The notes under the pieces: generated by a model
What the model was told of the DNA's origin: nothing
What the model saw: only the letters and a program-made list of their open reading frames with translations
Database searches by the model: none
Assembly (NCBI RefSeq): GCF_007748075.1
Contig: NZ_CP036280.1
Span: 570,001 to 602,000 of the forward strand
Origin: Mucisphaera calidilacus
GTDB taxonomy: Bacteria > Planctomycetota > Phycisphaerae > Phycisphaerales > Phycisphaeraceae
DNA length: 32,000 bases
Reading direction: 5' to 3'
Position numbers and translations under genes: made by a program
In this document: positions 1-32,000 of the stretch, piece by piece
Layout: the number at the start of each line of letters is the position of its first letter
Numbering within the stretch: position 1 is the first letter of the stretch

Positions 1-929
1 AGGAACCCACGATCCGCCACCACCCCCACAACGCCGGATTCGCCCTCATCCTCGTGCTCGTGCTCGTCATGATCGCCGGCTCGCTGCTCTCCGCCTACGC
101 GCACCACAGCGCGGTCACCGCCCTCGAGACCCGCGACGCCGCCGAGGCGCTCCAGCGACGATGGGCCACGATCTCCATGCGTGCCACCCTGCTCGAACGC
201 GTCCACCCCGTGCTCCTCCGCGCCGAGGACCGCGGGCTCGACGGCCGACGCCTCGCCGACACCGACGCCCAACCCGTTGCCATACGCACCACGCGCGTCA
301 CCCTCGCCGATCAGCCCTACACCCTCACCCTCTCCGACGAGCAGGCCAAGGTCGACGTCAGCGCCGTCGTCCGCGAGCAGGGCACACCCGCCGCCGAGCG
401 ATGGGTCCGCCGCCTCCTCCGCCAGACGTCGGGCAGCAGAGCGAACGACCTGACCATCCACCTCCAGCCGATCGCCCTGATCGATGACGCCCAGGCCACC
501 ACCATCCTCACCTTCGGACAAGTCTTCGACCGGGCCCGACCCGAACAGTTCCTCGCGCGCGGAACAGGCGGTCAACCCGCACCGGTCGACGCCATCACCT
601 GCTGGAGCAGCGGGAAACTCAACTATCAGCGGGCCTCCGACGACGCCCTCCGCCTGATGTGCGAGCCGGTTCTCGGGATCGCACGCAGCCGACGACTCAT
701 CGAGGCCCGCGACGAAGACCCCTTCCAGGACATGGAAGTCCTCCTGCGTCGTGCCGGCGCGACCGACCCCAAATCGAGCAAGGAGGTCCGGGCCGTCCTG
801 ACCGAACGCTCGCGCTGCCACGGCCTCTGGATCACCGCGCACGGCACGCAGAGAGACTGGTACTCCGCCATAATAGGTATCGGCGACCCCGACCTCGGCA
901 CCCTGCAGACACGCACCCTCGAGTGGTAA
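1..929 (+). CDS. GspK-like minor pseudopilin / T2SS-T4P assembly protein (5' partial, runs off window)
   Basis: Frame 3 is open from nt 3 and reads ...NAGFALILVLVLVMIAGSLL, a pseudopilin-type hydrophobic N-terminal helix, so the track's GTG at 54 is probably internal. 'TLSDEQAKVDVSAV' resembles the GspK DE-x-GK-hNhN signature as I remember it. It is the first gene of a K-(C/P)-L-M string. No search was run. Confidence 0.5.
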   Translation, partial: EPTIRHHPHNAGFALILVLVLVMIAGSLLSAYAHHSAVTALETRDAAEALQRRWATISMRATLLERVHPVLLRAEDRGLDGRRLADTDAQPVAIRTTRVTLADQPYTLTLSDEQAKVDVSAVVREQGTPAAERWVRRLLRQTSGSRANDLTIHLQPIALIDDAQATTILTFGQVFDRARPEQFLARGTGGQPAPVDAITCWSSGKLNYQRASDDALRLMCEPVLGIARSRRLIEARDEDPFQDMEVLLRRAGATDPKSSKEVRAVLTERSRCHGLWITAHGTQRDWYSAIIGIGDPDLGTLQTRTLEW

Positions 930-931
930 GC

Positions 932-1444
932 ATGAACCTACGCCAACGCAAGAACGCCATGGCCGGACTCGCGGGCTGCATCGCAGCAGCCGGTGTCGTC
1001 GTGCTCATCCTCGCGTTCACCCTCACCATCGAGCGCCCGCAGACCGACGTCGACCTCACCGACGCCGAAACCGGCGCAGCAGGCAGCGCCTCCCAGCCCA
1101 CCACCATCACCCGCGCCGGGCCGACGCTCAACGCGCTCCGGCAGGCCGCCGCCCTCGACCTCCGCCGCCCCCTCTACGACCCGTCCCCGCCGCCTCAGGT
1201 TCAGCGACCCACCACCACCCAACTCCCCGTCGAACTCGTCGCCACCATCGACGACGCGGACGCCTCGGTCGCCATCCTCCGCAAACGCGACGGCACCACC
1301 GAGATCGCCCTCGCCGGCGAGTCCATCACCACCCCCAACGGCACCATCACCGTCACCGCCGTCAAACAGCGGTCGGTCGAGATCAGCTTCCGCAACGCCA
1401 GCCACACGCTCACGCTGCCCGTCGAACCGGGGGGCACGCCATGA
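932..1444 (+). CDS. membrane-anchored GspC/PilP-like protein (hypothetical)
   Basis: ATG at 932 lies 2 nt after the upstream TAA. It has an N-terminal TM helix (AGLAGCIAAAGVVVLILAFTL) and a Pro-rich linker. The C-terminal beta-rich block 'VELVATIDDADASVAILRKRDG...TVTAVKQRSVEISF' resembles GspC-HR/PilP secretin-binding domains. The stop overlaps the next start (ATGA at 1441). Confidence 0.45.
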   Translation: MNLRQRKNAMAGLAGCIAAAGVVVLILAFTLTIERPQTDVDLTDAETGAAGSASQPTTITRAGPTLNALRQAAALDLRRPLYDPSPPPQVQRPTTTQLPVELVATIDDADASVAILRKRDGTTEIALAGESITTPNGTITVTAVKQRSVEISFRNASHTLTLPVEPGGTP

Positions 1445-2781
1445 CCACCCCCGCCCCCGCACCCCAGCTGCTCTATCCCGACGCCACCGAGTGGCACTAC
1501 GTCACGACCGACGCCTCAGGCGAGCGGGTTCACGAGATCCTCGACGTCGACGTCGAATTCGCGCCCGCCCAGACCGTCGAACAACTCCTCGAACGCGTTC
1601 CCGACCTCGACACCGTCATCATCCTCCTCCGATCTCAGCGGTGCCTCGCCGCCTCGATCGCCACCAACGAGCTCGAACGCGGCCAGCGACGCAAGGCCCT
1701 CGCCTTCCGTCTCGAAGAACACCTCCCCATCGCCGCCGAGCAGGTCGTCGTCGACTTCATCGAGACGCAGGACCACGCACTCGGCGTCTGCACCGACCTC
1801 GAAACCCTCCAGCCCGTCGTCCGAGCCTTCGAACAACTCGGCATCCAGATCCCCCACATCCTGCCCGAGGCCATGCTCCTCGCCGCAGCCCTCCACAAGC
1901 AGCAGAACACCCTCGACGCCATCGCGGTCACCCACCCCGACGAGTCGCAACGCGCCGTCGACCTGATCGAACTCAGCACCGGCAAGCCCATCCACTGGCA
2001 CTGGTACCCCGAACTCGGCGACGACCTCGTCGACCACCTCGCCTCCCTCGCCAGCGCCGAATCCGGCCCGCCAAGCCTCGCGCTCGTCACACCCGACGCC
2101 GAGGATCTCGCGCGGTTCGAGCCACACACCCAATCCCTGCACCACATCGATCAACCACGCGACGAGCTCCTCCGGGACGCCGCCCGCGACCTGCTCGAAG
2201 GACGGCTCACGCCCTGGTTCGACCTGCGTCGCGACCGCCTCGCCCCACCCGACCGATTCGAGACCTACCGCGGCTCCGCCATCCTCCTCGCCGCCGCCGC
2301 CATCTTCTGCCTCGCCTGCATCATCACCCTCACCCAGTGGTGGGGCGCACAGTACCGCTCCATCGCCGACGACCTTGTCGCCGAGCAGGTCACCGTCTTC
2401 AAAGAGGCCTTCCCCGACCAACGCGTCCCCGTCAATATCGTCGCACGCCTCCGCAGCGAGTCACGCAAGCTCGCAGGCATCAGCGGCAACGACGTCTCCG
2501 ATCCCTCCCTGCTCCGCCCGCCCTCCGCGCTCACCATCCTCCACCGCTTCCTCACCGCACTGCCACGCGACCAGCGCTTCCGCGTCACCGAGCTCTCGAT
2601 CGAGGCCGACACCTTTCGCGTCGACGGCGAAGCTCGCTCCCACGCCGAGGCCGAACGCATCGCACAGACCGTCCGGGCCAGCGACCACTTCGAGACCGAC
2701 CCGCCACGCACCCAGACCAAAGACGAACAAAGCGTGACCTACCTCTTCGAGGGCACCCCCACCCCGAGGAGCACGCCATGA
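1441..2781 (+). CDS. GspL-like bitopic assembly-platform protein
   Basis: 446 aa. A cytoplasmic N-domain (~270 aa) is followed by one TM helix (AILLAAAAIFCLACIITLTQWW) and a periplasmic C-domain of about 150 aa. This is the GspL/PilM-N fusion architecture. The gene sits between the C/P-like and M-like genes, with 4-nt overlaps at both ends. Confidence 0.55.
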   Translation: MTTPAPAPQLLYPDATEWHYVTTDASGERVHEILDVDVEFAPAQTVEQLLERVPDLDTVIILLRSQRCLAASIATNELERGQRRKALAFRLEEHLPIAAEQVVVDFIETQDHALGVCTDLETLQPVVRAFEQLGIQIPHILPEAMLLAAALHKQQNTLDAIAVTHPDESQRAVDLIELSTGKPIHWHWYPELGDDLVDHLASLASAESGPPSLALVTPDAEDLARFEPHTQSLHHIDQPRDELLRDAARDLLEGRLTPWFDLRRDRLAPPDRFETYRGSAILLAAAAIFCLACIITLTQWWGAQYRSIADDLVAEQVTVFKEAFPDQRVPVNIVARLRSESRKLAGISGNDVSDPSLLRPPSALTILHRFLTALPRDQRFRVTELSIEADTFRVDGEARSHAEAERIAQTVRASDHFETDPPRTQTKDEQSVTYLFEGTPTPRSTP

Positions 2782-3302
2782 CACGAGTCCAGAAACAGCT
2801 GGTCATGCTCGGTCTGCTCGTGACCCTCGCCGCCGCCGGCGCTCTCTGGAGCCTCAGCGACATGCTCGCGCGTCGGGGCGACGCCCGCTACGCGCTCGCA
2901 GACCTCAACACCAGCCGCGAACTGGTGGCCCGCATCGAGCAACTGCGCGACGAACCGAGCATCGCCGCCGCCGAAGACGTAGGCGTCCAGCAACTCAGCG
3001 CACGCATCGAGGCCGCACTCCGCACCGCGGGCATCAGCACCGGCAACATCGAGGGCATCTACCCCCAGCAGGAACGGCCCCTCGGCCAACTCCCCTATCA
3101 GGTCAAACCCACCTCACTCACGCTCCGAAGCGTCACCCTCCCGCAGTACGTCAACTTCCTCTACCACCTCACCGAGAACCCCGGTCTCAACGTCCGCGAT
3201 ATCCAGCTCCGGCAGCCCTCCGCCGCCGGCAACAACGCCCTCTGGGATACCGACACCACCCTGACCTATCTCATCTACACACCCCAAGAACCCACCCCGT
3301 GA
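2778..3302 (+). CDS. GspM/PilO-like small bitopic protein
   Basis: ATG at 2778 overlaps the upstream stop. 174 aa with one N-terminal TM helix (LVMLGLLVTLAAAGALWSL) and then a coiled/ferredoxin-like periplasmic part. The call rests on its size and its position after the GspL-like gene. Confidence 0.45.
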   Translation: MTRVQKQLVMLGLLVTLAAAGALWSLSDMLARRGDARYALADLNTSRELVARIEQLRDEPSIAAAEDVGVQQLSARIEAALRTAGISTGNIEGIYPQQERPLGQLPYQVKPTSLTLRSVTLPQYVNFLYHLTENPGLNVRDIQLRQPSAAGNNALWDTDTTLTYLIYTPQEPTP

Positions 3303-3916
3303 CCACCATGAAGGATGACCGCCCCGTGTCCACACGCCTGACGATCCCCGCGATCGCAATCCTCCTCGCACTCGGCCCCGGCTGCGTCACCAACCAGCAG
3401 GCCGAGACCCCACACGCCAACTACAGCACCGTCCAGGCCAGCGTCGACCGCGACACCGACAAGGCCCGCCAACGCAACGCCAAAGGCCTCGAGCACCTAC
3501 TCGTCGGCGACCTCGACGACGCCGAGCAGCAGTTCCGCTCCGCCCTGCAGGCCGATGTCCAGTACGGCCCCGCCCACAACAACCTCGGCAAGATCCTCTA
3601 TCTCAAGCAGGACTACTATCAGGCCGCCTGGGAATTCGAATACGCCCGCGAGTTGATGCCCGCCAACGCCGCCCCCCACAACAACCTCGGACTCGTCCAC
3701 GAGCAGACCGGCGAACTCGACCGCGCCGTCGAGCACTTCCGCCAGGCCATCAGCCTCGACGCCGACAACATCGAATACCGCGCCAACCTCGCACGCACCC
3801 TCGTCCGCCGAGGCGACCGCACCGACGAACTCCGTACCCTCCGCGACCAGATCATCGCGGAAGACACCCGCAACGAATGGATCACTTGGGCAAAATCGCT
3901 CAATATCGATGACTGA
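3299..3916 (+). CDS. TPR-repeat lipoprotein (PilF/PilW-like pilotin candidate)
   Basis: Signal peptide with lipobox (AILLALGPG-C). At least three TPR units are visible (AEQQFRSALQADVQYGPAHNNLG..., AAWEFEYARELMPANAAPHNNLG..., AVEHFRQAISLDADNIEYRANLA). The start is either GTG 3299 (overlapping the GspM-like stop) or ATG 3308. Confidence 0.8.
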   Translation: MTTMKDDRPVSTRLTIPAIAILLALGPGCVTNQQAETPHANYSTVQASVDRDTDKARQRNAKGLEHLLVGDLDDAEQQFRSALQADVQYGPAHNNLGKILYLKQDYYQAAWEFEYARELMPANAAPHNNLGLVHEQTGELDRAVEHFRQAISLDADNIEYRANLARTLVRRGDRTDELRTLRDQIIAEDTRNEWITWAKSLNIDD

Positions 3917-4135
3917 TCGCGCAGCTTGCGGTTGCGCAGCCTGTCGCATCGAACGGGTCCCGAGTCTATAATCCCTTTGCAGGCAGAAGCCTGTGAAGGT
4001 GATCGGGAACCGGTACCGAAAAACAAAATCGTTCATACCCCCCGGCACCCCCTCCGGACGGCTGTCGCAGGGTGAACAGAGTTGACCCCCACCGCCTGAT
4101 TTCATCCTCAGGCCTACCCATCGAGGAGCAGGGCA

Positions 4136-4492
4136 ATGGCATTGGAATGCGAACTGGTCGAAGGCGTTGAAGACCTCACCATCGTCCGATTGGTCGGCAA
4201 ACTGGATATCCAGGGCACGAACAACATCAACATGAAGTTCCACGCCAAGACCGCCGCCCGCCAGAAACCCACCGTCATCGACCTCGAGGGCGTCACCTTC
4301 GTCAGTTCCATCGGCATCGGCATGCTCGTCACCTGCGCCACCTCCCTCAAACGCAAGGGCTGCGAGGTCATCCTCGCCGCCGCCAAACCCGAGATCGAAG
4401 AGGTCTTCCGCGCCTCCCGGCTCGACGCCTTCTTCCGCATCGTCGACACCGTCGAAGAAGCCGAATCCCTCCTCCGCGCCGACGCAGCCTGA
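4136..4492 (+). CDS. STAS-domain anti-sigma-factor antagonist (SpoIIAA-like)
   Basis: 118 aa. 'VIDLEGVTFVSSIGIGMLV' matches the STAS phospho-serine loop/helix pattern. A GAGGAG Shine-Dalgarno sequence lies upstream of the ATG. Confidence 0.85.
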   Translation: MALECELVEGVEDLTIVRLVGKLDIQGTNNINMKFHAKTAARQKPTVIDLEGVTFVSSIGIGMLVTCATSLKRKGCEVILAAAKPEIEEVFRASRLDAFFRIVDTVEEAESLLRADAA

Positions 4493-4580
4493 TCCGTCCG
4501 CACCACGACCCGACCCCGCTCAGGACTCACTCAACCCCGATCCCAACCCCACGCCCACGCCACGACTCGCTAGAATCGTG

Positions 4581-4599
4581 AACAGATGATCTGTGCGCA
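4581..4599. promoter_or_regulatory. operator candidate AACAGATGATCTGTGCGCA (contains the 13-nt palindrome ACAGAT-g-ATCTGT) just downstream of a TAGAAT -10-like box (4571-4576)
   Basis: It is 17/19 identical to 29151-29169. It lies about 90 nt upstream of the first sulfatase operon. Confidence 0.5.
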
Positions 4600-4687
4600 T
4601 GGTTGTGCACCGCTCATCCCCATCACGCCGTCGTCTTTCGAGCTCACGCAACGGCTCGAAACACCGACCAGTCCAAGGGGAATCGCG

Positions 4688-6253
4688 ATGCCCGAGTCTC
4701 AACGCCCCAACATCCTCCTGCTGATGACCGATCAGCAGCGGCACGACACCGTGGCCGCCCTCGGCAACAACACCATCAAAACTCCCTCCCTCGACCGGCT
4801 CTGCGCCGAAGGAACCGCCTTCACGCGCGCCTACTCGCCCACACCCGTCTGCGTCGCCGCCCGCTGCGCACTCATGACCGGCAAGCCCGCTCACGAGACA
4901 GGCTGCTACGACAACACCGACCAGCCTCAGGACGTCCCGAGCTTCGCCGAGGTCCTCGCCGACGCCGGCTACCAGACCCACGCCGTCGGCAAGATGCACT
5001 TCACGCCCGACCCCCACCGCATGTGGGGCTTCCAGTCCCGCGACGTCTCCGAAGAGGGCTGGGAAACCGAGCCCAACGACGATTTCCGCAACTACGTCCG
5101 CGACCAGGGCTACGACCACGTCAGCGCCTTCCAGGGCATCCGCAGCGAGTTCTACTACGTCCCCCAGCCCTCGCAGCTGCCCGCACGCCACCACCACACC
5201 CACTGGACCGTTGACCGCAGCATCGACTTTCTCAAACGTCGCGACACGTCCCGCCCCTTCCTTCTCAAGACCAGCTTCATCAAGCCCCATCCGCCCTTCG
5301 AGAACCCCGAGCCGTGGAGCCGCCTCTACCGCGGCCCGCAGATGCCCGCGCCCTTCACGCCCGAGACGGGCGACGAACTGACCACCTACTGGAATCGCGT
5401 CCAGAATCGCTACAAGTATGGCGACGCGGGCAACGACGGCTACCTCGAACGTCTCCGAGTCGCCGCCTATTACGCCAACATCAGCTTCATCGACCAGCAG
5501 GTCGGACGCCTTCTCGATGCCCTCGGCGACGAACGCGACAACACCATCGTCATCTACTTCGCCGACCACGGCGAGTTCCTTGGCGACTACGGCTGCTACG
5601 GCAAACGCACCATGCAGGACGCCGCCAGCCGTATCCCGATGATCGTCCGCATGCCCGGACGCGTCCCCGCCGGACAGCAGGTCACCCGGCCCGCCACCAT
5701 CCTCGACATCTTCCCCACCCTCCTCGACGCCGCGGGGATCTCATCGGACAAGCCCTCCGACGAGGGCGAGAGCCTCATCGACCTCGCCAACGACAACTGC
5801 CAACGCGACGTCGTCTTCTCGCAGTTCCAGATGGCCGAGTACGGCCTCTACATGGCCGTCAGCGAGAACGACAAGTACGTCTACTCCGCACCCGACCGCC
5901 GCGAGATCTACGTCGACGACAAGACCGATCCCCGCGAGACACGCAACGCCATCAACGTCCCCGGCAACGACCGGCGCGCCGCCTACCTCCGCCAGAAACT
6001 CATCGACCGCCACTCCCGCGCCAACGACACCTACGCCGTCACCGACGGCCGCTGGCGTCAATACCCGCCCGTCACCTTCGACAGCACGCCCGACCGCGGC
6101 CTGCTCTACCAGGACAACCCCGCGCTCCAGGCCGCCATCGACGACCTCGGACCCGGCTACGCCCGCGACGTCACCACCACCGATGGCGTTGCCATGTCCC
6201 TGCTCTGCCCCGAAACCAGCTACCCGCCCGTTGAAGAAGAACCCGCGTCATGA
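4688..6253 (+). CDS. formylglycine-dependent sulfatase, C-x-A-x-R variant, no signal peptide
   Basis: 'NILLLMTDQQRHD' metal-binding N-terminus and 'PTPVCVAARCALMTGK' active-site box. The ATG at 4688 is preceded by AGGGG. The track's 4586 start would place the operator-like element at 4581-4599 inside the CDS. Confidence 0.9.
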   Translation: MPESQRPNILLLMTDQQRHDTVAALGNNTIKTPSLDRLCAEGTAFTRAYSPTPVCVAARCALMTGKPAHETGCYDNTDQPQDVPSFAEVLADAGYQTHAVGKMHFTPDPHRMWGFQSRDVSEEGWETEPNDDFRNYVRDQGYDHVSAFQGIRSEFYYVPQPSQLPARHHHTHWTVDRSIDFLKRRDTSRPFLLKTSFIKPHPPFENPEPWSRLYRGPQMPAPFTPETGDELTTYWNRVQNRYKYGDAGNDGYLERLRVAAYYANISFIDQQVGRLLDALGDERDNTIVIYFADHGEFLGDYGCYGKRTMQDAASRIPMIVRMPGRVPAGQQVTRPATILDIFPTLLDAAGISSDKPSDEGESLIDLANDNCQRDVVFSQFQMAEYGLYMAVSENDKYVYSAPDRREIYVDDKTDPRETRNAINVPGNDRRAAYLRQKLIDRHSRANDTYAVTDGRWRQYPPVTFDSTPDRGLLYQDNPALQAAIDDLGPGYARDVTTTDGVAMSLLCPETSYPPVEEEPAS

Positions 6254-7686
6254 GCACCCAACGCCCCCACATCATCATCCTCTGCCCCGACGAGATGCGT
6301 GCCTCCGCCGTCGCCGCCTGGGGCAACCCCGCCGTCGCCACGCCCAGCATAGACGGCCTCGCCGCACGATCGATCAAGTTCGACCGCGCCTTCACCAACC
6401 ACACCAAGTGCACACCCTCACGCTGCAGCTTCCTCACCAGCCAGTACCCCCACGTCGGCGGACACCGCACCCTCGACATGCCCGTCCGCGCCCACGAGGT
6501 CAACCTCGTCCGCTACCTCAGGGAGAACTACGGCTACCGCACCGCGCTCGTCGGCAAGAACCACTGCGTCGACGACGAGACCCAGCAACTCACCTTCGAC
6601 TTCCGCGGACGCGGCGAGGGCGGCGACGGCTACCTCGACCCCTACGAAGAAACCGGCATGCCCACCGGCAGCTACTACGTCGGTAAGGACCCCCGTAAGC
6701 TCAGCGAGCACGGCGACTACACCTCCACCACCATGGCCATCGACTGGCTCCGCGACGAGATCAACGACGACCCCGACACCCCCAGACTCCTCTGGCTCAA
6801 CTGGGACCACCCCCACTGCCCCTACCGCGCGCCCGAGCCGTTCCACGGCATCACGCCTCGCGACAAGGTCCCCGATGCCATCCCGCCCATACCCGAGTTC
6901 GAGCCGCTCTCCCACACCACACTCCGCGAGGCCTATGGCGTCGCCGACATGACCCCCGAGCAGTGGCGCGAACTCCACGCCGTCTACCTCGACATGACCA
7001 CCATGGTCGATGCCGACGTCAAACGCGTCCTCGACACCGTCGAACAACTCGGCATCGCCGACAACACCATCATCGTCTTCTGGTCCGACCACGGCGACTT
7101 CGCGGGCGACTACGGCCTGCCCGAAAAATGGGACACCTGCTTCAGCGACAACCTCGTCCACGTCCCGCTCATCATCCACGCCCCCAACACCGACGCCTCC
7201 GCCTACAACGGACTTACCGAGACCATCGATATCCTCCCCACCGTCCTCGACCTCGCCGGCATTCCCGCGCCGGGCGGCATCCAGGGCCGAAGCCACCGCG
7301 ACGCCATCCGCGGCAACACCGACCAGCCCGTGCGCGACGTCGTCTTCACAGAGGGCGGCCAGGAACCCGAGCTGCTCGAACGCGTCACGCCCGTCGACGC
7401 ACGCCCGCGACCCTGCCAGGCCTACCTCATGAAGCAGCAGGCCCTGGTCAACGAGCCGCAGATCAACCTCCGCAGCAAGATGATCCGAGGCGACCGCTAC
7501 AAGTACGTCGCACGACTCGACGGCGACGAACAGCTCTTCGACCTCGAGAACGACCCGCACGAACACCACGACCTCGCCAGGTCAGGCGACGCCGAAGACA
7601 TCCTCAACACCATGCGCCGACGCATGATGCTCAAGCTCATGGAAGCCGAGAACAACGACCCCGATCAGGATTACCTCGACTCCTGA
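6250..7686 (+). CDS. sulfatase (C-T-P-S-R type), no signal peptide
   Basis: 'HTKCTPSRCSFLTSQYP' signature plus 'IVFWSDHGDFAGDYG'. The start overlaps the upstream stop (ATGA), so it forms an operon with 4688..6253. Confidence 0.9.
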   Translation: MSTQRPHIIILCPDEMRASAVAAWGNPAVATPSIDGLAARSIKFDRAFTNHTKCTPSRCSFLTSQYPHVGGHRTLDMPVRAHEVNLVRYLRENYGYRTALVGKNHCVDDETQQLTFDFRGRGEGGDGYLDPYEETGMPTGSYYVGKDPRKLSEHGDYTSTTMAIDWLRDEINDDPDTPRLLWLNWDHPHCPYRAPEPFHGITPRDKVPDAIPPIPEFEPLSHTTLREAYGVADMTPEQWRELHAVYLDMTTMVDADVKRVLDTVEQLGIADNTIIVFWSDHGDFAGDYGLPEKWDTCFSDNLVHVPLIIHAPNTDASAYNGLTETIDILPTVLDLAGIPAPGGIQGRSHRDAIRGNTDQPVRDVVFTEGGQEPELLERVTPVDARPRPCQAYLMKQQALVNEPQINLRSKMIRGDRYKYVARLDGDEQLFDLENDPHEHHDLARSGDAEDILNTMRRRMMLKLMEAENNDPDQDYLDS

Positions 7687-7694
7687 ACCCGCAC

Positions 7695-9038
7695 TCAGTG
7701 CAACGCGTCGACGGGGGCGATCACCATCGTCTCCGGCGCGACCCACGAGCCATCCATCGTGTCGTCCGTCTCCGCTCGCCACGCGTCCATCTGCCCACGC
7801 AGGTCGTCCGCCACCGCGCGATAGCCCGGGTCATCGATCCGGTTCACCAGCGCCGTCGGGTCAAACAGCAGGTCGAACAACGCCTCCTCCTCCTGCGCCT
7901 GCTCCGGCCAGCCGCCGGCCACGAGCCGTGACTTGCTCACGCTCCGGTCGCAGTTGGGCAGCACCGGGTGGTCGTGCGTGATCAGCCGCCGGATGTAGAG
8001 ATAACGATCCGTGCGCACCGAACGCGCCGGCTCCACGCACACGTGCACGTTCGTCTCGCAGAAGACCGAATCGCGGTGATGATCCTCGGCAGCGGCATCA
8101 CTCAGCAACGCCTCAAACCCGCTGCCACGGCTCCACGACGGCACCGCCACGCCCGCCATCGCGCAAAGCGTCGCAGCAACATCGATGTGACTCACCAACG
8201 CATCACGCACCACGCCCTCCGCGACACCCGGACCTCGCATCATCAGCAGCACGCCCGTGCCCTGGTCGCTGAGCGTCCCCTTCATCCGCGGAAACGCGAT
8301 CCCGTGGTCCGTCGTGATGATCACGATCGTCCGGCCCGCATGACCCGAACGCTCCAGCGCATCAAAGATCCGGCCGTAATAACCGTCCAGACGCTGCGCC
8401 GACAGACAGTAATCCGCGATGTCCTCGCGCGTCTCAGGCGTGTCCGGCAGGGGGGTGGGCACCGCGACGTAACGACCGTCGCCCTCCGGCCGCTTCGAGT
8501 TGCTGTGCCACGCGACCTCCTCATCACCTCGCTCCGTCTTGCCCGTCCGGTGCGTCACGAAGAATCCAGCGTCGAGAAAAAAGGGCCTGCTGCCATCCTG
8601 TTCCGAAAGAAAAGCCTCCACCGCCGGGGCCACTTCCTCGTCACGCTCGATCGCGCCCGCGGCCGACGCGGTCAGGTCCCGCTCGTACCCGTAAGCCCCG
8701 TGGTTCGTGCGCGCATCCATGACGTGCTCAAGCCCCGCGATGGCCGTCGCGTATCCCGCCTCACGCAGCACCGCCGGCAGCATCTGGCTCGGATCATTCA
8801 ACCTCGCCCCACGGTGCGTCAGGCCGAGCATCCCGTTCTCGTGCGGATAACGGCCCGTCAGCATCGCAGCACGGCTTGGCGAACACGTCGGTCCCACGCA
8901 GAACGCGCGACGAAAAACCGTCCCCTGCTCCGCAAAACGCTGCAGCGCGGGCGTCGCGACCGCGTGCCCGTAAGGCTGGATCATCCGCCCCGTGTCGTGG
9001 CTGTGCAGATAAACAATGTTCGGGCGATCCGTGGCCAT
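7695..9038 (-). CDS. sulfatase (C-S-P-S-R type), no signal peptide
   Basis: 'NIVYLHSHDTGR', 'GPTCSPSRAAMLTGRYPHENG' and 'IITTDHG'. It starts 3 nt downstream of the preceding minus-strand sulfatase. Confidence 0.9.
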   Translation of the reverse strand: MATDRPNIVYLHSHDTGRMIQPYGHAVATPALQRFAEQGTVFRRAFCVGPTCSPSRAAMLTGRYPHENGMLGLTHRGARLNDPSQMLPAVLREAGYATAIAGLEHVMDARTNHGAYGYERDLTASAAGAIERDEEVAPAVEAFLSEQDGSRPFFLDAGFFVTHRTGKTERGDEEVAWHSNSKRPEGDGRYVAVPTPLPDTPETREDIADYCLSAQRLDGYYGRIFDALERSGHAGRTIVIITTDHGIAFPRMKGTLSDQGTGVLLMMRGPGVAEGVVRDALVSHIDVAATLCAMAGVAVPSWSRGSGFEALLSDAAAEDHHRDSVFCETNVHVCVEPARSVRTDRYLYIRRLITHDHPVLPNCDRSVSKSRLVAGGWPEQAQEEEALFDLLFDPTALVNRIDDPGYRAVADDLRGQMDAWRAETDDTMDGSWVAPETMVIAPVDALH

Positions 9039-9041
9039 GAC

Positions 9042-10421
9042 CTACTCCCAGATAACCCGCGTGAACTCGTTGTGAAGCGGGTCGCCGATCGACGACATCC
9101 ACGAACCCATCCCCGCACGAAGCCGCCGCAGCGGCTCCGCGCACGACGCGTCATCGATCCGGTTCACCAGCTCGCCCGGGTCCGCGTCCAGGTCGTAGAA
9201 CTCGTCCTGCGCCGTCGCGTTCCAGACGTACTTCCAACGCTTGTCCCGCGCCATCCGCTCGCTGTACAGGCCGAACTGACAACCCTGATACTGGCTGAAG
9301 GCCATCTCACGCTCCGCCACCTCGCCACGCAGCAGCTTCGACAGGTCCACGCCCTCGTAGTGCTCCGGCACGTCGATGCCCGCAGCGACCAGCAGACTCG
9401 TCGCCAGGTCCAGCTCGTGGTGCACGAACGCGTCGCACACCCGACCCGGCTCGGTCACGCCCGGCCAACGCATCATCATCGGCACGCGCAGCACGTCGTC
9501 GTACATCATGAAGTGCTTGTCCATCATGCCGTGCCCGCCGCACAGGTCGCCATGGTCCGTCGAGTAGACCACCACCGTGTTCTCGGCCAGACCCAGACGG
9601 TCCAGCGTCTCGAGAATCATCTCGACCTGCCGGTCCAGCAGCGTGATGTCCGCCAGGTACCGGCTCACCACCGGCGCCCAGTGCTCCCACGACCACCCGT
9701 CGACGCCCCAGATCCGCTGCTGACGACCCTGCACCCACGGCTTGCCCGCCAACCCGTCCGCAAAACTCGGCCACGGCTCGATCTTCTCCGGCGGGTACAG
9801 GTCCTTCATCGCCGGCGGGATCATGTTCGGCAGGTGCGGCTCCGACGGGTCCCAACGCACGAAAAACGGCGCGTCACGCTCCGAAAACTTCTCGATGCAA
9901 CGAACCGCGTGACGACCACCCCACGCCACCCGGTGCTGCTCCGGCGTGATCGCCTCGTCAATCTCACCGAACCACCCGTTCTTCCGCACACGCTCCGGCA
10001 GACCCTGCTCCGCACGCCACGCGTCGTACCCACGCTCCTCCGGGATGTACTCCTCCATCCCCCAGCTGTCCGGCTCGCCGGGCGTCTCGCCATGCCACTT
10101 GCCGATGTGCGCCGTGCTGTATCCCGCCTCCACCAGCAACTTCGGCATCAGCGGGCCCTCCGGCTTGTCGATCGGTCGGTAGATCTCCGTCGGCGGGATG
10201 CTCATGCACCCGTGCTGCGTCGGCCACTGCCCCGTGATCAGACACCCGCGCGCCGGCGAACAGATCGGCGCCGGCGTGAACGCGTGCGAAAAATCCACAC
10301 CCTCCCGGCACAACCGGTCCATCCCAGGCGTCTGCAACAGGCCGTGCCCGTGCGCGCCCACACAGTCATAACGATGCTGATCCGAGTGAATCAACACGAT
10401 ATTCATACGCTCGCCCGGCAT
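9042..10421 (-). CDS. sulfatase (C-S-P-A-R type), no signal peptide
   Basis: 'MNIVLIHSDQHRYD', 'PAPICSPARGCLITGQWP' and 'VVYSTDHGDLCGGHG'. I prefer the start at 10421 (MPGERMNIV...), which has GAGAGG 7 nt upstream. The 10472 start would overlap the upstream gene. Confidence 0.9.
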   Translation of the reverse strand: MPGERMNIVLIHSDQHRYDCVGAHGHGLLQTPGMDRLCREGVDFSHAFTPAPICSPARGCLITGQWPTQHGCMSIPPTEIYRPIDKPEGPLMPKLLVEAGYSTAHIGKWHGETPGEPDSWGMEEYIPEERGYDAWRAEQGLPERVRKNGWFGEIDEAITPEQHRVAWGGRHAVRCIEKFSERDAPFFVRWDPSEPHLPNMIPPAMKDLYPPEKIEPWPSFADGLAGKPWVQGRQQRIWGVDGWSWEHWAPVVSRYLADITLLDRQVEMILETLDRLGLAENTVVVYSTDHGDLCGGHGMMDKHFMMYDDVLRVPMMMRWPGVTEPGRVCDAFVHHELDLATSLLVAAGIDVPEHYEGVDLSKLLRGEVAEREMAFSQYQGCQFGLYSERMARDKRWKYVWNATAQDEFYDLDADPGELVNRIDDASCAEPLRRLRAGMGSWMSSIGDPLHNEFTRVIWE

Positions 10422-10431
10422 CACAAACCTC

Positions 10432-12180
10432 TCAATCCTGCGCGGCCAACAACCGAACCCGTGCGACGCCATGGTTCGGCGACTCGCACTCCTTCAACTC
10501 ATAAAGATAAACATCCTCCGGCGACTGTGTCGGCCAGCGGAACGTCGTCTTCGGGTCCACCTCACGGTCCGACTTGAGAATCACACGGTGACCCTCGCCC
10601 GAACCCGGCAACCCCAGCAGGTGATCCACCTGACCCGATGTCACAAAACCACCCTCAACCGAGGCGCTCACCCCGACGTCCTCGTCACGATGGCGGTGCG
10701 TCAGCAGCCACGGCCCCAGGAACAGGTTCACCTCGTCCCCCGCTCTCGCCGTCTTCATCCAGCGAGGCGCCACGCCCCGCGACGCTGGCCAGATCCGATA
10801 TCCGTAACGCACCGTCACCACGCCCTCGCCCGCCACCTTCAATTCCGTCCAGTAGATCTCATCACCCCCCGCGTCCGGCTGACCCTCCAGCTTCATCCAG
10901 AAAGGCGTCGCGATCCGGATCGACCGAATCGTCACGCCGCCCTTGAGCACGATCCGCAACTCGCCCACGTGATCGTCGCGCTCGATCACCACCTGCTGCT
11001 CGCCGAACACAAACGTCCCGCTCACCGGGTGCAGGATCGTCAGCGTCTCGCCGTCGCACCGAACCATCTGCCCCGCGCCCGCGATCAGGCCATACGGACC
11101 AAACAGCGAGCAGCACCACGGCGCTTCCTTGCCCATCTGCGCGTAATACCCCTCGAGGTCCACGCTCCCGAAACCCCCGTTGTAGGTCTGGTTGTAGAAA
11201 ATCTGGTTCTCGAGGTTCAGGATCGAACGACGCAGCCACCGCTCATGGCCCGTCGCGTCGTACATGCCGAGCGTCAGCAGGTGCCAGTCAAACAGCGAGC
11301 ACCCCTCGTCAACCAGCTCCCAGGTCTCGTCCGGCTTCACCAGCCGCTCGGGAATACCACCCGTCTCCATCACCCACAGGTCATGGAACCGATCCAACTC
11401 CGACGCCAAATCGTCAATCGCCGCCTTGTCGCCTCGCTCGCGGTAGTACGCCAGCATCCCGCGACGCGTCATCAGATACATATGCGAGTGATCCGCCTCC
11501 TCCAGTGGCGTCACGTGCTCAATCATCTCACCCGCCAGCGACAGGTAACGCTCGTCACCCGTCAGCCGGTAAAGCGTCATCACACCGTCCAGGCCGTGAT
11601 AGAAACAGCTCACCGTCGAGGCGTACCCCCGCGAGATCGTCTCGCCCTGATCCCACGCGTGCCACGCCGGCGCGATCCGCAGGTAGCACTCACCCAACGC
11701 CTTGACCGCCTCCGTCACCGCCGGGTCGCCGAACGTCAACGCGTACTGCCCCAACGCCTTGAGCGTCCACCCATTGCCGTACGCCTTCTCCGGGTTCAGC
11801 GGCTCGTCATCCCACGCCAGCGAACCAAAACTCCCGTCCTGGTTCTGCAGCTTCAGCATCCCCGCCACCACACCCGCCAGGTGCTCGGGAGGCGACGCCT
11901 CCCCGCTGTACACATGCGTCTCCGCCAGGATCCACCGGCCCGCGATGTCACCATGAAACCGCGGGAAATTCGACCAGCACCCCGGCTCCGCACACACCTG
12001 CGTCAGCAGATATTGCTCGCAGTAGGGCACCTGGCTCTCGATCCGGTCGATCGACCGCCCCAGCCGATACCCCATCTCGCCGCTCAACTGAAATCGCGTC
12101 GGGCTCCCCTTCGGCATGGCCAGGGAGCTCGTGCCGAACCAGAGCGTCGGGGCGTGCGTGATATCGCGGATACTCTTCAT
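10432..12180 (-). CDS. GH127/DUF1680-like glycoside hydrolase (beta-L-arabinofuranosidase / 3,6-anhydro-D-galactosidase family), no signal peptide
   Basis: 'LVDEGCSLFDW' (E-x-C) and, 62 aa later, 'APWCCSLFGP' (C-C) reproduce the Glu/Cys3 zinc and nucleophile arrangement I recall for HypBA1. The (alpha/alpha)6-like N-half includes 'GDIAGRWILAE'. I prefer the start at ATG 12180 (MKSIRD...). The 12240 start would run into the promoter region. Confidence 0.65.
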   Translation of the reverse strand: MKSIRDITHAPTLWFGTSSLAMPKGSPTRFQLSGEMGYRLGRSIDRIESQVPYCEQYLLTQVCAEPGCWSNFPRFHGDIAGRWILAETHVYSGEASPPEHLAGVVAGMLKLQNQDGSFGSLAWDDEPLNPEKAYGNGWTLKALGQYALTFGDPAVTEAVKALGECYLRIAPAWHAWDQGETISRGYASTVSCFYHGLDGVMTLYRLTGDERYLSLAGEMIEHVTPLEEADHSHMYLMTRRGMLAYYRERGDKAAIDDLASELDRFHDLWVMETGGIPERLVKPDETWELVDEGCSLFDWHLLTLGMYDATGHERWLRRSILNLENQIFYNQTYNGGFGSVDLEGYYAQMGKEAPWCCSLFGPYGLIAGAGQMVRCDGETLTILHPVSGTFVFGEQQVVIERDDHVGELRIVLKGGVTIRSIRIATPFWMKLEGQPDAGGDEIYWTELKVAGEGVVTVRYGYRIWPASRGVAPRWMKTARAGDEVNLFLGPWLLTHRHRDEDVGVSASVEGGFVTSGQVDHLLGLPGSGEGHRVILKSDREVDPKTTFRWPTQSPEDVYLYELKECESPNHGVARVRLLAAQD

Positions 12181-12208
12181 CGATGAAAACCTCTGTCTGA
12201 AAGGAAGG

Positions 12209-12362
12209 CAGATACACCCGACCCATGCCGGATCTGACACAAACCAGATTCTATGTCATAAGTCAGATCGCGTGTATCCCCCGTTTCCCCGTAGATACGC
12301 CGCAGATCTCGAACAGATATAAAACGCTGCAGAGCAGATCGTTGAATGCAATAGCATCAGAT
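12209..12362 (+). repeat. array of seven same-strand CAGAT(C/A/T/G) pentamers in the divergent GH127 / GH38 control region
   Basis: CAGAT starts at 12209, 12245, 12264, 12303, 12314, 12335 and 12358. Opposite-strand copies (ATCTG) lie at 12232-12236 and 12460-12464. Confidence 0.6.
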
Positions 12363-12624
12363 GTGTCCCGCATCGCATCCCCAGCGGCCATCCCACGCGA
12401 TCCTCCTCCCTCCCGCCTCGCGTGTCCCTCGCCCGAAACTCTCTGTCCACATTCCTTGCATCTGTCCTAAGTCAGGGGTATGCTCACCCCTCTGGAGTCA
12501 TCATGTTTTTTGTCGTCTCACGGCCTGACAGTCCATCCGAACAGACCGACCTGCCCCCGATCGCGGCCCCTGGCCGCATCAGCACCGCTCTGGTCACGAT
12601 GAGCCCGTCCGGCGAGGACCCCTC

Positions 12625-15447
12625 ATGGGCGTAAAAACACCCCCTAAACCCATCGCCTGGCCCACCTACACGCCTCAGCGGCTCTCATCCTCCGCACAGA
12701 AGGCCGCCCTCTACGTCCTCTCAAGCCACTGGGACCGTGAGTGGTACCAGACCTTCGAAACCTTCCGCTACCGCCTCGTCAACCTCCTCGACGACGTCCT
12801 CGCCCGCCAGGACAGCGGAGAGATCGACGGACCCTTCTACTGCGACGGACAGGCCATCATCCTCGAGGATTACCTCGATATCCGGCCCGATGAACGCCAA
12901 CGCATCGCCGCACGCCTCCAGAACCGACAACTCGTCGCGGGGCCCTGGTACGTCCTGCCCGACGAGTTCCTCGTCTCCGGCGAATCCCTCATCCGCAACA
13001 TCCAGATCGGTCGCGAACTCGTCGAATCCCTCGGCGGACGCCCCTCCGACTGCGGTTTCCTCTGCGACCTCTTCGGCAGCAACGCCCAGATGCCCCAACT
13101 CCTCAAGGCCTTCGGCATCGAGGTCGCCTACGTCTGGCGCGGCACCAACCACCACGACCAGAGACTCCTCTGGTGGGTCGGCGCCGACGGCACACGCATC
13201 CCCAGCTACCGCTTCGGAACCAATGGCTACTGGGGATACGCCGTCAACGTCCGCGGCCACTGCGACCACGAAGATCACATCGAAGCCGAAAAGACCCTCC
13301 CCGAGCGATTCTGGGAGTACGTCGAAAAAGAAGCCGCCGCCACACCGATCGACGCCGTCCTCGTCTTCGACGGCGCCGACCACGCCGGCTTCGACCCCCA
13401 TGCCTATAGCCAACTCAAAGCCCTCGCCGGCTCCGAGCACGGCCACGACTACGACATATGCCACGTCGAACTCGACGACCACGCCGCCGAGATCCTCCGC
13501 CACACCGACCGCATCACCACCGAGGTCCACGGCGAGCTCTACGAGTCAGCCAAACACCCCTTCGACCTCGACCAGCAGGCACTCGTCGGCGGAACCCTCG
13601 CCAGCCGCATCCACATCAAACAGTTCAACGCACGCTGCGAATGGCTCCTCACACGCTGGGCCGAGCCCGCAGCGACCCTCGCCACATGCCGCCTGGGCGA
13701 CCGCTACCCCGCCGACTTCCTCAAACGCGCCTGGAAACACCTCATCCAGAACCACCCCCACGACTCCATCTGCGGGTGCAGCATCGACCGCGTTCACGAG
13801 GACATGATCTACCGCTTCAACCAGTGCGAGGACCTTGCCGAGCAGGTCACCCAGAACGCACTCCGCCACCTCGCCGAGGCCGCCGTCGGCAGTCCGGGCG
13901 TCCCCGAAGACGAAACACGCATCGTCGTCTTCAACCCACTGCCCGAAACACTCTCGGCCGTCGTCGACGTCGACGCCCTTATCCCCGACTGGAAACAACC
14001 GCCCAACGGCGGACAACCCGCCAAAGAACGGGGCCTCCCCGCGACCCCTCACGACGAACAAGGCAACCCCATCCCCTTCCAGGCGCGAAGCCTCTCGCCA
14101 ATCACCCTTCAACTCGAAACCCACAAGCACCGCGCCCCACGCTCTTACGAGGCACGCACGCTCGGACTCAGCATGCCCCTCGAACTCCCGCCCCTCGGCT
14201 GGAAAACGATCAGCCTCCGCAAGGCCAACGTCCACTGGATCCGCACCCCACGCTCCGAATCCCTCGTCCACGACGAACGAACCCTCCAGAACCAGCACCT
14301 CACCCTCAACGTCCAGTCCGACGGCACCCTCTCACTCACCGACCGCAAGACCAACGCCACCTACAACCGCCTGCTCACCCTCGAAGACGGCGCCGACGTC
14401 GGCGACGGCTGGCGCTACATCGCCCCCGCCAACGACACCGTCTCCTACACAGGCGGCAACTGCACCGGCATTACCGTCCTCGACGACGGACCCCACCTCG
14501 GACGCATCGAGATCCGCTGCCAACTCATCGTCCCCGCTCGCTACGACCGCGAGACCGCCGAACGGTCCCAACGCACCGTCACCATCGACGTCACCCACCG
14601 CGTCGCCCTCCGCGCCGACGCCCGACATGTCGAGGTCGAAACCACCATCAACAACACCGCCGAAGACCACCGCCTCCGCGTCCTCTGCCCCGTTGAAGCC
14701 CGCACCGACCACTACTGGACCGACGCACCCTTCGACACCGCGCGACGACCGATCGCGCTCAAGCCCGATCAGCACACCTGGCGCGAGCCCGAACTCGAAA
14801 CCAAGCCGCAGCAGGCATGGACCGCCGTCGCCGACGCCAACCGGGGGCTCGCCCTCGTGGCCGAGGGACTCCGCGAAACCGCCGTCCTCGACCGGCCCGA
14901 CCGCGCCATCGCCCTCACCCTCCTCCGCGCCACCCAAAAAACCGCCTTCACCAGCGGCGAACCCGGCGGCCAGCTCCCCGGCGAACACACCTTCCGCTAC
15001 TGGATCACCCCCGCCGAAGAAAAACCCGACGCCGCCGAGCTCCACAACCTCGCCACCCTCCTCAACGCTCGCGTCCGCTCCGTCAGCCTCCTGCCCGGCA
15101 TCCACGCCCGGGGCAGCGGATACCCCGTCGGCCCCGACACGTCGCCTACCGCCCCAGGCATCGCCATCACGGGGCCCGCACGACTCTCAGCCCTCCAGGT
15201 CCGCGGCGACGAACTCGAAATCCGCCTCTTCAACCCCCTCGACACGCCCGCCTCCGGCACCATCCAGCTCCCCGAACCGCAGAAAAACCCGGGGCAGCCG
15301 CCCGCGGCACGCTCCGTCTCGCTCACAGGCACCACCCTCGAACCCATCGACGTCGAACAGGGCCGCATCGCCATCGAACTCAGCCCCAAACAGATCATCA
15401 CCCTCCGTGTCACCGGCCTCATCCAGAACCCTGTGCACAGCAATTGA
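12625..15447 (+). CDS. GH38 alpha-mannosidase family protein, no signal peptide
   Basis: 'YVLSSHWDREWYQTF', 'GPWYVLPDEFLVSGESLIRNIQIG' and 'NHPHDSICGCS' are typical GH38 N-domain/linker motifs. 940 aa. A GAGG Shine-Dalgarno sequence lies 7 nt upstream. Confidence 0.85.
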   Translation: MGVKTPPKPIAWPTYTPQRLSSSAQKAALYVLSSHWDREWYQTFETFRYRLVNLLDDVLARQDSGEIDGPFYCDGQAIILEDYLDIRPDERQRIAARLQNRQLVAGPWYVLPDEFLVSGESLIRNIQIGRELVESLGGRPSDCGFLCDLFGSNAQMPQLLKAFGIEVAYVWRGTNHHDQRLLWWVGADGTRIPSYRFGTNGYWGYAVNVRGHCDHEDHIEAEKTLPERFWEYVEKEAAATPIDAVLVFDGADHAGFDPHAYSQLKALAGSEHGHDYDICHVELDDHAAEILRHTDRITTEVHGELYESAKHPFDLDQQALVGGTLASRIHIKQFNARCEWLLTRWAEPAATLATCRLGDRYPADFLKRAWKHLIQNHPHDSICGCSIDRVHEDMIYRFNQCEDLAEQVTQNALRHLAEAAVGSPGVPEDETRIVVFNPLPETLSAVVDVDALIPDWKQPPNGGQPAKERGLPATPHDEQGNPIPFQARSLSPITLQLETHKHRAPRSYEARTLGLSMPLELPPLGWKTISLRKANVHWIRTPRSESLVHDERTLQNQHLTLNVQSDGTLSLTDRKTNATYNRLLTLEDGADVGDGWRYIAPANDTVSYTGGNCTGITVLDDGPHLGRIEIRCQLIVPARYDRETAERSQRTVTIDVTHRVALRADARHVEVETTINNTAEDHRLRVLCPVEARTDHYWTDAPFDTARRPIALKPDQHTWREPELETKPQQAWTAVADANRGLALVAEGLRETAVLDRPDRAIALTLLRATQKTAFTSGEPGGQLPGEHTFRYWITPAEEKPDAAELHNLATLLNARVRSVSLLPGIHARGSGYPVGPDTSPTAPGIAITGPARLSALQVRGDELEIRLFNPLDTPASGTIQLPEPQKNPGQPPAARSVSLTGTTLEPIDVEQGRIAIELSPKQIITLRVTGLIQNPVHSN

Positions 15448-15646
15448 CCATGACAGATGCACAGTCACACAGCCTTGAGCGGGTTAGACTCCCGGCCTGA
15501 CACAGACAGTTTTATCGAATCGCGAATCGTCTATAAACGCTTTATAAGAAAGGTATAAGACAAATACGGCGAAACATGCCCCGGGCAGGCCTGTCCTGAT
15601 ATGCCTGCTGAAAGGGCCAGAATTCACGCGAATACGTGAAAATGAG

Positions 15647-15674
15647 TTGACAACGCCGCCATCTGCCTTATAAC
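15647..15674 (+). promoter_or_regulatory. sigma70-like promoter of regulator 1: TTGACA-16 nt-TATAAC, with the -10 ending 6 nt before the ATG
   Basis: TTGACA at 15647-15652 and TATAAC at 15669-15674, with the ATG at 15681 and no Shine-Dalgarno sequence. ATCTG (15661-15665) and CAGAT (15674-15678) bracket the -10 as an inverted pair. Confidence 0.5.
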
Positions 15675-15680
15675 AGATAT

Positions 15681-16814
15681 ATGAGCCTGCTGGAACTCAA
15701 CAACAACTCCGACACGCCCCTCGTGCAGCAGATTCAGACGAATCTCCGCTCACGCATCCTGCGTGACGAGTTCCCCCCCGGCTACAAGCTCCCCAGCATC
15801 CGCCAGCTCAGCCATGACCTCGGCTGCTCCACCGGCATCGTCGAACGCGCTGTCTCCACACTCACCGCCGAGGGCCTGCTCAAGTCCGAGCCCCGACGAG
15901 GTGTCTACGTCCGCAAGCCCCGCGAAAAACGCGTCAAGTCCAAGGACATCGCCCTCATCCTCCCCGGACTCCGGCTCGAGCACATGGCCAGCATGAGCGG
16001 AGGCGTCCACGCAGCCCTCGCCGGGTCCGACTACCGACTCATCATCCAGTCCGCCGACAACGACTTCGACGACGAAATCCACCTCCTCGAATACCTCGCC
16101 CACGACAACCTCGTCGGCGTCGTCATCTGCCCGCCCACCGCCGACTCCTACGCCGAGCCCATCAAGGAGTTCGTCAGCCGACGCGAGATCCCCCTCGTCC
16201 TCGCCACGCACCGGCTCGTCGGCCTCTCCAGCGTCGACGCCGTCGCCATCGACGAGTTCGAGCACGGCCGCGCCGCCGTCGACTACCTGCTCAGCAAAGG
16301 ACACCGCGAGATCGCCCTCATCGGGGGACACGGGCTCTCCCTCTCCAGCCGGCAGACCCTCGAGGGCATCGCCGCGGGCCTCCGACGATACCGCCTCGCC
16401 ATGTCCGACCTCCACAAGATCGACGTCGACGTCCTCGACCTCAACGACGAAGAGCCCTGGCTCAACGGACAGGTCAGCACCGAACGGTTCCTGCGCGAAC
16501 ACAACCCGGGCATCACCGCCATCCTCTCGCTCGGCAACTACAGCACCATCGGCGCCTACCGCGCCGTCCAGAGCCTCGGCCTCAGCATCCCCGACGATAT
16601 CTCCATCCTCAGCACCGGAAGCGACCTCCAGGCCTTCGCCCTGCTCCAGCCCAGCATCACCGTCTTCACCGACCAGCTCCACGCCACCTGCGAGCGGGCC
16701 ACCTTCCGACTCCTCCAACGCATCGAAAACCCCGGCATGCAGCCCGAGGCCATCCAGATACCGCCACAGCTCATCGAACGCGAAAGCGTTCGGAAGATTC
16801 CCGTCTCGAAGTAA
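15681..16814 (+). CDS. AraR-type chimeric regulator (GntR winged-HTH + LacI/PBP1 sugar-binding domain), copy 1
   Basis: N-terminus 'LPSIRQLSHDLGCSTGIVERAVSTLTAEGLLKSEPRRGVYV' is a GntR HTH. The remainder ('DIALILPG...VGVVICPP...IPLVLA...GHREIALIGG') is a LacI-type periplasmic-binding fold. Confidence 0.85.
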   Translation: MSLLELNNNSDTPLVQQIQTNLRSRILRDEFPPGYKLPSIRQLSHDLGCSTGIVERAVSTLTAEGLLKSEPRRGVYVRKPREKRVKSKDIALILPGLRLEHMASMSGGVHAALAGSDYRLIIQSADNDFDDEIHLLEYLAHDNLVGVVICPPTADSYAEPIKEFVSRREIPLVLATHRLVGLSSVDAVAIDEFEHGRAAVDYLLSKGHREIALIGGHGLSLSSRQTLEGIAAGLRRYRLAMSDLHKIDVDVLDLNDEEPWLNGQVSTERFLREHNPGITAILSLGNYSTIGAYRAVQSLGLSIPDDISILSTGSDLQAFALLQPSITVFTDQLHATCERATFRLLQRIENPGMQPEAIQIPPQLIERESVRKIPVSK

Positions 16815-16914
16815 GTCAACAGGCGGTTCCCGTGTCTCGCCGCCTGATCGGTTCCCGTCAACAAGAACGTTTCGTCTCAACGAATCAACCACAGCATCGA
16901 GAAGGCTCATCATC

Positions 16915-17769
16915 ATGACCAACCAAACCCACCCCTACCGTCCCAAGGGCTTCACCCTCATCGAGCTCCTCGTGGTGATCTCCATCATCGCGCTGCTCAT
17001 CGGCATCCTCCTGCCCGCTCTCGGAGCCGCACGCGAAACCGCCCGCGCCATCCAGTGCTCGTCCGGCGAACGACAGATGGGCGTCGCCTTCTACGTCTAC
17101 GCCGAGGACTACGACCAGTACTGGCCCTCGGGTTACATCGAGCCAGGCACCGGCTTCCCCGGAATCGTCGGCTACTACCAGTGGGACATCAACGGCATCG
17201 CGCCCTACGCCCTCGGCGGCCAGAGCTTCCCGCCCACGATGACTGACCGCTACGCCAACTACGCCGATGCCCTCGAAGGCTCGATCATGGAGTGCCCCAA
17301 CGCGGCCTACGACCGAAGCTATGAGAATCAGGCCGTCCCCCAGGAGGAACTCGTCCCGAACCTCCGCATCATGGGGCGCGGCTACGGCTACAACATCGAC
17401 ATGCATGCACTGCCCGAGTTCATCGACCCCAATCAGTACAACCCTCGTGGCAACAACATCATCCCCGGCTGGCAGCAGTTCAAACGCCCCAACGCCATCA
17501 AGTACACCAGTCAGACCATGCTCCTCTCCGACACCGAGTACAACCCCGAGCCGGCTACCGGCAACGACATGGCCAAGCTCGGTTTCAACCAGATCCTCGA
17601 CTGGATGATCCCCGTCGCCTCCAAGCGGCACAGCGACGCCCTCAACATCCTCTACGTCGACGGGCACGCCTCACGCGTCTCCGCAGGCGACGAAGAACTC
17701 TTCGAGGCCGGTTCAGGCGTCCAGAACGCCGACAACATGGCCTGGCGACGCTTCATGGTCGGTCAGTGA
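16915..17769 (+). CDS. prepilin-type N-terminal cleavage/methylation protein of the H-X9-DG (DUF1559) family
   Basis: 'KGFTLIELLVVISIIALLIGILLPAL' is the class III signal and pseudopilin helix. C-terminal 'HSDALNILYVDGH' fits H-x9-DG exactly. Confidence 0.9.
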   Translation: MTNQTHPYRPKGFTLIELLVVISIIALLIGILLPALGAARETARAIQCSSGERQMGVAFYVYAEDYDQYWPSGYIEPGTGFPGIVGYYQWDINGIAPYALGGQSFPPTMTDRYANYADALEGSIMECPNAAYDRSYENQAVPQEELVPNLRIMGRGYGYNIDMHALPEFIDPNQYNPRGNNIIPGWQQFKRPNAIKYTSQTMLLSDTEYNPEPATGNDMAKLGFNQILDWMIPVASKRHSDALNILYVDGHASRVSAGDEELFEAGSGVQNADNMAWRRFMVGQ

Positions 17770-17827
17770 GAACCGTTCCTGACTCGGTACCGAATCAACG
17801 GACCTCGCCTCGCGAAAGACCGTGACG

Positions 17828-18292
17828 ATGAAAAAACAAGCTGTTGCCAAAATCGTGATCTCGCTGCTCGTCATCGCCGCTGGTGCCTACCTCATCTTCT
17901 CCAGCGTCAACGACACCGGCGGCATCCCCGACCAGGCCTACTTCTACGACCTCAACACCCAGCAGATCGTCCTGATGCCCAAGACCACCGCCGCCCCCGT
18001 CGAGCTGGACAGCGGACCGCACAACGGCGAGCCAGCGGGCGTCAAGGCGCGGGTCTACGCGTGCAACGGCGTCGAGGAACTCCTCTGGCTCGAACGATAC
18101 CCGCTCCACCTCCGCGATAAAGTCGCCAACGGACCCATGATGTCCGCACCCCTCGAGGTCAGGCACCCCGATGACCCCGACGGAAAGTGGGTCCTGAAAA
18201 ACTCCCCCGAAGGCCAGGAACTGACATCCACACGCTTCAAGGAACTCCGCGACAAGGCCGGCGGCGGCGTGCCGAGGGAGGTCTTCCCCTGA
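17828..18292 (+). CDS. hypothetical N-terminally anchored protein (no family recognised)
   Basis: ATG 17828 (alternative GTG 17822). It has one TM/signal-anchor (AKIVISLLVIAAGAYLIF) and high third-position GC. It follows the H-X9-DG gene after about 55 nt. Confidence 0.5.
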   Translation: MKKQAVAKIVISLLVIAAGAYLIFSSVNDTGGIPDQAYFYDLNTQQIVLMPKTTAAPVELDSGPHNGEPAGVKARVYACNGVEELLWLERYPLHLRDKVANGPMMSAPLEVRHPDDPDGKWVLKNSPEGQELTSTRFKELRDKAGGGVPREVFP

Positions 18293-18484
18293 TCAACAAA
18301 GGCTGAAGACAGGCTTCGGAACGCGAGAGATGAAAACCGGGTGAGTTGCCCGGTCTCCGAAACCTGGATAAAGCCCAACAGGTTCGTCTGTAACGCCTCG
18401 TGAATTAAGCTTGTTTCGTGAACAGTTGTTTTGTTTTGCAAACCGTGTCCCATGCATCATGATCTCTATTAGGAGGAAATCGCC

Positions 18485-19765
18485 ATGTCATCGACTCGCA
18501 ACCGCCGTTTCGCCCTGCCCACCGCGGCACTCATCGCCGTCATCGCCAGCCCGGCCCTCGCCGACTTCAACGATGACTTCACCACCACCGGCATCCTCGC
18601 CGACAACTACGGCTTCTTCGGCCTCGCCACACTGCCCGATTCCGAAACCGACCCCACATCCTTCTCCGACGAGTTCGGCGCAGCCGACGACTACGTCTTC
18701 GGCGACGCCTACACCTCAGGATCCAACACCTACGGCAACAGCAGCTTCGACCTCGACGAATCCCTCGGACAGGTCGACATGACCGTCTCGGGCGGTCAGG
18801 GCGGCCACTTCCAGTTCGTCCGGCTCTCCCGCAGCGCCGACGAGTCCAACTTCTTCGACCTCTCGCAGGGTGTCCAGCTCAAGATCATGTTTGGCGGCCT
18901 CGACGGGCAGTCCTGGATCTCCACGCCCCGCAACCCCATCGTCTTCGGTTTCGCCAGCACCGACAACAACCCCGAATTCCAGATCCAGATCGGCAACTTC
19001 GCCGGCAACGACTCCCTGCTCCGCGCCCAGGCCGACGGCGTTGACCTCCCCGGCCTCACCTACCCCGTCTCCAGCATCCTCGAAGCCTCCTACCCCCCGG
19101 TCAACGTCGCCTTCTTCGGCACCGAGGCCATCCTCAACATCGACGCCGACAGCTACAGCCTCATCATTAACCCCACCCACGACGCCAACCAGGGCTGGAC
19201 CGAGATGATCCCCGACACGCCCCACGGGCTGACGTTCGCCCCAGGTGAAGGCTCCATCCCCTTCTTTGAAGCGCGGCGTGTCTACGGCGGCGCCAACACC
19301 ACCCTCAGCGTCACCAACTTCTCCGTCACCGGCACCACCGTTGTCGTCGACCCCGGCTTGCCCGGCGACTTCAACGAGGACGGCGTCCTCGATTCACTCG
19401 ACATCGACCTGCTCTTCGCCAACCTCGGCGCTACCACCCCCTCCGACTACGACCTCAACGAAGACGGCACCGTCGACAACGCCGACGTTGACCTCCTCGT
19501 CGAAGGTGCCGACTACCTCAACTCCTTCTACGGCGACGCCAACACCGACCAGGCCGTTGACCTGCTCGACCTCTCGGCACTCGCCTCCAACTTCGAAGAA
19601 GTCGGCAAGCTCTGGGCCGATGGCGACTTCAACGGCGACGGATACGTCAACCTCCTCGACCTCTCCATCCTCGCCACCAACTTCGACCAGTCCAAGGCCG
19701 TACCCGAGCCCGCCTCCGTGGCCGTCCTCGGACTCATGGCCGCCGCACTCCGTCGTCGTGGCTGA
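18485..19765 (+). CDS. secreted protein: unrecognised beta-rich N-domain + 2 dockerin-like modules (4 EF-hand repeats) + PEP-CTERM anchor
   Basis: AGGAGG lies 8 nt upstream. Signal peptide ends ...ASPALA/DF. The repeats are 'GDFNEDGVLDSLDIDLL', 'DLNEDGTVDNADVDLL', 'GDANTDQAVDLLDLSALA' and 'GDFNGDGYVNLLDLSILA'. The C-terminus is 'VPEPASVAVLGLMAAALRRRG'. Confidence 0.8.
   Translation: MSSTRNRRFALPTAALIAVIASPALADFNDDFTTTGILADNYGFFGLATLPDSETDPTSFSDEFGAADDYVFGDAYTSGSNTYGNSSFDLDESLGQVDMTVSGGQGGHFQFVRLSRSADESNFFDLSQGVQLKIMFGGLDGQSWISTPRNPIVFGFASTDNNPEFQIQIGNFAGNDSLLRAQADGVDLPGLTYPVSSILEASYPPVNVAFFGTEAILNIDADSYSLIINPTHDANQGWTEMIPDTPHGLTFAPGEGSIPFFEARRVYGGANTTLSVTNFSVTGTTVVVDPGLPGDFNEDGVLDSLDIDLLFANLGATTPSDYDLNEDGTVDNADVDLLVEGADYLNSFYGDANTDQAVDLLDLSALASNFEEVGKLWADGDFNGDGYVNLLDLSILATNFDQSKAVPEPASVAVLGLMAAALRRRG
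19364..19765 (+). repeat. dockerin x2 + PEP-CTERM cassette, copy 1 (partner copy at 22450-22845)
   Basis: The roughly 130-aa C-terminal modules of the two proteins align end to end with one 1-aa gap, at roughly 60 % aa identity by eye. Long near-identical nucleotide runs include ttctacggcgacgccaac and gacctgctcgacctctc. Confidence 0.75.
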
Positions 19766-19796
19766 GCCGCAAACGATGACATGATTCTCCCCCTCC

Positions 19797-19816
19797 TGGG
19801 CCGGGAAACCGGCCCA
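19797..19816 (+). terminator. stem-loop TGGGCCGG-GAAA-CCGGCCCA after PEP-CTERM gene A (no U-tract)
   Basis: An 8-bp stem with a GAAA tetraloop, 31 nt after the stop at 19765. Confidence 0.4.
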
Positions 19817-19931
19817 TGGGGCTTCAAGGAAAACGGACGGCAGGGACGCTCATCAACCACAGAAAGAGGAATCGACCGACTCGCACTTCGTAACCCGGCT
19901 ACTCAGCCAGATTTAGGATTGGAGAAAGACC

Positions 19932-20744
19932 ATGAGCATGAACCTCAAGACAACCAGCGCCCTCCTGACCGTCGCCTTCGCGGCGACCACCGCATCCGCC
20001 AACTTCATGGACGACTTCGACAGCGTCGGCGAACTCGCCAACAACTACGGCTACTTCCACTTCGGCACCAACGAAGGCGGCGCAGGACTCGACGCCAACA
20101 CCTTCAGCAACGGCGCCAGCTTCGCGCTCGACGACGCCAACAGCAAAGTCAACCTCTACCTGCCCGACCCCGGCGGCTTCAACTTCCTCCGCCTAACACG
20201 CGGCATGGATGCGGAAAACCTCTACGACATGAGCCAGCCCGTCCAGCTCAGCGCCAAGGCCTCCGGACTCGATAACCTCAACTTCGACTCGATCCGCAAC
20301 CCCTTCGGGCTCGGCCTCGACTTCCCCGAGGGCACCAACCCCGATATCACCGTCAAGATCCAGCTCACCAGGAGCTACACCAACCCGCCCACCTCACGGA
20401 TCCAGGTCCAGGCCAACGACGGCTCGTCCTTCGATCTCCCCGGCGGCGCACAGCAGACCATCAACATCAATGTCCAGAACAAGGACATCGTCTTTGACAT
20501 CGACGCCGACAGCTACAGCCTCACCATCGGCAACACCGTCGTCATCCCCGATACCCTTCACGGCATCGTCTTCGACACCGCCGTCGGCGGCACGCCCTTC
20601 ATCGAAGCTCAGCACATCTTCGATGGCGGCGCCACCGACTTCTCCGTCGAGTACTTCGCCGGCACCGGCACCGCGATCCCCGAGCCCGCCTCACTCGCTA
20701 TGCTCGCCCTCGGCGGCATCGCGATGATCCGTCGCTCCGCCTGA
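19932..20744 (+). CDS. secreted PEP-CTERM protein carrying the same unrecognised N-domain as 18485..19765
   Basis: Signal peptide ends ...ATTASA/NF. It shares blocks with the upstream gene (NFMDDF.., LANNYGYF, IDADSYSLTIGNT, IPDTLHG..PFIEA). The C-terminus is 'IPEPASLAMLALGGIAMIRRSA'. Confidence 0.75.
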   Translation: MSMNLKTTSALLTVAFAATTASANFMDDFDSVGELANNYGYFHFGTNEGGAGLDANTFSNGASFALDDANSKVNLYLPDPGGFNFLRLTRGMDAENLYDMSQPVQLSAKASGLDNLNFDSIRNPFGLGLDFPEGTNPDITVKIQLTRSYTNPPTSRIQVQANDGSSFDLPGGAQQTININVQNKDIVFDIDADSYSLTIGNTVVIPDTLHGIVFDTAVGGTPFIEAQHIFDGGATDFSVEYFAGTGTAIPEPASLAMLALGGIAMIRRSA

Positions 20745-20761
20745 TCACGCTCGCCTCTCCA

Positions 20762-20789
20762 CCCGAGGTCTCCGAAAGGAGACCCCGGG
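20762..20789 (+). terminator. stem-loop CCCG-a-GGTCTCC-GAAA-GGAGACC-c-CGGG after PEP-CTERM gene B (no U-tract)
   Basis: A 7-bp core stem with a GAAA tetraloop, plus a 4-bp extension across one A/C mismatch. It lies 17 nt after the stop at 20744. Confidence 0.4.
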
Positions 20790-20865
20790 TCTTGCAACCA
20801 ACCCTCCAGACGTCACAAACCCGGTGACCAGAACCCTCCAGGAATCGATCAGTTAGGGGCTCCCC

Positions 20866-22845
20866 ATGACGCCGGCACGCAGTACCACCCGCATCGCAAT
20901 GGCCGCCTTCCTCACCTGCGCCGCGGCATCGACCGCCACCGCAGGACTCGGCACCAGCGCGCCCGCCAACCCGCTGCTCATGGGCGGCAACCAGAACTTC
21001 GCCAACTACGACAACCTCCTCAACAAAAACTCCTTCCTCGCCATGATCCGGGCACTCCAGATGCCCAACATGCGCTACATCGCCGGCAGCCCCGCCTCCT
21101 TCTGGGACGCGTTGAATGCCGAGTTTGTCCCCGAGCAGGAGATCCTCGATATCTGGCCCGACGCCTGGTTCGTCTCCAACGGCGCGAACGACTGGGTCAA
21201 CGGCATGCCCGCCTCCCAGTTCTCCGTCGACCGCATGGACGCCGCCATGGCCACCGCGGGTGTCTCCAACATCCAGTGGATCGCCAACCTCACCACCCGG
21301 GAAGACGATCAGGACGACCTCTTCACCTACCTCGACGCCCAGGGATACAACTACGATTACATCGAGGCCGACAACGAGGCCTTCTTCTGGGGCAGCGAGT
21401 TCGCCGCAGCCGGAGGCGGAACCGAGTACGGCAAACGCATCGCCAACAAGCTCGCTCCCACCGTCCGCGCCCTCAACCCCAACGCCAAGATCGGCGCCGA
21501 CTTCCGCAGCAACGAGTTCTTCACCGGCGAATCCGAGTCCGGCGGCTTCAACGCTAACTGGAACAGCAACCTCTACGGCCAGATCAACCGCAACGGCAAC
21601 GGGCCCCACTTCGACGCCATCATCCTCCACCACTACAAGATGGGCAGCGACGGACTCAGCGGCTACAGCACCGCCAACCGCCGACAGGCCTTCCTCGCCT
21701 TCCCCGAAGCCACCATCGAACGCGCCGCTCGCGTCGCCGAAGAAGACTACGGCGACCTGCCCATCTGGATCACCGAGTACAACGTCATCGCCTACAACGG
21801 CTCCGGCGGCGGCTCCAACGGCGAATGGATCCGATCCACACAGAACACCGGATGGAACGCCTTCTACCAGGCCGGCTTCTACCTCACCGCCTTCGCCAAC
21901 CCCGACGACATCGAACTCATGAACCACCACGCCGTCCGATCCGGCATCTGGGGCATGGCCAAGGAAATCAGCACCTCCCAGGCCGAACTCAACGCCACAG
22001 GCGTCATCTACGCCCACGTCACCGACATCCTCGTCGACGCCGAAGAAATGATGCCCGTCGAGCCCGACAACAACCCCGACATGAACATCACCATCGTCGG
22101 CGACAGCGACCTCAACGCCTTCCAGGCCGCCGCACTCTACGACCAGGACAGCGAAACCCTCAGCATCCTCGTCATGAACCGCGACGACGCCGCACACGAC
22201 TTCCAGCTCTCCGACTACGGGCTCTACTCCAGTCTCGACATCGTTACCTACCTCGCCGACGACCCCGACGCCAACGGCTACAAGACCGTCAGCCTCACCA
22301 GCAGGATCCCCCTCTACGAACAGGACGCCGCTCCCTTCCAGCCCACCACCTCGCAGCAATTCCTCGCACTCGGACAGCCGCTCGACATCGAACTCCCCGC
22401 CTTCTCCTTCTCCGTCCTCACCCTCAGCGGGCAGGAAGCGCCACTCGCCGGTGATCTCAACGGCGACGGCGTCGTCGATACCCTCGACATCAACGTCCTC
22501 TTCGACAACCTCGGCAGCTCCGACCCCTTCTACGACCTCAACCAAGACGGCTCCGTCGACAACGACGACGTCACCCTCCTTGTCGAGGGCGAAGACTTCA
22601 TCAATTCCTTCTACGGCGACGCCAACGGCGATCAGTCCGTCGACCTGCTCGACCTCTCCGCACTCGCCGCCGACTTCGACACCGCCGGCCACGAATGGGA
22701 GCAGGGCGACTTCAACGGCGACTCCGCCGTCAACCTCACCGACCTCTCCATCCTCGCGTCCAACTTCGGTAACACCAACGCCGTCCCCGAACCCGCCGCA
22801 GCAACACTCCTCCTCGCACTCGCCGCTATCCGACGCCGACGCTGA
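20866..22845 (+). CDS. secreted clan GH-A-like (TIM-barrel) glycoside hydrolase + 2 dockerin-like modules + PEP-CTERM
   Basis: It has a signal peptide. 'YIEADNEAFFWG' is a candidate acid/base NE and 'PIWITEYNV' a candidate nucleophile TE. A beta-sandwich follows, then a dockerin cassette very similar to that of 18485..19765. The C-terminus is 'VPEPAAATLLLALAAIRRRR'. Confidence 0.7.
   Translation: MTPARSTTRIAMAAFLTCAAASTATAGLGTSAPANPLLMGGNQNFANYDNLLNKNSFLAMIRALQMPNMRYIAGSPASFWDALNAEFVPEQEILDIWPDAWFVSNGANDWVNGMPASQFSVDRMDAAMATAGVSNIQWIANLTTREDDQDDLFTYLDAQGYNYDYIEADNEAFFWGSEFAAAGGGTEYGKRIANKLAPTVRALNPNAKIGADFRSNEFFTGESESGGFNANWNSNLYGQINRNGNGPHFDAIILHHYKMGSDGLSGYSTANRRQAFLAFPEATIERAARVAEEDYGDLPIWITEYNVIAYNGSGGGSNGEWIRSTQNTGWNAFYQAGFYLTAFANPDDIELMNHHAVRSGIWGMAKEISTSQAELNATGVIYAHVTDILVDAEEMMPVEPDNNPDMNITIVGDSDLNAFQAAALYDQDSETLSILVMNRDDAAHDFQLSDYGLYSSLDIVTYLADDPDANGYKTVSLTSRIPLYEQDAAPFQPTTSQQFLALGQPLDIELPAFSFSVLTLSGQEAPLAGDLNGDGVVDTLDINVLFDNLGSSDPFYDLNQDGSVDNDDVTLLVEGEDFINSFYGDANGDQSVDLLDLSALAADFDTAGHEWEQGDFNGDSAVNLTDLSILASNFGNTNAVPEPAAATLLLALAAIRRRR
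22450..22845 (+). repeat. dockerin x2 + PEP-CTERM cassette, copy 2
   Basis: See 19364-19765. Confidence 0.75.
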
Positions 22846-22875
22846 GACCGACCCGACACCTCCGACCAACCCCGT

Positions 22876-22903
22876 GACCCCGGTCAGCTCGCTGGCCGGG
22901 GTC
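22876..22903. terminator. hairpin GACCCCGG-(t CAGC tc GCTG g)-CCGGGGTC between convergent genes (possible bidirectional terminator)
   Basis: An 8-bp outer stem plus a 4-bp inner stem, between the stop at 22845 (+) and the stop at 22990 (-). Confidence 0.4.
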
Positions 22904-22989
22904 GCCGCATAAACACCCTTGCGATGTCGTTCCGCATCCCGTGCAAGATGCCCCACGCGGACATCAGCAGGCCACGCTCATCTCACCGC

Positions 22990-24837
22990 TCAGCCCGACG
23001 CCTTGGGCGCCACACCCGAAGACCCCTTCGGATACAGCTTGTCCACGCCCACGAAGAACATCCGCAGCGACACCGCCGCCACCACGGCGCCGACGATCAT
23101 GAAGTGCCACAACGCCAGCAGAAGGCCCATGAACGCAAAGACCAGGCCCAGGATCGATCCCATCATGCTCAACGCCGTCACGCTCAACCAGAGCAGCGAG
23201 TCCGACGCGTCACGCTCCAGATCCGCCGCACGACGGATCGGCCCCCAGAAACCGAACGGACGCATCCGCTTGTAGAAAGCCACCAGCTTCTCCTTCGACT
23301 CCGGCGGGGTCAGCAGGATCACGATCACCGAGACCGTCGTGCTCGTGCACACGATCAGAAACGTCCGCAACGCCCAGAGTGTGTCGTTCGTGATCTCAAC
23401 CTCGAACCACACCAGCAACGAACGCGTCCACTCGTTCACATGCCCCGTCAGCATCAGCGTCGTGATCACCACCGAGCACGCCTGCGCCGACAACTCGCCC
23501 CAGATGTTCACACGCCACCACACGAAACGCAGCAGCTTCACCATGCCCACCGACTGAACCACGTTGATCGCGAACATGAACAGGTACAGGATGTCGTTCA
23601 CCATGAACCCGATCACCGACGCCAGCAGCGTGATGAACACCATGTACCAGCGTGAGGCCGTCACGTAGTGATGCTCGTCACGGCCCGGCGCCAGGTACGC
23701 CTTGTAAATGTCGTTCGTGAAGATCGACGTCGAGTTGTGAATGTTCGTATCGAACGAGGACATGAACGCCGACAGAAAGCCCGCCGCCATCAACCCCATC
23801 AGGCCGATCGGCATGTACTGACGCACCAGCGCCGGGAACACCATCTCGTGGTCCGCGATCGCCTGACCGTCCGGACCCACCGCCGCCGGAAACTGCTCCA
23901 GCAGGTACGCGTCACTGATCAGGAACAACCCCGCAAGACCGCAGATGTAGTAAGGCCAGTTGCGGAACGCGAAGTTCAGGATGCCCGTGTACAACCCCGT
24001 GTAAATGACCTCACGCTCGTCCTTCAGACAGAAGCTGCGCTGGTTGTGCGGGTTGTAGTTCCCCTGCTCCATGATCGCGAACACGATGTAGAAGATCAGC
24101 ACCCAGATCACCGTTGGCATCAGCGATAACAGCTTCTCCGAGTCGGCGTGGCTCTCCAACGCCGTCCGCAGACCGATCGGACCACCCATGTCAATGAAGA
24201 TAAACGTCAACAGCATGTAGGTCGCGAACAACGCCACCAGCACCTCGAACAGGTCCGTCCACACCACACCGTGCACGCCCGAGGCCGCCGAATAAACAAG
24301 CGTCACCAAAATCAGGACCGCGATGATCACGATGCTCGTGTCCATCGTCATGCCGAGAAACAGGAAGTCAGGCGGCAGGCCAAGCAGCACCGTCACCACC
24401 TTCTTCATACCCACCAGGCCGATCGCCGCCCACATCGCGGCCACGATGATCCCGTACAGCACCGAGTCGAACGTCCGCGCCACGTCCGCGCCACGCCCGT
24501 GATAACGCGCGTGATAAAACTCCATCTGTGTCACGAACGCCGCACGACGCCAGAGCCGGACGAAAAACACCGACGAGATCGCCATCGTGAAGATGCTCCG
24601 CCACGTGAACCACAGCCCACCCAGACCGTCCTGGCGGATCTTCCGCGAGTCCGAAAGCATCGTCGACGCGTTCAAACCTGTCGCCAGAACCGACGCGCCC
24701 GCCAGCCACCACGGCATCTTCCGGCCCGCCAGAATGAACTCGTCCGTGTTGCTGCCCGCACGCTTCGCGAGCTTCGCGCCCAGAACAAGCAGACCGACCA
24801 TGAAACTGACCACGACGGTCCAGTCAATCCAGTGCAT
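22990..24837 (-). CDS. sodium:solute symporter (SSS/SSF) family permease
   Basis: 615 aa, polytopic. The N-terminus 'DWTVVVSFMVGLLVLGAKLAKRAGSNTDEFILAGRKMPWWLAGASVLAT' is the typical SSF TM1-TM2 region. It lies 24 nt downstream of the preceding minus-strand gene, with a GAAGGA Shine-Dalgarno sequence. Confidence 0.85.
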   Translation of the reverse strand: MHWIDWTVVVSFMVGLLVLGAKLAKRAGSNTDEFILAGRKMPWWLAGASVLATGLNASTMLSDSRKIRQDGLGGLWFTWRSIFTMAISSVFFVRLWRRAAFVTQMEFYHARYHGRGADVARTFDSVLYGIIVAAMWAAIGLVGMKKVVTVLLGLPPDFLFLGMTMDTSIVIIAVLILVTLVYSAASGVHGVVWTDLFEVLVALFATYMLLTFIFIDMGGPIGLRTALESHADSEKLLSLMPTVIWVLIFYIVFAIMEQGNYNPHNQRSFCLKDEREVIYTGLYTGILNFAFRNWPYYICGLAGLFLISDAYLLEQFPAAVGPDGQAIADHEMVFPALVRQYMPIGLMGLMAAGFLSAFMSSFDTNIHNSTSIFTNDIYKAYLAPGRDEHHYVTASRWYMVFITLLASVIGFMVNDILYLFMFAINVVQSVGMVKLLRFVWWRVNIWGELSAQACSVVITTLMLTGHVNEWTRSLLVWFEVEITNDTLWALRTFLIVCTSTTVSVIVILLTPPESKEKLVAFYKRMRPFGFWGPIRRAADLERDASDSLLWLSVTALSMMGSILGLVFAFMGLLLALWHFMIVGAVVAAVSLRMFFVGVDKLYPKGSSGVAPKASG

Positions 24838-24861
24838 TTAATATTGTCCTTCTTAGCTAAA

Positions 24862-27171
24862 TCAGCGGCCGTCAGAGCCGAGGATGGTGATGGAATAGCC
24901 CGGAAGACGCAGCGACGAAGACAGCCGCAGCTCCGCACGATCAAGCAATTCAGGCGAACTCATGTACAGCGTCGGCGCACCCGAGTACTGGAGCCCCACG
25001 TCCTCGGTGATCCCCAGCGAACGCACGTCCACCTCCACCGCGTCAGGCGTCAGGTTCAGCAGCACGCCCCGCGGCCCGAGCTCCCCGCCCGAATCCGAGA
25101 AACGCCAGCCGCGGATCAGCGGCAGAGGCGACGACCCGCCCTCAACCTCCAGCTCAACCTCCCCACCGAAATCAACCGACGCCACACGGTCACGGCCGTT
25201 CGCCGCGTGACCGAACAACGACATCACCAGGCCCGTCGGCGTGACGGCAAGAGGTTCGGCCTTGGCGTCGGCGTCCTTGACGAGAAGGCCGTCGAAGGTG
25301 GACCCGTTGCGGTCGTGCAAGGCGTTGAACAGGTTGCCGCCGTACGGATTGTGGAAGCACAAGAGCGTCACGTTCTCGTCCTCGAGAAACACCGACAGCA
25401 TCGAGGACAACGCCAGGCCCTGCGCCCACGTGTGACGCACACCACCCATCCGGTCGTTCACGTTGAACTCCGTCAGCCACAGGTCATAAGGCGTAAGCTC
25501 CGGGAAGCTGTGACGGATGTGCCCCCACTCCTCGTGCGGCACCAGCATCATGAACTGAACCGCCTCCGGATCCTGCAACAGACGCGCCTGCTCGTTCTGC
25601 TGCTCCGCACTGCCCCACGGCCGCGGGCCGCCCGGCAGCAGCCCCACACCCGCGTACGGGTGAAGCGTCACCGCATCCACCTCATCCGAAAGGTGCGGGA
25701 TCACGTGCTGATTCCACGTCCGACGACGCTCGCTCACGTGAGGCGGACCGCCGTCCGAACCGATCACCGCAACCTTCGCCTCCGGAAACTCGGCCTTGAT
25801 CGCCGACGTCCACACGTTGCACGCCTCCGCGTAAGCCTCAGGCGTCGGGAACTTCACGTGCACCAGCGGCTCCGCACCAATCCCGAAAAAATACTCGTTC
25901 CCCAACTCAACGTACTTCACCGGCATCCCCAGTCGCTCCGCGCGACGAAGCTGCCCAAGCTGATTCTCGAGGTCCTTCGTCACCATGTTCAGCATGAACA
26001 CAGGCGTGAAACCCAGACGCTTCTGACCCTTCGCGTAATTCTCGAGCGTGTACGTCCGCGAGTCCTCCACCATCCCCTGAACCCAGTGCATCATCCGATC
26101 ACGCGGCGCGTTCCGGTCAAGCCACCCCGTGTCCCAGTCCCAGTAATTCCCGATCGTGCCGGCCGGGTATCGGAGGTTGCCCAGGTTGAGTTGTCGCATC
26201 GCGTCGGAGAGGTCGCGGTTGTCCCAGAACTGCGACACCGCCGTCAGGTTGCCGTTCATCCCCACGTAGTCGCGGGCGATCTCTCGCTCCTCGCCGAGAC
26301 GCGCCGTCACGCGGCTCGGCGGACGAACCAGCGGATACGCCGCCCAGGGCGACGACGACAACTGCTCCTCAACATCCGTCCCCAGGCTCGCCTGAGCCAA
26401 TCCCCCCGAGACCTGATCCGCCATCAGCCGCGCAACACCAATCCGGTACGGATCATTCCCATACAGCTTCATCGCGCGCACCGTCGGCAGCAACGCCGTC
26501 TCGGTCAGCGATGACGACGACCAGTCAATCCCGTGATCCACCTCCGCCGCCCCCAGCAGCGTCTCGCCATCAAGCGTCAGACGCACCGAAGCGTCATCAA
26601 CCTCAAGCCGGAGCGTCTTGCCCTCCAGCGAGCTCGGACCCTCCGTCTGACCCTCATAAATCACCTCCGTCTCACCGCCCGCACGCAACTCCACACGCGC
26701 CGACACCCGACCACGCCGCCCACGCTCCTTCACACAACCCACGATCGCCTGAATCGACGGATCGCCTCCCTGACCCGTAAACCCGAAGCCGATCTGCGCC
26801 GCCGCACGGTCGACATACTGAAACGTCGGGTACGACGAAACACTCACGTCGATCGACGCCTCAGAACCCGGCCCCAGACCCACCTTGTACGTCCGGTGCG
26901 TCAGACTCGTTTGGCCAAACCCCGGCCCCTCGCCGCCTCCCTTCGGCTGCGACGCCACCAGCATCACACCACGCTCGCCCGATGCCTTCTGCACGCGATT
27001 CGACATCGGACCGATCGGCCAACGGCCAACCTTCCAGTCCGCCTCCACCAGCTGCACGTCGGCGTAGTGCCCGAAGTGCACCTCCAGCAGCGCGCCACCA
27101 ACCCACGAACCACACATCAACAACACAACAACAGCGAGCGCACCACAACGGCTCATGCAGGTCTGCAGCAT
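24862..27171 (-). CDS. secreted two-part protein: lectin/LamG-like N-domain + clan GH-A-like hydrolase (distant paralog of 20866..22845), no PEP-CTERM
   Basis: Signal peptide (CGALAVVVLLMCGSWVGG). 'LRLEVDDASVRLTLDGETLLG' looks like a beta-sandwich. The catalytic half has 'LRYPAGTIGNYWDW', 'YVELGNEYFFG' and 'LWLTEFNVND'. GAAGG lies 7 nt before ATG 27171. Confidence 0.7.
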   Translation of the reverse strand: MLQTCMSRCGALAVVVLLMCGSWVGGALLEVHFGHYADVQLVEADWKVGRWPIGPMSNRVQKASGERGVMLVASQPKGGGEGPGFGQTSLTHRTYKVGLGPGSEASIDVSVSSYPTFQYVDRAAAQIGFGFTGQGGDPSIQAIVGCVKERGRRGRVSARVELRAGGETEVIYEGQTEGPSSLEGKTLRLEVDDASVRLTLDGETLLGAAEVDHGIDWSSSSLTETALLPTVRAMKLYGNDPYRIGVARLMADQVSGGLAQASLGTDVEEQLSSSPWAAYPLVRPPSRVTARLGEEREIARDYVGMNGNLTAVSQFWDNRDLSDAMRQLNLGNLRYPAGTIGNYWDWDTGWLDRNAPRDRMMHWVQGMVEDSRTYTLENYAKGQKRLGFTPVFMLNMVTKDLENQLGQLRRAERLGMPVKYVELGNEYFFGIGAEPLVHVKFPTPEAYAEACNVWTSAIKAEFPEAKVAVIGSDGGPPHVSERRRTWNQHVIPHLSDEVDAVTLHPYAGVGLLPGGPRPWGSAEQQNEQARLLQDPEAVQFMMLVPHEEWGHIRHSFPELTPYDLWLTEFNVNDRMGGVRHTWAQGLALSSMLSVFLEDENVTLLCFHNPYGGNLFNALHDRNGSTFDGLLVKDADAKAEPLAVTPTGLVMSLFGHAANGRDRVASVDFGGEVELEVEGGSSPLPLIRGWRFSDSGGELGPRGVLLNLTPDAVEVDVRSLGITEDVGLQYSGAPTLYMSSPELLDRAELRLSSSLRLPGYSITILGSDGR

Positions 27172-27199
27172 CGATCAGCCTTCAGTATGTCGAATCCAG

Positions 27200-27225
27200 A
27201 AAAACCCCGGGCAACACGCCCGGGG
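27200..27225 (-). terminator. intrinsic terminator after the small PEP-CTERM gene (minus strand: CCCCGGGC-gtgtt-GCCCGGGG-TTTTT)
   Basis: An 8-bp all-GC stem, a 5-nt loop and a T5 tract on the minus strand. It lies 15 nt after the stop at 27240 and 28 nt before ATG 27171. Confidence 0.7.
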
Positions 27226-27239
27226 CATCAAAGTCTTCA

Positions 27240-27911
27240 TCAACGACGACGCATCCCGCAAAGCCCCAGCAGCGCCAGACCCGCGGCCAGGCTGCTCGGC
27301 GTCGGAACCGGAGCGGCTTCAAAGGTCACGAAGCGCGGGCGGTACTTCGTTTCGGGGCCGGCGGCCATGATCAGCTTCTCGCCAGCGGCGAGGACGGTGT
27401 TCGCGTTGAAGCTGTATTCGATCTTGCCGTTGCCGCCACCCGGGATCACGAGCGACGCTGCACCGATCGATACGTCGATGGATTCGCCGTCACCAAGGAG
27501 CGTCACCGCGGTCGAGGTCAGCGTCACGTCGATCGGGTTCATCGCGCTGTCGAAGAACGAGAAGGCGATGGCCTCGTCGTAGACCTGGCCGTTGCCAGTG
27601 TTGATCTGATCGATAGCGCCCCCGTCGTCGCCACCGACATTCGGGCCAGTTGAGTTGATGCCCGCGCCATTGTTGCCGCCACCACCATTGTTGGTCAGAT
27701 CGACCGTGCCCCCGACGTTCAGCGCATTGCCGAGGGCTTCGACGACGACCTTCACACTCGGGTCGGGGGTCAACGTGACGGACGGCTGGCCGTCACCCGT
27801 AACGAGGCCCGCATACTCGCTGCCCGAAATCAGGCTGACCTCCATCGTCGCGCCAAGCGACGCCGAAGCCGCAAAACACCCAACCAGAGCACACTGCGTT
27901 AAACGAATCAT
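27240..27911 (-). CDS. small secreted Gly/Asn-rich PEP-CTERM protein (V-P-T-P variant)
   Basis: ATG 27911 is preceded by a perfect AAGGAGG, so the track's 28004 start is rejected. Signal peptide ends ...AASASLGA. The C-terminus is 'VPTPSSLAAGLALLGLCGMRRR'. Confidence 0.75.
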   Translation of the reverse strand: MIRLTQCALVGCFAASASLGATMEVSLISGSEYAGLVTGDGQPSVTLTPDPSVKVVVEALGNALNVGGTVDLTNNGGGGNNGAGINSTGPNVGGDDGGAIDQINTGNGQVYDEAIAFSFFDSAMNPIDVTLTSTAVTLLGDGESIDVSIGAASLVIPGGGNGKIEYSFNANTVLAAGEKLIMAAGPETKYRPRFVTFEAAPVPTPSSLAAGLALLGLCGMRRR

Positions 27912-28007
27912 CTCATTCCTCCTTACAAAGAAAACCAGAATGGCCAAAGTGAATCCATGACATGAAAAAACCAGATACACAAGGGCACACAGCCCTGAAA
28001 CCACAAA

Positions 28008-29138
28008 CTAAACCGAACCACGCGGGGCACCGATGCTCCCACGCTCACGCAACACAGGCTGCAACTGCACCGACCGATACGTCGGCTGATCGCCCTCGAT
28101 CAACTGCTGCAGCAGAAACACCGACCGCCGTCCGATCGCTTCCGTCGGGCGATCCAGCATCGTGATCCCCTGATCCATCAGACCAAGACCCTCCATGTCG
28201 CCGCCCATCCCCACGATCGACAAGTCCTCCGGCACACGGATCCCCCTGCGACGAGCCGCCAGCAACGCACCCGCCGCACGGTTCGGCGTCACCGCCACCA
28301 ACGCCGTCAACTCCGGATAACGCTCCAGAATCACCTCCGCCGTCCGAATCCCGTCCTCAAACGGGTTCTCGCCATCCAGCGTCGCGGCATTGCCCTCGAC
28401 CACCGGCACGTCGCTCAGCTTCCGACCAATCTCCGCCAGCGCCGACCCCATCCCCAGTCGAAGCTCGCCACTCGTCCGTGCGTCCGTGTTGTTGTCCAGG
28501 ACCCCGATCTGGCGATGACCCGCGTCCGTCAGCAACGCGATCGCCTGACGACCCATCTCAAACTCGTCCGTCACCACCGCCGGGGCGCTGTTGCTCTCGT
28601 CCACCGTGATCAGCGACTGCACACAGGGCAAACCACGCTCACGCAACGTCTGAATCGCCTCCGCGTAGCGCTTGAAAGGCGGCGGCACGATGATCACACC
28701 CGAAACAAACGCACGGTCCAGACGCGACAGAATGTTCATCTGCTCGTCGAAATTCGCCTCCGCGGCCTCGATCACCAGACGGTAATGCGTCCCCGATAAA
28801 CCATCGTGAACGCCCTTCATTAAACGCGTCACGTAATGCGAGCAGACCATCGGCAGCAGCAGGGCAATATCGTGCACTTTGAAGTCCGGTTTCGAGACGA
28901 AAACACCGCGGCGGGCATCCACACGCAGGTAACCGTCCGCCGTCAGGTCGTTGATCGCCTGGCGAACCACCGCCATGCTCACCGACATCTCCTCGCTCAA
29001 CTGACGCATGCTCGGCAACTGCTCGCCGTGACCGATCAACTCTCCCTCGATGTGCTCCCGGAGCACATCATGCACCTGTCGCGCAAGCGAAACAGGCTTA
29101 TTCGGATCAATCACGGCGTGAAAACGAGCCTTAGACAT
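28008..29138 (-). CDS. AraR-type chimeric regulator (GntR winged-HTH + LacI/PBP1 sugar-binding domain), copy 2
   Basis: 'LPSMRQLSEEMSVSMAVVRQAINDLTADGYLRVDARRGVFV' followed by 'DIALLLP...SGVIIVPP...GHRQIGVL'. It aligns along its whole length with 15681..16814, at roughly one third identity by eye. Confidence 0.85.
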   Translation of the reverse strand: MSKARFHAVIDPNKPVSLARQVHDVLREHIEGELIGHGEQLPSMRQLSEEMSVSMAVVRQAINDLTADGYLRVDARRGVFVSKPDFKVHDIALLLPMVCSHYVTRLMKGVHDGLSGTHYRLVIEAAEANFDEQMNILSRLDRAFVSGVIIVPPPFKRYAEAIQTLRERGLPCVQSLITVDESNSAPAVVTDEFEMGRQAIALLTDAGHRQIGVLDNNTDARTSGELRLGMGSALAEIGRKLSDVPVVEGNAATLDGENPFEDGIRTAEVILERYPELTALVAVTPNRAAGALLAARRRGIRVPEDLSIVGMGGDMEGLGLMDQGITMLDRPTEAIGRRSVFLLQQLIEGDQPTYRSVQLQPVLRERGSIGAPRGSV

Positions 29139-29145
29139 CCACCTA

Positions 29146-29173
29146 ACTATAACAGATCAACTGTGCGCAGCAA
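29146..29173 (-). promoter_or_regulatory. sigma70-like promoter of regulator 2 (minus strand): TTGCTG-16 nt-TATAGT, with the -10 ending 7 nt before the ATG
   Basis: The minus strand reads ttgctg-cgcacagttgatctgt-tatagt-taggtgg-ATG. The 16-nt spacer is the operator candidate. Confidence 0.4.
29151..29169. promoter_or_regulatory. operator candidate AACAGATCAACTGTGCGCA in the divergent regulator-2 / sulfatase-5 intergenic region
   Basis: It is 17/19 identical to 4581-4599 and contains ACAG-N5-CTGT. It fills the spacer of the predicted minus-strand promoter of regulator 2. Confidence 0.5.
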
Positions 29174-29312
29174 TACTTTTCACCACAATCAGCCCACGCC
29201 GCGCACAGATCGACCCCCAACCGCTATTCTGAGAGCACAGAATCCCGTGTGACTGAATCAGACACCATAAATTACCCAGCTTAAACACACCATCACCCCT
29301 GGCAGACTCGAA

Positions 29313-30770
29313 ATGAACAAAGATCATCCGAACATCCTCTACATCTTTGCCGACGACTGGGGCTATGGCGACATCTCCTGCCTCAACCCCGACTCCAAAA
29401 TCCACACCCCCTGCACCGACAAGCTCGCCGAGCAGGGCATGACCTTCACCGACGCCCACAGCAGCTCGGCCGTCTGCACGCCCAGCCGGTACAGCGTCCT
29501 CACCGGAAGATACTGCTGGCGCGGACCCCTCAAGTCCAGCGTCCTCGGCGGATGGGACGAACTGCTCATCGAGGACGACCGAATGACCGTCGCCTCGCTC
29601 CTCCGCGACAAGGGCTACCGGACCGCCTGCATCGGCAAGTGGCACCTCGGACTCGGATGGCACCACAACACACAGCCCCCCACAAGACACAACGGCTTCT
29701 ACGAGTGGAACGACGATCGCATCGACGTCGACTTCACCAAAACACTCACCAAGGGACCCCACACCGTCGGTTTCGACGTCTCCTTCATCATCCCCGCATC
29801 ACTCGACATCGTCCCCTACTGCTTCATCGAGAACGGACACGTCCACGACCTGCCCATGCGACACGTCGAAGACTCGCCCCGACCCGCCGAGTACCGAGGC
29901 GGACCCTGCGCACGCGGACTCCAGCACGAGACCGTCCTCCTCGAGTTCACCAACCGCGCCGAACAGTTCATCGCCGACCACGCACGCGAGTCCCCCGACA
30001 AGCCCTTCTTCCTCTACCTCCCGCTCCCCTCGCCGCACACCCCCCACGTCCCCCGCGAACCCTTCCAGGGCACCAGCGAATGCGGCGCCTACGGCGACTA
30101 CGTCGTCGAGCACGACTGGTCCATCGGACGCGTCCTCGAAACACTCGAACGATCCGGACTCGCCGACGACACACTCGTCATCGTCACCTCCGACAACGGT
30201 GCCCACATCCGCGGACAGGGCATGAAGGCCGACATGCCCTTCGACTTCGAGCAGCAGTACGGACATCGCTCCAACCACATCTACCGCGGACAGAAAACCG
30301 ACGCGTGGGACGGCGGGCACCGAATCCCCTACATCGCTCGATGGCCAGGCGTCATCGAACCCGGATCCACCTGCGACCACCCCATCTGCCTCACCGACCT
30401 CCTCGCCACCGTCGCCGAACTCCACGGCGAAGACCTGCCCGACGACGCCGGCGAAGACAGCCTCTCCACGCTCCCGCTCATGCACCAGCAACAACCCGGC
30501 AGCGGACGACAGGCCATCGTGCACCACAGCGGAGGCGGCGAATTCGCCATCCGGCAAGGCAACTGGAAACTCATCGACTGCCCCGGCTCAGGCGGGTGGT
30601 CCATGCCCCCCGGCAAGGTCCCCGACGACGCGCCACCACGACAACTCTACAACCTCGACAACGACATCGAAGAACAACACAACCTCATCGGACAACACCC
30701 CGACGTCGAACAACGACTCCTCACGCTCCTCGATCAGTACAAGACCAACAACCGGAGCGTCGACCGCTGA
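29313..30770 (+). CDS. arylsulfatase-A-like sulfatase (C-T-P-S-R type), no signal peptide
   Basis: 'NILYIFADDWGYGD', 'SSAVCTPSRYSVLTGRY', 'GKWHLG' and 'VIVTSDNG'. Confidence 0.9.
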   Translation: MNKDHPNILYIFADDWGYGDISCLNPDSKIHTPCTDKLAEQGMTFTDAHSSSAVCTPSRYSVLTGRYCWRGPLKSSVLGGWDELLIEDDRMTVASLLRDKGYRTACIGKWHLGLGWHHNTQPPTRHNGFYEWNDDRIDVDFTKTLTKGPHTVGFDVSFIIPASLDIVPYCFIENGHVHDLPMRHVEDSPRPAEYRGGPCARGLQHETVLLEFTNRAEQFIADHARESPDKPFFLYLPLPSPHTPHVPREPFQGTSECGAYGDYVVEHDWSIGRVLETLERSGLADDTLVIVTSDNGAHIRGQGMKADMPFDFEQQYGHRSNHIYRGQKTDAWDGGHRIPYIARWPGVIEPGSTCDHPICLTDLLATVAELHGEDLPDDAGEDSLSTLPLMHQQQPGSGRQAIVHHSGGGEFAIRQGNWKLIDCPGSGGWSMPPGKVPDDAPPRQLYNLDNDIEEQHNLIGQHPDVEQRLLTLLDQYKTNNRSVDR

Positions 30771-30851
30771 CCACAACACCACCCCGAGGCCCGCGCATCA
30801 GCCAGACCCCGCCCACAGAATCCCGCATCGATCTCTAGCGATGCCGACGGC

Positions 30852-32000
30852 TCACGCGTACGACGACCCACCCTCTTCGCCACGCTCCGCACGGGCCTTC
30901 TTCCGCTCACGCCCGAGCTGCTTGATCACGCCGCTCTTCCGCAGCGCCGCCAACGGGTCCTTCTCCAGTTTCTGACCCTTCCGCCACGCCTCCAGCGCAG
31001 GCGATACGTCGGTATCAAACGCCGACTTGAGCAGCACCTCCGCGCCCGTGATGTCCCCCTTCGCCTGCGCCCTGGCCAACGCCTCGCGGTCCACAATCTG
31101 CGCCTTCACAAAAAGCTTCTGCGCCTCGCACACCGTCTGCACCATCGCCTCGAGCTTCGGCTTGAGGTTGTGCGACTGGTCCACCATGTAATCCACAGGC
31201 GTCGAGCCCGGCGCCTTCTTCGCTTCGAACTCAAACTGCGCAATCTCGTTGAAGATCCGGAACACCGCATAAGGATCGATGCTCCCCAGCGTCAGGTCGT
31301 CGTCCGCGTACTTGCGATCGTTGAAGTGGAACCCGCCCAGACGGCCCTCGTTCAGCAGCAACGCCACGATCTGCTCGATGTTGCAGCCCGGCAGGTGATG
31401 CCCCGTGTCCACCAGAACCTTCGCCTGCGGACCCGCGTGCTGACACAGCAGCAGCGACGCACCCCAGTCCGGAATGTCCGTGTGATAGAACGCCGGCTCG
31501 AACGGCTTGTACTCGATCAGCAGCTTCGCCCCACGCCACGAACGACCCATCTTCAGGTGCAGCTGCTTCATCGCATCCTTCAGATCGTTGAAACGCCGAC
31601 GGATGTTGTCCTGTCCCGGGTAGTTCGTCCCGTCCGCCAGCCACATCGAGATCGACTTCGAACCCACCGCCGCACCCAGCGCGACCGAGTCCAGCGTGTG
31701 ATCCATCGCCGACTGACGCGCCGAAGCATCCGGCGAGCAGAACGAACCGAGCTTGTACGCCTGGTCCTGGAACACGTTCGGGTTGATGCTCCCGATCTTC
31801 ACGCCGTGCTTCCGCGCCAGACGCCGGGTCGTCTTCGCAGAAGCAGGGTCGGTCGGATCATCAAAGTCCCACAGCACATGCACCGCCACCGTCGGGCACG
31901 CGCCCGTCAACGCGTTCACCAGACCCGCGTCGTGCAGCTTCTCCTCCAGCGTCGAGGCCGCCGCGTCCTGCATGAACTTCCCGAAACGCGTCCCGGTGTT
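30852..32000 (-). CDS. L-rhamnose isomerase, xylose-isomerase-like TIM-barrel type (N-terminus beyond window)
   Basis: The ORF stays open to nt 32000 (...NTGTRFGKFMQD...). 'INPNVFQDQAYKLGS', 'MWLADGTNYPGQDN' and 'VDTGHH' match my recollection of Pseudomonas stutzeri/Rhizobium-type L-RhI. No alignment was run. Confidence 0.65.
   Translation of the reverse strand, partial: NTGTRFGKFMQDAAASTLEEKLHDAGLVNALTGACPTVAVHVLWDFDDPTDPASAKTTRRLARKHGVKIGSINPNVFQDQAYKLGSFCSPDASARQSAMDHTLDSVALGAAVGSKSISMWLADGTNYPGQDNIRRRFNDLKDAMKQLHLKMGRSWRGAKLLIEYKPFEPAFYHTDIPDWGASLLLCQHAGPQAKVLVDTGHHLPGCNIEQIVALLLNEGRLGGFHFNDRKYADDDLTLGSIDPYAVFRIFNEIAQFEFEAKKAPGSTPVDYMVDQSHNLKPKLEAMVQTVCEAQKLFVKAQIVDREALARAQAKGDITGAEVLLKSAFDTDVSPALEAWRKGQKLEKDPLAALRKSGVIKQLGRERKKARAERGEEGGSSYA

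Follow-up and report, generated by a model that had tools for sequence, protein, structure and literature searches.

The window analyzed here, a 32,000-nt stretch of the genome of the marine planctomycete Mucisphaera calidilacus Pan265 (Phycisphaerae), contains at positions 4581–32000 a real glycan-feeding locus that is partly kept in relatives. We read it, with slightly better than even confidence, as an island for the regulated breakdown of a sulfated marine heteroglycan, built of two modules that are each headed by an AraR-type regulator. In the proposed flow, for which enzyme activities, direction, size of the transported products and substrate are all predicted, two GH51-like retaining glycosidases would act outside the cytoplasmic membrane and break the polymer down into small sugars that still bear sulfate, while lectin-fold proteins sorted by exosortase, perhaps together with a pseudopilus, would help to hold it. 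A vSGLT-like SSS permease would take the products into the cytoplasm, where five signal-peptide-less Cys-type S1 sulfatases would strip the sulfate esters, a GH38 and a GH127/146-like enzyme would complete hydrolysis, and an L-rhamnose isomerase would pass a released 6-deoxyhexose to central metabolism.

Gene content of the island

Domains were assigned by Pfam and NCBIfam profile searches of the window proteins, which confirmed the inventory of the original prediction: sulfatases, GH38, a GH127-like enzyme, AraR regulators, a pseudopilin, PEP-CTERM proteins, an SSS permease and a rhamnose isomerase. We counted 18 genes in 4581–32000 instead of the 24 proteins first given, a figure that fits the entire window (about 24). 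All the predicted categories are present, but they overlap, because one gene counts both as a GH-A-like hydrolase and as a dockerin/PEP-CTERM protein. Module A comprises Reg1, GH127L, GH38, a DUF1559 pseudopilin, p156, two concanavalin-like PEP-CTERM proteins and PEP659; module B comprises Reg2, a small PEP-CTERM protein, unk769, the SSS permease and Sulf5, to which synteny adds Sulf2, Sulf4 and the L-rhamnose isomerase. As predicted, the window holds no TonB/SusC receptor, SusD or ABC importer: SusC and SusD were found neither by Pfam nor by tblastn with Galbibacter SusC/SusD queries, and a scan of all six frames found neither an ABC signature nor a Walker A motif.

Sulfatases and glycosidases without export signals

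All five sulfatases match PF00884 (E 1e-35 to 1e-54) and carry the C-x-(P/A)-x-R motif of the Cys type; no formylglycine-generating enzyme was found in the window. Sulf1 (4586..6253, plus strand; E 4e-54) has the variant C-V-A-A-R, and its probable true start is the ATG at 4688 (MPESQRPNILLL). The start of Sulf2 (6250..7686, plus; CTPSR) overlaps the Sulf1 stop (ATGA). On the minus strand, Sulf3 (7695..9038; CSPSR) closes the gene run GH127L-Sulf4-Sulf3, in which Sulf4 (9042..10472; CSPAR) probably starts near 10421. Sulf5 (29313..30770, plus; CTPSR) is S1_15-like, its nearest solved structure being the BT GalNAc-6-O-sulfatase 6s20 (E 9e-83), followed by S1_15A/B. The sulfatases also match the NCBIfam choline-sulfatase model, below its cut-off.

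Reading of the N-termini, as opposed to a trained predictor, revealed no signal peptide in any of the five sulfatases, GH38 or GH127L, and none of these enzymes can carry one, since their open frames leave no room for it; export by a non-classical route is conceivable. Consistently, signal peptides are also absent from the sulfatase orthologues of two Planctomycetota MAGs and of Lentimonas, whereas the Bacteroidota counterparts are exported; the Sulf5 orthologue of Galbibacter (40% identity) has a lipoprotein signal. Because all seven enzymes lack export signals, cytoplasmic desulfation after SSS import, as originally proposed, is a well-supported prediction.

GH127L (10432..12240, minus), whose deposited protein starts at M21 (10432..12180), is a divergent GH127/GH146-like six-hairpin glycosidase of predicted cytoplasmic location. 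Its own PF07944 score (21.9 bits) lies under the 24.9 cut-off, but its homologues carry PF07944, the family profile matches GH146 5opj (E 6e-8), and the Glu-x-Cys (E-x-C) and Trp-Cys-Cys (WCC) motifs of GH127/146 are aligned and invariant in the family. GH38 (12625..15447, plus) is an alpha-mannosidase-family enzyme with the Pfam GH38 N, middle and C domains; among NCBIfam models, mannosylglycerate hydrolase comes nearest, but its 368 bits stay under the 1138 cut-off. The L-rhamnose isomerase (30852..32000, minus) matches TIGR02635 with 436 bits over model positions 22–378 of 378 and is cut by the window end, beyond which about 21 N-terminal residues lie.

Secreted GH51-like enzymes

The original prediction had divided the labor into binding outside and degradation inside. 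The inner half is supported for the sulfatases, GH38 and GH127L, but the split itself fails, because unk769 and PEP659 are secreted, GH51-like putative enzymes with invariant catalytic glutamates. The first cuts in the polymer are thus very probably made on the outer side of the cytoplasmic membrane. Neither GH-A-like domain has a Pfam or NCBIfam match. In unk769 (24862..27171, minus), a hydrophobic N-terminus and an N-terminal beta-sandwich precede a GH51-like TIM barrel and a C-terminal sandwich; it has a signal peptide alone, without a PEP-CTERM sorting signal. A search against the PDB found GH51 4atw (E 5e-6), and Foldseek with the AF2 model (pLDDT 86) gave GH51 as its top match (E 1e-18), followed by GH79. 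PEP659 (20866..22845, plus), by its sequence features a putative surface-sorted glycosidase, combines a signal peptide, a GH51-like clan GH-A domain (approximately residues 21–526), a double dockerin and PEP-CTERM. The two families align with each other (hhalign probability 100%, E 1.5e-43), and both keep invariant NE and TE glutamates (acid/base and nucleophile), namely E426 and E568 in unk769 and E171 and E304 in PEP659. The majority of distant members of the GH51-like family have no sulfatase linkage.

Like GH51 alpha-L-arabinofuranosidases and GH79 of clan GH-A, these proteins have a (beta/alpha)8 barrel with a C-terminal beta-sandwich, an acid/base within an N-E motif and a nucleophile Glu after strand 7. 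They differ in showing merely 14–17% identity to solved structures, in the extra N-terminal sandwich of unk769, and in the dockerins and PEP-CTERM of PEP659.

PEP-CTERM, dockerin and pilin-like proteins

Hydrophobic N-termini are also found in the PEP proteins, the pseudopilin and p156. The DUF1559 pseudopilin (16915..17769, plus; PF07963 and PF07596) has a prepilin N-methylation motif. The small p156 (17822..18292, plus), without a family match in Pfam or NCBIfam, begins with a membrane anchor or signal. PEP426 (18485..19765, plus) consists of a signal peptide, a concanavalin-like domain, a double dockerin and PEP-CTERM (Dockerin_1, PEP-CTERM); its N-domain shares 33% identity with PEP270, and its dockerin region 67% with the dockerins of PEP659. 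PEP270 (19932..20744, plus; AF2 pLDDT 77) is a concanavalin-like beta-sandwich between a signal peptide and PEP-CTERM. Foldseek matched it to L-type lectins and GH16 (TM about 0.45–0.5), an invariant acidic pair was not found in it, and its relatives at E<1e-10 amount to only 8 cluster representatives, query included, among 1.84e9. The description of the surface proteins as lectin-like therefore stands for the small PEP-CTERM proteins, whose fold is that of concanavalin-like lectins and in which no catalytic acids are conserved. PEP254 (27240..27911 within the frame 27240..28004, minus), a small protein with a signal peptide and PEP-CTERM (VPTPSS variant), lies between Reg2 and unk769, has a positional and weak sequence homologue in L081, and is separated from unk769 by an intrinsic-terminator-like hairpin (27204..27226, minus; a 10-pair stem with 8 GC pairs, then TTTTT). 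The pseudopilin, dockerin and PEP-CTERM proteins may all take part in capture.

Transport and regulation

Import by a single secondary transporter, another element of the original prediction, agrees with the presence of one sodium:solute symporter (22990..24837, minus; PF00474) of the sugar-transporter branch, whose nearest solved relative is vSGLT 2xq2 (E 2e-24). The expected substrates of such a carrier are monosaccharides or perhaps disaccharides, which fits awkwardly with two further glycosidases in the cytoplasm. Reg1 (15681..16814, plus) has the AraR architecture, a GntR HTH with a LacI-type sugar-binding domain, and Reg2 (28008..29138, minus) is a second regulator of this architecture.

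A perfect palindrome, ACAGATgATCTGT (4582..4594), lies upstream of Sulf1 as a candidate operator. With one mismatch to it, ACAGATcAACTGT (29152..29164) sits in the Reg2/Sulf5 divergent region, 14–26 nt upstream of the Reg2 start, and the similar ACAGATGAACTGA is found directly upstream of the Reg2 orthologue in L081. The divergent control region between GH127L and GH38 (12181..12624) has two ACAGAT hexamers (12313, 12460) and a block, TTGCATCTGTCCTAAGTCAGGGGTA, whose counterpart before the L169 orthologue of GH38 is identical at 24/30 positions. Of the 12 ACAGAT copies in 4493–32000, 8 fall within the 2.1 kb of intergenic DNA, two in each of the four operon-leading regions, and one is part of the perfect palindrome; this enrichment is not significant family-wise, since 24% of the shuffled versions of the intergenic DNA had some hexamer present 8 times or more.

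Conservation in other genomes

Orthologues of the island genes cluster again in two Planctomycetota MAGs (L081, L086), a Phycisphaeraceae MAG (L169) and Lentimonas (L083), so that the conserved neighborhood envisaged in the original prediction was indeed found. For 14 of the 18 genes, orthologues cluster together in other genomes, indicating that the co-localization is not chance. L081 has Reg2 (58%) heading the same module, with a PEP-CTERM protein, a DUF1559 gene, unk769 (51%) adjoining Sulf4 (63%), and a rhamnose isomerase (80%) in a codirectional run with Sulf2 (60%). In L086, Sulf2 (60%), likewise adjoining other island orthologues, is joined by unk769 (55%), an SSS permease (59%) adjacent to sulfatases, PEP659 (45%) next to GH38 (45%), Reg1 (40%) in the same neighborhood, a DUF1559 gene and a PEP-CTERM protein. 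L169 keeps GH127L (60%) adjoining GH38 (60%) and Reg1 (75%), plus a PEP659-like fragment. Lentimonas holds in one cluster Sulf2 (46%), Sulf4 (43%) adjoining unk769 (37%), and the SSS permease (45%), again beside sulfatases. GH38 is syntenic in L086 and L169; at 30–45% identity its neighborhood is not conserved and the context varies widely. The rhamnose isomerase linkage occurs in two genomes only; rhamnose in the substrate is no more than hinted at.

Judged from these gene arrangements, the island is composite, with modules A and B found apart in other genomes. The locus originally seen as one unit is SusC/D-free, regulated and conserved in neighborhood, but it falls into two separable modules. 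Module A occurs in L169 at 60–75% identity with no sulfatase within 10 kb, and module B occurs in L081 without GH38 or GH127L; the two modules may therefore serve different substrates.

Alternative explanations

The same separation, together with the two regulators and the highly variable GH38 context, would also fit two independent adjacent loci, A for an unsulfated mannoside- or arabinofuranoside-type glycan and B for a sulfated rhamnose-containing glycan, so that the 27-kb island would be no functional unit. We consider this possible, though clearly the less probable reading, as L086 mixes Sulf2, unk769, PEP659, GH38, Reg1 and the SSS permease in one cluster, GH127L is apparently in one operon with Sulf4 and Sulf3, unk769 and PEP659 are paralogues, and ACAGAT stands in control regions of both modules. 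Scavenging of small sulfated metabolites (sulfated glycosides, osmolytes or choline-sulfate-like esters) by the sulfatases, SSS permease and GH38, with the secreted proteins as unrelated neighbors, is quite improbable. The E. coli pair yidJ-yidK would be its model, and the choline-sulfatase and mannosylglycerate hydrolase matches described above point the same way. However, across three phyla it is the secreted GH51-like enzyme that consistently accompanies Sulf2, Sulf4 and the SSS permease, Bacteroidota keep the same enzymes in a SusC/D PUL, a polymer-uptake device, and Sulf5 is nearest to glycan-specific S1_15 sulfatases.

Two further alternatives concern the surface components. In a selfish periplasmic variant, which we find doubtful, a pseudopilus would pull polymer or large oligomers through the outer membrane, unk769 would act in an enlarged periplasm, and the SSS permease would import only the small end products. 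The signal of unk769, without PEP-CTERM, accords with this idea, as do T2SS-type genes immediately upstream of the locus, a pseudopilin gene within the locus that is found again next to the unk769 orthologues of L081 and L085, and a published hypothesis outlined in review passages (PMC8882080, PMC12078418, PMC12673574). On the other hand, the exosortase sorting signal and dockerins of PEP659 indicate a cell-surface or matrix location, and no outer-membrane channel was found in the window. Adjacency of the pseudopilin is weak evidence, because DUF1559-like genes, which are very numerous in planctomycete genomes, also stand beside unrelated CAZyme loci (the L081 GH9 cassette and eight Phycisphaerae GH38 loci) and not just in L081, L085 and L086. 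PEP-CTERM/exosortase systems are classically linked to exopolysaccharide and biofilm production, which makes it conceivable, if unlikely, that the genes for PEP-CTERM, dockerin and pseudopilin proteins encode general envelope or matrix parts of a mucus-forming strain, without a part in substrate capture, and that the pathway consists of enzymes and transporter only. The strain does grow as a viscous colloid (PMC8882080), cohesin and exosortase were not found in the window, and a GC-rich hairpin after each PEP gene suggests separate expression. Yet a small PEP-CTERM gene and a pseudopilin gene adjoin the unk769 orthologues, behind sugar-sensing regulators, in L081, L085 and L086; both gene types also flank the GH9 cassette, and PEP659 is itself GH51-like.

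Comparison with known systems

The favored reading, a regulated island for a sulfated glycan, shares with Bacteroidota SusC/SusD PULs the clustering of regulator-controlled CAZymes and S1 sulfatases, and the Galbibacter sp. BG1 PUL contains an unk769-family gene and orthologues of Sulf5 and Sulf3 (30%). In contrast to such PULs, the island has neither a SusC/TonB-dependent transporter nor SusD and would import via a secondary SSS carrier; its sulfatases all lack export signals, whereas those of the Galbibacter PUL all have signal or lipoprotein peptides; and its surface proteins use PEP-CTERM sorting in place of lipoproteins or T9SS.

The locus type had been thought undescribed. In general form it is not new, because SusCD-free PUL-like clusters of CAZymes, sulfatases and symporters have been described in PVC bacteria (Verrucomicrobiota such as Lentimonas; Orellana et al. 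2021, PMC8857213). The island shares with them co-localized glycoside hydrolases, sulfatases and symporters, but the published description centers on fucosidase clusters (GH29/95) and does not extend to the GH51-like family, signal-less sulfatases or the regulator, PEP-CTERM and pseudopilin cassette. What is new is the specific architecture, the GH51-like family and this cassette, which recurs in other Phycisphaerae loci.

The planctomycete fishing-rod hypothesis of pili and periplasmic uptake (Boedeker et al. 2017, as relayed in review passages PMC8882080, PMC12078418 and PMC12673574) likewise proposes a pilin-like protein in polysaccharide capture by a SusCD-free organism. According to those passages, its basis is microscopy of dextran uptake by Planctomycetia, and the players are left unnamed; here, by contrast, a specific pseudopilin gene lies behind a sugar-sensing regulator in a CAZyme locus. 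In the uncharacterized E. coli yidJ-yidK-yidL, a signal-peptide-less Cys-type sulfatase gene also overlaps an SSS gene and adjoins a regulator, and full-length alignments of YidJ with Sulf4 and with Sulf1 show 30% identity. That locus differs in having no secreted enzymes and an AraC-type regulator where the island has the AraR type, and YidK is weakly similar to the island SSS permease (22% over 115 residues).

Gene content and predicted import

Much sulfated algal glycan is degraded by Planctomycetota and related PVC bacteria, which to our knowledge do not possess the SusC/D system by which glycan loci are recognised in the Bacteroidota. We called genes across the window (64% G+C) by codon-position G+C, which split true genes from spurious frames, and annotated them with Pfam and NCBIfam. 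Every item in the gene list of the original prediction, which had proposed a SusC/D-free sulfated-glycan island that binds outside the cell and degrades inside, was recovered. Positions 4581-32000 contain 18 genes, not the 24 proteins counted there; both GH-A-like hydrolases are present, but one of them is the same gene as a dockerin/PEP-CTERM protein.

No Plug, TonB_dep_Rec or SusD domain was detected by Pfam or NCBIfam among the predicted window proteins, tblastn with SusC and SusD of the Galbibacter sp. BG1 PUL (Bacteroidota) gave no match in the window at E≤1e-3, and no window frame contains an ABC signature or a Walker A motif. The proposed lack of a TonB receptor, SusD and ABC importer in the window is thus upheld by domain, tblastn and motif searches, and the neighbouring pair that marks a Bacteroidota-type PUL, a TonB-dependent transporter of the SusC kind with a SusD-like lipoprotein, is not found there. 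The SSS permease (22990-24837, - strand; PF00474, 99 bits) has vSGLT, the Vibrio Na+/galactose carrier, as its nearest solved relative, and a secondary importer of this type is among the best-supported parts of our interpretation. Marine Verrucomicrobiota are reported to carry PUL-like clusters that combine hydrolases, sulfatases and symporters without SusCD (PMC8857213), so that this general type of locus, which the original prediction did not know as a described unit, is already published; the island belongs with these PVC clusters as a variant. The description of strain Pan265 (class Phycisphaerae, CP036280) gives CAZyme counts alone, without this locus (PMC8882080).

Two regulators, Reg1 (15681-16814, + strand) and Reg2 (28008-29138, - strand), each combine a GntR helix-turn-helix (PF00392) with a sugar-binding domain (PF13377/PF00532), the AraR-type architecture. 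The predicted L-rhamnose isomerase RhaI (30852-32000, - strand), truncated by the window end, scores 435.9 bits against a TIGR02635 cut-off of 531 and covers positions 22-378 of the 378 in the model. The GH38 gene (12625-15447, + strand) carries N-terminal, middle and C-terminal domains, each above its own Pfam cut-off (PF01074, 87 bits; PF09261, 52 bits; PF07748, 59 bits). GH127L, a GH127/146-like gene (10432-12240, - strand), scores 21.9 bits itself against the PF07944 cut-off of 24.9, and PF07944 is present in 50 of 53 homologues (the query's own record excluded). A profile of 29 family members matches the GH146 structure 5opj (E 6e-8), and E292, C294, C356 and C357, invariant across the 29 sequences, align with ETC and WCC of 5opj; GH127L therefore contains the Glu-x-Cys plus Cys-Cys zinc/nucleophile motif of GH127/GH146.

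The sulfatases are predicted to act in the cytoplasm

Five S1 sulfatases, Sulf1 (4586-6253, +), Sulf2 (6250-7686, +), Sulf3 (7695-9038, -), Sulf4 (9042-10472, -) and Sulf5 (29313-30770, +), match PF00884 at 122-184 bits (cut-off 25), and their respective motifs, CVAAR, CTPSR, CSPSR, CSPAR and CTPSR, are all of the Cys type C-x-(P/A)-x-R. No FGE or anSME maturation enzyme is encoded within the window. In all five, the sulfatase domain begins at residues 6-41, and the upstream open frame adds at most 4-14 codons. By our own inspection of N-termini, made with no trained predictor, none of the five has a hydrophobic N-terminal stretch; GH38 and GH127L likewise have neither such a stretch nor space upstream for one, while the pseudopilin, the small protein p156, the four PEP-CTERM proteins and the secreted protein unk769 have strongly hydrophobic N-termini. 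The catalytic domain likewise stands right at the N-terminus in the Sulf2 and Sulf4 orthologues of two Planctomycetota MAGs and in the Sulf4 orthologue of Lentimonas (Verrucomicrobiota). With no room for a signal peptide in five sulfatases and the pattern kept in orthologues, the proposed cytoplasmic desulfation stands as a prediction from sequence, and it is among the best-supported parts of the interpretation.

In contrast, all sulfatases of the Galbibacter PUL open with a signal or lipoprotein peptide, including an orthologue 40% identical to Sulf5, and are thus of the exported kind. The nearest solved relatives of Sulf5 are 6s20 (E 9e-83), 7oze and S1_15A/B, and its closest similarity is to the exported Bacteroides Gal/GalNAc-6-O-sulfatases of S1_15. 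The locus thereby offers a lead on cytoplasmic versus periplasmic desulfation among related enzymes. A precedent, itself uncharacterised, for a cytoplasmic sulfatase paired with a transporter is yidJ-yidK of E. coli: the signal-less sulfatase YidJ, which is 30% identical to Sulf4 and to Sulf1, and the SSS carrier YidK have overlapping genes. Our literature search found no description of a transporter to which cytoplasmic sulfatases are coupled.

The attempt to deduce a substrate from the sulfatase sequences was abandoned, as no close solved relative was found for Sulf2 or Sulf4 and Sulf5 alone points to S1_15. Ulvan, carrageenan, fucoidan and sulfated rhamnan or mannan are possible substrates.

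Two secreted GH51-like proteins have the hallmarks of active glycosidases

unk769, a protein of 769 residues (24862-27171, - strand), and PEP659, one of the PEP-CTERM proteins (659 residues; 20866-22845, + strand), fall outside the GH51 sequence models of Pfam/NCBIfam: unk769 matches no family in these databases even at E≤5, and the only glycoside-hydrolase match of PEP659 is a weak one to Glyco_hydro_cc (E 0.029). Residues 318-508 of unk769 match GH51 arabinofuranosidases in the PDB (E 5e-6), and a Foldseek search with its AlphaFold model (pLDDT 86, built on 38 homologues) placed GH51 structures at the top (E 1e-18, TM about 0.6 on the target), followed by GH79. The first ~520 residues of PEP659 define a second family, which includes proteins of Microbulbifer agarilyticus and Simiduia agarivorans as well as two further paralogues in M. 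calidilacus; profile-profile comparison joins the two families over 439 columns (probability 100%, E 1.5e-43). An acid/base Glu in an N-E motif (E426 in unk769, E171 in PEP659) and a nucleophile Glu in T-E-F/Y-N (E568 and E304) are invariant in the respective families, which together with the fold of unk769 places them in clan GH-A. Because these hallmarks are invariant in both families, we read unk769 and PEP659 as probable catalytically competent retaining glycosidases located outside the cytoplasmic membrane. The proposed division of labour is therefore supported for the predicted desulfation inside the cell, but not for an exterior that only binds, given two secreted GH51-like predicted enzymes.

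The idea that both GH51-like families are extremely rare (38 and 14 matches) was overturned by a metagenome pattern scan with the unk769 profile, which gave at least 260 relatives, mostly ≤33% identical and without a nearby sulfatase. Closer relatives (loci L089, L092, L116 and L117) adjoin sulfatase, ADP-ribosylglycohydrolase-like or SusC/D genes. Since most of the distant relatives have no sulfatase neighbours, the sulfatase link is confined to the close subfamily, and only this subfamily is rare and sulfatase-associated within the GH51-like group. The GH51-like family is uncharacterised, and across three phyla its close members show a link to sulfatases.

A PF03747 gene of the ADP-ribosylglycohydrolase family, absent from the window, is found together with sulfatases and members of the close unk769 subfamily in seven loci, which come from Planctomycetota, Bacteroidota and metagenomes (L081, 4026-5519; L084, 15501-17429; L086, 5880-7430; and L089, L092, L116 and L117). 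Its product may belong to this pathway as an enzyme whose action on glycans has gone unrecognised. In L086, a Planctomycetota MAG locus, the unk769 orthologue (7535-9834) is broken into two ORFs (305 and 409 residues), and in L169, from a Phycisphaeraceae MAG, the PEP659-like gene (16448-17263) retains just 271 residues of the C-terminal part; frameshifts, errors of assembly or decay of the copies may account for both.

Surface proteins and a candidate capture cassette

Four proteins combine a signal peptide with a PEP-CTERM tail of PEP motif, hydrophobic helix and basic tail: PEP426 (18485-19765, +), PEP270 (19932-20744, +), PEP659 and PEP254 (27240-28004, -), each named after its residue number. 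The four tails read VPEPASVAVLGLMAAALRRRG, IPEPASLAMLALGGIAMIRRSA, VPEPAAATLLLALAAIRRRR and VPTPSSLAAGLALLGLCGMRRR; their PEP-CTERM Pfam scores fall marginally under threshold, and the assignment follows from signal peptide plus tail. No exosortase is encoded within the window. PEP426 and PEP659 each contain two type I dockerin repeats (PF00404, cut-off 22.9 bits, scores 40.8 and 42.9), and no window protein has a cohesin domain. Their dockerin and PEP-CTERM modules are 67% identical in protein, and a direct repeat of 283 nt (19447-19729 and 22530-22812; 79% DNA identity) spans the double dockerin and the PEP-CTERM module. Because this repeat is joined to unrelated N-terminal domains, it suggests a recent module exchange by shuffling or gene conversion.

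The N-terminal domains of PEP426 and PEP270 are 33% identical and belong to a tiny family (8 representatives at E<1e-10, the query counted, among 1.84 billion). In the PEP270 model (pLDDT 77) the domain folds as a lectin/glucanase sandwich of the concanavalin type, and its closest structural matches are Emp47p, VIP36 and GH16 (TM 0.45-0.5). GH16-like catalysis was rejected, as the family conserves no acidic residue pair, and homology to the N-terminal sandwich of unk769 was rejected at an hhalign probability of 0.2%. A concanavalin-like fold without the conserved acidic pair makes "lectin-like" a reasonable description of PEP270 and, by family, PEP426 at the level of the predicted fold.

The pseudopilin (16915-17769, + strand) matches PF07963 (the prepilin cleavage/N-methylation motif; 32.7 bits) and, behind it, PF07596 (DUF1559; 32.3 bits), both over their cut-offs, as well as TIGR02532. 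Immediately upstream of the island, at 1-4500, lie a GspK-like gene (3-929), a GspL-like gene (1441-2781), a gene for a TPR protein ending at 3916 and one for a STAS anti-sigma-factor antagonist (4136-4492); the type II secretion-like genes could encode a machine that serves the pseudopilin of the locus.

Reviews of planctomycetes treat pili as hypothetical "fishing rods" and describe the components of the uptake system as unknown (PMC12078418, PMC12673574). In our motif scans, a PEP-CTERM gene and a pseudopilin gene lay near one another in ten Phycisphaerae/Planctomycetota loci and in none of the Chloroflexota or Firmicutes loci scanned. DUF1559 genes are very numerous in planctomycete genomes, and among the loci compared here they also recur beside unrelated CAZyme loci, so that the association is a tentative one. 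The literature search found no published link between PEP-CTERM, prepilin/DUF1559 and CAZyme genes in Phycisphaerae. A second cassette in the Planctomycetota MAG locus L081 (16575-22292), counted among these ten loci, places a LacI-type regulator and a GH9 cellulase-like gene with a DUF1559 pseudopilin and two small proteins of the PEP-CTERM kind; the same layout with another enzyme suggests a reusable locus design.

The regulated pseudopilin and the lectin-fold PEP-CTERM proteins are candidate capture genes in a cultured, fully sequenced strain. It is conceivable, though in our judgement unlikely, that the Phycisphaerae cassette of regulator, lectin-fold PEP-CTERM protein and DUF1559 pseudopilin is a functional counterpart of SusC/SusD, namely a substrate-specific capture device for each locus that draws on the exosortase pathway and on one type II/type IV-pilus-like machine common to the loci. 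Such cassettes would supply the molecular players of polysaccharide "fishing", tied here to the import of still-sulfated sugars and their fully cytoplasmic desulfation. If the leads from this locus (the candidate capture genes, the GH51-like family and the contrast in desulfation) were confirmed, they would aid the annotation of PVC glycan loci in marine metagenomes and could give new enzymes for sulfated polysaccharides.

The neighbourhood is conserved as two separable modules

Orthologues of 14 of the 18 island genes cluster together elsewhere (the pseudopilin and PEP254 being counted by position); the island is a true locus for glycan utilisation, conserved in part. In L081, one arm of a divergent arrangement holds RhaI (80%), the ADP-ribosylglycohydrolase-like gene and Sulf2 (60%), and the other holds Reg2 (58%), unk769 (51%) and Sulf4 (63%) along with a DUF1559 pseudopilin and a small PEP-CTERM protein. 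L086 has Sulf2 (60%), unk769 (55%, as two ORFs), PEP659 (45%), GH38 (45%), Reg1 (40%), SSS (59%), a pseudopilin and PEP-CTERM proteins, and L169 has GH127L (60%), GH38 (60%), Reg1 (75%) and the PEP659-like fragment, with no sulfatase within 10 kb of these orthologues. Beyond the phylum, Lentimonas unites SSS (45%), Sulf4 (43%), unk769 (37%) and Sulf2 (46%) in one cluster, and Galbibacter sp. BG1 carries an unk769-like gene, the Sulf5 orthologue and more sulfatases between SusC/SusD pairs. The island thus comprises two modules able to exist apart, one with Reg1 (module A, including GH127L, GH38, the pseudopilin and PEP659) and one with Reg2 (module B, including unk769, SSS and Sulf5, and by synteny Sulf2, Sulf4 and RhaI), so that the expected clustering recurs but not as an inseparable unit. 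GH38 proved a poor synteny anchor: its best 80 relatives listed are at most 44% identical, and their neighbourhoods differ.

Candidate regulatory elements

Of the 12 copies of the hexamer ACAGAT in 4493-32000, 8 are intergenic, where 0.9 would be expected in a total of 2.1 kb (binomial p 4.5e-7), although the hexamer was picked post hoc and the commonest hexamer reaches 8 copies in 24% of intergenic shuffles. These eight are found two per region: upstream of Sulf1, between the divergent GH127L and GH38, upstream of Reg1, and between the divergent Reg2 and Sulf5. A role as a shared co-regulation element is only suggestive from such counts. One copy lies within a perfect palindrome, ACAGATgATCTGT, at 4582-4594; a palindrome copy with one mismatch is located 14-26 nt upstream of the Reg2 start, and one with two mismatches occupies the equivalent position in L081. 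As a general motif, the palindrome ACAGATnATCTGT was dropped, its sites with ≤3 mismatches (8 observed, 5.5 expected) not exceeding chance; the sites with 0-1 mismatch and the half-site distribution alone count, and are suggestive. Upstream of GH38, a block of 30 nt (TTGCATCTGTCCTAAGTCAG...) is identical at 24 of 30 positions in L169.

A sigma-70 consensus promoter scan gave no match, including at the Reg1 and Reg2 elements, and an Rfam search of the window returned no RNA family. In our own reading, Reg1 is preceded by a -35/-10-like TTGACA-N16-TATAAC (15640-15683), whose elements are kept in L169, and Reg2 by TTGCTG-N16-TATAGT (29139-29185), with an ACAGAT-type site inside the spacer. Because these promoter-like pairs end 6-7 nt short of the start codon, they suggest that the two transcripts may be leaderless or near-leaderless. 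GC-rich hairpins follow p156 (18330-18360), PEP426 (19795-19820), PEP270 (20760-20790), PEP659 (22878-22905) and PEP254 (27204-27226). The last, on the - strand, is the sole one that a T-run follows and that was classed as terminator-like; because the + strand is poor in T, such tails would be masked at its hairpins.

Strand composition bias

The window (1-32000) contains 12772 C, 7781 G, 6669 A and 4778 T, and every 2-kb segment has a GC skew of about -0.17 to -0.31 and an AT skew of +0.06 to +0.27, far stronger than the usual replication skew of roughly 0.02-0.1. Our literature search found no report of such a bias. Third codon positions are ~70% C in + strand genes and mostly ~50-59% G in - strand genes (33% in one gene), and the bias therefore follows the DNA strand and not gene orientation. 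Other Phycisphaerae loci are free of it, while a Mucisphaera sp. MAG (L041, 1-22739) has the same bias, with a GC skew of -0.31.

What the first reader, a model, noticed from the sequence alone, without database searches (positions are those of the whole stretch)
4581..4599. 19-nt operator-like element shared 17/19 by two promoter regions 24.5 kb apart
AACAGATGATCTGTGCGCA (4581-4599, upstream of the sulfatase 1-2 operon) and AACAGATCAACTGTGCGCA (29151-29169, between regulator 2 and sulfatase 5) differ only at two positions of the central trinucleotide. Both contain ACAG-N5-CTGT dyad symmetry. The first is additionally a perfect ACAGAT-g-ATCTGT palindrome and sits just 3' of a TAGAAT -10-like box, which is a classic repressor position. 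A chance match of this length between two short intergenic regions is very unlikely. The element therefore defines a regulon linking distant parts of the island, most plausibly through one of the AraR-type regulators.
Basis: seen in the sequence. Interest (0 to 1): 0.75.

Follow-up and report, generated by a model that had tools for sequence, protein, structure and literature searches.

The report
Conserved operator of a planctomycete sulfatase regulon
The shared 19-mer is real: its 13-bp palindromic core (ACAGAT-N-ATCTGT) is very probably the DNA-binding site of the neighbouring GntR/LacI-hybrid regulator, because the same palindrome sits inside that regulator's own promoter in several related bacteria and marks three transcription units of a sulfated-glycan utilisation island here.

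Summary
AACAGATGATCTGTGCGCA (4581-4599) and AACAGATCAACTGTGCGCA (29151-29169) match 17/19. This is the only such match among the 14 intergenic regions, and 1 of 100 shuffles does as well. The window comes from Mucisphaera calidilacus (Phycisphaerae).

The functional core is the 13-bp dyad ACAGAT-N-ATCTGT. In five other loci encoding orthologues of regulator 2 (28008-29138, minus strand; four to five lineages in all, counting Mucisphaera), the same dyad fills the 16-nt spacer of a TTGnnn-16-TAnnnT promoter. That promoter ends 6-7 nt before the regulator's start codon.

A weight matrix built only from those foreign sites ranks three window sites first:
- 29150-29166
- 4580-4596

None of 300 simulated windows, and none of 172 kb of control loci, scores as high. 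Promoters of regulator 1 orthologues lack the dyad.

Genes that follow the three sites in Mucisphaera, or their neighbours in the same units, lie beside or downstream of the regulator in relatives.

Best reading: an autoregulated repressor operator that defines a small sulfatase and glycan regulon. It is a new member of a known kind. Binding, repression and the inducer are inferred, not shown, and a genome-wide scan was not possible.

The parts
4581..4599 (.). Site 1: the reported 19-mer. The dyad core ACAGATGATCTGT is at 4582-4594 and the 17-bp matrix window at 4580-4596. It lies about 100 nt upstream of the sulfatase 1 start.
   Evidence: Matrix trained on foreign sites only: 18.6 bits and 17.9 bits.
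29151..29169 (.). Site 2: the reported 19-mer. The dyad core ACAGATCAACTGT is at 29152-29164. On the minus strand the 19-mer covers the whole 16-nt spacer of the regulator 2 promoter, plus one base of the -10 hexamer and two bases of the -35 hexamer.
   Evidence: Matrix 19.3 bits. Layout matches that of the orthologues.
18420..18436 (.). Site 3 (new): GAACAGTTGTTTTGTTT, with dyad ACAGTTGTTTTGT at 18422-18434, 57 nt upstream of the dockerin-protein gene. It shares the left flank TCGTGAACAG with site 1.
   Evidence: Matrix 17.1 bits and 15.9 bits. The maximum for third rank in 300 simulated windows was 13.9, and the control maximum was 14.5.
28008..29138 (-). Regulator 2, the proposed binding protein: an N-terminal GntR winged helix-turn-helix joined to a C-terminal LacI/GalR-type sugar-binding domain.
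   Evidence: Pfam, PDB matches, 100% identity to an M. calidilacus protein.
29146..29173 (-). Inferred regulator 2 promoter: -35 TTGCTG (29173-29168), 16-nt spacer CGCACAGTTGATCTGT (29167-29152), -10 TATAGT (29151-29146), then 7 nt to the ATG at 29138. This would give a leaderless transcript.
   Evidence: Read from the sequence. The same TTGnnn-16-TAnnnT-6/7-start layout occurs in L001, L002, L005, L006 and L013. It falls below the threshold of the strict sigma-70 scanner.
29200..29210 (+). Isolated extended half-site CGCGCACAGAT, with no partner arm, about 50 bp from the centre of site 2. It may be an auxiliary box.
   Evidence: Its function is speculative.
4688..7686 (+). Sulfatase 1 - sulfatase 2 operon, the predicted target of site 1.
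   Evidence: Pfam. The sulfatase 2 orthologue is the divergent neighbour of the regulator in L006 and L013 and lies on the same contig in L001.
18485..22845 (+). Dockerin protein - PEP-CTERM protein - second dockerin protein unit, the predicted target of site 3.
   Evidence: Pfam. The PEP-CTERM orthologue lies in the regulator-led operon of L002.
22990..28004 (-). Genes transcribed together with regulator 2: a 254-aa protein, a 769-aa protein and a sodium:solute symporter.
   Evidence: Gene spacing and Pfam. The 769-aa orthologue lies in the regulator operon of L006 (a weaker 32%-identical homologue in L001), and a homologue of the 254-aa protein follows the regulator in L013.
29313..30770 (+). 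Sulfatase 5, divergent from regulator 2 and sharing the intergenic region that holds site 2.
   Evidence: Pfam. Its orthologue is the last gene of the regulator-led operon in L001.
4571..4576 (+). It is unverified: no -35 match lies 16-18 nt upstream.
15681..16814 (+). Regulator 1, a 33%-identical paralogue of regulator 2. It was considered as the binder and is not favoured.
   Evidence: Its own promoter and those of its orthologues lack the dyad.

Best explanation
The 13-bp dyad ACAGAT-N-ATCTGT, the core of the 19-mer, is the operator of regulator 2 (28008-29138), a GntR-wHTH/LacI-type-sensor hybrid. A dimer would bind one dyad. At its own gene the dyad fills the spacer between -35 and -10 of a promoter that starts transcription at or next to the start codon. 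Bound protein would therefore exclude RNA polymerase and repress both the regulator and the genes transcribed with it (254-aa protein, 769-aa protein, Na+/solute symporter). It would probably also repress the divergent sulfatase 5 gene. Two further copies place the sulfatase 1-2 operon (site 1) and the dockerin/PEP-CTERM unit (site 3) under the same control. A sugar released from a sulfated glycan would bind the C-terminal domain and release the DNA. What is shown: the sequence, position and statistical specificity of the sites, their conservation in relatives, and the domain architecture. What is inferred: binding by regulator 2, repression rather than activation, the nature of the inducer, and the transcription start sites.
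For: (1) In five loci from other organisms that encode regulator 2 orthologues (53-59% identity), the dyad lies 11-13 nt upstream of the start codon within TTGnnn-16 nt-TAnnnT-6/7 nt-start. The spacer sequences are L013 AGCACAGATAATCTGA, L006 CTCACAGATGAACTGA, L002 CTCACAGAAGAAATGA, L001 and L005 CACAGAAnGTTTGTGT, and Mucisphaera CGCACAGTTGATCTGT. (2) A palindromised 17-bp matrix trained on the five non-Mucisphaera sites ranks 29150-29166 (19.3 bits), 4580-4596 (18.6) and 18420-18436 (17.1) first in the window, with the fourth hit at 12.1. None of 300 Markov-simulated windows reaches any of those three ranks. In 172.5 kb of control loci the maximum is 14.5. (3) ACA-N7-TGT occurs at only three places in 32 kb, and all three lie in the 7% of the window that is intergenic. 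(4) Synteny: sulfatase 2 orthologues are divergent neighbours of the regulator in L006 and L013. In L001, GH38 and the sulfatase 5 orthologue are in the regulator-led operon, with a weaker (32%) homologue of the 769-aa protein; the sulfatase 2 orthologue is convergent just downstream. The PEP-CTERM orthologue is in the regulator operon of L002. Orthologues of the 769-aa protein and of sulfatase 4 are in the regulator operon of L006, and a homologue of the 254-aa protein follows the regulator in L013. (5) Promoters of regulator 1 and its orthologues have a similar leaderless-type layout (clear in three of the four) but no dyad; the matrix maximum there is 12.5. (6) Domain architecture: GntR wHTH plus Peripla_BP_3/LacI-type domain, as in the AraR subfamily, whose founding member is an autoregulated sugar-responsive repressor that binds 16-bp palindromes (PMC1950556). 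(7) There is no RNA-level alternative: no Rfam hits, and sites 2 and 3 fold no better than shuffles.
Against: There are no binding or expression data. The Mucisphaera genome could not be scanned, so a wider or dispersed distribution of the motif is not excluded. Homologues of sulfatase 1 in other genomes sit next to AraC-, LacI- or regulator-1-type regulators and have no dyad, so site 1 has no orthologous counterpart to confirm it. No convincing promoter could be placed at sites 1 and 3. The dyad reads AC..GT from the outside in, the reverse of the canonical GntR signature GT-Nx-AC. The right arm is weak in L002 and L006. The orthologue set amounts to only four or five independent lineages. 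The GCGCA tail shared by sites 1 and 2 is not explained by the conserved motif.
Confidence: 0.75

Rival explanations
1. The dyad is bound by regulator 1 (15681-16814), or by both paralogues, rather than by regulator 2 alone.
For: Regulator 1 has the same domain architecture and lies in the same island. An AACAGAT half-site abuts its start codon. In L019 a sulfatase 1 homologue is the divergent neighbour of a regulator-1-type gene. In L020, orthologues of the second dockerin protein and the 254-aa protein lie near a regulator-1-type gene.
Against: The two regulators are only 33% identical and have different recognition-helix sequences. The promoters of regulator 1 orthologues in L018, L019 and L020 have no dyad; the matrix maximum is 12.5, below the control maximum. 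The half-site at 15672 is not conserved in the 75%-identical L018 orthologue, which reads TATAACAATACT.
Confidence: 0.1
2. The conserved dyad is recognised by some other, unlinked transcription factor, or is a structural feature of this promoter class. Its association with regulator 2 would then be one of position only.
For: Assigning a motif to an adjacent regulator is inference. The dyad does not follow the GntR GT-Nx-AC signature. The N-terminal domain shows no specific sequence match to the AraR DNA-binding domain.
Against: The dyad occurs in 6 of 6 regulator-2-type promoters and in 0 of 4 regulator-1-type promoters (three of which show the same leaderless-type layout). It therefore tracks the protein and not the promoter class. 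Sites 1 and 3 lie outside any recognisable core promoter.
Confidence: 0.1
3. Site 2 is functional as part of the regulator's promoter, but its match to site 1 (and site 3) is a chance similarity, or a neutral remnant, with no regulatory role.
For: The unbiased chance estimate for a 17/19 match among intergenic regions is about 0.01, which is not vanishingly small. No orthologous promoter confirms site 1. Site 3 has a weak right arm.
Against: Site 1 is the best palindrome of all and scores 18.6 bits with a matrix that never saw a Mucisphaera sequence. Sites 1 and 3 exceed every simulated and control score. Both are intergenic and lie upstream of genes, or of units containing genes, whose orthologues are linked to the regulator elsewhere.
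Confidence: 0.05
4. The 19-mer belongs to a genome-wide dispersed repeat (REP-like or mobile-element end) unrelated to these genes.
For: The full genome could not be scanned. The GCGCA and CGTGA flanks recur within the window.
Against: There are only three copies in 32 kb, and there is no similarity beyond 19-22 nt. No stable shared hairpin forms. The core is conserved at one specific promoter position in distant genomes. No match of 15 bits or more occurs in 172 kb of related-lineage DNA.
Confidence: 0.03

Closest known systems
AraR of Bacillus subtilis (AraR subfamily of the GntR family)
   Same: The same chimeric architecture, a GntR winged HTH fused to a LacI/GalR-type sugar-binding domain. 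A palindromic operator of about 16 bp sized for one dimer. An operator in the regulator's own promoter, giving autoregulation. Several operators scattered over separate carbohydrate-utilisation transcription units. In some promoters, extra boxes near the main one (PMC1950556; PMC4494728).
   Different: The operator sequence is unrelated: ACAGAT-N-ATCTGT against ATTTGTACGTACAAAT. Its arms read AC..GT rather than GT..AC. The N-terminal domain gives no sequence hit to the AraR DNA-binding domain at E<=0.01, and the C-terminal domain matches AraR only weakly (3tb6, E=2e-7). The phylum is Planctomycetota, not Firmicutes. The target genes are sulfatases, dockerin/PEP-CTERM proteins and a symporter, not arabinose genes. 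No pair of in-phase full boxes was seen.
LacI/GalR-family sugar repressors (CcpA, PurR, LacI)
   Same: The effector domain is most similar to these (best PDB hits E=1e-17 to 2e-21). The logic is the same: ligand-released repression at palindromic operators that overlap promoters.
   Different: The DNA-binding domain is a GntR winged HTH, not the LacI HTH with hinge helix (Pfam PF00356 is absent). No NCBIfam equivalog reaches its cut-off.
HutC/FadR-type GntR divergon regulators
   Same: A single palindromic site in a divergent intergenic region that is predicted to control both the regulator's operon and the divergent gene, with additional half-site boxes nearby (PMC4494728). The N-terminal domain is closest in sequence to YvoA/NagR.
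   Different: The effector domain is of another type, and the motif does not follow the GT-Nx-AC consensus.

Membership tests
AraR subfamily of GntR-family regulators (protein) | N-terminal GntR-type winged helix-turn-helix | tested here: met
   PF00392 GntR: E=8e-15 (regulator 2) and 2e-13 (regulator 1). PDB hits to the YvoA, GabR and FadR-type wHTH.
AraR subfamily of GntR-family regulators (protein) | C-terminal effector domain homologous to GalR/LacI periplasmic-binding-protein fold | tested here: met
   PF13377, PF00532 and PF13407. PDB: LacI, CcpA and PurR at E=1e-17 to 2e-21, and the AraR C-terminal domain 3tb6 at E=2e-7.
AraR subfamily of GntR-family regulators (protein) | Orthology to B. 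subtilis AraR (arabinose-responsive) | tested here: not met
   No AraR DNA-binding-domain hit at E<=0.01. No NCBIfam equivalog passes its cut-off. The gene context is sulfatases, not ara genes. This is the same architecture but not an AraR orthologue.
GntR-family operator | Palindromic site with the signature (N)x-GT-N(0-15)-AC-(N)x | tested here: not met
   The dyad is palindromic, but its arms are ACAG...CTGT (AC outside, GT inside). No conserved flanking GT/AC appears across the orthologues.
Autoregulated repressor operator | Site overlaps the core promoter of the regulator's own gene, and is conserved across orthologues | tested here: met
   The dyad lies in the 16-nt spacer, 11-13 nt from the start codon, in 6 of 6 regulator-2-type loci. 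The promoter hexamers are inferred, not mapped.
Autoregulated repressor operator | Sequence-specific binding by the regulator and release by an effector | not testable with these tools
   Requires EMSA, DAP-seq or ChIP, and ligand screening.
Regulon (shared operator upstream of several transcription units) | Additional sites, scoring above background, upstream of functionally linked genes | tested here: met
   Sites 1 and 3 score 18.6 and 17.1 bits against a null maximum of 15.5 and 13.9 for those ranks, and a control maximum of 14.5.
Regulon (shared operator upstream of several transcription units) | Genome-wide site distribution restricted to promoters of related genes | not tested
   The M. 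calidilacus genome was not retrievable: searches returned nothing, and the source genome was absent from the results.
Dispersed repeat (REP-like) | Many copies, extended similarity, stable hairpin | tested here: not met
   Three copies in 32 kb, similarity limited to 19-22 nt, folds no better than shuffles at sites 2 and 3, and none in 172 kb of control DNA.

The most novel reading that the evidence does not exclude
In relatives, one regulator-led operon with a single operator carries most of these genes. In Mucisphaera the operon has been broken up, and separate fragments carry their own copy of the operator. These copies share lineage-specific extended arms (yGyGmACAGAT: CGTGAACAG at sites 1 and 3, TGCGCACAG at sites 1 and 2 and at an isolated box 50 bp from site 2). 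This would mean the Mucisphaera protein reads a palindrome of about 23 bp, using contacts that its orthologues lack, or that operators spread by short-patch copying. Together with the reversed AC..GT arm polarity, this would be a distinct DNA-recognition mode for GntR/LacI hybrids outside Firmicutes.
Probability: 0.25. Interest if true: 0.5.

Novelty: new member of a known kind. Interest (0 to 1): 0.4.

Why it matters
Planctomycetes carry very large sulfatase repertoires for degrading sulfated algal glycans. Full-text searches here found no described operator for these regulators, and, to my knowledge, few transcription factor-operator pairs have been defined in the phylum at all. This result provides a concrete, conserved and experimentally testable pairing: regulator 2 with ACAGAT-N-ATCTGT. 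It also gives a first regulon sketch of five to ten genes, and promoter models with likely leaderless starts for a class of GntR/LacI hybrid regulators. NCBIfam has no equivalog for that class, and the AraR subfamily has so far been characterised in Firmicutes. It is useful for annotating and engineering these organisms, but it does not change any concept.

Tried and rejected
- **Isolated ACAGAT half-sites as extra operators.** ACAGAT is 8/12 intergenic and [AC]ACAG[AT]T is 8/14 intergenic against 0.76 expected. Five of the eight [AC]ACAG[AT]T copies belong to the three dyads. The copy at 15672 is the discriminator of the regulator 1 promoter and is not conserved in L018. The ACAGAT hexamer at 12460 (minus strand) is part of a conserved GH38 promoter and reads ATCTGC in L018. 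Rejected as supported sites.
- **RNA element.** No Rfam hits. Only site 1 folds slightly better than shuffles, through a stem that site 2 does not share. Rejected.
- **ECF-sigma-type promoter reading (TGAAC-N16-...) for sites 1 and 3.** Site 2 lacks GAAC and there is no common -10. Rejected.
- **Segmental duplication.** Flanks beyond the 19-mer are unrelated. Rejected.
- **Strict sigma-70 scan of the three regions.** No hits. The promoter models therefore rest on cross-species alignment only.
- **Conservation of site 1 at orthologous sulfatase 1 promoters.** The homologues found (L014, L015, L017, L019) sit under other regulators and have no dyad. Uninformative rather than contradictory.
- **Retrieving other parts of the M. 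calidilacus genome.** The regulator 2 locus and the sulfatase paralogue P0010 were not on record.
- **Genome and metagenome scans.** These added only one new close orthologue, L006.
- **MAFFT alignment of non-coding DNA with L018.** Too diverged apart from the core promoters.
- **Repeat census.** Dominated by codon-bias similarities in coding DNA and not informative.

Full report
**Observation.** Site 1 contains a perfect 13-bp palindrome, ACAGAT-G-ATCTGT (4582-4594). Site 2 contains ACAGAT-C-AACTGT (29152-29164). The degenerate pattern occurs twice against 0.01 expected, but that test was chosen after the fact. I therefore compared all 14 intergenic regions of the window (2206 nt) with each other in both orientations. 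Exactly one 19-nt window pair reaches 17/19, and it is this pair. One of 100 shuffles does as well. Similarity ends at the borders of the 19-mer, so this is a short element and not a duplicated segment. On its own the match is real but only moderately significant. The case rests on comparative evidence.

**Context.** The window is from Mucisphaera calidilacus (Phycisphaerae, Planctomycetota); regulator 2 and sulfatase 1 are 100% identical to proteins of that species. The window encodes five S1-type sulfatases, a GH38 and a GH127-like hydrolase, a sodium:solute symporter, dockerin, PEP-CTERM and DUF1559 proteins, and two regulators. Both regulators combine an N-terminal GntR winged HTH with a C-terminal LacI/GalR-type sugar-binding domain, which is the AraR-type architecture. 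They are only 33% identical to each other. Neither reaches any NCBIfam equivalog cut-off. The C-terminal domain resembles LacI, CcpA and PurR, and more weakly the AraR C-terminal domain 3tb6. The N-terminal domain is closest to YvoA/NagR and gives no hit to the AraR DNA-binding domain at E<=0.01.

**The dyad in the promoters of regulator 2 orthologues.** Orthologues of regulator 2 (53-59% identity) were found in metagenome assemblies and MAGs, and their loci were fetched. Read in the sense of the regulator gene, the upstream regions are:

| Locus | -35 | 16-nt spacer | -10 | Gap to start codon |
|---|---|---|---|---|
| Mucisphaera | TTGCTG | CGCACAGTTGATCTGT | TATAGT | 7 nt, ATG |
| L013 | TTGATT | AGCACAGATAATCTGA | TACTAT | 6 nt, ATG |
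| L006 | TTGTGT | CTCACAGATGAACTGA | TACCTT | 6 nt, GTG |
| L002 | TTGATT | CTCACAGAAGAAATGA | TACAAT | 7 nt, ATG |
| L001 | TTGTAA | CACAGAACGTTTGTGT | TATTAT | 6 nt, ATG |
| L005 | TTGTAA | CACAGAAAGTTTGTGT | TACAAT | 6 nt, GTG |

All six therefore have a TTGnnn hexamer, a 16-nt spacer occupied by an ACA-N7-TGT dyad, a TAnnnT hexamer, and the start codon 6-7 nt later. That layout would give a leaderless transcript. The start codons are supported by a conserved N-terminal peptide. The L013 dyad, ACAGAT-A-ATCTGA, is almost the same sequence as window site 1. At window site 2, the 19-mer is essentially the spacer of the regulator's own promoter. These organisms are too distant for neutral non-coding conservation; even a relative with 75% protein identity cannot be aligned outside core promoters. 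The conservation therefore indicates selection on the element.

**Independent recovery of the window sites.** A palindromised 17-bp weight matrix trained only on the five non-Mucisphaera sites ranks 29150-29166 (19.3 bits), 4580-4596 (18.6 bits) and 18420-18436 (17.1 bits) first in the window. The fourth hit scores 12.1. In 300 first-order Markov simulations of the window, the maxima for ranks 1, 2 and 3 were 18.2, 15.5 and 13.9. In 172.5 kb of control loci (paralogous regulators, sulfatase homologues under other regulators, regulator 1 orthologues), the maximum was 14.5 and nothing reached 15. The plain pattern ACA-N7-TGT occurs at only these three places in 32 kb, and all three lie in the 7% of the window that is intergenic. 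It shares the left flank TCGTGAACAG with site 1, just as site 2 shares the right flank CTGTGCGCA with site 1.

**Synteny.**
- In L006 and L013 the sulfatase 2 orthologue is the divergent neighbour of the regulator.
- In L001 the regulator leads an operon that continues through a PEP-CTERM protein, a DUF1559 protein, a weak (32%) homologue of the 769-aa protein, GH38 and the sulfatase 5 orthologue. The sulfatase 2 orthologue is convergent just behind it.
- In L002 the PEP-CTERM orthologue of the site 3 unit is in the regulator's operon.
- In L006 the orthologues of the 769-aa protein and of sulfatase 4 follow the regulator.
- In L013 a homologue of the 254-aa protein follows the regulator.

Each of these loci has only one strong site, at the regulator's promoter. 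In Mucisphaera the same gene set is spread over at least three transcription units, and each is preceded by a dyad. This is what a regulon looks like after an operon has broken up.

**Which regulator.** Regulator 1 and its orthologues (L018 75%, L019 and L020 about 44%) have a similar leaderless-type promoter layout, clear in Mucisphaera, L018 and L019: TTGACA-16-TATAAC-6-ATG in Mucisphaera (15647-15683), TTGACT-16-TATAAC-6-ATG in L018, and TTGACT-17-TATGAT-6-ATG in L019. They have no dyad; the matrix maximum in those loci is 12.5. The dyad therefore follows the regulator 2 lineage and not the promoter class. Regulator 2 is the likely binder.

**Mechanism (inferred).** By analogy with AraR and the LacI family, a regulator 2 dimer would occupy the dyad in the absence of a sugar effector. 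AraR itself is an arabinose-released repressor that binds 16-bp palindromes, including one at its own promoter, sometimes with paired boxes (PMC1950556). In the spacer of its own promoter, the bound dimer would block RNA polymerase. That would autoregulate regulator 2 and repress the downstream 254-aa protein, 769-aa protein and symporter genes. A single site in a divergon commonly controls both sides (PMC4494728), so sulfatase 5 is a probable target as well. Sites 1 and 3 would repress sulfatases 1-2 and the dockerin/PEP-CTERM unit. Their exact relation to promoters is unknown. TAGAAT at 4571-4576 is a plausible -10 box but has no -35 partner, and the scanner finds no strict sigma-70 promoter at any of the three regions.

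**What remains unexplained.**
- The GCGCA tail that makes the match 19 nt long is not conserved in other species. Within Mucisphaera the arms look extended: CGTGAACAGAT and CGTGAACAGTT at sites 1 and 3, TGCGCACAGAT and TGCGCACAGTT at sites 1 and 2, and an isolated CGCGCACAGAT at 29200-29210, about 50 bp from site 2. All have G at positions -2 and -4. This may reflect lineage-specific extra contacts, an auxiliary box, or short-patch copying of operators.
- The arms read AC..GT from the outside, the reverse of the GntR signature GT-Nx-AC.
- The GH127-like/sulfatase 4/sulfatase 3 operon and GH38 have no strong dyad in Mucisphaera, although sulfatase 4 and GH38 orthologues lie in regulator-led operons elsewhere. 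They may belong to regulator 1.

**Alternatives.** An RNA element is unlikely: there are no Rfam hits and no shared structure. A dispersed repeat is unlikely on present data but cannot be excluded without the whole genome, which could not be retrieved (the source genome was absent from the results). Full-text searches found no description of this motif or of the operators of these regulators.

**Verdict.** This is a conserved, autoregulatory, AraR-like operator for a planctomycete GntR/LacI hybrid regulator, with three copies in the window defining a small sulfated-glycan regulon. It is a new member of a known kind. It is of moderate interest as a rare, directly testable transcription factor-operator pair in Planctomycetota.

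Noticed in passing
window 15647-15683 and 29136-29173; L001 3634-3671; L005 9966-10003; L006 9942-9979; L013 3042-3079; L002 9836-9874; L018 9968-10003; L019 9967-10004: In both paralogous regulator lineages, almost every regulator gene examined has TTGnnn-16/17 nt-TAnnnT followed after 6-7 nt by the start codon, with no Shine-Dalgarno sequence (the exceptions are L020 and the more distant L008, where the layout is unclear). This suggests that these regulators are expressed from leaderless mRNAs across Phycisphaerae.
   Followed up: partly
window 29236-29247 and 30814-30825; L006 9839-9849: The 12-mer CACAGAATCCCG occurs upstream of sulfatase 5 and again in the convergent gap downstream of it. 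GCACAGAATC also lies directly before the start of the sulfatase 2 orthologue in L006, next to a CTGTG-cata-CACAG palindrome (L006 9831-9844). It could be a second half-site-like element with the opposite arm arrangement.
   Followed up: no
window 15623-15640: The palindrome TTCACG-cgaata-CGTGAA lies immediately upstream of the -35 hexamer of the regulator 1 promoter. It is a candidate operator for regulator 1. It is only loosely matched in L018 (TTTCGTGCAATCTGAC).
   Followed up: partly
window 15431-15458; L018 9783-9796: A perfect CTGTGCACAG palindrome lies at the 3' end of GH38. The 14-nt block TGACCAwGACAGAT, beginning at the GH38 stop codon, is conserved between Mucisphaera and L018 although the rest of the spacer has diverged.
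   Followed up: no
window 12456-12484; L018 6788-6816: A conserved GH38 promoter-like block, TTGCAT-17 nt-TATGCT (TACTCT in L018), is 24/29 identical and lies about 140 nt upstream of the GH38 start. It contains no dyad, so GH38 probably lies outside the regulator 2 regulon in this genome.
   Followed up: partly
L013 3077-3127; L002 9872-10000: The called genes P0002 and P0005 start too far downstream. The conserved N-terminal peptide (F..S/V-IDP...P-L-x-RQV) extends to the upstream start codon that abuts the promoter.
   Followed up: yes
window 19447-19729 and 22530-22812: A 283-nt direct repeat at 79% identity links the C-terminal dockerin regions of the two dockerin-domain genes, so these are paralogous modules within the site 3 unit.
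   Followed up: no
window 4593-4610: The GCGCA tail of site 1 can pair with the downstream UGUGCAC, giving a 7-bp stem (GUGCGCA-uggu-UGUGCAC; 41-nt fold z=-2.0). Site 2 does not share this.
   Followed up: partly
L014 9009-11593; L015 9149-11530; L017 8702-11521; L019 8357-11122: Close homologues of sulfatase 1 (54-63% identity) sit next to four different regulator types in different genomes: AraC, AraC, LacI and a regulator-1-type GntR/LacI hybrid. Regulator-sulfatase pairings appear to be reshuffled frequently. A 64%-identical paralogue (P0010) exists elsewhere in M. calidilacus.
   Followed up: partly
window 24838-24861: The 24-nt gap between the 769-aa gene and the symporter gene has only 25% G+C in a window that averages 64% G+C.
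   Followed up: no

Follow-up and report, generated by a model that had tools for sequence, protein, structure and literature searches.

The window, by which we mean the whole 32-kb stretch of Mucisphaera calidilacus (Phycisphaerae, Planctomycetota) DNA that was analyzed, contains a 441-nt spacer bounded at its left by a GH127-like operon on the minus strand and at its right by a GH38 gene on the plus strand, with the plus-strand gene order continuing rightward from GH38 to the regulator gene Reg1 and then to a DUF1559/N-methyl protein (Table 1). The second regulator gene, Reg2, is divergent from another sulfatase gene, and both regulators matched the same Pfam families (PF00392 GntR plus PF13377, PF00532 and PF13407). 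Evaluating the gene boundaries, we found the ATG of the GH127-like gene at 12183, in agreement with NCBI protein P0001 (MKSIRD...), and the GH38 start at 12625; the GH127-like protein and Reg1 each match an NCBI protein of this species at 100% identity. The whole array of CAGAT pentamers considered here is intergenic. We ruled out a coding role for this array, as the spacer ORFs lack the GC3 bias of the real genes (0.57–0.60 vs 0.84–0.89) and have no Pfam match, while the CAGAT copies are spread across all three frames. Scanning 26 window ORFs against Pfam revealed no response-regulator domain, and the 32-kb window holds no other extra DNA-binding gene. Elsewhere in the window, a cluster of 9 ACAAC copies near 30641 lies within sulfatase coding sequence and needs no regulatory explanation.

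Table 1. Coordinates of genes, promoters, predicted operators and CAGAT-related sites in the window, with related sites of orthologous loci.
Feature	Position	Strand	Sequence or architecture	Remark
GH127-like gene	10432..12183	-		first in operon with two sulfatase genes
Sulfatase genes of GH127 operon	9042-10472 and 7695-9038	-
GH38 alpha-mannosidase gene	12625..15447	+
Reg1, AraR-type regulator	15681..16814	+	GntR wHTH + LacI-type periplasmic-binding-protein domain	presumed binder of CAGAT arm
Reg2, AraR-type paralogue	28008..29138	-		33% identical to Reg1
O0, possible weak operator	12195..12213		GTCTG-N9-CAGAT	right arm is CAGAT copy 1 (12209); abuts GH127 ribosome-binding site
Oa, predicted operator	12232..12249		ATCTGACACAAACCAGAT	perfect ATCTG-N8-CAGAT arms, ATCTG 12232 and CAGAT copy 2 (12245)
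Ob, predicted operator	12251..12268		CTATGTCATAAGTCAGAT	CTATG 12251 and CAGAT copy 3 (12264)
Oc, predicted operator	12460-12477		ATCTGTCCTAAGTCAGGG	within GH38 promoter spacer
Od, predicted operator	15661-15678		ATCTGCCTTATAACAGAT	perfect arms; embedded in Reg1 leaderless promoter
Putative -10 of GH127-sulfatase operon	12248..12253	-	TAGAAT	at Oa/Ob junction
Predicted GH38 promoter	12456..12484	+	TTGCAT-17-TATGCT	Oc in spacer; block conserved in L002 as TTGCATCTGCCATAAGTCAGCGGTA
Predicted Reg1 leaderless promoter	15647..15683	+	TTGACA-16-TATAAC-6-ATG	Od embedded
4/5 match to CAGAT	12292..12296	+	TAGAT	11-bp register with next two copies
Orphan CAGAT copy 4	12303..12307	+	CAGAT	no ATCTG partner at N6-N9
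Orphan CAGAT copy 5	12314..12318	+	CAGAT	within AACAGATATA, repeated at 15672
Orphan CAGAT copy 6	12335..12339	+	CAGAT
Orphan CAGAT copy 7	12358..12362	+	CAGAT
19-nt operator	29151..29169		AACAGATCAACTGTGCGCA	fills spacer of Reg2's own leaderless promoter
19-nt operator	4581..4599		AACAGATGATCTGTGCGCA	starts 5 nt past TAGAAT (4571-4576), upstream of sulfatase operon
L002 GH38 promoter site			ATCTGCCATAAGTCAGCG	in block with 26/29 identical positions (own count), spacer otherwise diverged
L003 sites			ATCTGTATAATACAGAT; TTGTATGATACAGGAT	TTGTATGATACAGGAT upstream of GH38
L004 site			TTGTATGATACAGGG	upstream of regulator
L005 site			ATCTGTATGATACAC	regulator promoter
L006 sites			ATCTGTCATAATACAGAC and ATCTGTCATAGAATAGAT	regulator promoter
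L008 site			TGTATGGTACA	upstream of regulator

Reading the sequence alone, a first-pass annotation had reported seven plus-strand CAGAT pentamers packed into this divergent control region, and we recovered all seven (starting at 12209, 12245, 12264, 12303, 12314, 12335 and 12358) together with the reverse complement ATCTG that it had placed at 12232–12236 and 12460–12464. Local composition predicts ~0.17 CAGAT copies in 154 nt where 7 were found. Among 20000 dinucleotide-preserving shuffles of the 171-nt stretch 12200–12370, none reached 7 copies of any pentamer (the maximum being 6 copies, seen in 6 shuffles), and of 20000 shuffles of the whole 441-nt spacer only 4 placed at least 7 non-overlapping copies of some pentamer in a 154-nt span, with 0 giving 7 copies of CAGAT. 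Outside this spacer, intergenic DNA in the window (~2.9 kb, GC 0.42–0.69) has 7 CAGAT with both strands summed, which is background density, so that the pentamer is not generally dense in the AT-richer spacers here. Taken together, the shuffle counts and this background density elsewhere establish that the array is real rather than an effect of composition. With 7/8 copies sharing a strand, its orientation bias is no more than suggestive. Two longer repeats that had been singled out were also present, AACAGATATA at 12312 recurring at 15672 and CAGATACAC at 12209 recurring at 27972. More broadly, shared 9-10-mers among the CAGAT sites are only slightly above chance for ~18 sites by a rough estimate, and we did not count them as evidence.

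The array had been described as a set of direct repeats, a description that holds only for the four same-strand orphan copies at 12303–12358, whereas the pairs 12232/12245 and 12251/12264 form two abutting inverted-repeat operators, Oa and Ob. We therefore do not regard the array as simply a direct-repeat structure, because Oa and Ob are dyads of the kind expected for a dimeric repressor and matching sites are conserved in other genomes. These two 18-bp inverted repeats lie 19 bp apart centre to centre, are mirror-arranged about 12250, and fall inside a 71-bp imperfect palindrome (12209–12279). Perfect ATCTG-N8-CAGAT matches occur twice in the 32 kb, at 12232 and 15661 (~0.03 expected by chance, an estimate), each falling in a control region of the GH127/GH38/Reg1 cluster; two-mismatch versions occur at 12251–12268 and 12460–12477, with the inner TGTCMTAAGTCAG common to both. 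Counted by eye, Ob equals the family consensus ATCTGTCATAAGTCAGAT at 16/18 positions. The CAGAT copy at 12209 lies within an extended half-site, AAGGCAGAT, a 9-mer that recurs unchanged as the left half-site of Od, the autoregulatory operator of Reg1.

Extending the half-site to AWRNCAGAT revealed 8 window matches, all in non-coding control DNA, vs 1.3 expected (0/100 shuffles), with the pattern being partly derived from window sites and the matches at 12205, 15450, 27968 and 29149 being independent of that derivation. The GntR signature (N)x-GT-N(0-15)-AC-(N)x appears as a clear GT...AC pair in orthologous loci (as TGTAT-N-ATACA), while in the M. calidilacus sites the ATCTG/CAGAT arms are palindromic and the inner TGyCMTAAGTCA is a pseudo-palindrome that lacks a clean GT...AC pair. 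Within the array we ruled out everted dyads (CAGAT-N1-ATCTG), as only one junction, at 12245 and with 2 mismatches, was found. To summarize these sites, we read CAGAT from the sequence comparisons as the conserved outer arm of the regulator family's predicted palindromic operator, ATCTG-N7/8-CAGAT, with an ideal form of approximately ATCTGTCATAAGTCAGAT.

Placing promoters from sequence together with conservation, we found predicted operators overlapping core promoter elements: for Reg1, Od falls between -35 and ATG, Oc lies in the GH38 spacer, and Oa and Ob flank TAGAAT, all of which would be consistent with repression. The overlap of one CAGAT copy with this minus-strand TAGAAT, a plausible -10, had been pointed out from the letters alone and is borne out by ATTCTA on the plus strand at 12248–12253, as is the overlap of TTGCAT (12456–12461) with the ATCTG at 12460. 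The minus-strand junction reads ATCTGACTTATGACA-TAGAAT-CTGGTTTGTGTCAGAT, and the same CATAGAAT serves as the -10 within the operator at the regulator promoter of L006. The proposed GH127 promoter has a poor -35 (TACACG), and Oa likely covers the transcription start of the operon, predicted near 12241 on the minus strand, while the GH38 start is predicted near 12490 on the plus strand. A scanner for consensus sigma-70 promoters and terminators called nothing in the spacer; the Reg1 promoter escaped it as well, since the scanner demands a T at position 6 of the -10. For GH38, inspection by eye ruled out a sigma-54 promoter on spacing. Regulator promoters of M. calidilacus, L002, L005 and L006 have a common leaderless layout with the operator embedded, namely TTGAC(A/T)-16/17-TAT(A/G)A(C/T) or TAGAAT-5/6-start codon.

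Searching for related loci, we found best non-self protein-database matches at 60% identity for GH127 and 75% for Reg1, and the nearest relative among the orthologous loci, L002 of a Phycisphaeraceae MAG, shows the same amino-acid identities (60% for GH127, 75% for the regulator). The wHTH of Reg1 is nearly identical to that of the L002 orthologue, and the same specificity is therefore expected of the two. More distant orthologues are 40–45% identical, the metagenome scan yielded one true orthologue (L008), and the scan of genome contigs yielded two distant loci. GH38 and the regulator are linked in L002, L003, L004 and L007, and ATCTG-N7/8-CAGAT-type palindromes are present at regulator or GH38 promoters in L002, L003, L004, L005, L006 and L008. 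When foreign sites from L002 and L006 were used as the sole templates, the best four places in the window were 12460, 15661, 12232 and 12251. Conservation of the array as such, to which the first-pass annotation had attached weight, did not extend to L002, which lacks the array and has GH127 and GH38 co-directional, and which is the closest relative compared though a distant one (60%/75% flanking-protein identity); nor was a comparable CAGAT cluster found in L003 or L004.

The window has a second operator type of 19 nt, AACAGATNANCTGTGCGCA, at 4581 and 29151 (0/100 shuffles gave two matches), which includes ACAGAT and is presumably the operator of Reg2. The annotation's view that a CAGAT core is common to the sites at both regulator promoters and to this 19-nt operator proved correct. 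Within the array the 19-nt Reg2-type operator was not found, even at 3 mismatches.

Turning to the CAGAT copies at 12303, 12314, 12335 and 12358, we found no partner arm at N6–N9 for any of them and no conservation in their flanks, and their occurrence is nonetheless non-random (4 copies in 81 nt; 0/20000 shuffles reach 4). Counted from the TAGAT at 12292, the last five copies fall at offsets of 0, 11, 22, 43 and 66 nt, with a best period of 10.9–11 bp (R = 0.98) and P ~0.005 for a subset chosen post hoc, while helical phasing of the whole seven-copy array is not significant (P = 0.15). Tandem Repeats Finder (minimum score 30) called no array, and blastn-short of 12184–12455, run on the remainder of the window and on every orthologous locus retrieved, returned chance 10-12-mers only. 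Short internal repeats are visible in the array region (CAGATCGCG/CAGATCTCG, AGATACACC/AGATACGCC and TGTCATAAGTCAG/TGTCCTAAGTCAG). Likeness of TGTCATAAGTCAG to a Pho box was ruled out, as only one half matches.

Building on the observed motif statistics, operator architecture and cross-genome conservation, we infer that the array is probably a dense half-site cluster for the local AraR-type repressor, with Reg1 as its likely binder and the four orphans as auxiliary sites. We favor this reading because Reg1 and Reg2 have the AraR architecture, the operators lie at the GH127, GH38 and Reg1 control regions, and the sites recur in orthologues; the nearby GntR/LacI-type regulators do appear to be the natural binding proteins for the CAGAT sites. 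Without the inducing sugar, Reg1 dimers would occupy the abutting Oa and Ob, astride TAGAAT and the putative GH127-sulfatase start site, and would repress that operon, while Reg1 on Oc in the predicted GH38 promoter spacer would repress GH38 and Reg1 on Od in its own leaderless promoter would bring about autoregulation. The CAGAT at 12209 would offer Reg1 a further good half-site.

Under this same proposal, the four upstream orphans with their ~11-bp phasing would most likely be auxiliary low-affinity contacts that raise repressor occupancy or cooperativity, and they might help bridge to Oc ~209 bp off. A dimer could touch such partner-less copies with only one wHTH, and binding there may be cooperative or oligomeric. 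Paralogue Reg2 may contribute to binding, and either regulator could be the binder of the orphans. The Ob–Oc distance of 209 bp corresponds to ~19.9 helical turns, and looping between these two operators is conceivable but speculative.

Several other readings of the partner-less copies deserve weighing against this one. These four copies, perhaps with the one at 12209, may be non-functional debris of duplication or slippage, or of half-site turnover after the inversion that gave rise to this divergent spacer, leaving only Oa, Ob and Oc functional, an explanation that we judge unlikely. Absence of the array from L002, with its co-directional GH127 and GH38, points to an evolutionarily young spacer, the short internal repeats and the 71-bp palindrome suggest local duplication, and the orphan flanks are not conserved; however, no array is called by Tandem Repeats Finder, the copies are irregularly spaced and out of step with the internal repeats, and four copies with fully divergent flanks keep the pentamer exactly, a pattern that resembles selection acting on the pentamer more than it does recent duplication. 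Starting instead from functional copies, one could envision the phased partner-less arms at 12292–12362 nucleating a head-to-tail assembly of the AraR-type repressor that spreads from the double operator over the GH127 promoter and couples it to the GH38 operator ~200 bp off via looping or coating. We hold this to be quite unlikely; if it were true, a GntR/LacI chimera would combine dyads with direct repeats within a single control region, a mode described for MocR and not for AraR-type regulators.

The same phasing could instead reflect a second factor, as the first-pass annotation had suggested in naming a response regulator, such that an OmpR/PhoB/ArcA-type protein, positioned upstream of the GH127 promoter as an activator or a co-repressor, would bind the phased (Y)AGAT at 12292, 12303, 12314, 12335 and 12358. 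Response-regulator half-sites are usually 7–10 nt, whereas conservation here stops at 5 nt. The five copies are all on the same strand with a period of 10.9–11 bp, and ArcA sites are known to comprise 2–5 direct repeats spaced 11 or 22 bp centre to centre (PMC3798270), but the subset was picked post hoc from an array whose overall phasing is not significant, the window encodes no response regulator or other extra DNA-binding protein, and an unrelated factor would need to share the arm of an AraR-type operator by coincidence. We accordingly found the suggestion unsupported and consider a second factor very unlikely. Least probable of all, to a degree that makes it hardly credible, is a role at the RNA level (an RNA-binding protein recognising CAGAU/AUCUG repeats of a small RNA or of a long 5' leader) or as a DNA methylation cluster under epigenetic control, given that CAGATC contains GATC. 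Folding does beat shuffles on both strands (z = -3.3 on plus, -2.1 on minus) and four GATC fall in ~110 nt (12231, 12266, 12305 and 12337), but the folding signal stems from the operator palindromes, CAGATC makes up only 3/7 copies, no Rfam family matched (the sole match, at E = 0.85, being inside the GH38 coding region), and the conserved GH38 promoter downstream of the array implies a GH38 mRNA without it. The half-site cluster for an AraR-type repressor is the reading with the best support.

Planctomycetota, and Phycisphaerae especially, are major degraders of sulfated, mannose-rich marine glycans, and our targeted literature search found no earlier account of their GntR-type transcriptional control. 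The locus provides a testable regulon model in which an AraR-type repressor family would be tied to GH38 mannosidases, and this model supplies an ATCTG-N7/8-CAGAT operator, conserved leaderless autoregulated promoters and a related 19-nt operator for the paralogue. Glycan-utilisation regulons could be predicted from such an operator in genomes throughout the Phycisphaerae. The orphan half-sites are a smaller curiosity and, if functional, would show tuning of repressor occupancy at a divergent promoter.

Comparing the array with known systems, we see a likeness to ArcA/PhoB-type sites in the same-strand short repeats at ~11/22-bp spacing that run out from a core site; in those systems, additional repeats have been proposed to tune occupancy (PMC3798270, PMC4173790). 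The differences are that no response regulator is near, that the repeat here is a 5-nt element equal to a GntR-type operator arm, and that phasing is seen in a subset only. Also comparable are the MocR-subfamily GntR regulators (GabR, PdxR, TauR), in which a GntR wHTH is likewise linked to a large dimeric effector domain and which bind 2–4 boxes, direct and/or inverted, spaced by helical turns (PMC5320631). Such mixed boxes show that direct repeats can serve as sites for GntR wHTH domains (PMC5320631). The effector domain here is nevertheless a LacI-type periplasmic-binding-protein domain where that of MocR is aminotransferase-like, and MocR box numbers are fixed and conserved in orthologues whereas the orphan array is lineage-specific and has more copies.

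The closest parallel is B. subtilis AraR, which combines a GntR wHTH with a GalR/LacI effector domain, binds 16-bp palindromes, and relies on two cooperative in-phase boxes plus looping where promoters are strongly repressed and on a single box where it controls its own gene (PMC1950556). Shared with AraR are the chimeric domain architecture (a likeness at the level of Pfam domain architecture), the palindromic operators and the linkage to GH and sugar-utilisation genes (PMC1950556), as well as a two-operator promoter, a single autoregulatory operator and operators that overlap core promoter elements. The system departs from AraR in its 18-bp ATCTG-N8-CAGAT operator (vs the 16-bp ATTTGTACGTACAAAT), in operators that abut, with centres 19 bp apart, where those of AraR are separated by ~four turns, in its at least 4 extra one-strand partner-less half-sites, which have no counterpart in the AraR paper (PMC1950556), and in its setting, being in Planctomycetota with GH38, GH127 and sulfatases as its putative targets rather than arabinose genes. 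Judged by its architecture, by palindromic operators at both target and own promoters, and by conservation across genomes, the system would appear to work like AraR-type repression.

Comparing gene order between window 10432-15447 and positions 10001-14994 of L002, a Phycisphaeraceae MAG locus that is the closest available relative, we found GH127 and GH38 to be co-directional in the MAG, whereas in M. calidilacus GH127 is inverted relative to GH38, divergent from it and fused to a sulfatase operon. Because of this difference in orientation we read the array-bearing spacer, on gene order, as a junction that is specific to the lineage. The array itself holds an imperfect palindrome of ~71 bp centred on 12250 (arms GATACACCCGA/TCGCGTGTATC and GATCTGAC/GTCAGATC, the left arm with a 9-nt insertion), which accounts for this region folding better than shuffles as both RNA and DNA.

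The GH38 leader was also compared between the two loci, and a T6 run is common to both. This run is preceded in L002 by a GC hairpin, the two together scoring as an intrinsic terminator, and since they lie just downstream of a conserved promoter block, the L002 terminator may be an attenuator. The window leader carries a 43-codon uORF (GC3 0.75) whose end overlaps the GH38 start (ATGGGCGTAA), and this uORF is not conserved in L002.

Across the whole window, CAGAT is mildly over-represented (66 copies vs 45 +/- 6 in shuffles) and asymmetric between strands: the + strand carries 44 copies against 22 for the - strand, figures that fall to 37 and 20 once the array is left out. The sole pentamer cluster denser than the array is one of ACAAC (9 copies in 154 nt), which falls within the coding sequence for the C-terminal part of a sulfatase; judging by eye, we ascribe it to the AAC and CAA codons that recur there rather than to a regulatory role.

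Coordinates of features in the window and in orthologous Phycisphaerae loci
Feature	Locus	Position
Imperfect palindrome	window	12209-12279
GH38 leader region	window	12503-12634
GH38 leader region	L002	12030-12052
19-nt near-identical element, AACAGAT(G/C)A(T/A)CTGTGCGCA	window	4581-4599; 29151-29169
STAS-domain protein gene	window	4136-4492
ACAAC cluster	window	30641-30790
Putative leaderless regulator promoters	window	15647-15683; 29136-29173 (minus strand)
Putative leaderless regulator promoter	L002	15179-15215
Putative leaderless regulator promoter	L005	9966-10003
Putative leaderless regulator promoter	L006	4731-4766
Half-site ATGACAGAT	window	15441-15458
AAACCAGATACAC	window	27968-27980

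The AraR-type regulator genes appear leaderless: in their promoters 16-17 nt separate the -35 (TTGACA, TTGACT or TTGCTG) from the -10 (TATAAC, TATGAT, TAGAAT or TATAGT), and the start codon comes only 5-7 nt further on; this layout, with its embedded operator, is kept in four genomes. One copy of the 19-nt element occupies the promoter spacer of the regulator gene Reg2 itself, and the other begins 5 nt past a TAGAAT (4571-4576) upstream of a sulfatase operon. Two such matches arose in 0/100 shuffles, and the element is probably the Reg2 operator. Directly upstream of the sulfatase operon promoter lies a gene for a STAS-domain protein of the anti-sigma-factor antagonist type.

Further half-sites occur elsewhere. 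Upstream of a minus-strand operon, one of whose genes encodes an SSF-family sodium:solute symporter, AAACCAGATACAC joins the half-site of the putative operator Oa (AAACCAGAT) with CAGATACAC of the first CAGAT copy, and may mark another regulon member. Immediately past the GH38 stop (TGA 15445-15447) is the strong operator half-site ATGACAGAT, its left arm weak and shifted, which lies ~218 bp upstream of the operator of the paralogous regulator gene Reg1, a gap resembling the 209-bp spacing between the putative operators Ob and Oc, the latter at the GH38 promoter.

Follow-up and report, generated by a model that had tools for sequence, protein, structure and literature searches.

How planctomycetes of the class Phycisphaerae hold and process polymers at their surface is poorly understood, though they degrade algal polysaccharides. 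To our knowledge, Phycisphaerae-class Planctomycetota have no SusC/D systems. In Mucisphaera calidilacus, two adjacent genes, here called A and B, encode PEP-CTERM proteins with a shared N-terminal domain, and they lie in an island of carbohydrate-active enzymes. The question is what this domain is and what it does there. We analysed a window of 32,000 nucleotides (contig NZ_CP036280.1, positions 570,001 to 602,000), and all coordinates below are positions within it.

Two PEP-CTERM proteins with a common domain

The two proteins are built as follows.

18485..19765, + strand: ORF A, 426 aa
18485-18562, + strand: putative signal peptide of A (aa 1-26), cleavage after ALA
18563-19339, + strand: predicted jelly-roll domain of A (aa 27-285)
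19367-19675, + strand: two dockerin modules of A (aa about 295-397)
19697-19762, + strand: PEP-CTERM tail of A (aa 405-426)
19932..20744, + strand: ORF B, 270 aa
19932-20000, + strand: putative signal peptide of B (aa 1-23), cleavage after ASA
20001-20675, + strand: predicted jelly-roll domain of B (aa 24-248)
20676-20741, + strand: PEP-CTERM tail of B (aa 249-270)

BLASTP aligned the N-terminal domains of A and B with 33% identity over 295 columns (E 3e-31), which confirmed the shared domain proposed in the initial annotation, and the C-terminal tails gave a second, separate match. The motifs LA(D/N)NYG(F/Y)F, F(Q/N)F(V/L)RL(S/T)R, (N/D)IDADSYSL, IPDTxHG and PF(F/I)EA, and the final strand before TGT, are present in both proteins as annotated, and the same set is conserved in homologues of other genomes. 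Two details needed correction. The first motif, quoted as starting with (A/N)-F, is actually (D/N)-F-x-D-D-F with Ala before it, and the domain, given as 240-280 aa, is about 259 aa long in A and about 225 aa in B, with four insertions in A relative to B.

Read from the sequence, each signal peptide has a hydrophobic N-terminus that ends in ALA or ASA and is followed by the domain start, in register across homologues; the AxA site comes immediately before the conserved DFxDDF start in both A and B. Neither signal peptide has a lipobox Cys. The tails of A (VPEPASVAVLGLMAAALRRRG) and B (IPEPASLAMLALGGIAMIRRSA) contain all three PEP-CTERM elements (P-E-P, hydrophobic helix and Arg cluster). Their scores against PF07589 (A 18.1 bits, B 20.2 bits) are just under the cut-off of 20.7, and against TIGR02595 B passes the cut-off of 16 with 16.6 and A reaches 14.1. 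PF07589 is matched by five of the nine members of the domain family (best E 9.7e-7), and the orthologue in Phycisphaera mikurensis, WP_014435991.1, is named PEP-CTERM sorting domain-containing protein by NCBI. The combination of C-terminal tail and N-terminal signal peptide places A and B among the PEP-CTERM proteins. No exosortase gene of the EpsH/XrtA type was found among the ORFs scanned in the window.

Pfam detected Dockerin_1 (PF00404) in two stretches of A (E 2.6e-10, 40.8 bits, cut-off 22.9). Its sequence shows four D-x-[ND]-x-D-x-x-x-[DN]-x-x-D loops, and the C-terminal half of A thus matches type I dockerins. The two architectures first described therefore held: A carries two dockerins and a PEP-CTERM tail, and B carries the tail only. 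No cohesin was detected among the window ORFs scanned.

A small family without a name

The domain had been left without a family name, and our searches agree with this. Pfam found nothing on the domain in any of the nine family members at E<=10, a PDB sequence search with the family profile gave no match at E<=10, and none of the curated NCBIfam PEP-CTERM families (XDP1, LEVG, QFxxD, THxN and others) covers the passenger domain. These NCBIfam families have the same plan as A and B, with a signal peptide, a lineage-specific passenger and a tail, but A and B match them in the C-terminal tail only, far below the cut-offs. We found no description of the domain or the locus in the literature.

HMMER, run exhaustively against 1.84 billion representatives, returned only about 10 credible members. 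The two with a named source are both from Phycisphaeraceae, and P. mikurensis is one of these sources. Word-index protein searches with B and with the domain of A retrieved only two homologues, to which the HMMER scan added a handful; a genome-contig scan gave no relative beyond a MAG already found, and two metagenome-contig scans found nothing. Several candidates were rejected. The two weakest HMMER matches, P0011, a repetitive protein, and P0012, in which an Obg-like N-terminus is joined to a fragment of the domain, both look spurious. L1_292 and L9_243 match in their tails only, and the PEP-CTERM protein at 27240..28004 (- strand) is unrelated and not a fourth copy (hhalign probability 5.6%).

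We also rejected the idea that A and B arose by a recent tandem duplication. B shares 46-49% identity with its orthologues from other genomes but only 38% with A, and a neighbour-joining tree, which lacks bootstrap support, puts A outside the group formed by B and these orthologues.

Predicted fold and the question of catalysis

An AlphaFold2 (AF2) model computed from nine sequences (pLDDT 84.7, pTM 0.85) has 16 strand elements and one short helix, and two independent AF2 runs (pLDDT 69 and 84.7) agree on an all-beta architecture. All the top-50 PDB matches listed by Foldseek, in both searches, are ConA-like jelly rolls (probability 1.0, TM 0.35-0.61), so the early guess of a ConA/LamG-like fold is supported by every structure listed. 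The model indicates that the A/B domain has the fold of the Concanavalin A-like lectin/glucanase superfamily, and the domain is thus a predicted unnamed representative of a known fold class. The likeness to the matches is at the level of fold, with 8-15% identity and an rmsd of at least 6 Å. At about 225 aa, the domain is as large as an entire ConA-like enzyme or lectin and larger than a typical small CBM. A cohesin-like role was set aside because there is no cohesin structure among the top 50 matches listed and because, at the loci of other genomes, dockerins occur on neither the family member nor the neighbouring enzyme.

The matches include carbohydrate-binding L-type lectins, among them Emp46p/Emp47p, the lectins of soybean and pea and YwfG, a mannose-binding surface protein. 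L-type lectins such as YwfG of Lactococcus (PDB 7yl4/7yl5) and Emp46p/Emp47p share the two-sheet jelly roll and a length of about 220-230 aa with the domain (Foldseek probability 1.0, TM about 0.5). They include bacterial surface proteins, and the display at the cell surface proposed for A and B is also alike, as are the acidic residues and His conserved in loops. In contrast, the A/B domain has no sequence relationship with them (12-15% identity), its anchor is PEP-CTERM and its family is tiny. Membership in the L-type lectins was rejected, as neither Pfam (nine members) nor the PDB sequence search gave a match.

By E-value, PL7 alginate lyases rank first (E 5e-6, TM up to 0.61; Paradendryphiella salina PL7C, 8p6o/8pc8), with GH16 glucanases close behind and both of similar size to the domain. 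Kappa-carrageenase, PL28 ulvan lyase and the ConA-like accessory domains of GH43 xylosidases are also listed. The N-terminal [F/W]xD[D/E]F..G strand and the C-terminal strand of the domain resemble the terminal strands of GH16 enzymes. The domain could itself be an enzyme, a new jelly-roll polysaccharide lyase or glycoside hydrolase family like PL7, PL28 or GH16 that makes the first cuts in the polymer at the surface and leaves the exo-enzymes of the neighbourhood to finish. The structural matches, the enzyme-like size and an island rich in CAZymes and sulfatases all favour this reading, as do R68, Q80 and H188 (residue 1 is Ala23 of B), which are invariant across the seven core members and are residue types used by jelly-roll lyases. 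However, Pfam gives no PL7, GH16 or other enzyme-family match, and the PL7 R...QxH...Y and GH16 ExDxxE patterns are missing from the conserved columns. PL7 membership was rejected for want of a profile match, a QxH motif and a conserved Tyr in the C-terminal third of the domain. GH16 membership failed likewise, as the nearest pattern, x-I-D-A-D-S, has neither the first nor the last Glu and is not kept in P0009 and P0010. A likeness that goes no further than the fold also speaks against an enzyme.

The conserved residues bear on the same point. In the AF2 model, the polar invariants of the core members are mainly in loops and hairpin turns and not mid-strand. The invariant loop residues D169, D171, S172, S174, D185, T186 and H188, with R68, D77 and Q80, may form a putative binding site, their clustering being taken from strand order only. 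No residue is invariant over stand-alone and fused forms together: R68 is replaced by H in the fusion protein of the window, L12_305 lacks H188, and P0009 and P0010 lack D169/D171. Y173, the sole Tyr conserved in the core, gives way to L, F, Q or V elsewhere in the family. Each candidate catalytic residue is thus lost in some divergent or fused copy, a pattern more in keeping with a binding or accessory module than with a conserved catalytic centre. We consider a catalytic domain unlikely, though it is the strongest competitor of a non-catalytic one.

A putative partner hydrolase, adjacent or fused

The gene downstream of B encodes an enzyme of a type that is also fused to the domain.

20866..22845, + strand: partner gene, 659 aa, with signal peptide, clan-GH-A-like region, two dockerins and PEP-CTERM tail
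20950-22428, + strand: predicted catalytic region of the partner (aa 29-521), with invariant DNE and TE(Y/F/W)N motifs
26458..26925, - strand: probable divergent third copy of the domain (aa about 83-238), in the 769-aa protein 24862..27171

The C-terminus of the partner (aa 527-659, dockerins and PEP-CTERM tail) is 64% identical to that of A. Its enzyme part is TIM-barrel-type with weak GH51-like similarity, and we regard it as a putative uncharacterised clan-GH-A-like hydrolase and a candidate GH family. A GH-A-like gene adjoins the domain gene in the window and at loci L008 and L009, and the enzymes are 35-60% identical. The domain is also fused to the same enzyme superfamily, C-terminally in P0010 and N-terminally in 24862..27171. 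In the latter, the N-terminus probably holds a third copy (hmmsearch 17.6 bits; hhalign probability 87%, E 4e-6, and 90.6%, E 1.3e-6, when taken with its homologue at L012), followed by a clan-GH-A-like barrel at aa about 277-764, and the C-terminal half is homologous to P0010, W_659 and L8_512. The link between the domain and this uncharacterised clan-GH-A-like hydrolase is a new finding. The partnership is not universal, since the adjacent enzyme at L001 is a BNR/sortilin-type protein and not GH-A-like.

Similar arrangements are known from two-domain GH43 beta-xylosidases (2exh, 3c2u, 7k1r), in which a jelly-roll domain is joined to a glycosidase as in P0010 and 24862..27171, but here the partner is TIM-barrel-type and the domain is also found on its own in anchored proteins. 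By analogy with the ConA-like C-terminal domain of these xylosidases, which are in the Foldseek list, the domain could bind protein, as a detachable accessory or anchoring subunit that tethers a free GH-A-like enzyme or completes its active site. It is both split from and fused to one enzyme superfamily, and at L008 and L009 the PEP-CTERM tail is on the adjacent jelly-roll protein, the enzyme itself being unanchored. On the other hand, the enzyme in the window has its own anchor and dockerins and so needs no tether, P0002 at L001 has no GH-A-like neighbour, and the enzyme reaches gammaproteobacteria (Simiduia, Microbulbifer) whereas the domain members with a named source are all from Phycisphaeraceae. 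Protein binding as the main function therefore appears a rather poor prospect, somewhat behind catalysis.

Gene neighbourhood and proposed function

The genes upstream of A place the domain in a sugar-related cassette.

12625..15447, + strand: GH38 alpha-mannosidase, 43-45% identical to GH38 at the P. mikurensis (L009) and L012 loci
15681..16814, + strand: regulator with GntR-HTH and LacI-type sugar-binding domain, heading the cassette
16915..17769, + strand: prepilin-type N-methylation / DUF1559 (H-X9-DG) pseudopilin-like protein
17822..18292: 156-aa ORF between the pseudopilin-like gene and A

Homologues of the regulator head or flank the cassette at L001, L006, L009 and L012, and the pseudopilin-like homologue is directly upstream of the family member at L001, L006 and L009. 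GH38/GH125 mannosidases and sulfatases are kept with them at the domain loci. In four independent loci the domain is placed between the sugar-type regulator and a hydrolase. An SSF transporter, GH38, GH125 and sulfatases make up a catabolic setting under this regulator. Scanning 15400..23100 for promoters and terminators yielded no signal above that expected from shuffled sequence.

PEP-CTERM proteins are generally tied to exopolysaccharide and biofilm phenotypes, and loss of cyanoexosortase B lowers cell-associated polysaccharide (PMC12188702). A and B could accordingly be structural surface or matrix proteins for biofilm, floc or EPS retention, with an incidental link to catabolism and no specific capture of a nutrient glycan. 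The kept regulator-hydrolase placement and the two fusions to a hydrolase type argue against this, as does a cassette in which we found no EPS-biosynthesis genes, and we see little chance that it is correct.

The reading we prefer, to which we give about an even chance, is that the domain is a non-catalytic, exosortase-anchored glycan-binding partner of the GH-A-like hydrolase. A and B would be secreted and tethered to the cell surface through the PEP-CTERM/exosortase anchor, under control of the upstream GntR/LacI-type sugar-sensing regulator. The domain, as a lectin or CBM-like module, would hold a poly- or oligosaccharide at the surface for the hydrolase at 20866..22845 as well as for GH38, GH127-like and sulfatase enzymes encoded nearby. 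Judged from the neighbouring genes, the target is probably alpha-mannoside-containing and possibly sulfated; GH38 and GH125 point to alpha-mannoside glycans at least as strongly as the neighbourhood points to sulfated polysaccharides generally. The substrate-capture role suggested in the initial annotation is strengthened by the gene neighbourhood and by the fusions, and it stays at the level of plausible because not only lectins but also enzymes are among the best structural neighbours.

The analogy to SusD and SGBP proteins drawn there holds for function only. The proposed role, a surface-tethered non-catalytic binder beside enzymes and a regulator, resembles that of SusD and SusE/F-type SGBPs in the PULs of Bacteroidota. 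The SusD fold, however, is helical and TPR-like, whereas the A/B domain is predicted to be all-beta, its anchor is not a lipid, no SusC/TonB-dependent transporter turned up among the window ORFs scanned, and the companion here is an H-X9-DG pseudopilin-like gene. Membership among SusD/SGBP proteins was rejected on the grounds of fold, missing lipobox Cys and missing transporter. A broader and rather speculative idea is that the domain and the enzyme are two halves of an undescribed Phycisphaerae-type surface glycan-degrading unit, in which a new lectin/CBM (or jelly-roll lyase) family is obligately paired with a new GH family for alpha-mannoside/sulfated algal glycans, exosortase-anchored and co-transcribed with the H-X9-DG pseudopilin, as a PVC counterpart of the Bacteroidota Sus paradigm.

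The scope is narrow, with few known members of the domain family. Binding of a defined glycan would make the domain the founder of a new CBM or lectin family and would indicate what the candidate new GH family acts on; catalytic activity would instead make it a new family of lyases or hydrolases. In either case the locus is a concrete unit of regulator, pseudopilin-like protein, PEP-CTERM jelly-roll protein and uncharacterised hydrolase, and it is present in the cultured type strain of P. mikurensis (WP_014435991.1). In the marine gammaproteobacterium Simiduia agarivorans, the same enzyme family adjoins GH125.

Proteins A and B share a domain and carry signals for secretion and anchoring

The two proteins are encoded by adjacent genes, each preceded by a Shine-Dalgarno-like sequence.

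18485..19765, + strand: protein A, 426 aa
19932..20744, + strand: protein B, 270 aa

The initial annotation proposed that one domain is duplicated in A and B, and BLASTP confirmed this (33% identity over 295 columns, E 3e-31); the C-terminal tails gave a further, short match. This domain, here called the jelly-roll domain, covers residues 27-285 of A, which has four insertions relative to B, and residues 24-248 of B. The motifs reported for it are found in both proteins and kept in homologues from other genomes, but the first is corrected to A-(D/N)-F-x-D-D-F. Both proteins have signals for export and anchoring. In each, a hydrophobic signal peptide runs up to ALA (A) or ASA (B), with the conserved domain starting right after it, and the C-terminus combines P-E-P with a hydrophobic helix and clustered Arg residues. 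The PEP-CTERM models scored at threshold or slightly below (PF07589, 18.1 bits for A and 20.2 for B vs a threshold of 20.7; TIGR02595, 14.1 and 16.6 vs 16). As originally described, A has two dockerin modules (PF00404, E 2.6e-10, two stretches) ahead of its PEP-CTERM-type tail, and B has the tail without dockerins. Between A and B, at 19799..19816, lies a GC hairpin with a perfect 7-bp stem and GAAA as its loop (GGGCCGG GAAA CCGGCCC), with no T-run 3' of it; the hairpin might stabilise the RNA or act as a partial terminator.

A very small family with a predicted concanavalin-A-like fold

The view that the domain has no named family held. It gave no Pfam or NCBIfam match, Pfam repeated at E<=10 for nine members was also empty, and the sequences of all PDB chains, searched with the family profile at E<=10, contained no match. 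Word-index searches of 5.8 billion clusters returned only the homologues P0002, from a MAG labelled Phycisphaeraceae, and P0003. When 1.84 billion 50%-identity representatives were scanned exhaustively with an HMMER profile, 12 hits emerged, about 10 of them credible: A, B, P0002, P0003, P0005, P0006, P0007, P0008 (truncated), P0009 (divergent) and P0010 (759 aa, domain at residues 477-677). P0005 is Phycisphaera mikurensis WP_014435991.1, annotated solely as "PEP-CTERM sorting domain-containing protein", and P0007 has dockerin-type repeats ahead of its PEP-CTERM tail, as in A. Two metagenome scans found no further members, and a six-frame search of the window and the other loci examined found no additional strong copies. 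In a neighbour-joining tree with no bootstrap support, B clusters with P0002, P0003 and P0005 (46-49% identity). A (38% identical to B) branches outside this group, and A and B are therefore old paralogues. A recent tandem duplication was rejected, as B is nearer to homologues in other genomes than to A.

AlphaFold2 modelling gave pLDDT 69 with four sequences, and pLDDT 84.7 and pTM 0.85 with nine. The predicted structure is all-beta, with 16 strand elements and one short helix. Among the Foldseek matches listed against the PDB, both models matched concanavalin-A-like jelly rolls only. These were PL7 alginate lyases (best E 5e-6, TM up to 0.61), L-type lectins (Emp46p/Emp47p, soybean and pea lectins, the mannose-binding surface protein YwfG), GH16 glucanases, kappa-carrageenase, PL28 ulvan lyase, an accessory domain of GH43 xylosidases and the botulinum toxin Hc domain. 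Identity was 8-15% and rmsd at least about 6 A, so the similarity is at fold level only. The earlier suggestion of a ConA/LamG-like fold is thus supported by the models, but it yields no family assignment. Since the domain could not be placed among L-type lectins, PL7, GH16 or SusD, and its predicted fold is ConA-like in proteins of PEP-CTERM type, it is a new, very small sequence family whose fold class and anchor type are both well known.

The lyases and glucanases among these matches raise the question of whether the domain is itself a new lyase or hydrolase, which we consider fairly unlikely. Neither the PL7 signature (Arg, Gln-x-His, Tyr) nor the GH16 signature ExDxxE is present at its conserved positions, and other members have L, F, Q or V in place of the Tyr of DADSYS. 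Only D5, R68, G106, H188, G189 and F220 (residue 1 is Ala23 of B) are invariant in nine aligned sequences, and R68 or H188 is also replaced in the more divergent fused copies. The polar residues invariant in seven core members (D77, Q80, D169, D171, S172, S174, D185, T186 and H188) appear in the model to sit in loops or hairpin turns, not mid-strand. Lectins show such placement more typically than cleft enzymes do.

Association with a clan-GH-A-like enzyme

Downstream of B lies the gene of a 659-aa protein whose N-terminal region represents an enzyme type found in several loci.

20866..22845, + strand: 659-aa protein, unannotated N-terminal region, two dockerins, PEP-CTERM tail
20950..22428, + strand: its clan-GH-A-like region
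24862..26340, - strand: clan-GH-A-like region (residues 277-764) of a jelly-roll-GH fusion protein
L008 8353..9891: clan-GH-A-like enzyme, 512 aa
L009 (P. mikurensis) 10915..12513: clan-GH-A-like enzyme, 532 aa
L011 (Simiduia agarivorans) 10001..11578: clan-GH-A-like enzyme

This region has the invariant motifs DNE and TE(Y/F/W)N, which we take to be catalytic as in clan GH-A, and among PDB sequences it has only weak similarity, to GH51 arabinofuranosidases (E 1e-4); we call it clan-GH-A-like on these two grounds. Its homologues are few and have no family name. No above-threshold Pfam match was obtained, and one member has a sub-threshold Glyco_hydro_cc match. The family adjoins GH38 or GH125 in Phycisphaerae and in S. 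agarivorans, and may represent a new family of glycoside hydrolases acting on mannoside-containing glycans.

In L009, the order is regulator, N-methyl prepilin-like gene, P0005 and the 532-aa enzyme (35% identical to the 659-aa enzyme, E 1e-83), with GH125 and a GH38 (43% identical to that of the window) as neighbours. In L008, the 512-aa enzyme (E 6e-69) is directly upstream of P0006, beside GH38 and a sulfatase. P0010 has an enzyme-type domain N-terminally and the jelly roll C-terminally. In the fusion protein (24862..27171), residues ~83-238 matched the jelly-roll profile (hmmsearch, 17.6 bits; hhalign, 87%, E 4e-6, rising to 90.6%, E 1.3e-6, once the protein was aligned with its L012 homologue). 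From this adjacency and these fusions, the sequences indicate that the domain lies beside one enzyme superfamily or is fused to it on either side. L001 is an exception, as its family member adjoins a BNR/sortilin-type protein. This split or fused relation would also suit a subunit of the hydrolase that binds protein, as an accessory or a tether, a role we consider quite unlikely. In L012 the two parts of the fusion protein appear on separate ORFs: a 409-aa ORF (8605..9834) shares 50% identity with its residues 361-764, and a 305-aa ORF (7535..8452) can be aligned with its N-terminal region, though at no more than 23% identity. The separation is either real or caused by a frameshift in the MAG.

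The double-dockerin and PEP-CTERM module of A (aa 292-425, 19358..19762) is 64% identical to that of the 659-aa protein (aa 527-659, 22444..22842), ~3 kb away, whereas the N-terminal domains are unrelated and the P0007 dockerins are far more distant (34% identity to the enzyme's over the aligned segment). The pattern suggests that the module was exchanged locally, or homogenised by gene conversion, rather than inherited from an ancestor. Elsewhere among the Planctomycetes, a "planctosome" of cohesin-dockerin type has been proposed (PMC6461901).

Genomic context and proposed role

The genes upstream of A, B and the 659-aa enzyme are, in order:

10432..12240, - strand: GH127-like protein (weak Pfam match, E 1e-4)
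12625..15447, + strand: GH38 alpha-mannosidase
15681..16814, + strand: GntR-HTH/LacI-type regulator
16915..17769, + strand: DUF1559/H-X9-DG prepilin-like protein
17822..18292: 156-aa membrane ORF, one N-terminal transmembrane helix

The 156-aa ORF, between the pseudopilin-like gene and A, has no Pfam match and no counterpart in the syntenic loci. The window also holds five sulfatases, an SSF transporter and a second regulator. A cassette of regulator, prepilin-like gene, PEP-CTERM protein and enzyme recurs in four Phycisphaeraceae-type loci (window 15681..22845; L001 8126..13448; L006 3..5052; L009 7914..12513). In L001 and L006, the regulator and prepilin-like gene are again upstream of the family member, and in L006 an ADP-ribosylglycohydrolase-like gene lies between the minus-strand regulator and the rest.

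The domain thus has a conserved place in a sugar-regulated catabolic cassette. Secreted, anchored proteins could also be structural matrix proteins with no relation to catabolism, which this conserved place makes very doubtful. We propose that both proteins bind glycans without being catalytic and are held by an exosortase-type anchor, a reading to which we give about an even chance. In the manner of lectins, CBMs and SGBPs, they would retain substrate, probably an alpha-mannoside-containing glycan and possibly sulfated, on the cell surface, where the co-encoded hydrolase together with the GH38, GH127-like and sulfatase enzymes would act on it. Because the domain is tied to a hydrolase family not characterised so far and to a regulator-pseudopilin cassette that is conserved, and because a family member has a cultured host for experiments, the finding rises above the routine.

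In S. agarivorans, the enzyme homologue is flanked by GH125 on one side and by a ROK kinase and MFS transporters on the other. The GH127-like protein matches a 564-aa protein of that locus (L011 15747..17441; 37% identity, E 2e-115), so these two distant bacteria have at least two uncharacterised enzymes in common in these loci. The exhaustive HMMER hits included no jelly-roll relative from this species.

A second, convergent cassette occupies the minus strand (22990..29138):

28008..29138, - strand: regulator, 33% identical to the first
27240..28004, - strand: 254-aa PEP-CTERM protein, passenger domain unrelated
24862..27171, - strand: jelly-roll-GH fusion protein, 769 aa
22990..24837, - strand: SSF transporter

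The left margin of the island (54..3916) holds a TPR protein (3299..3916) and what are probably type II secretion genes, with a GspL-like gene (1441..2781) and weak T2SS-K and T2SS-C signals upstream of it. Many long ORFs that overlap one another in this stretch are probably spurious, a product of the 64% GC content.
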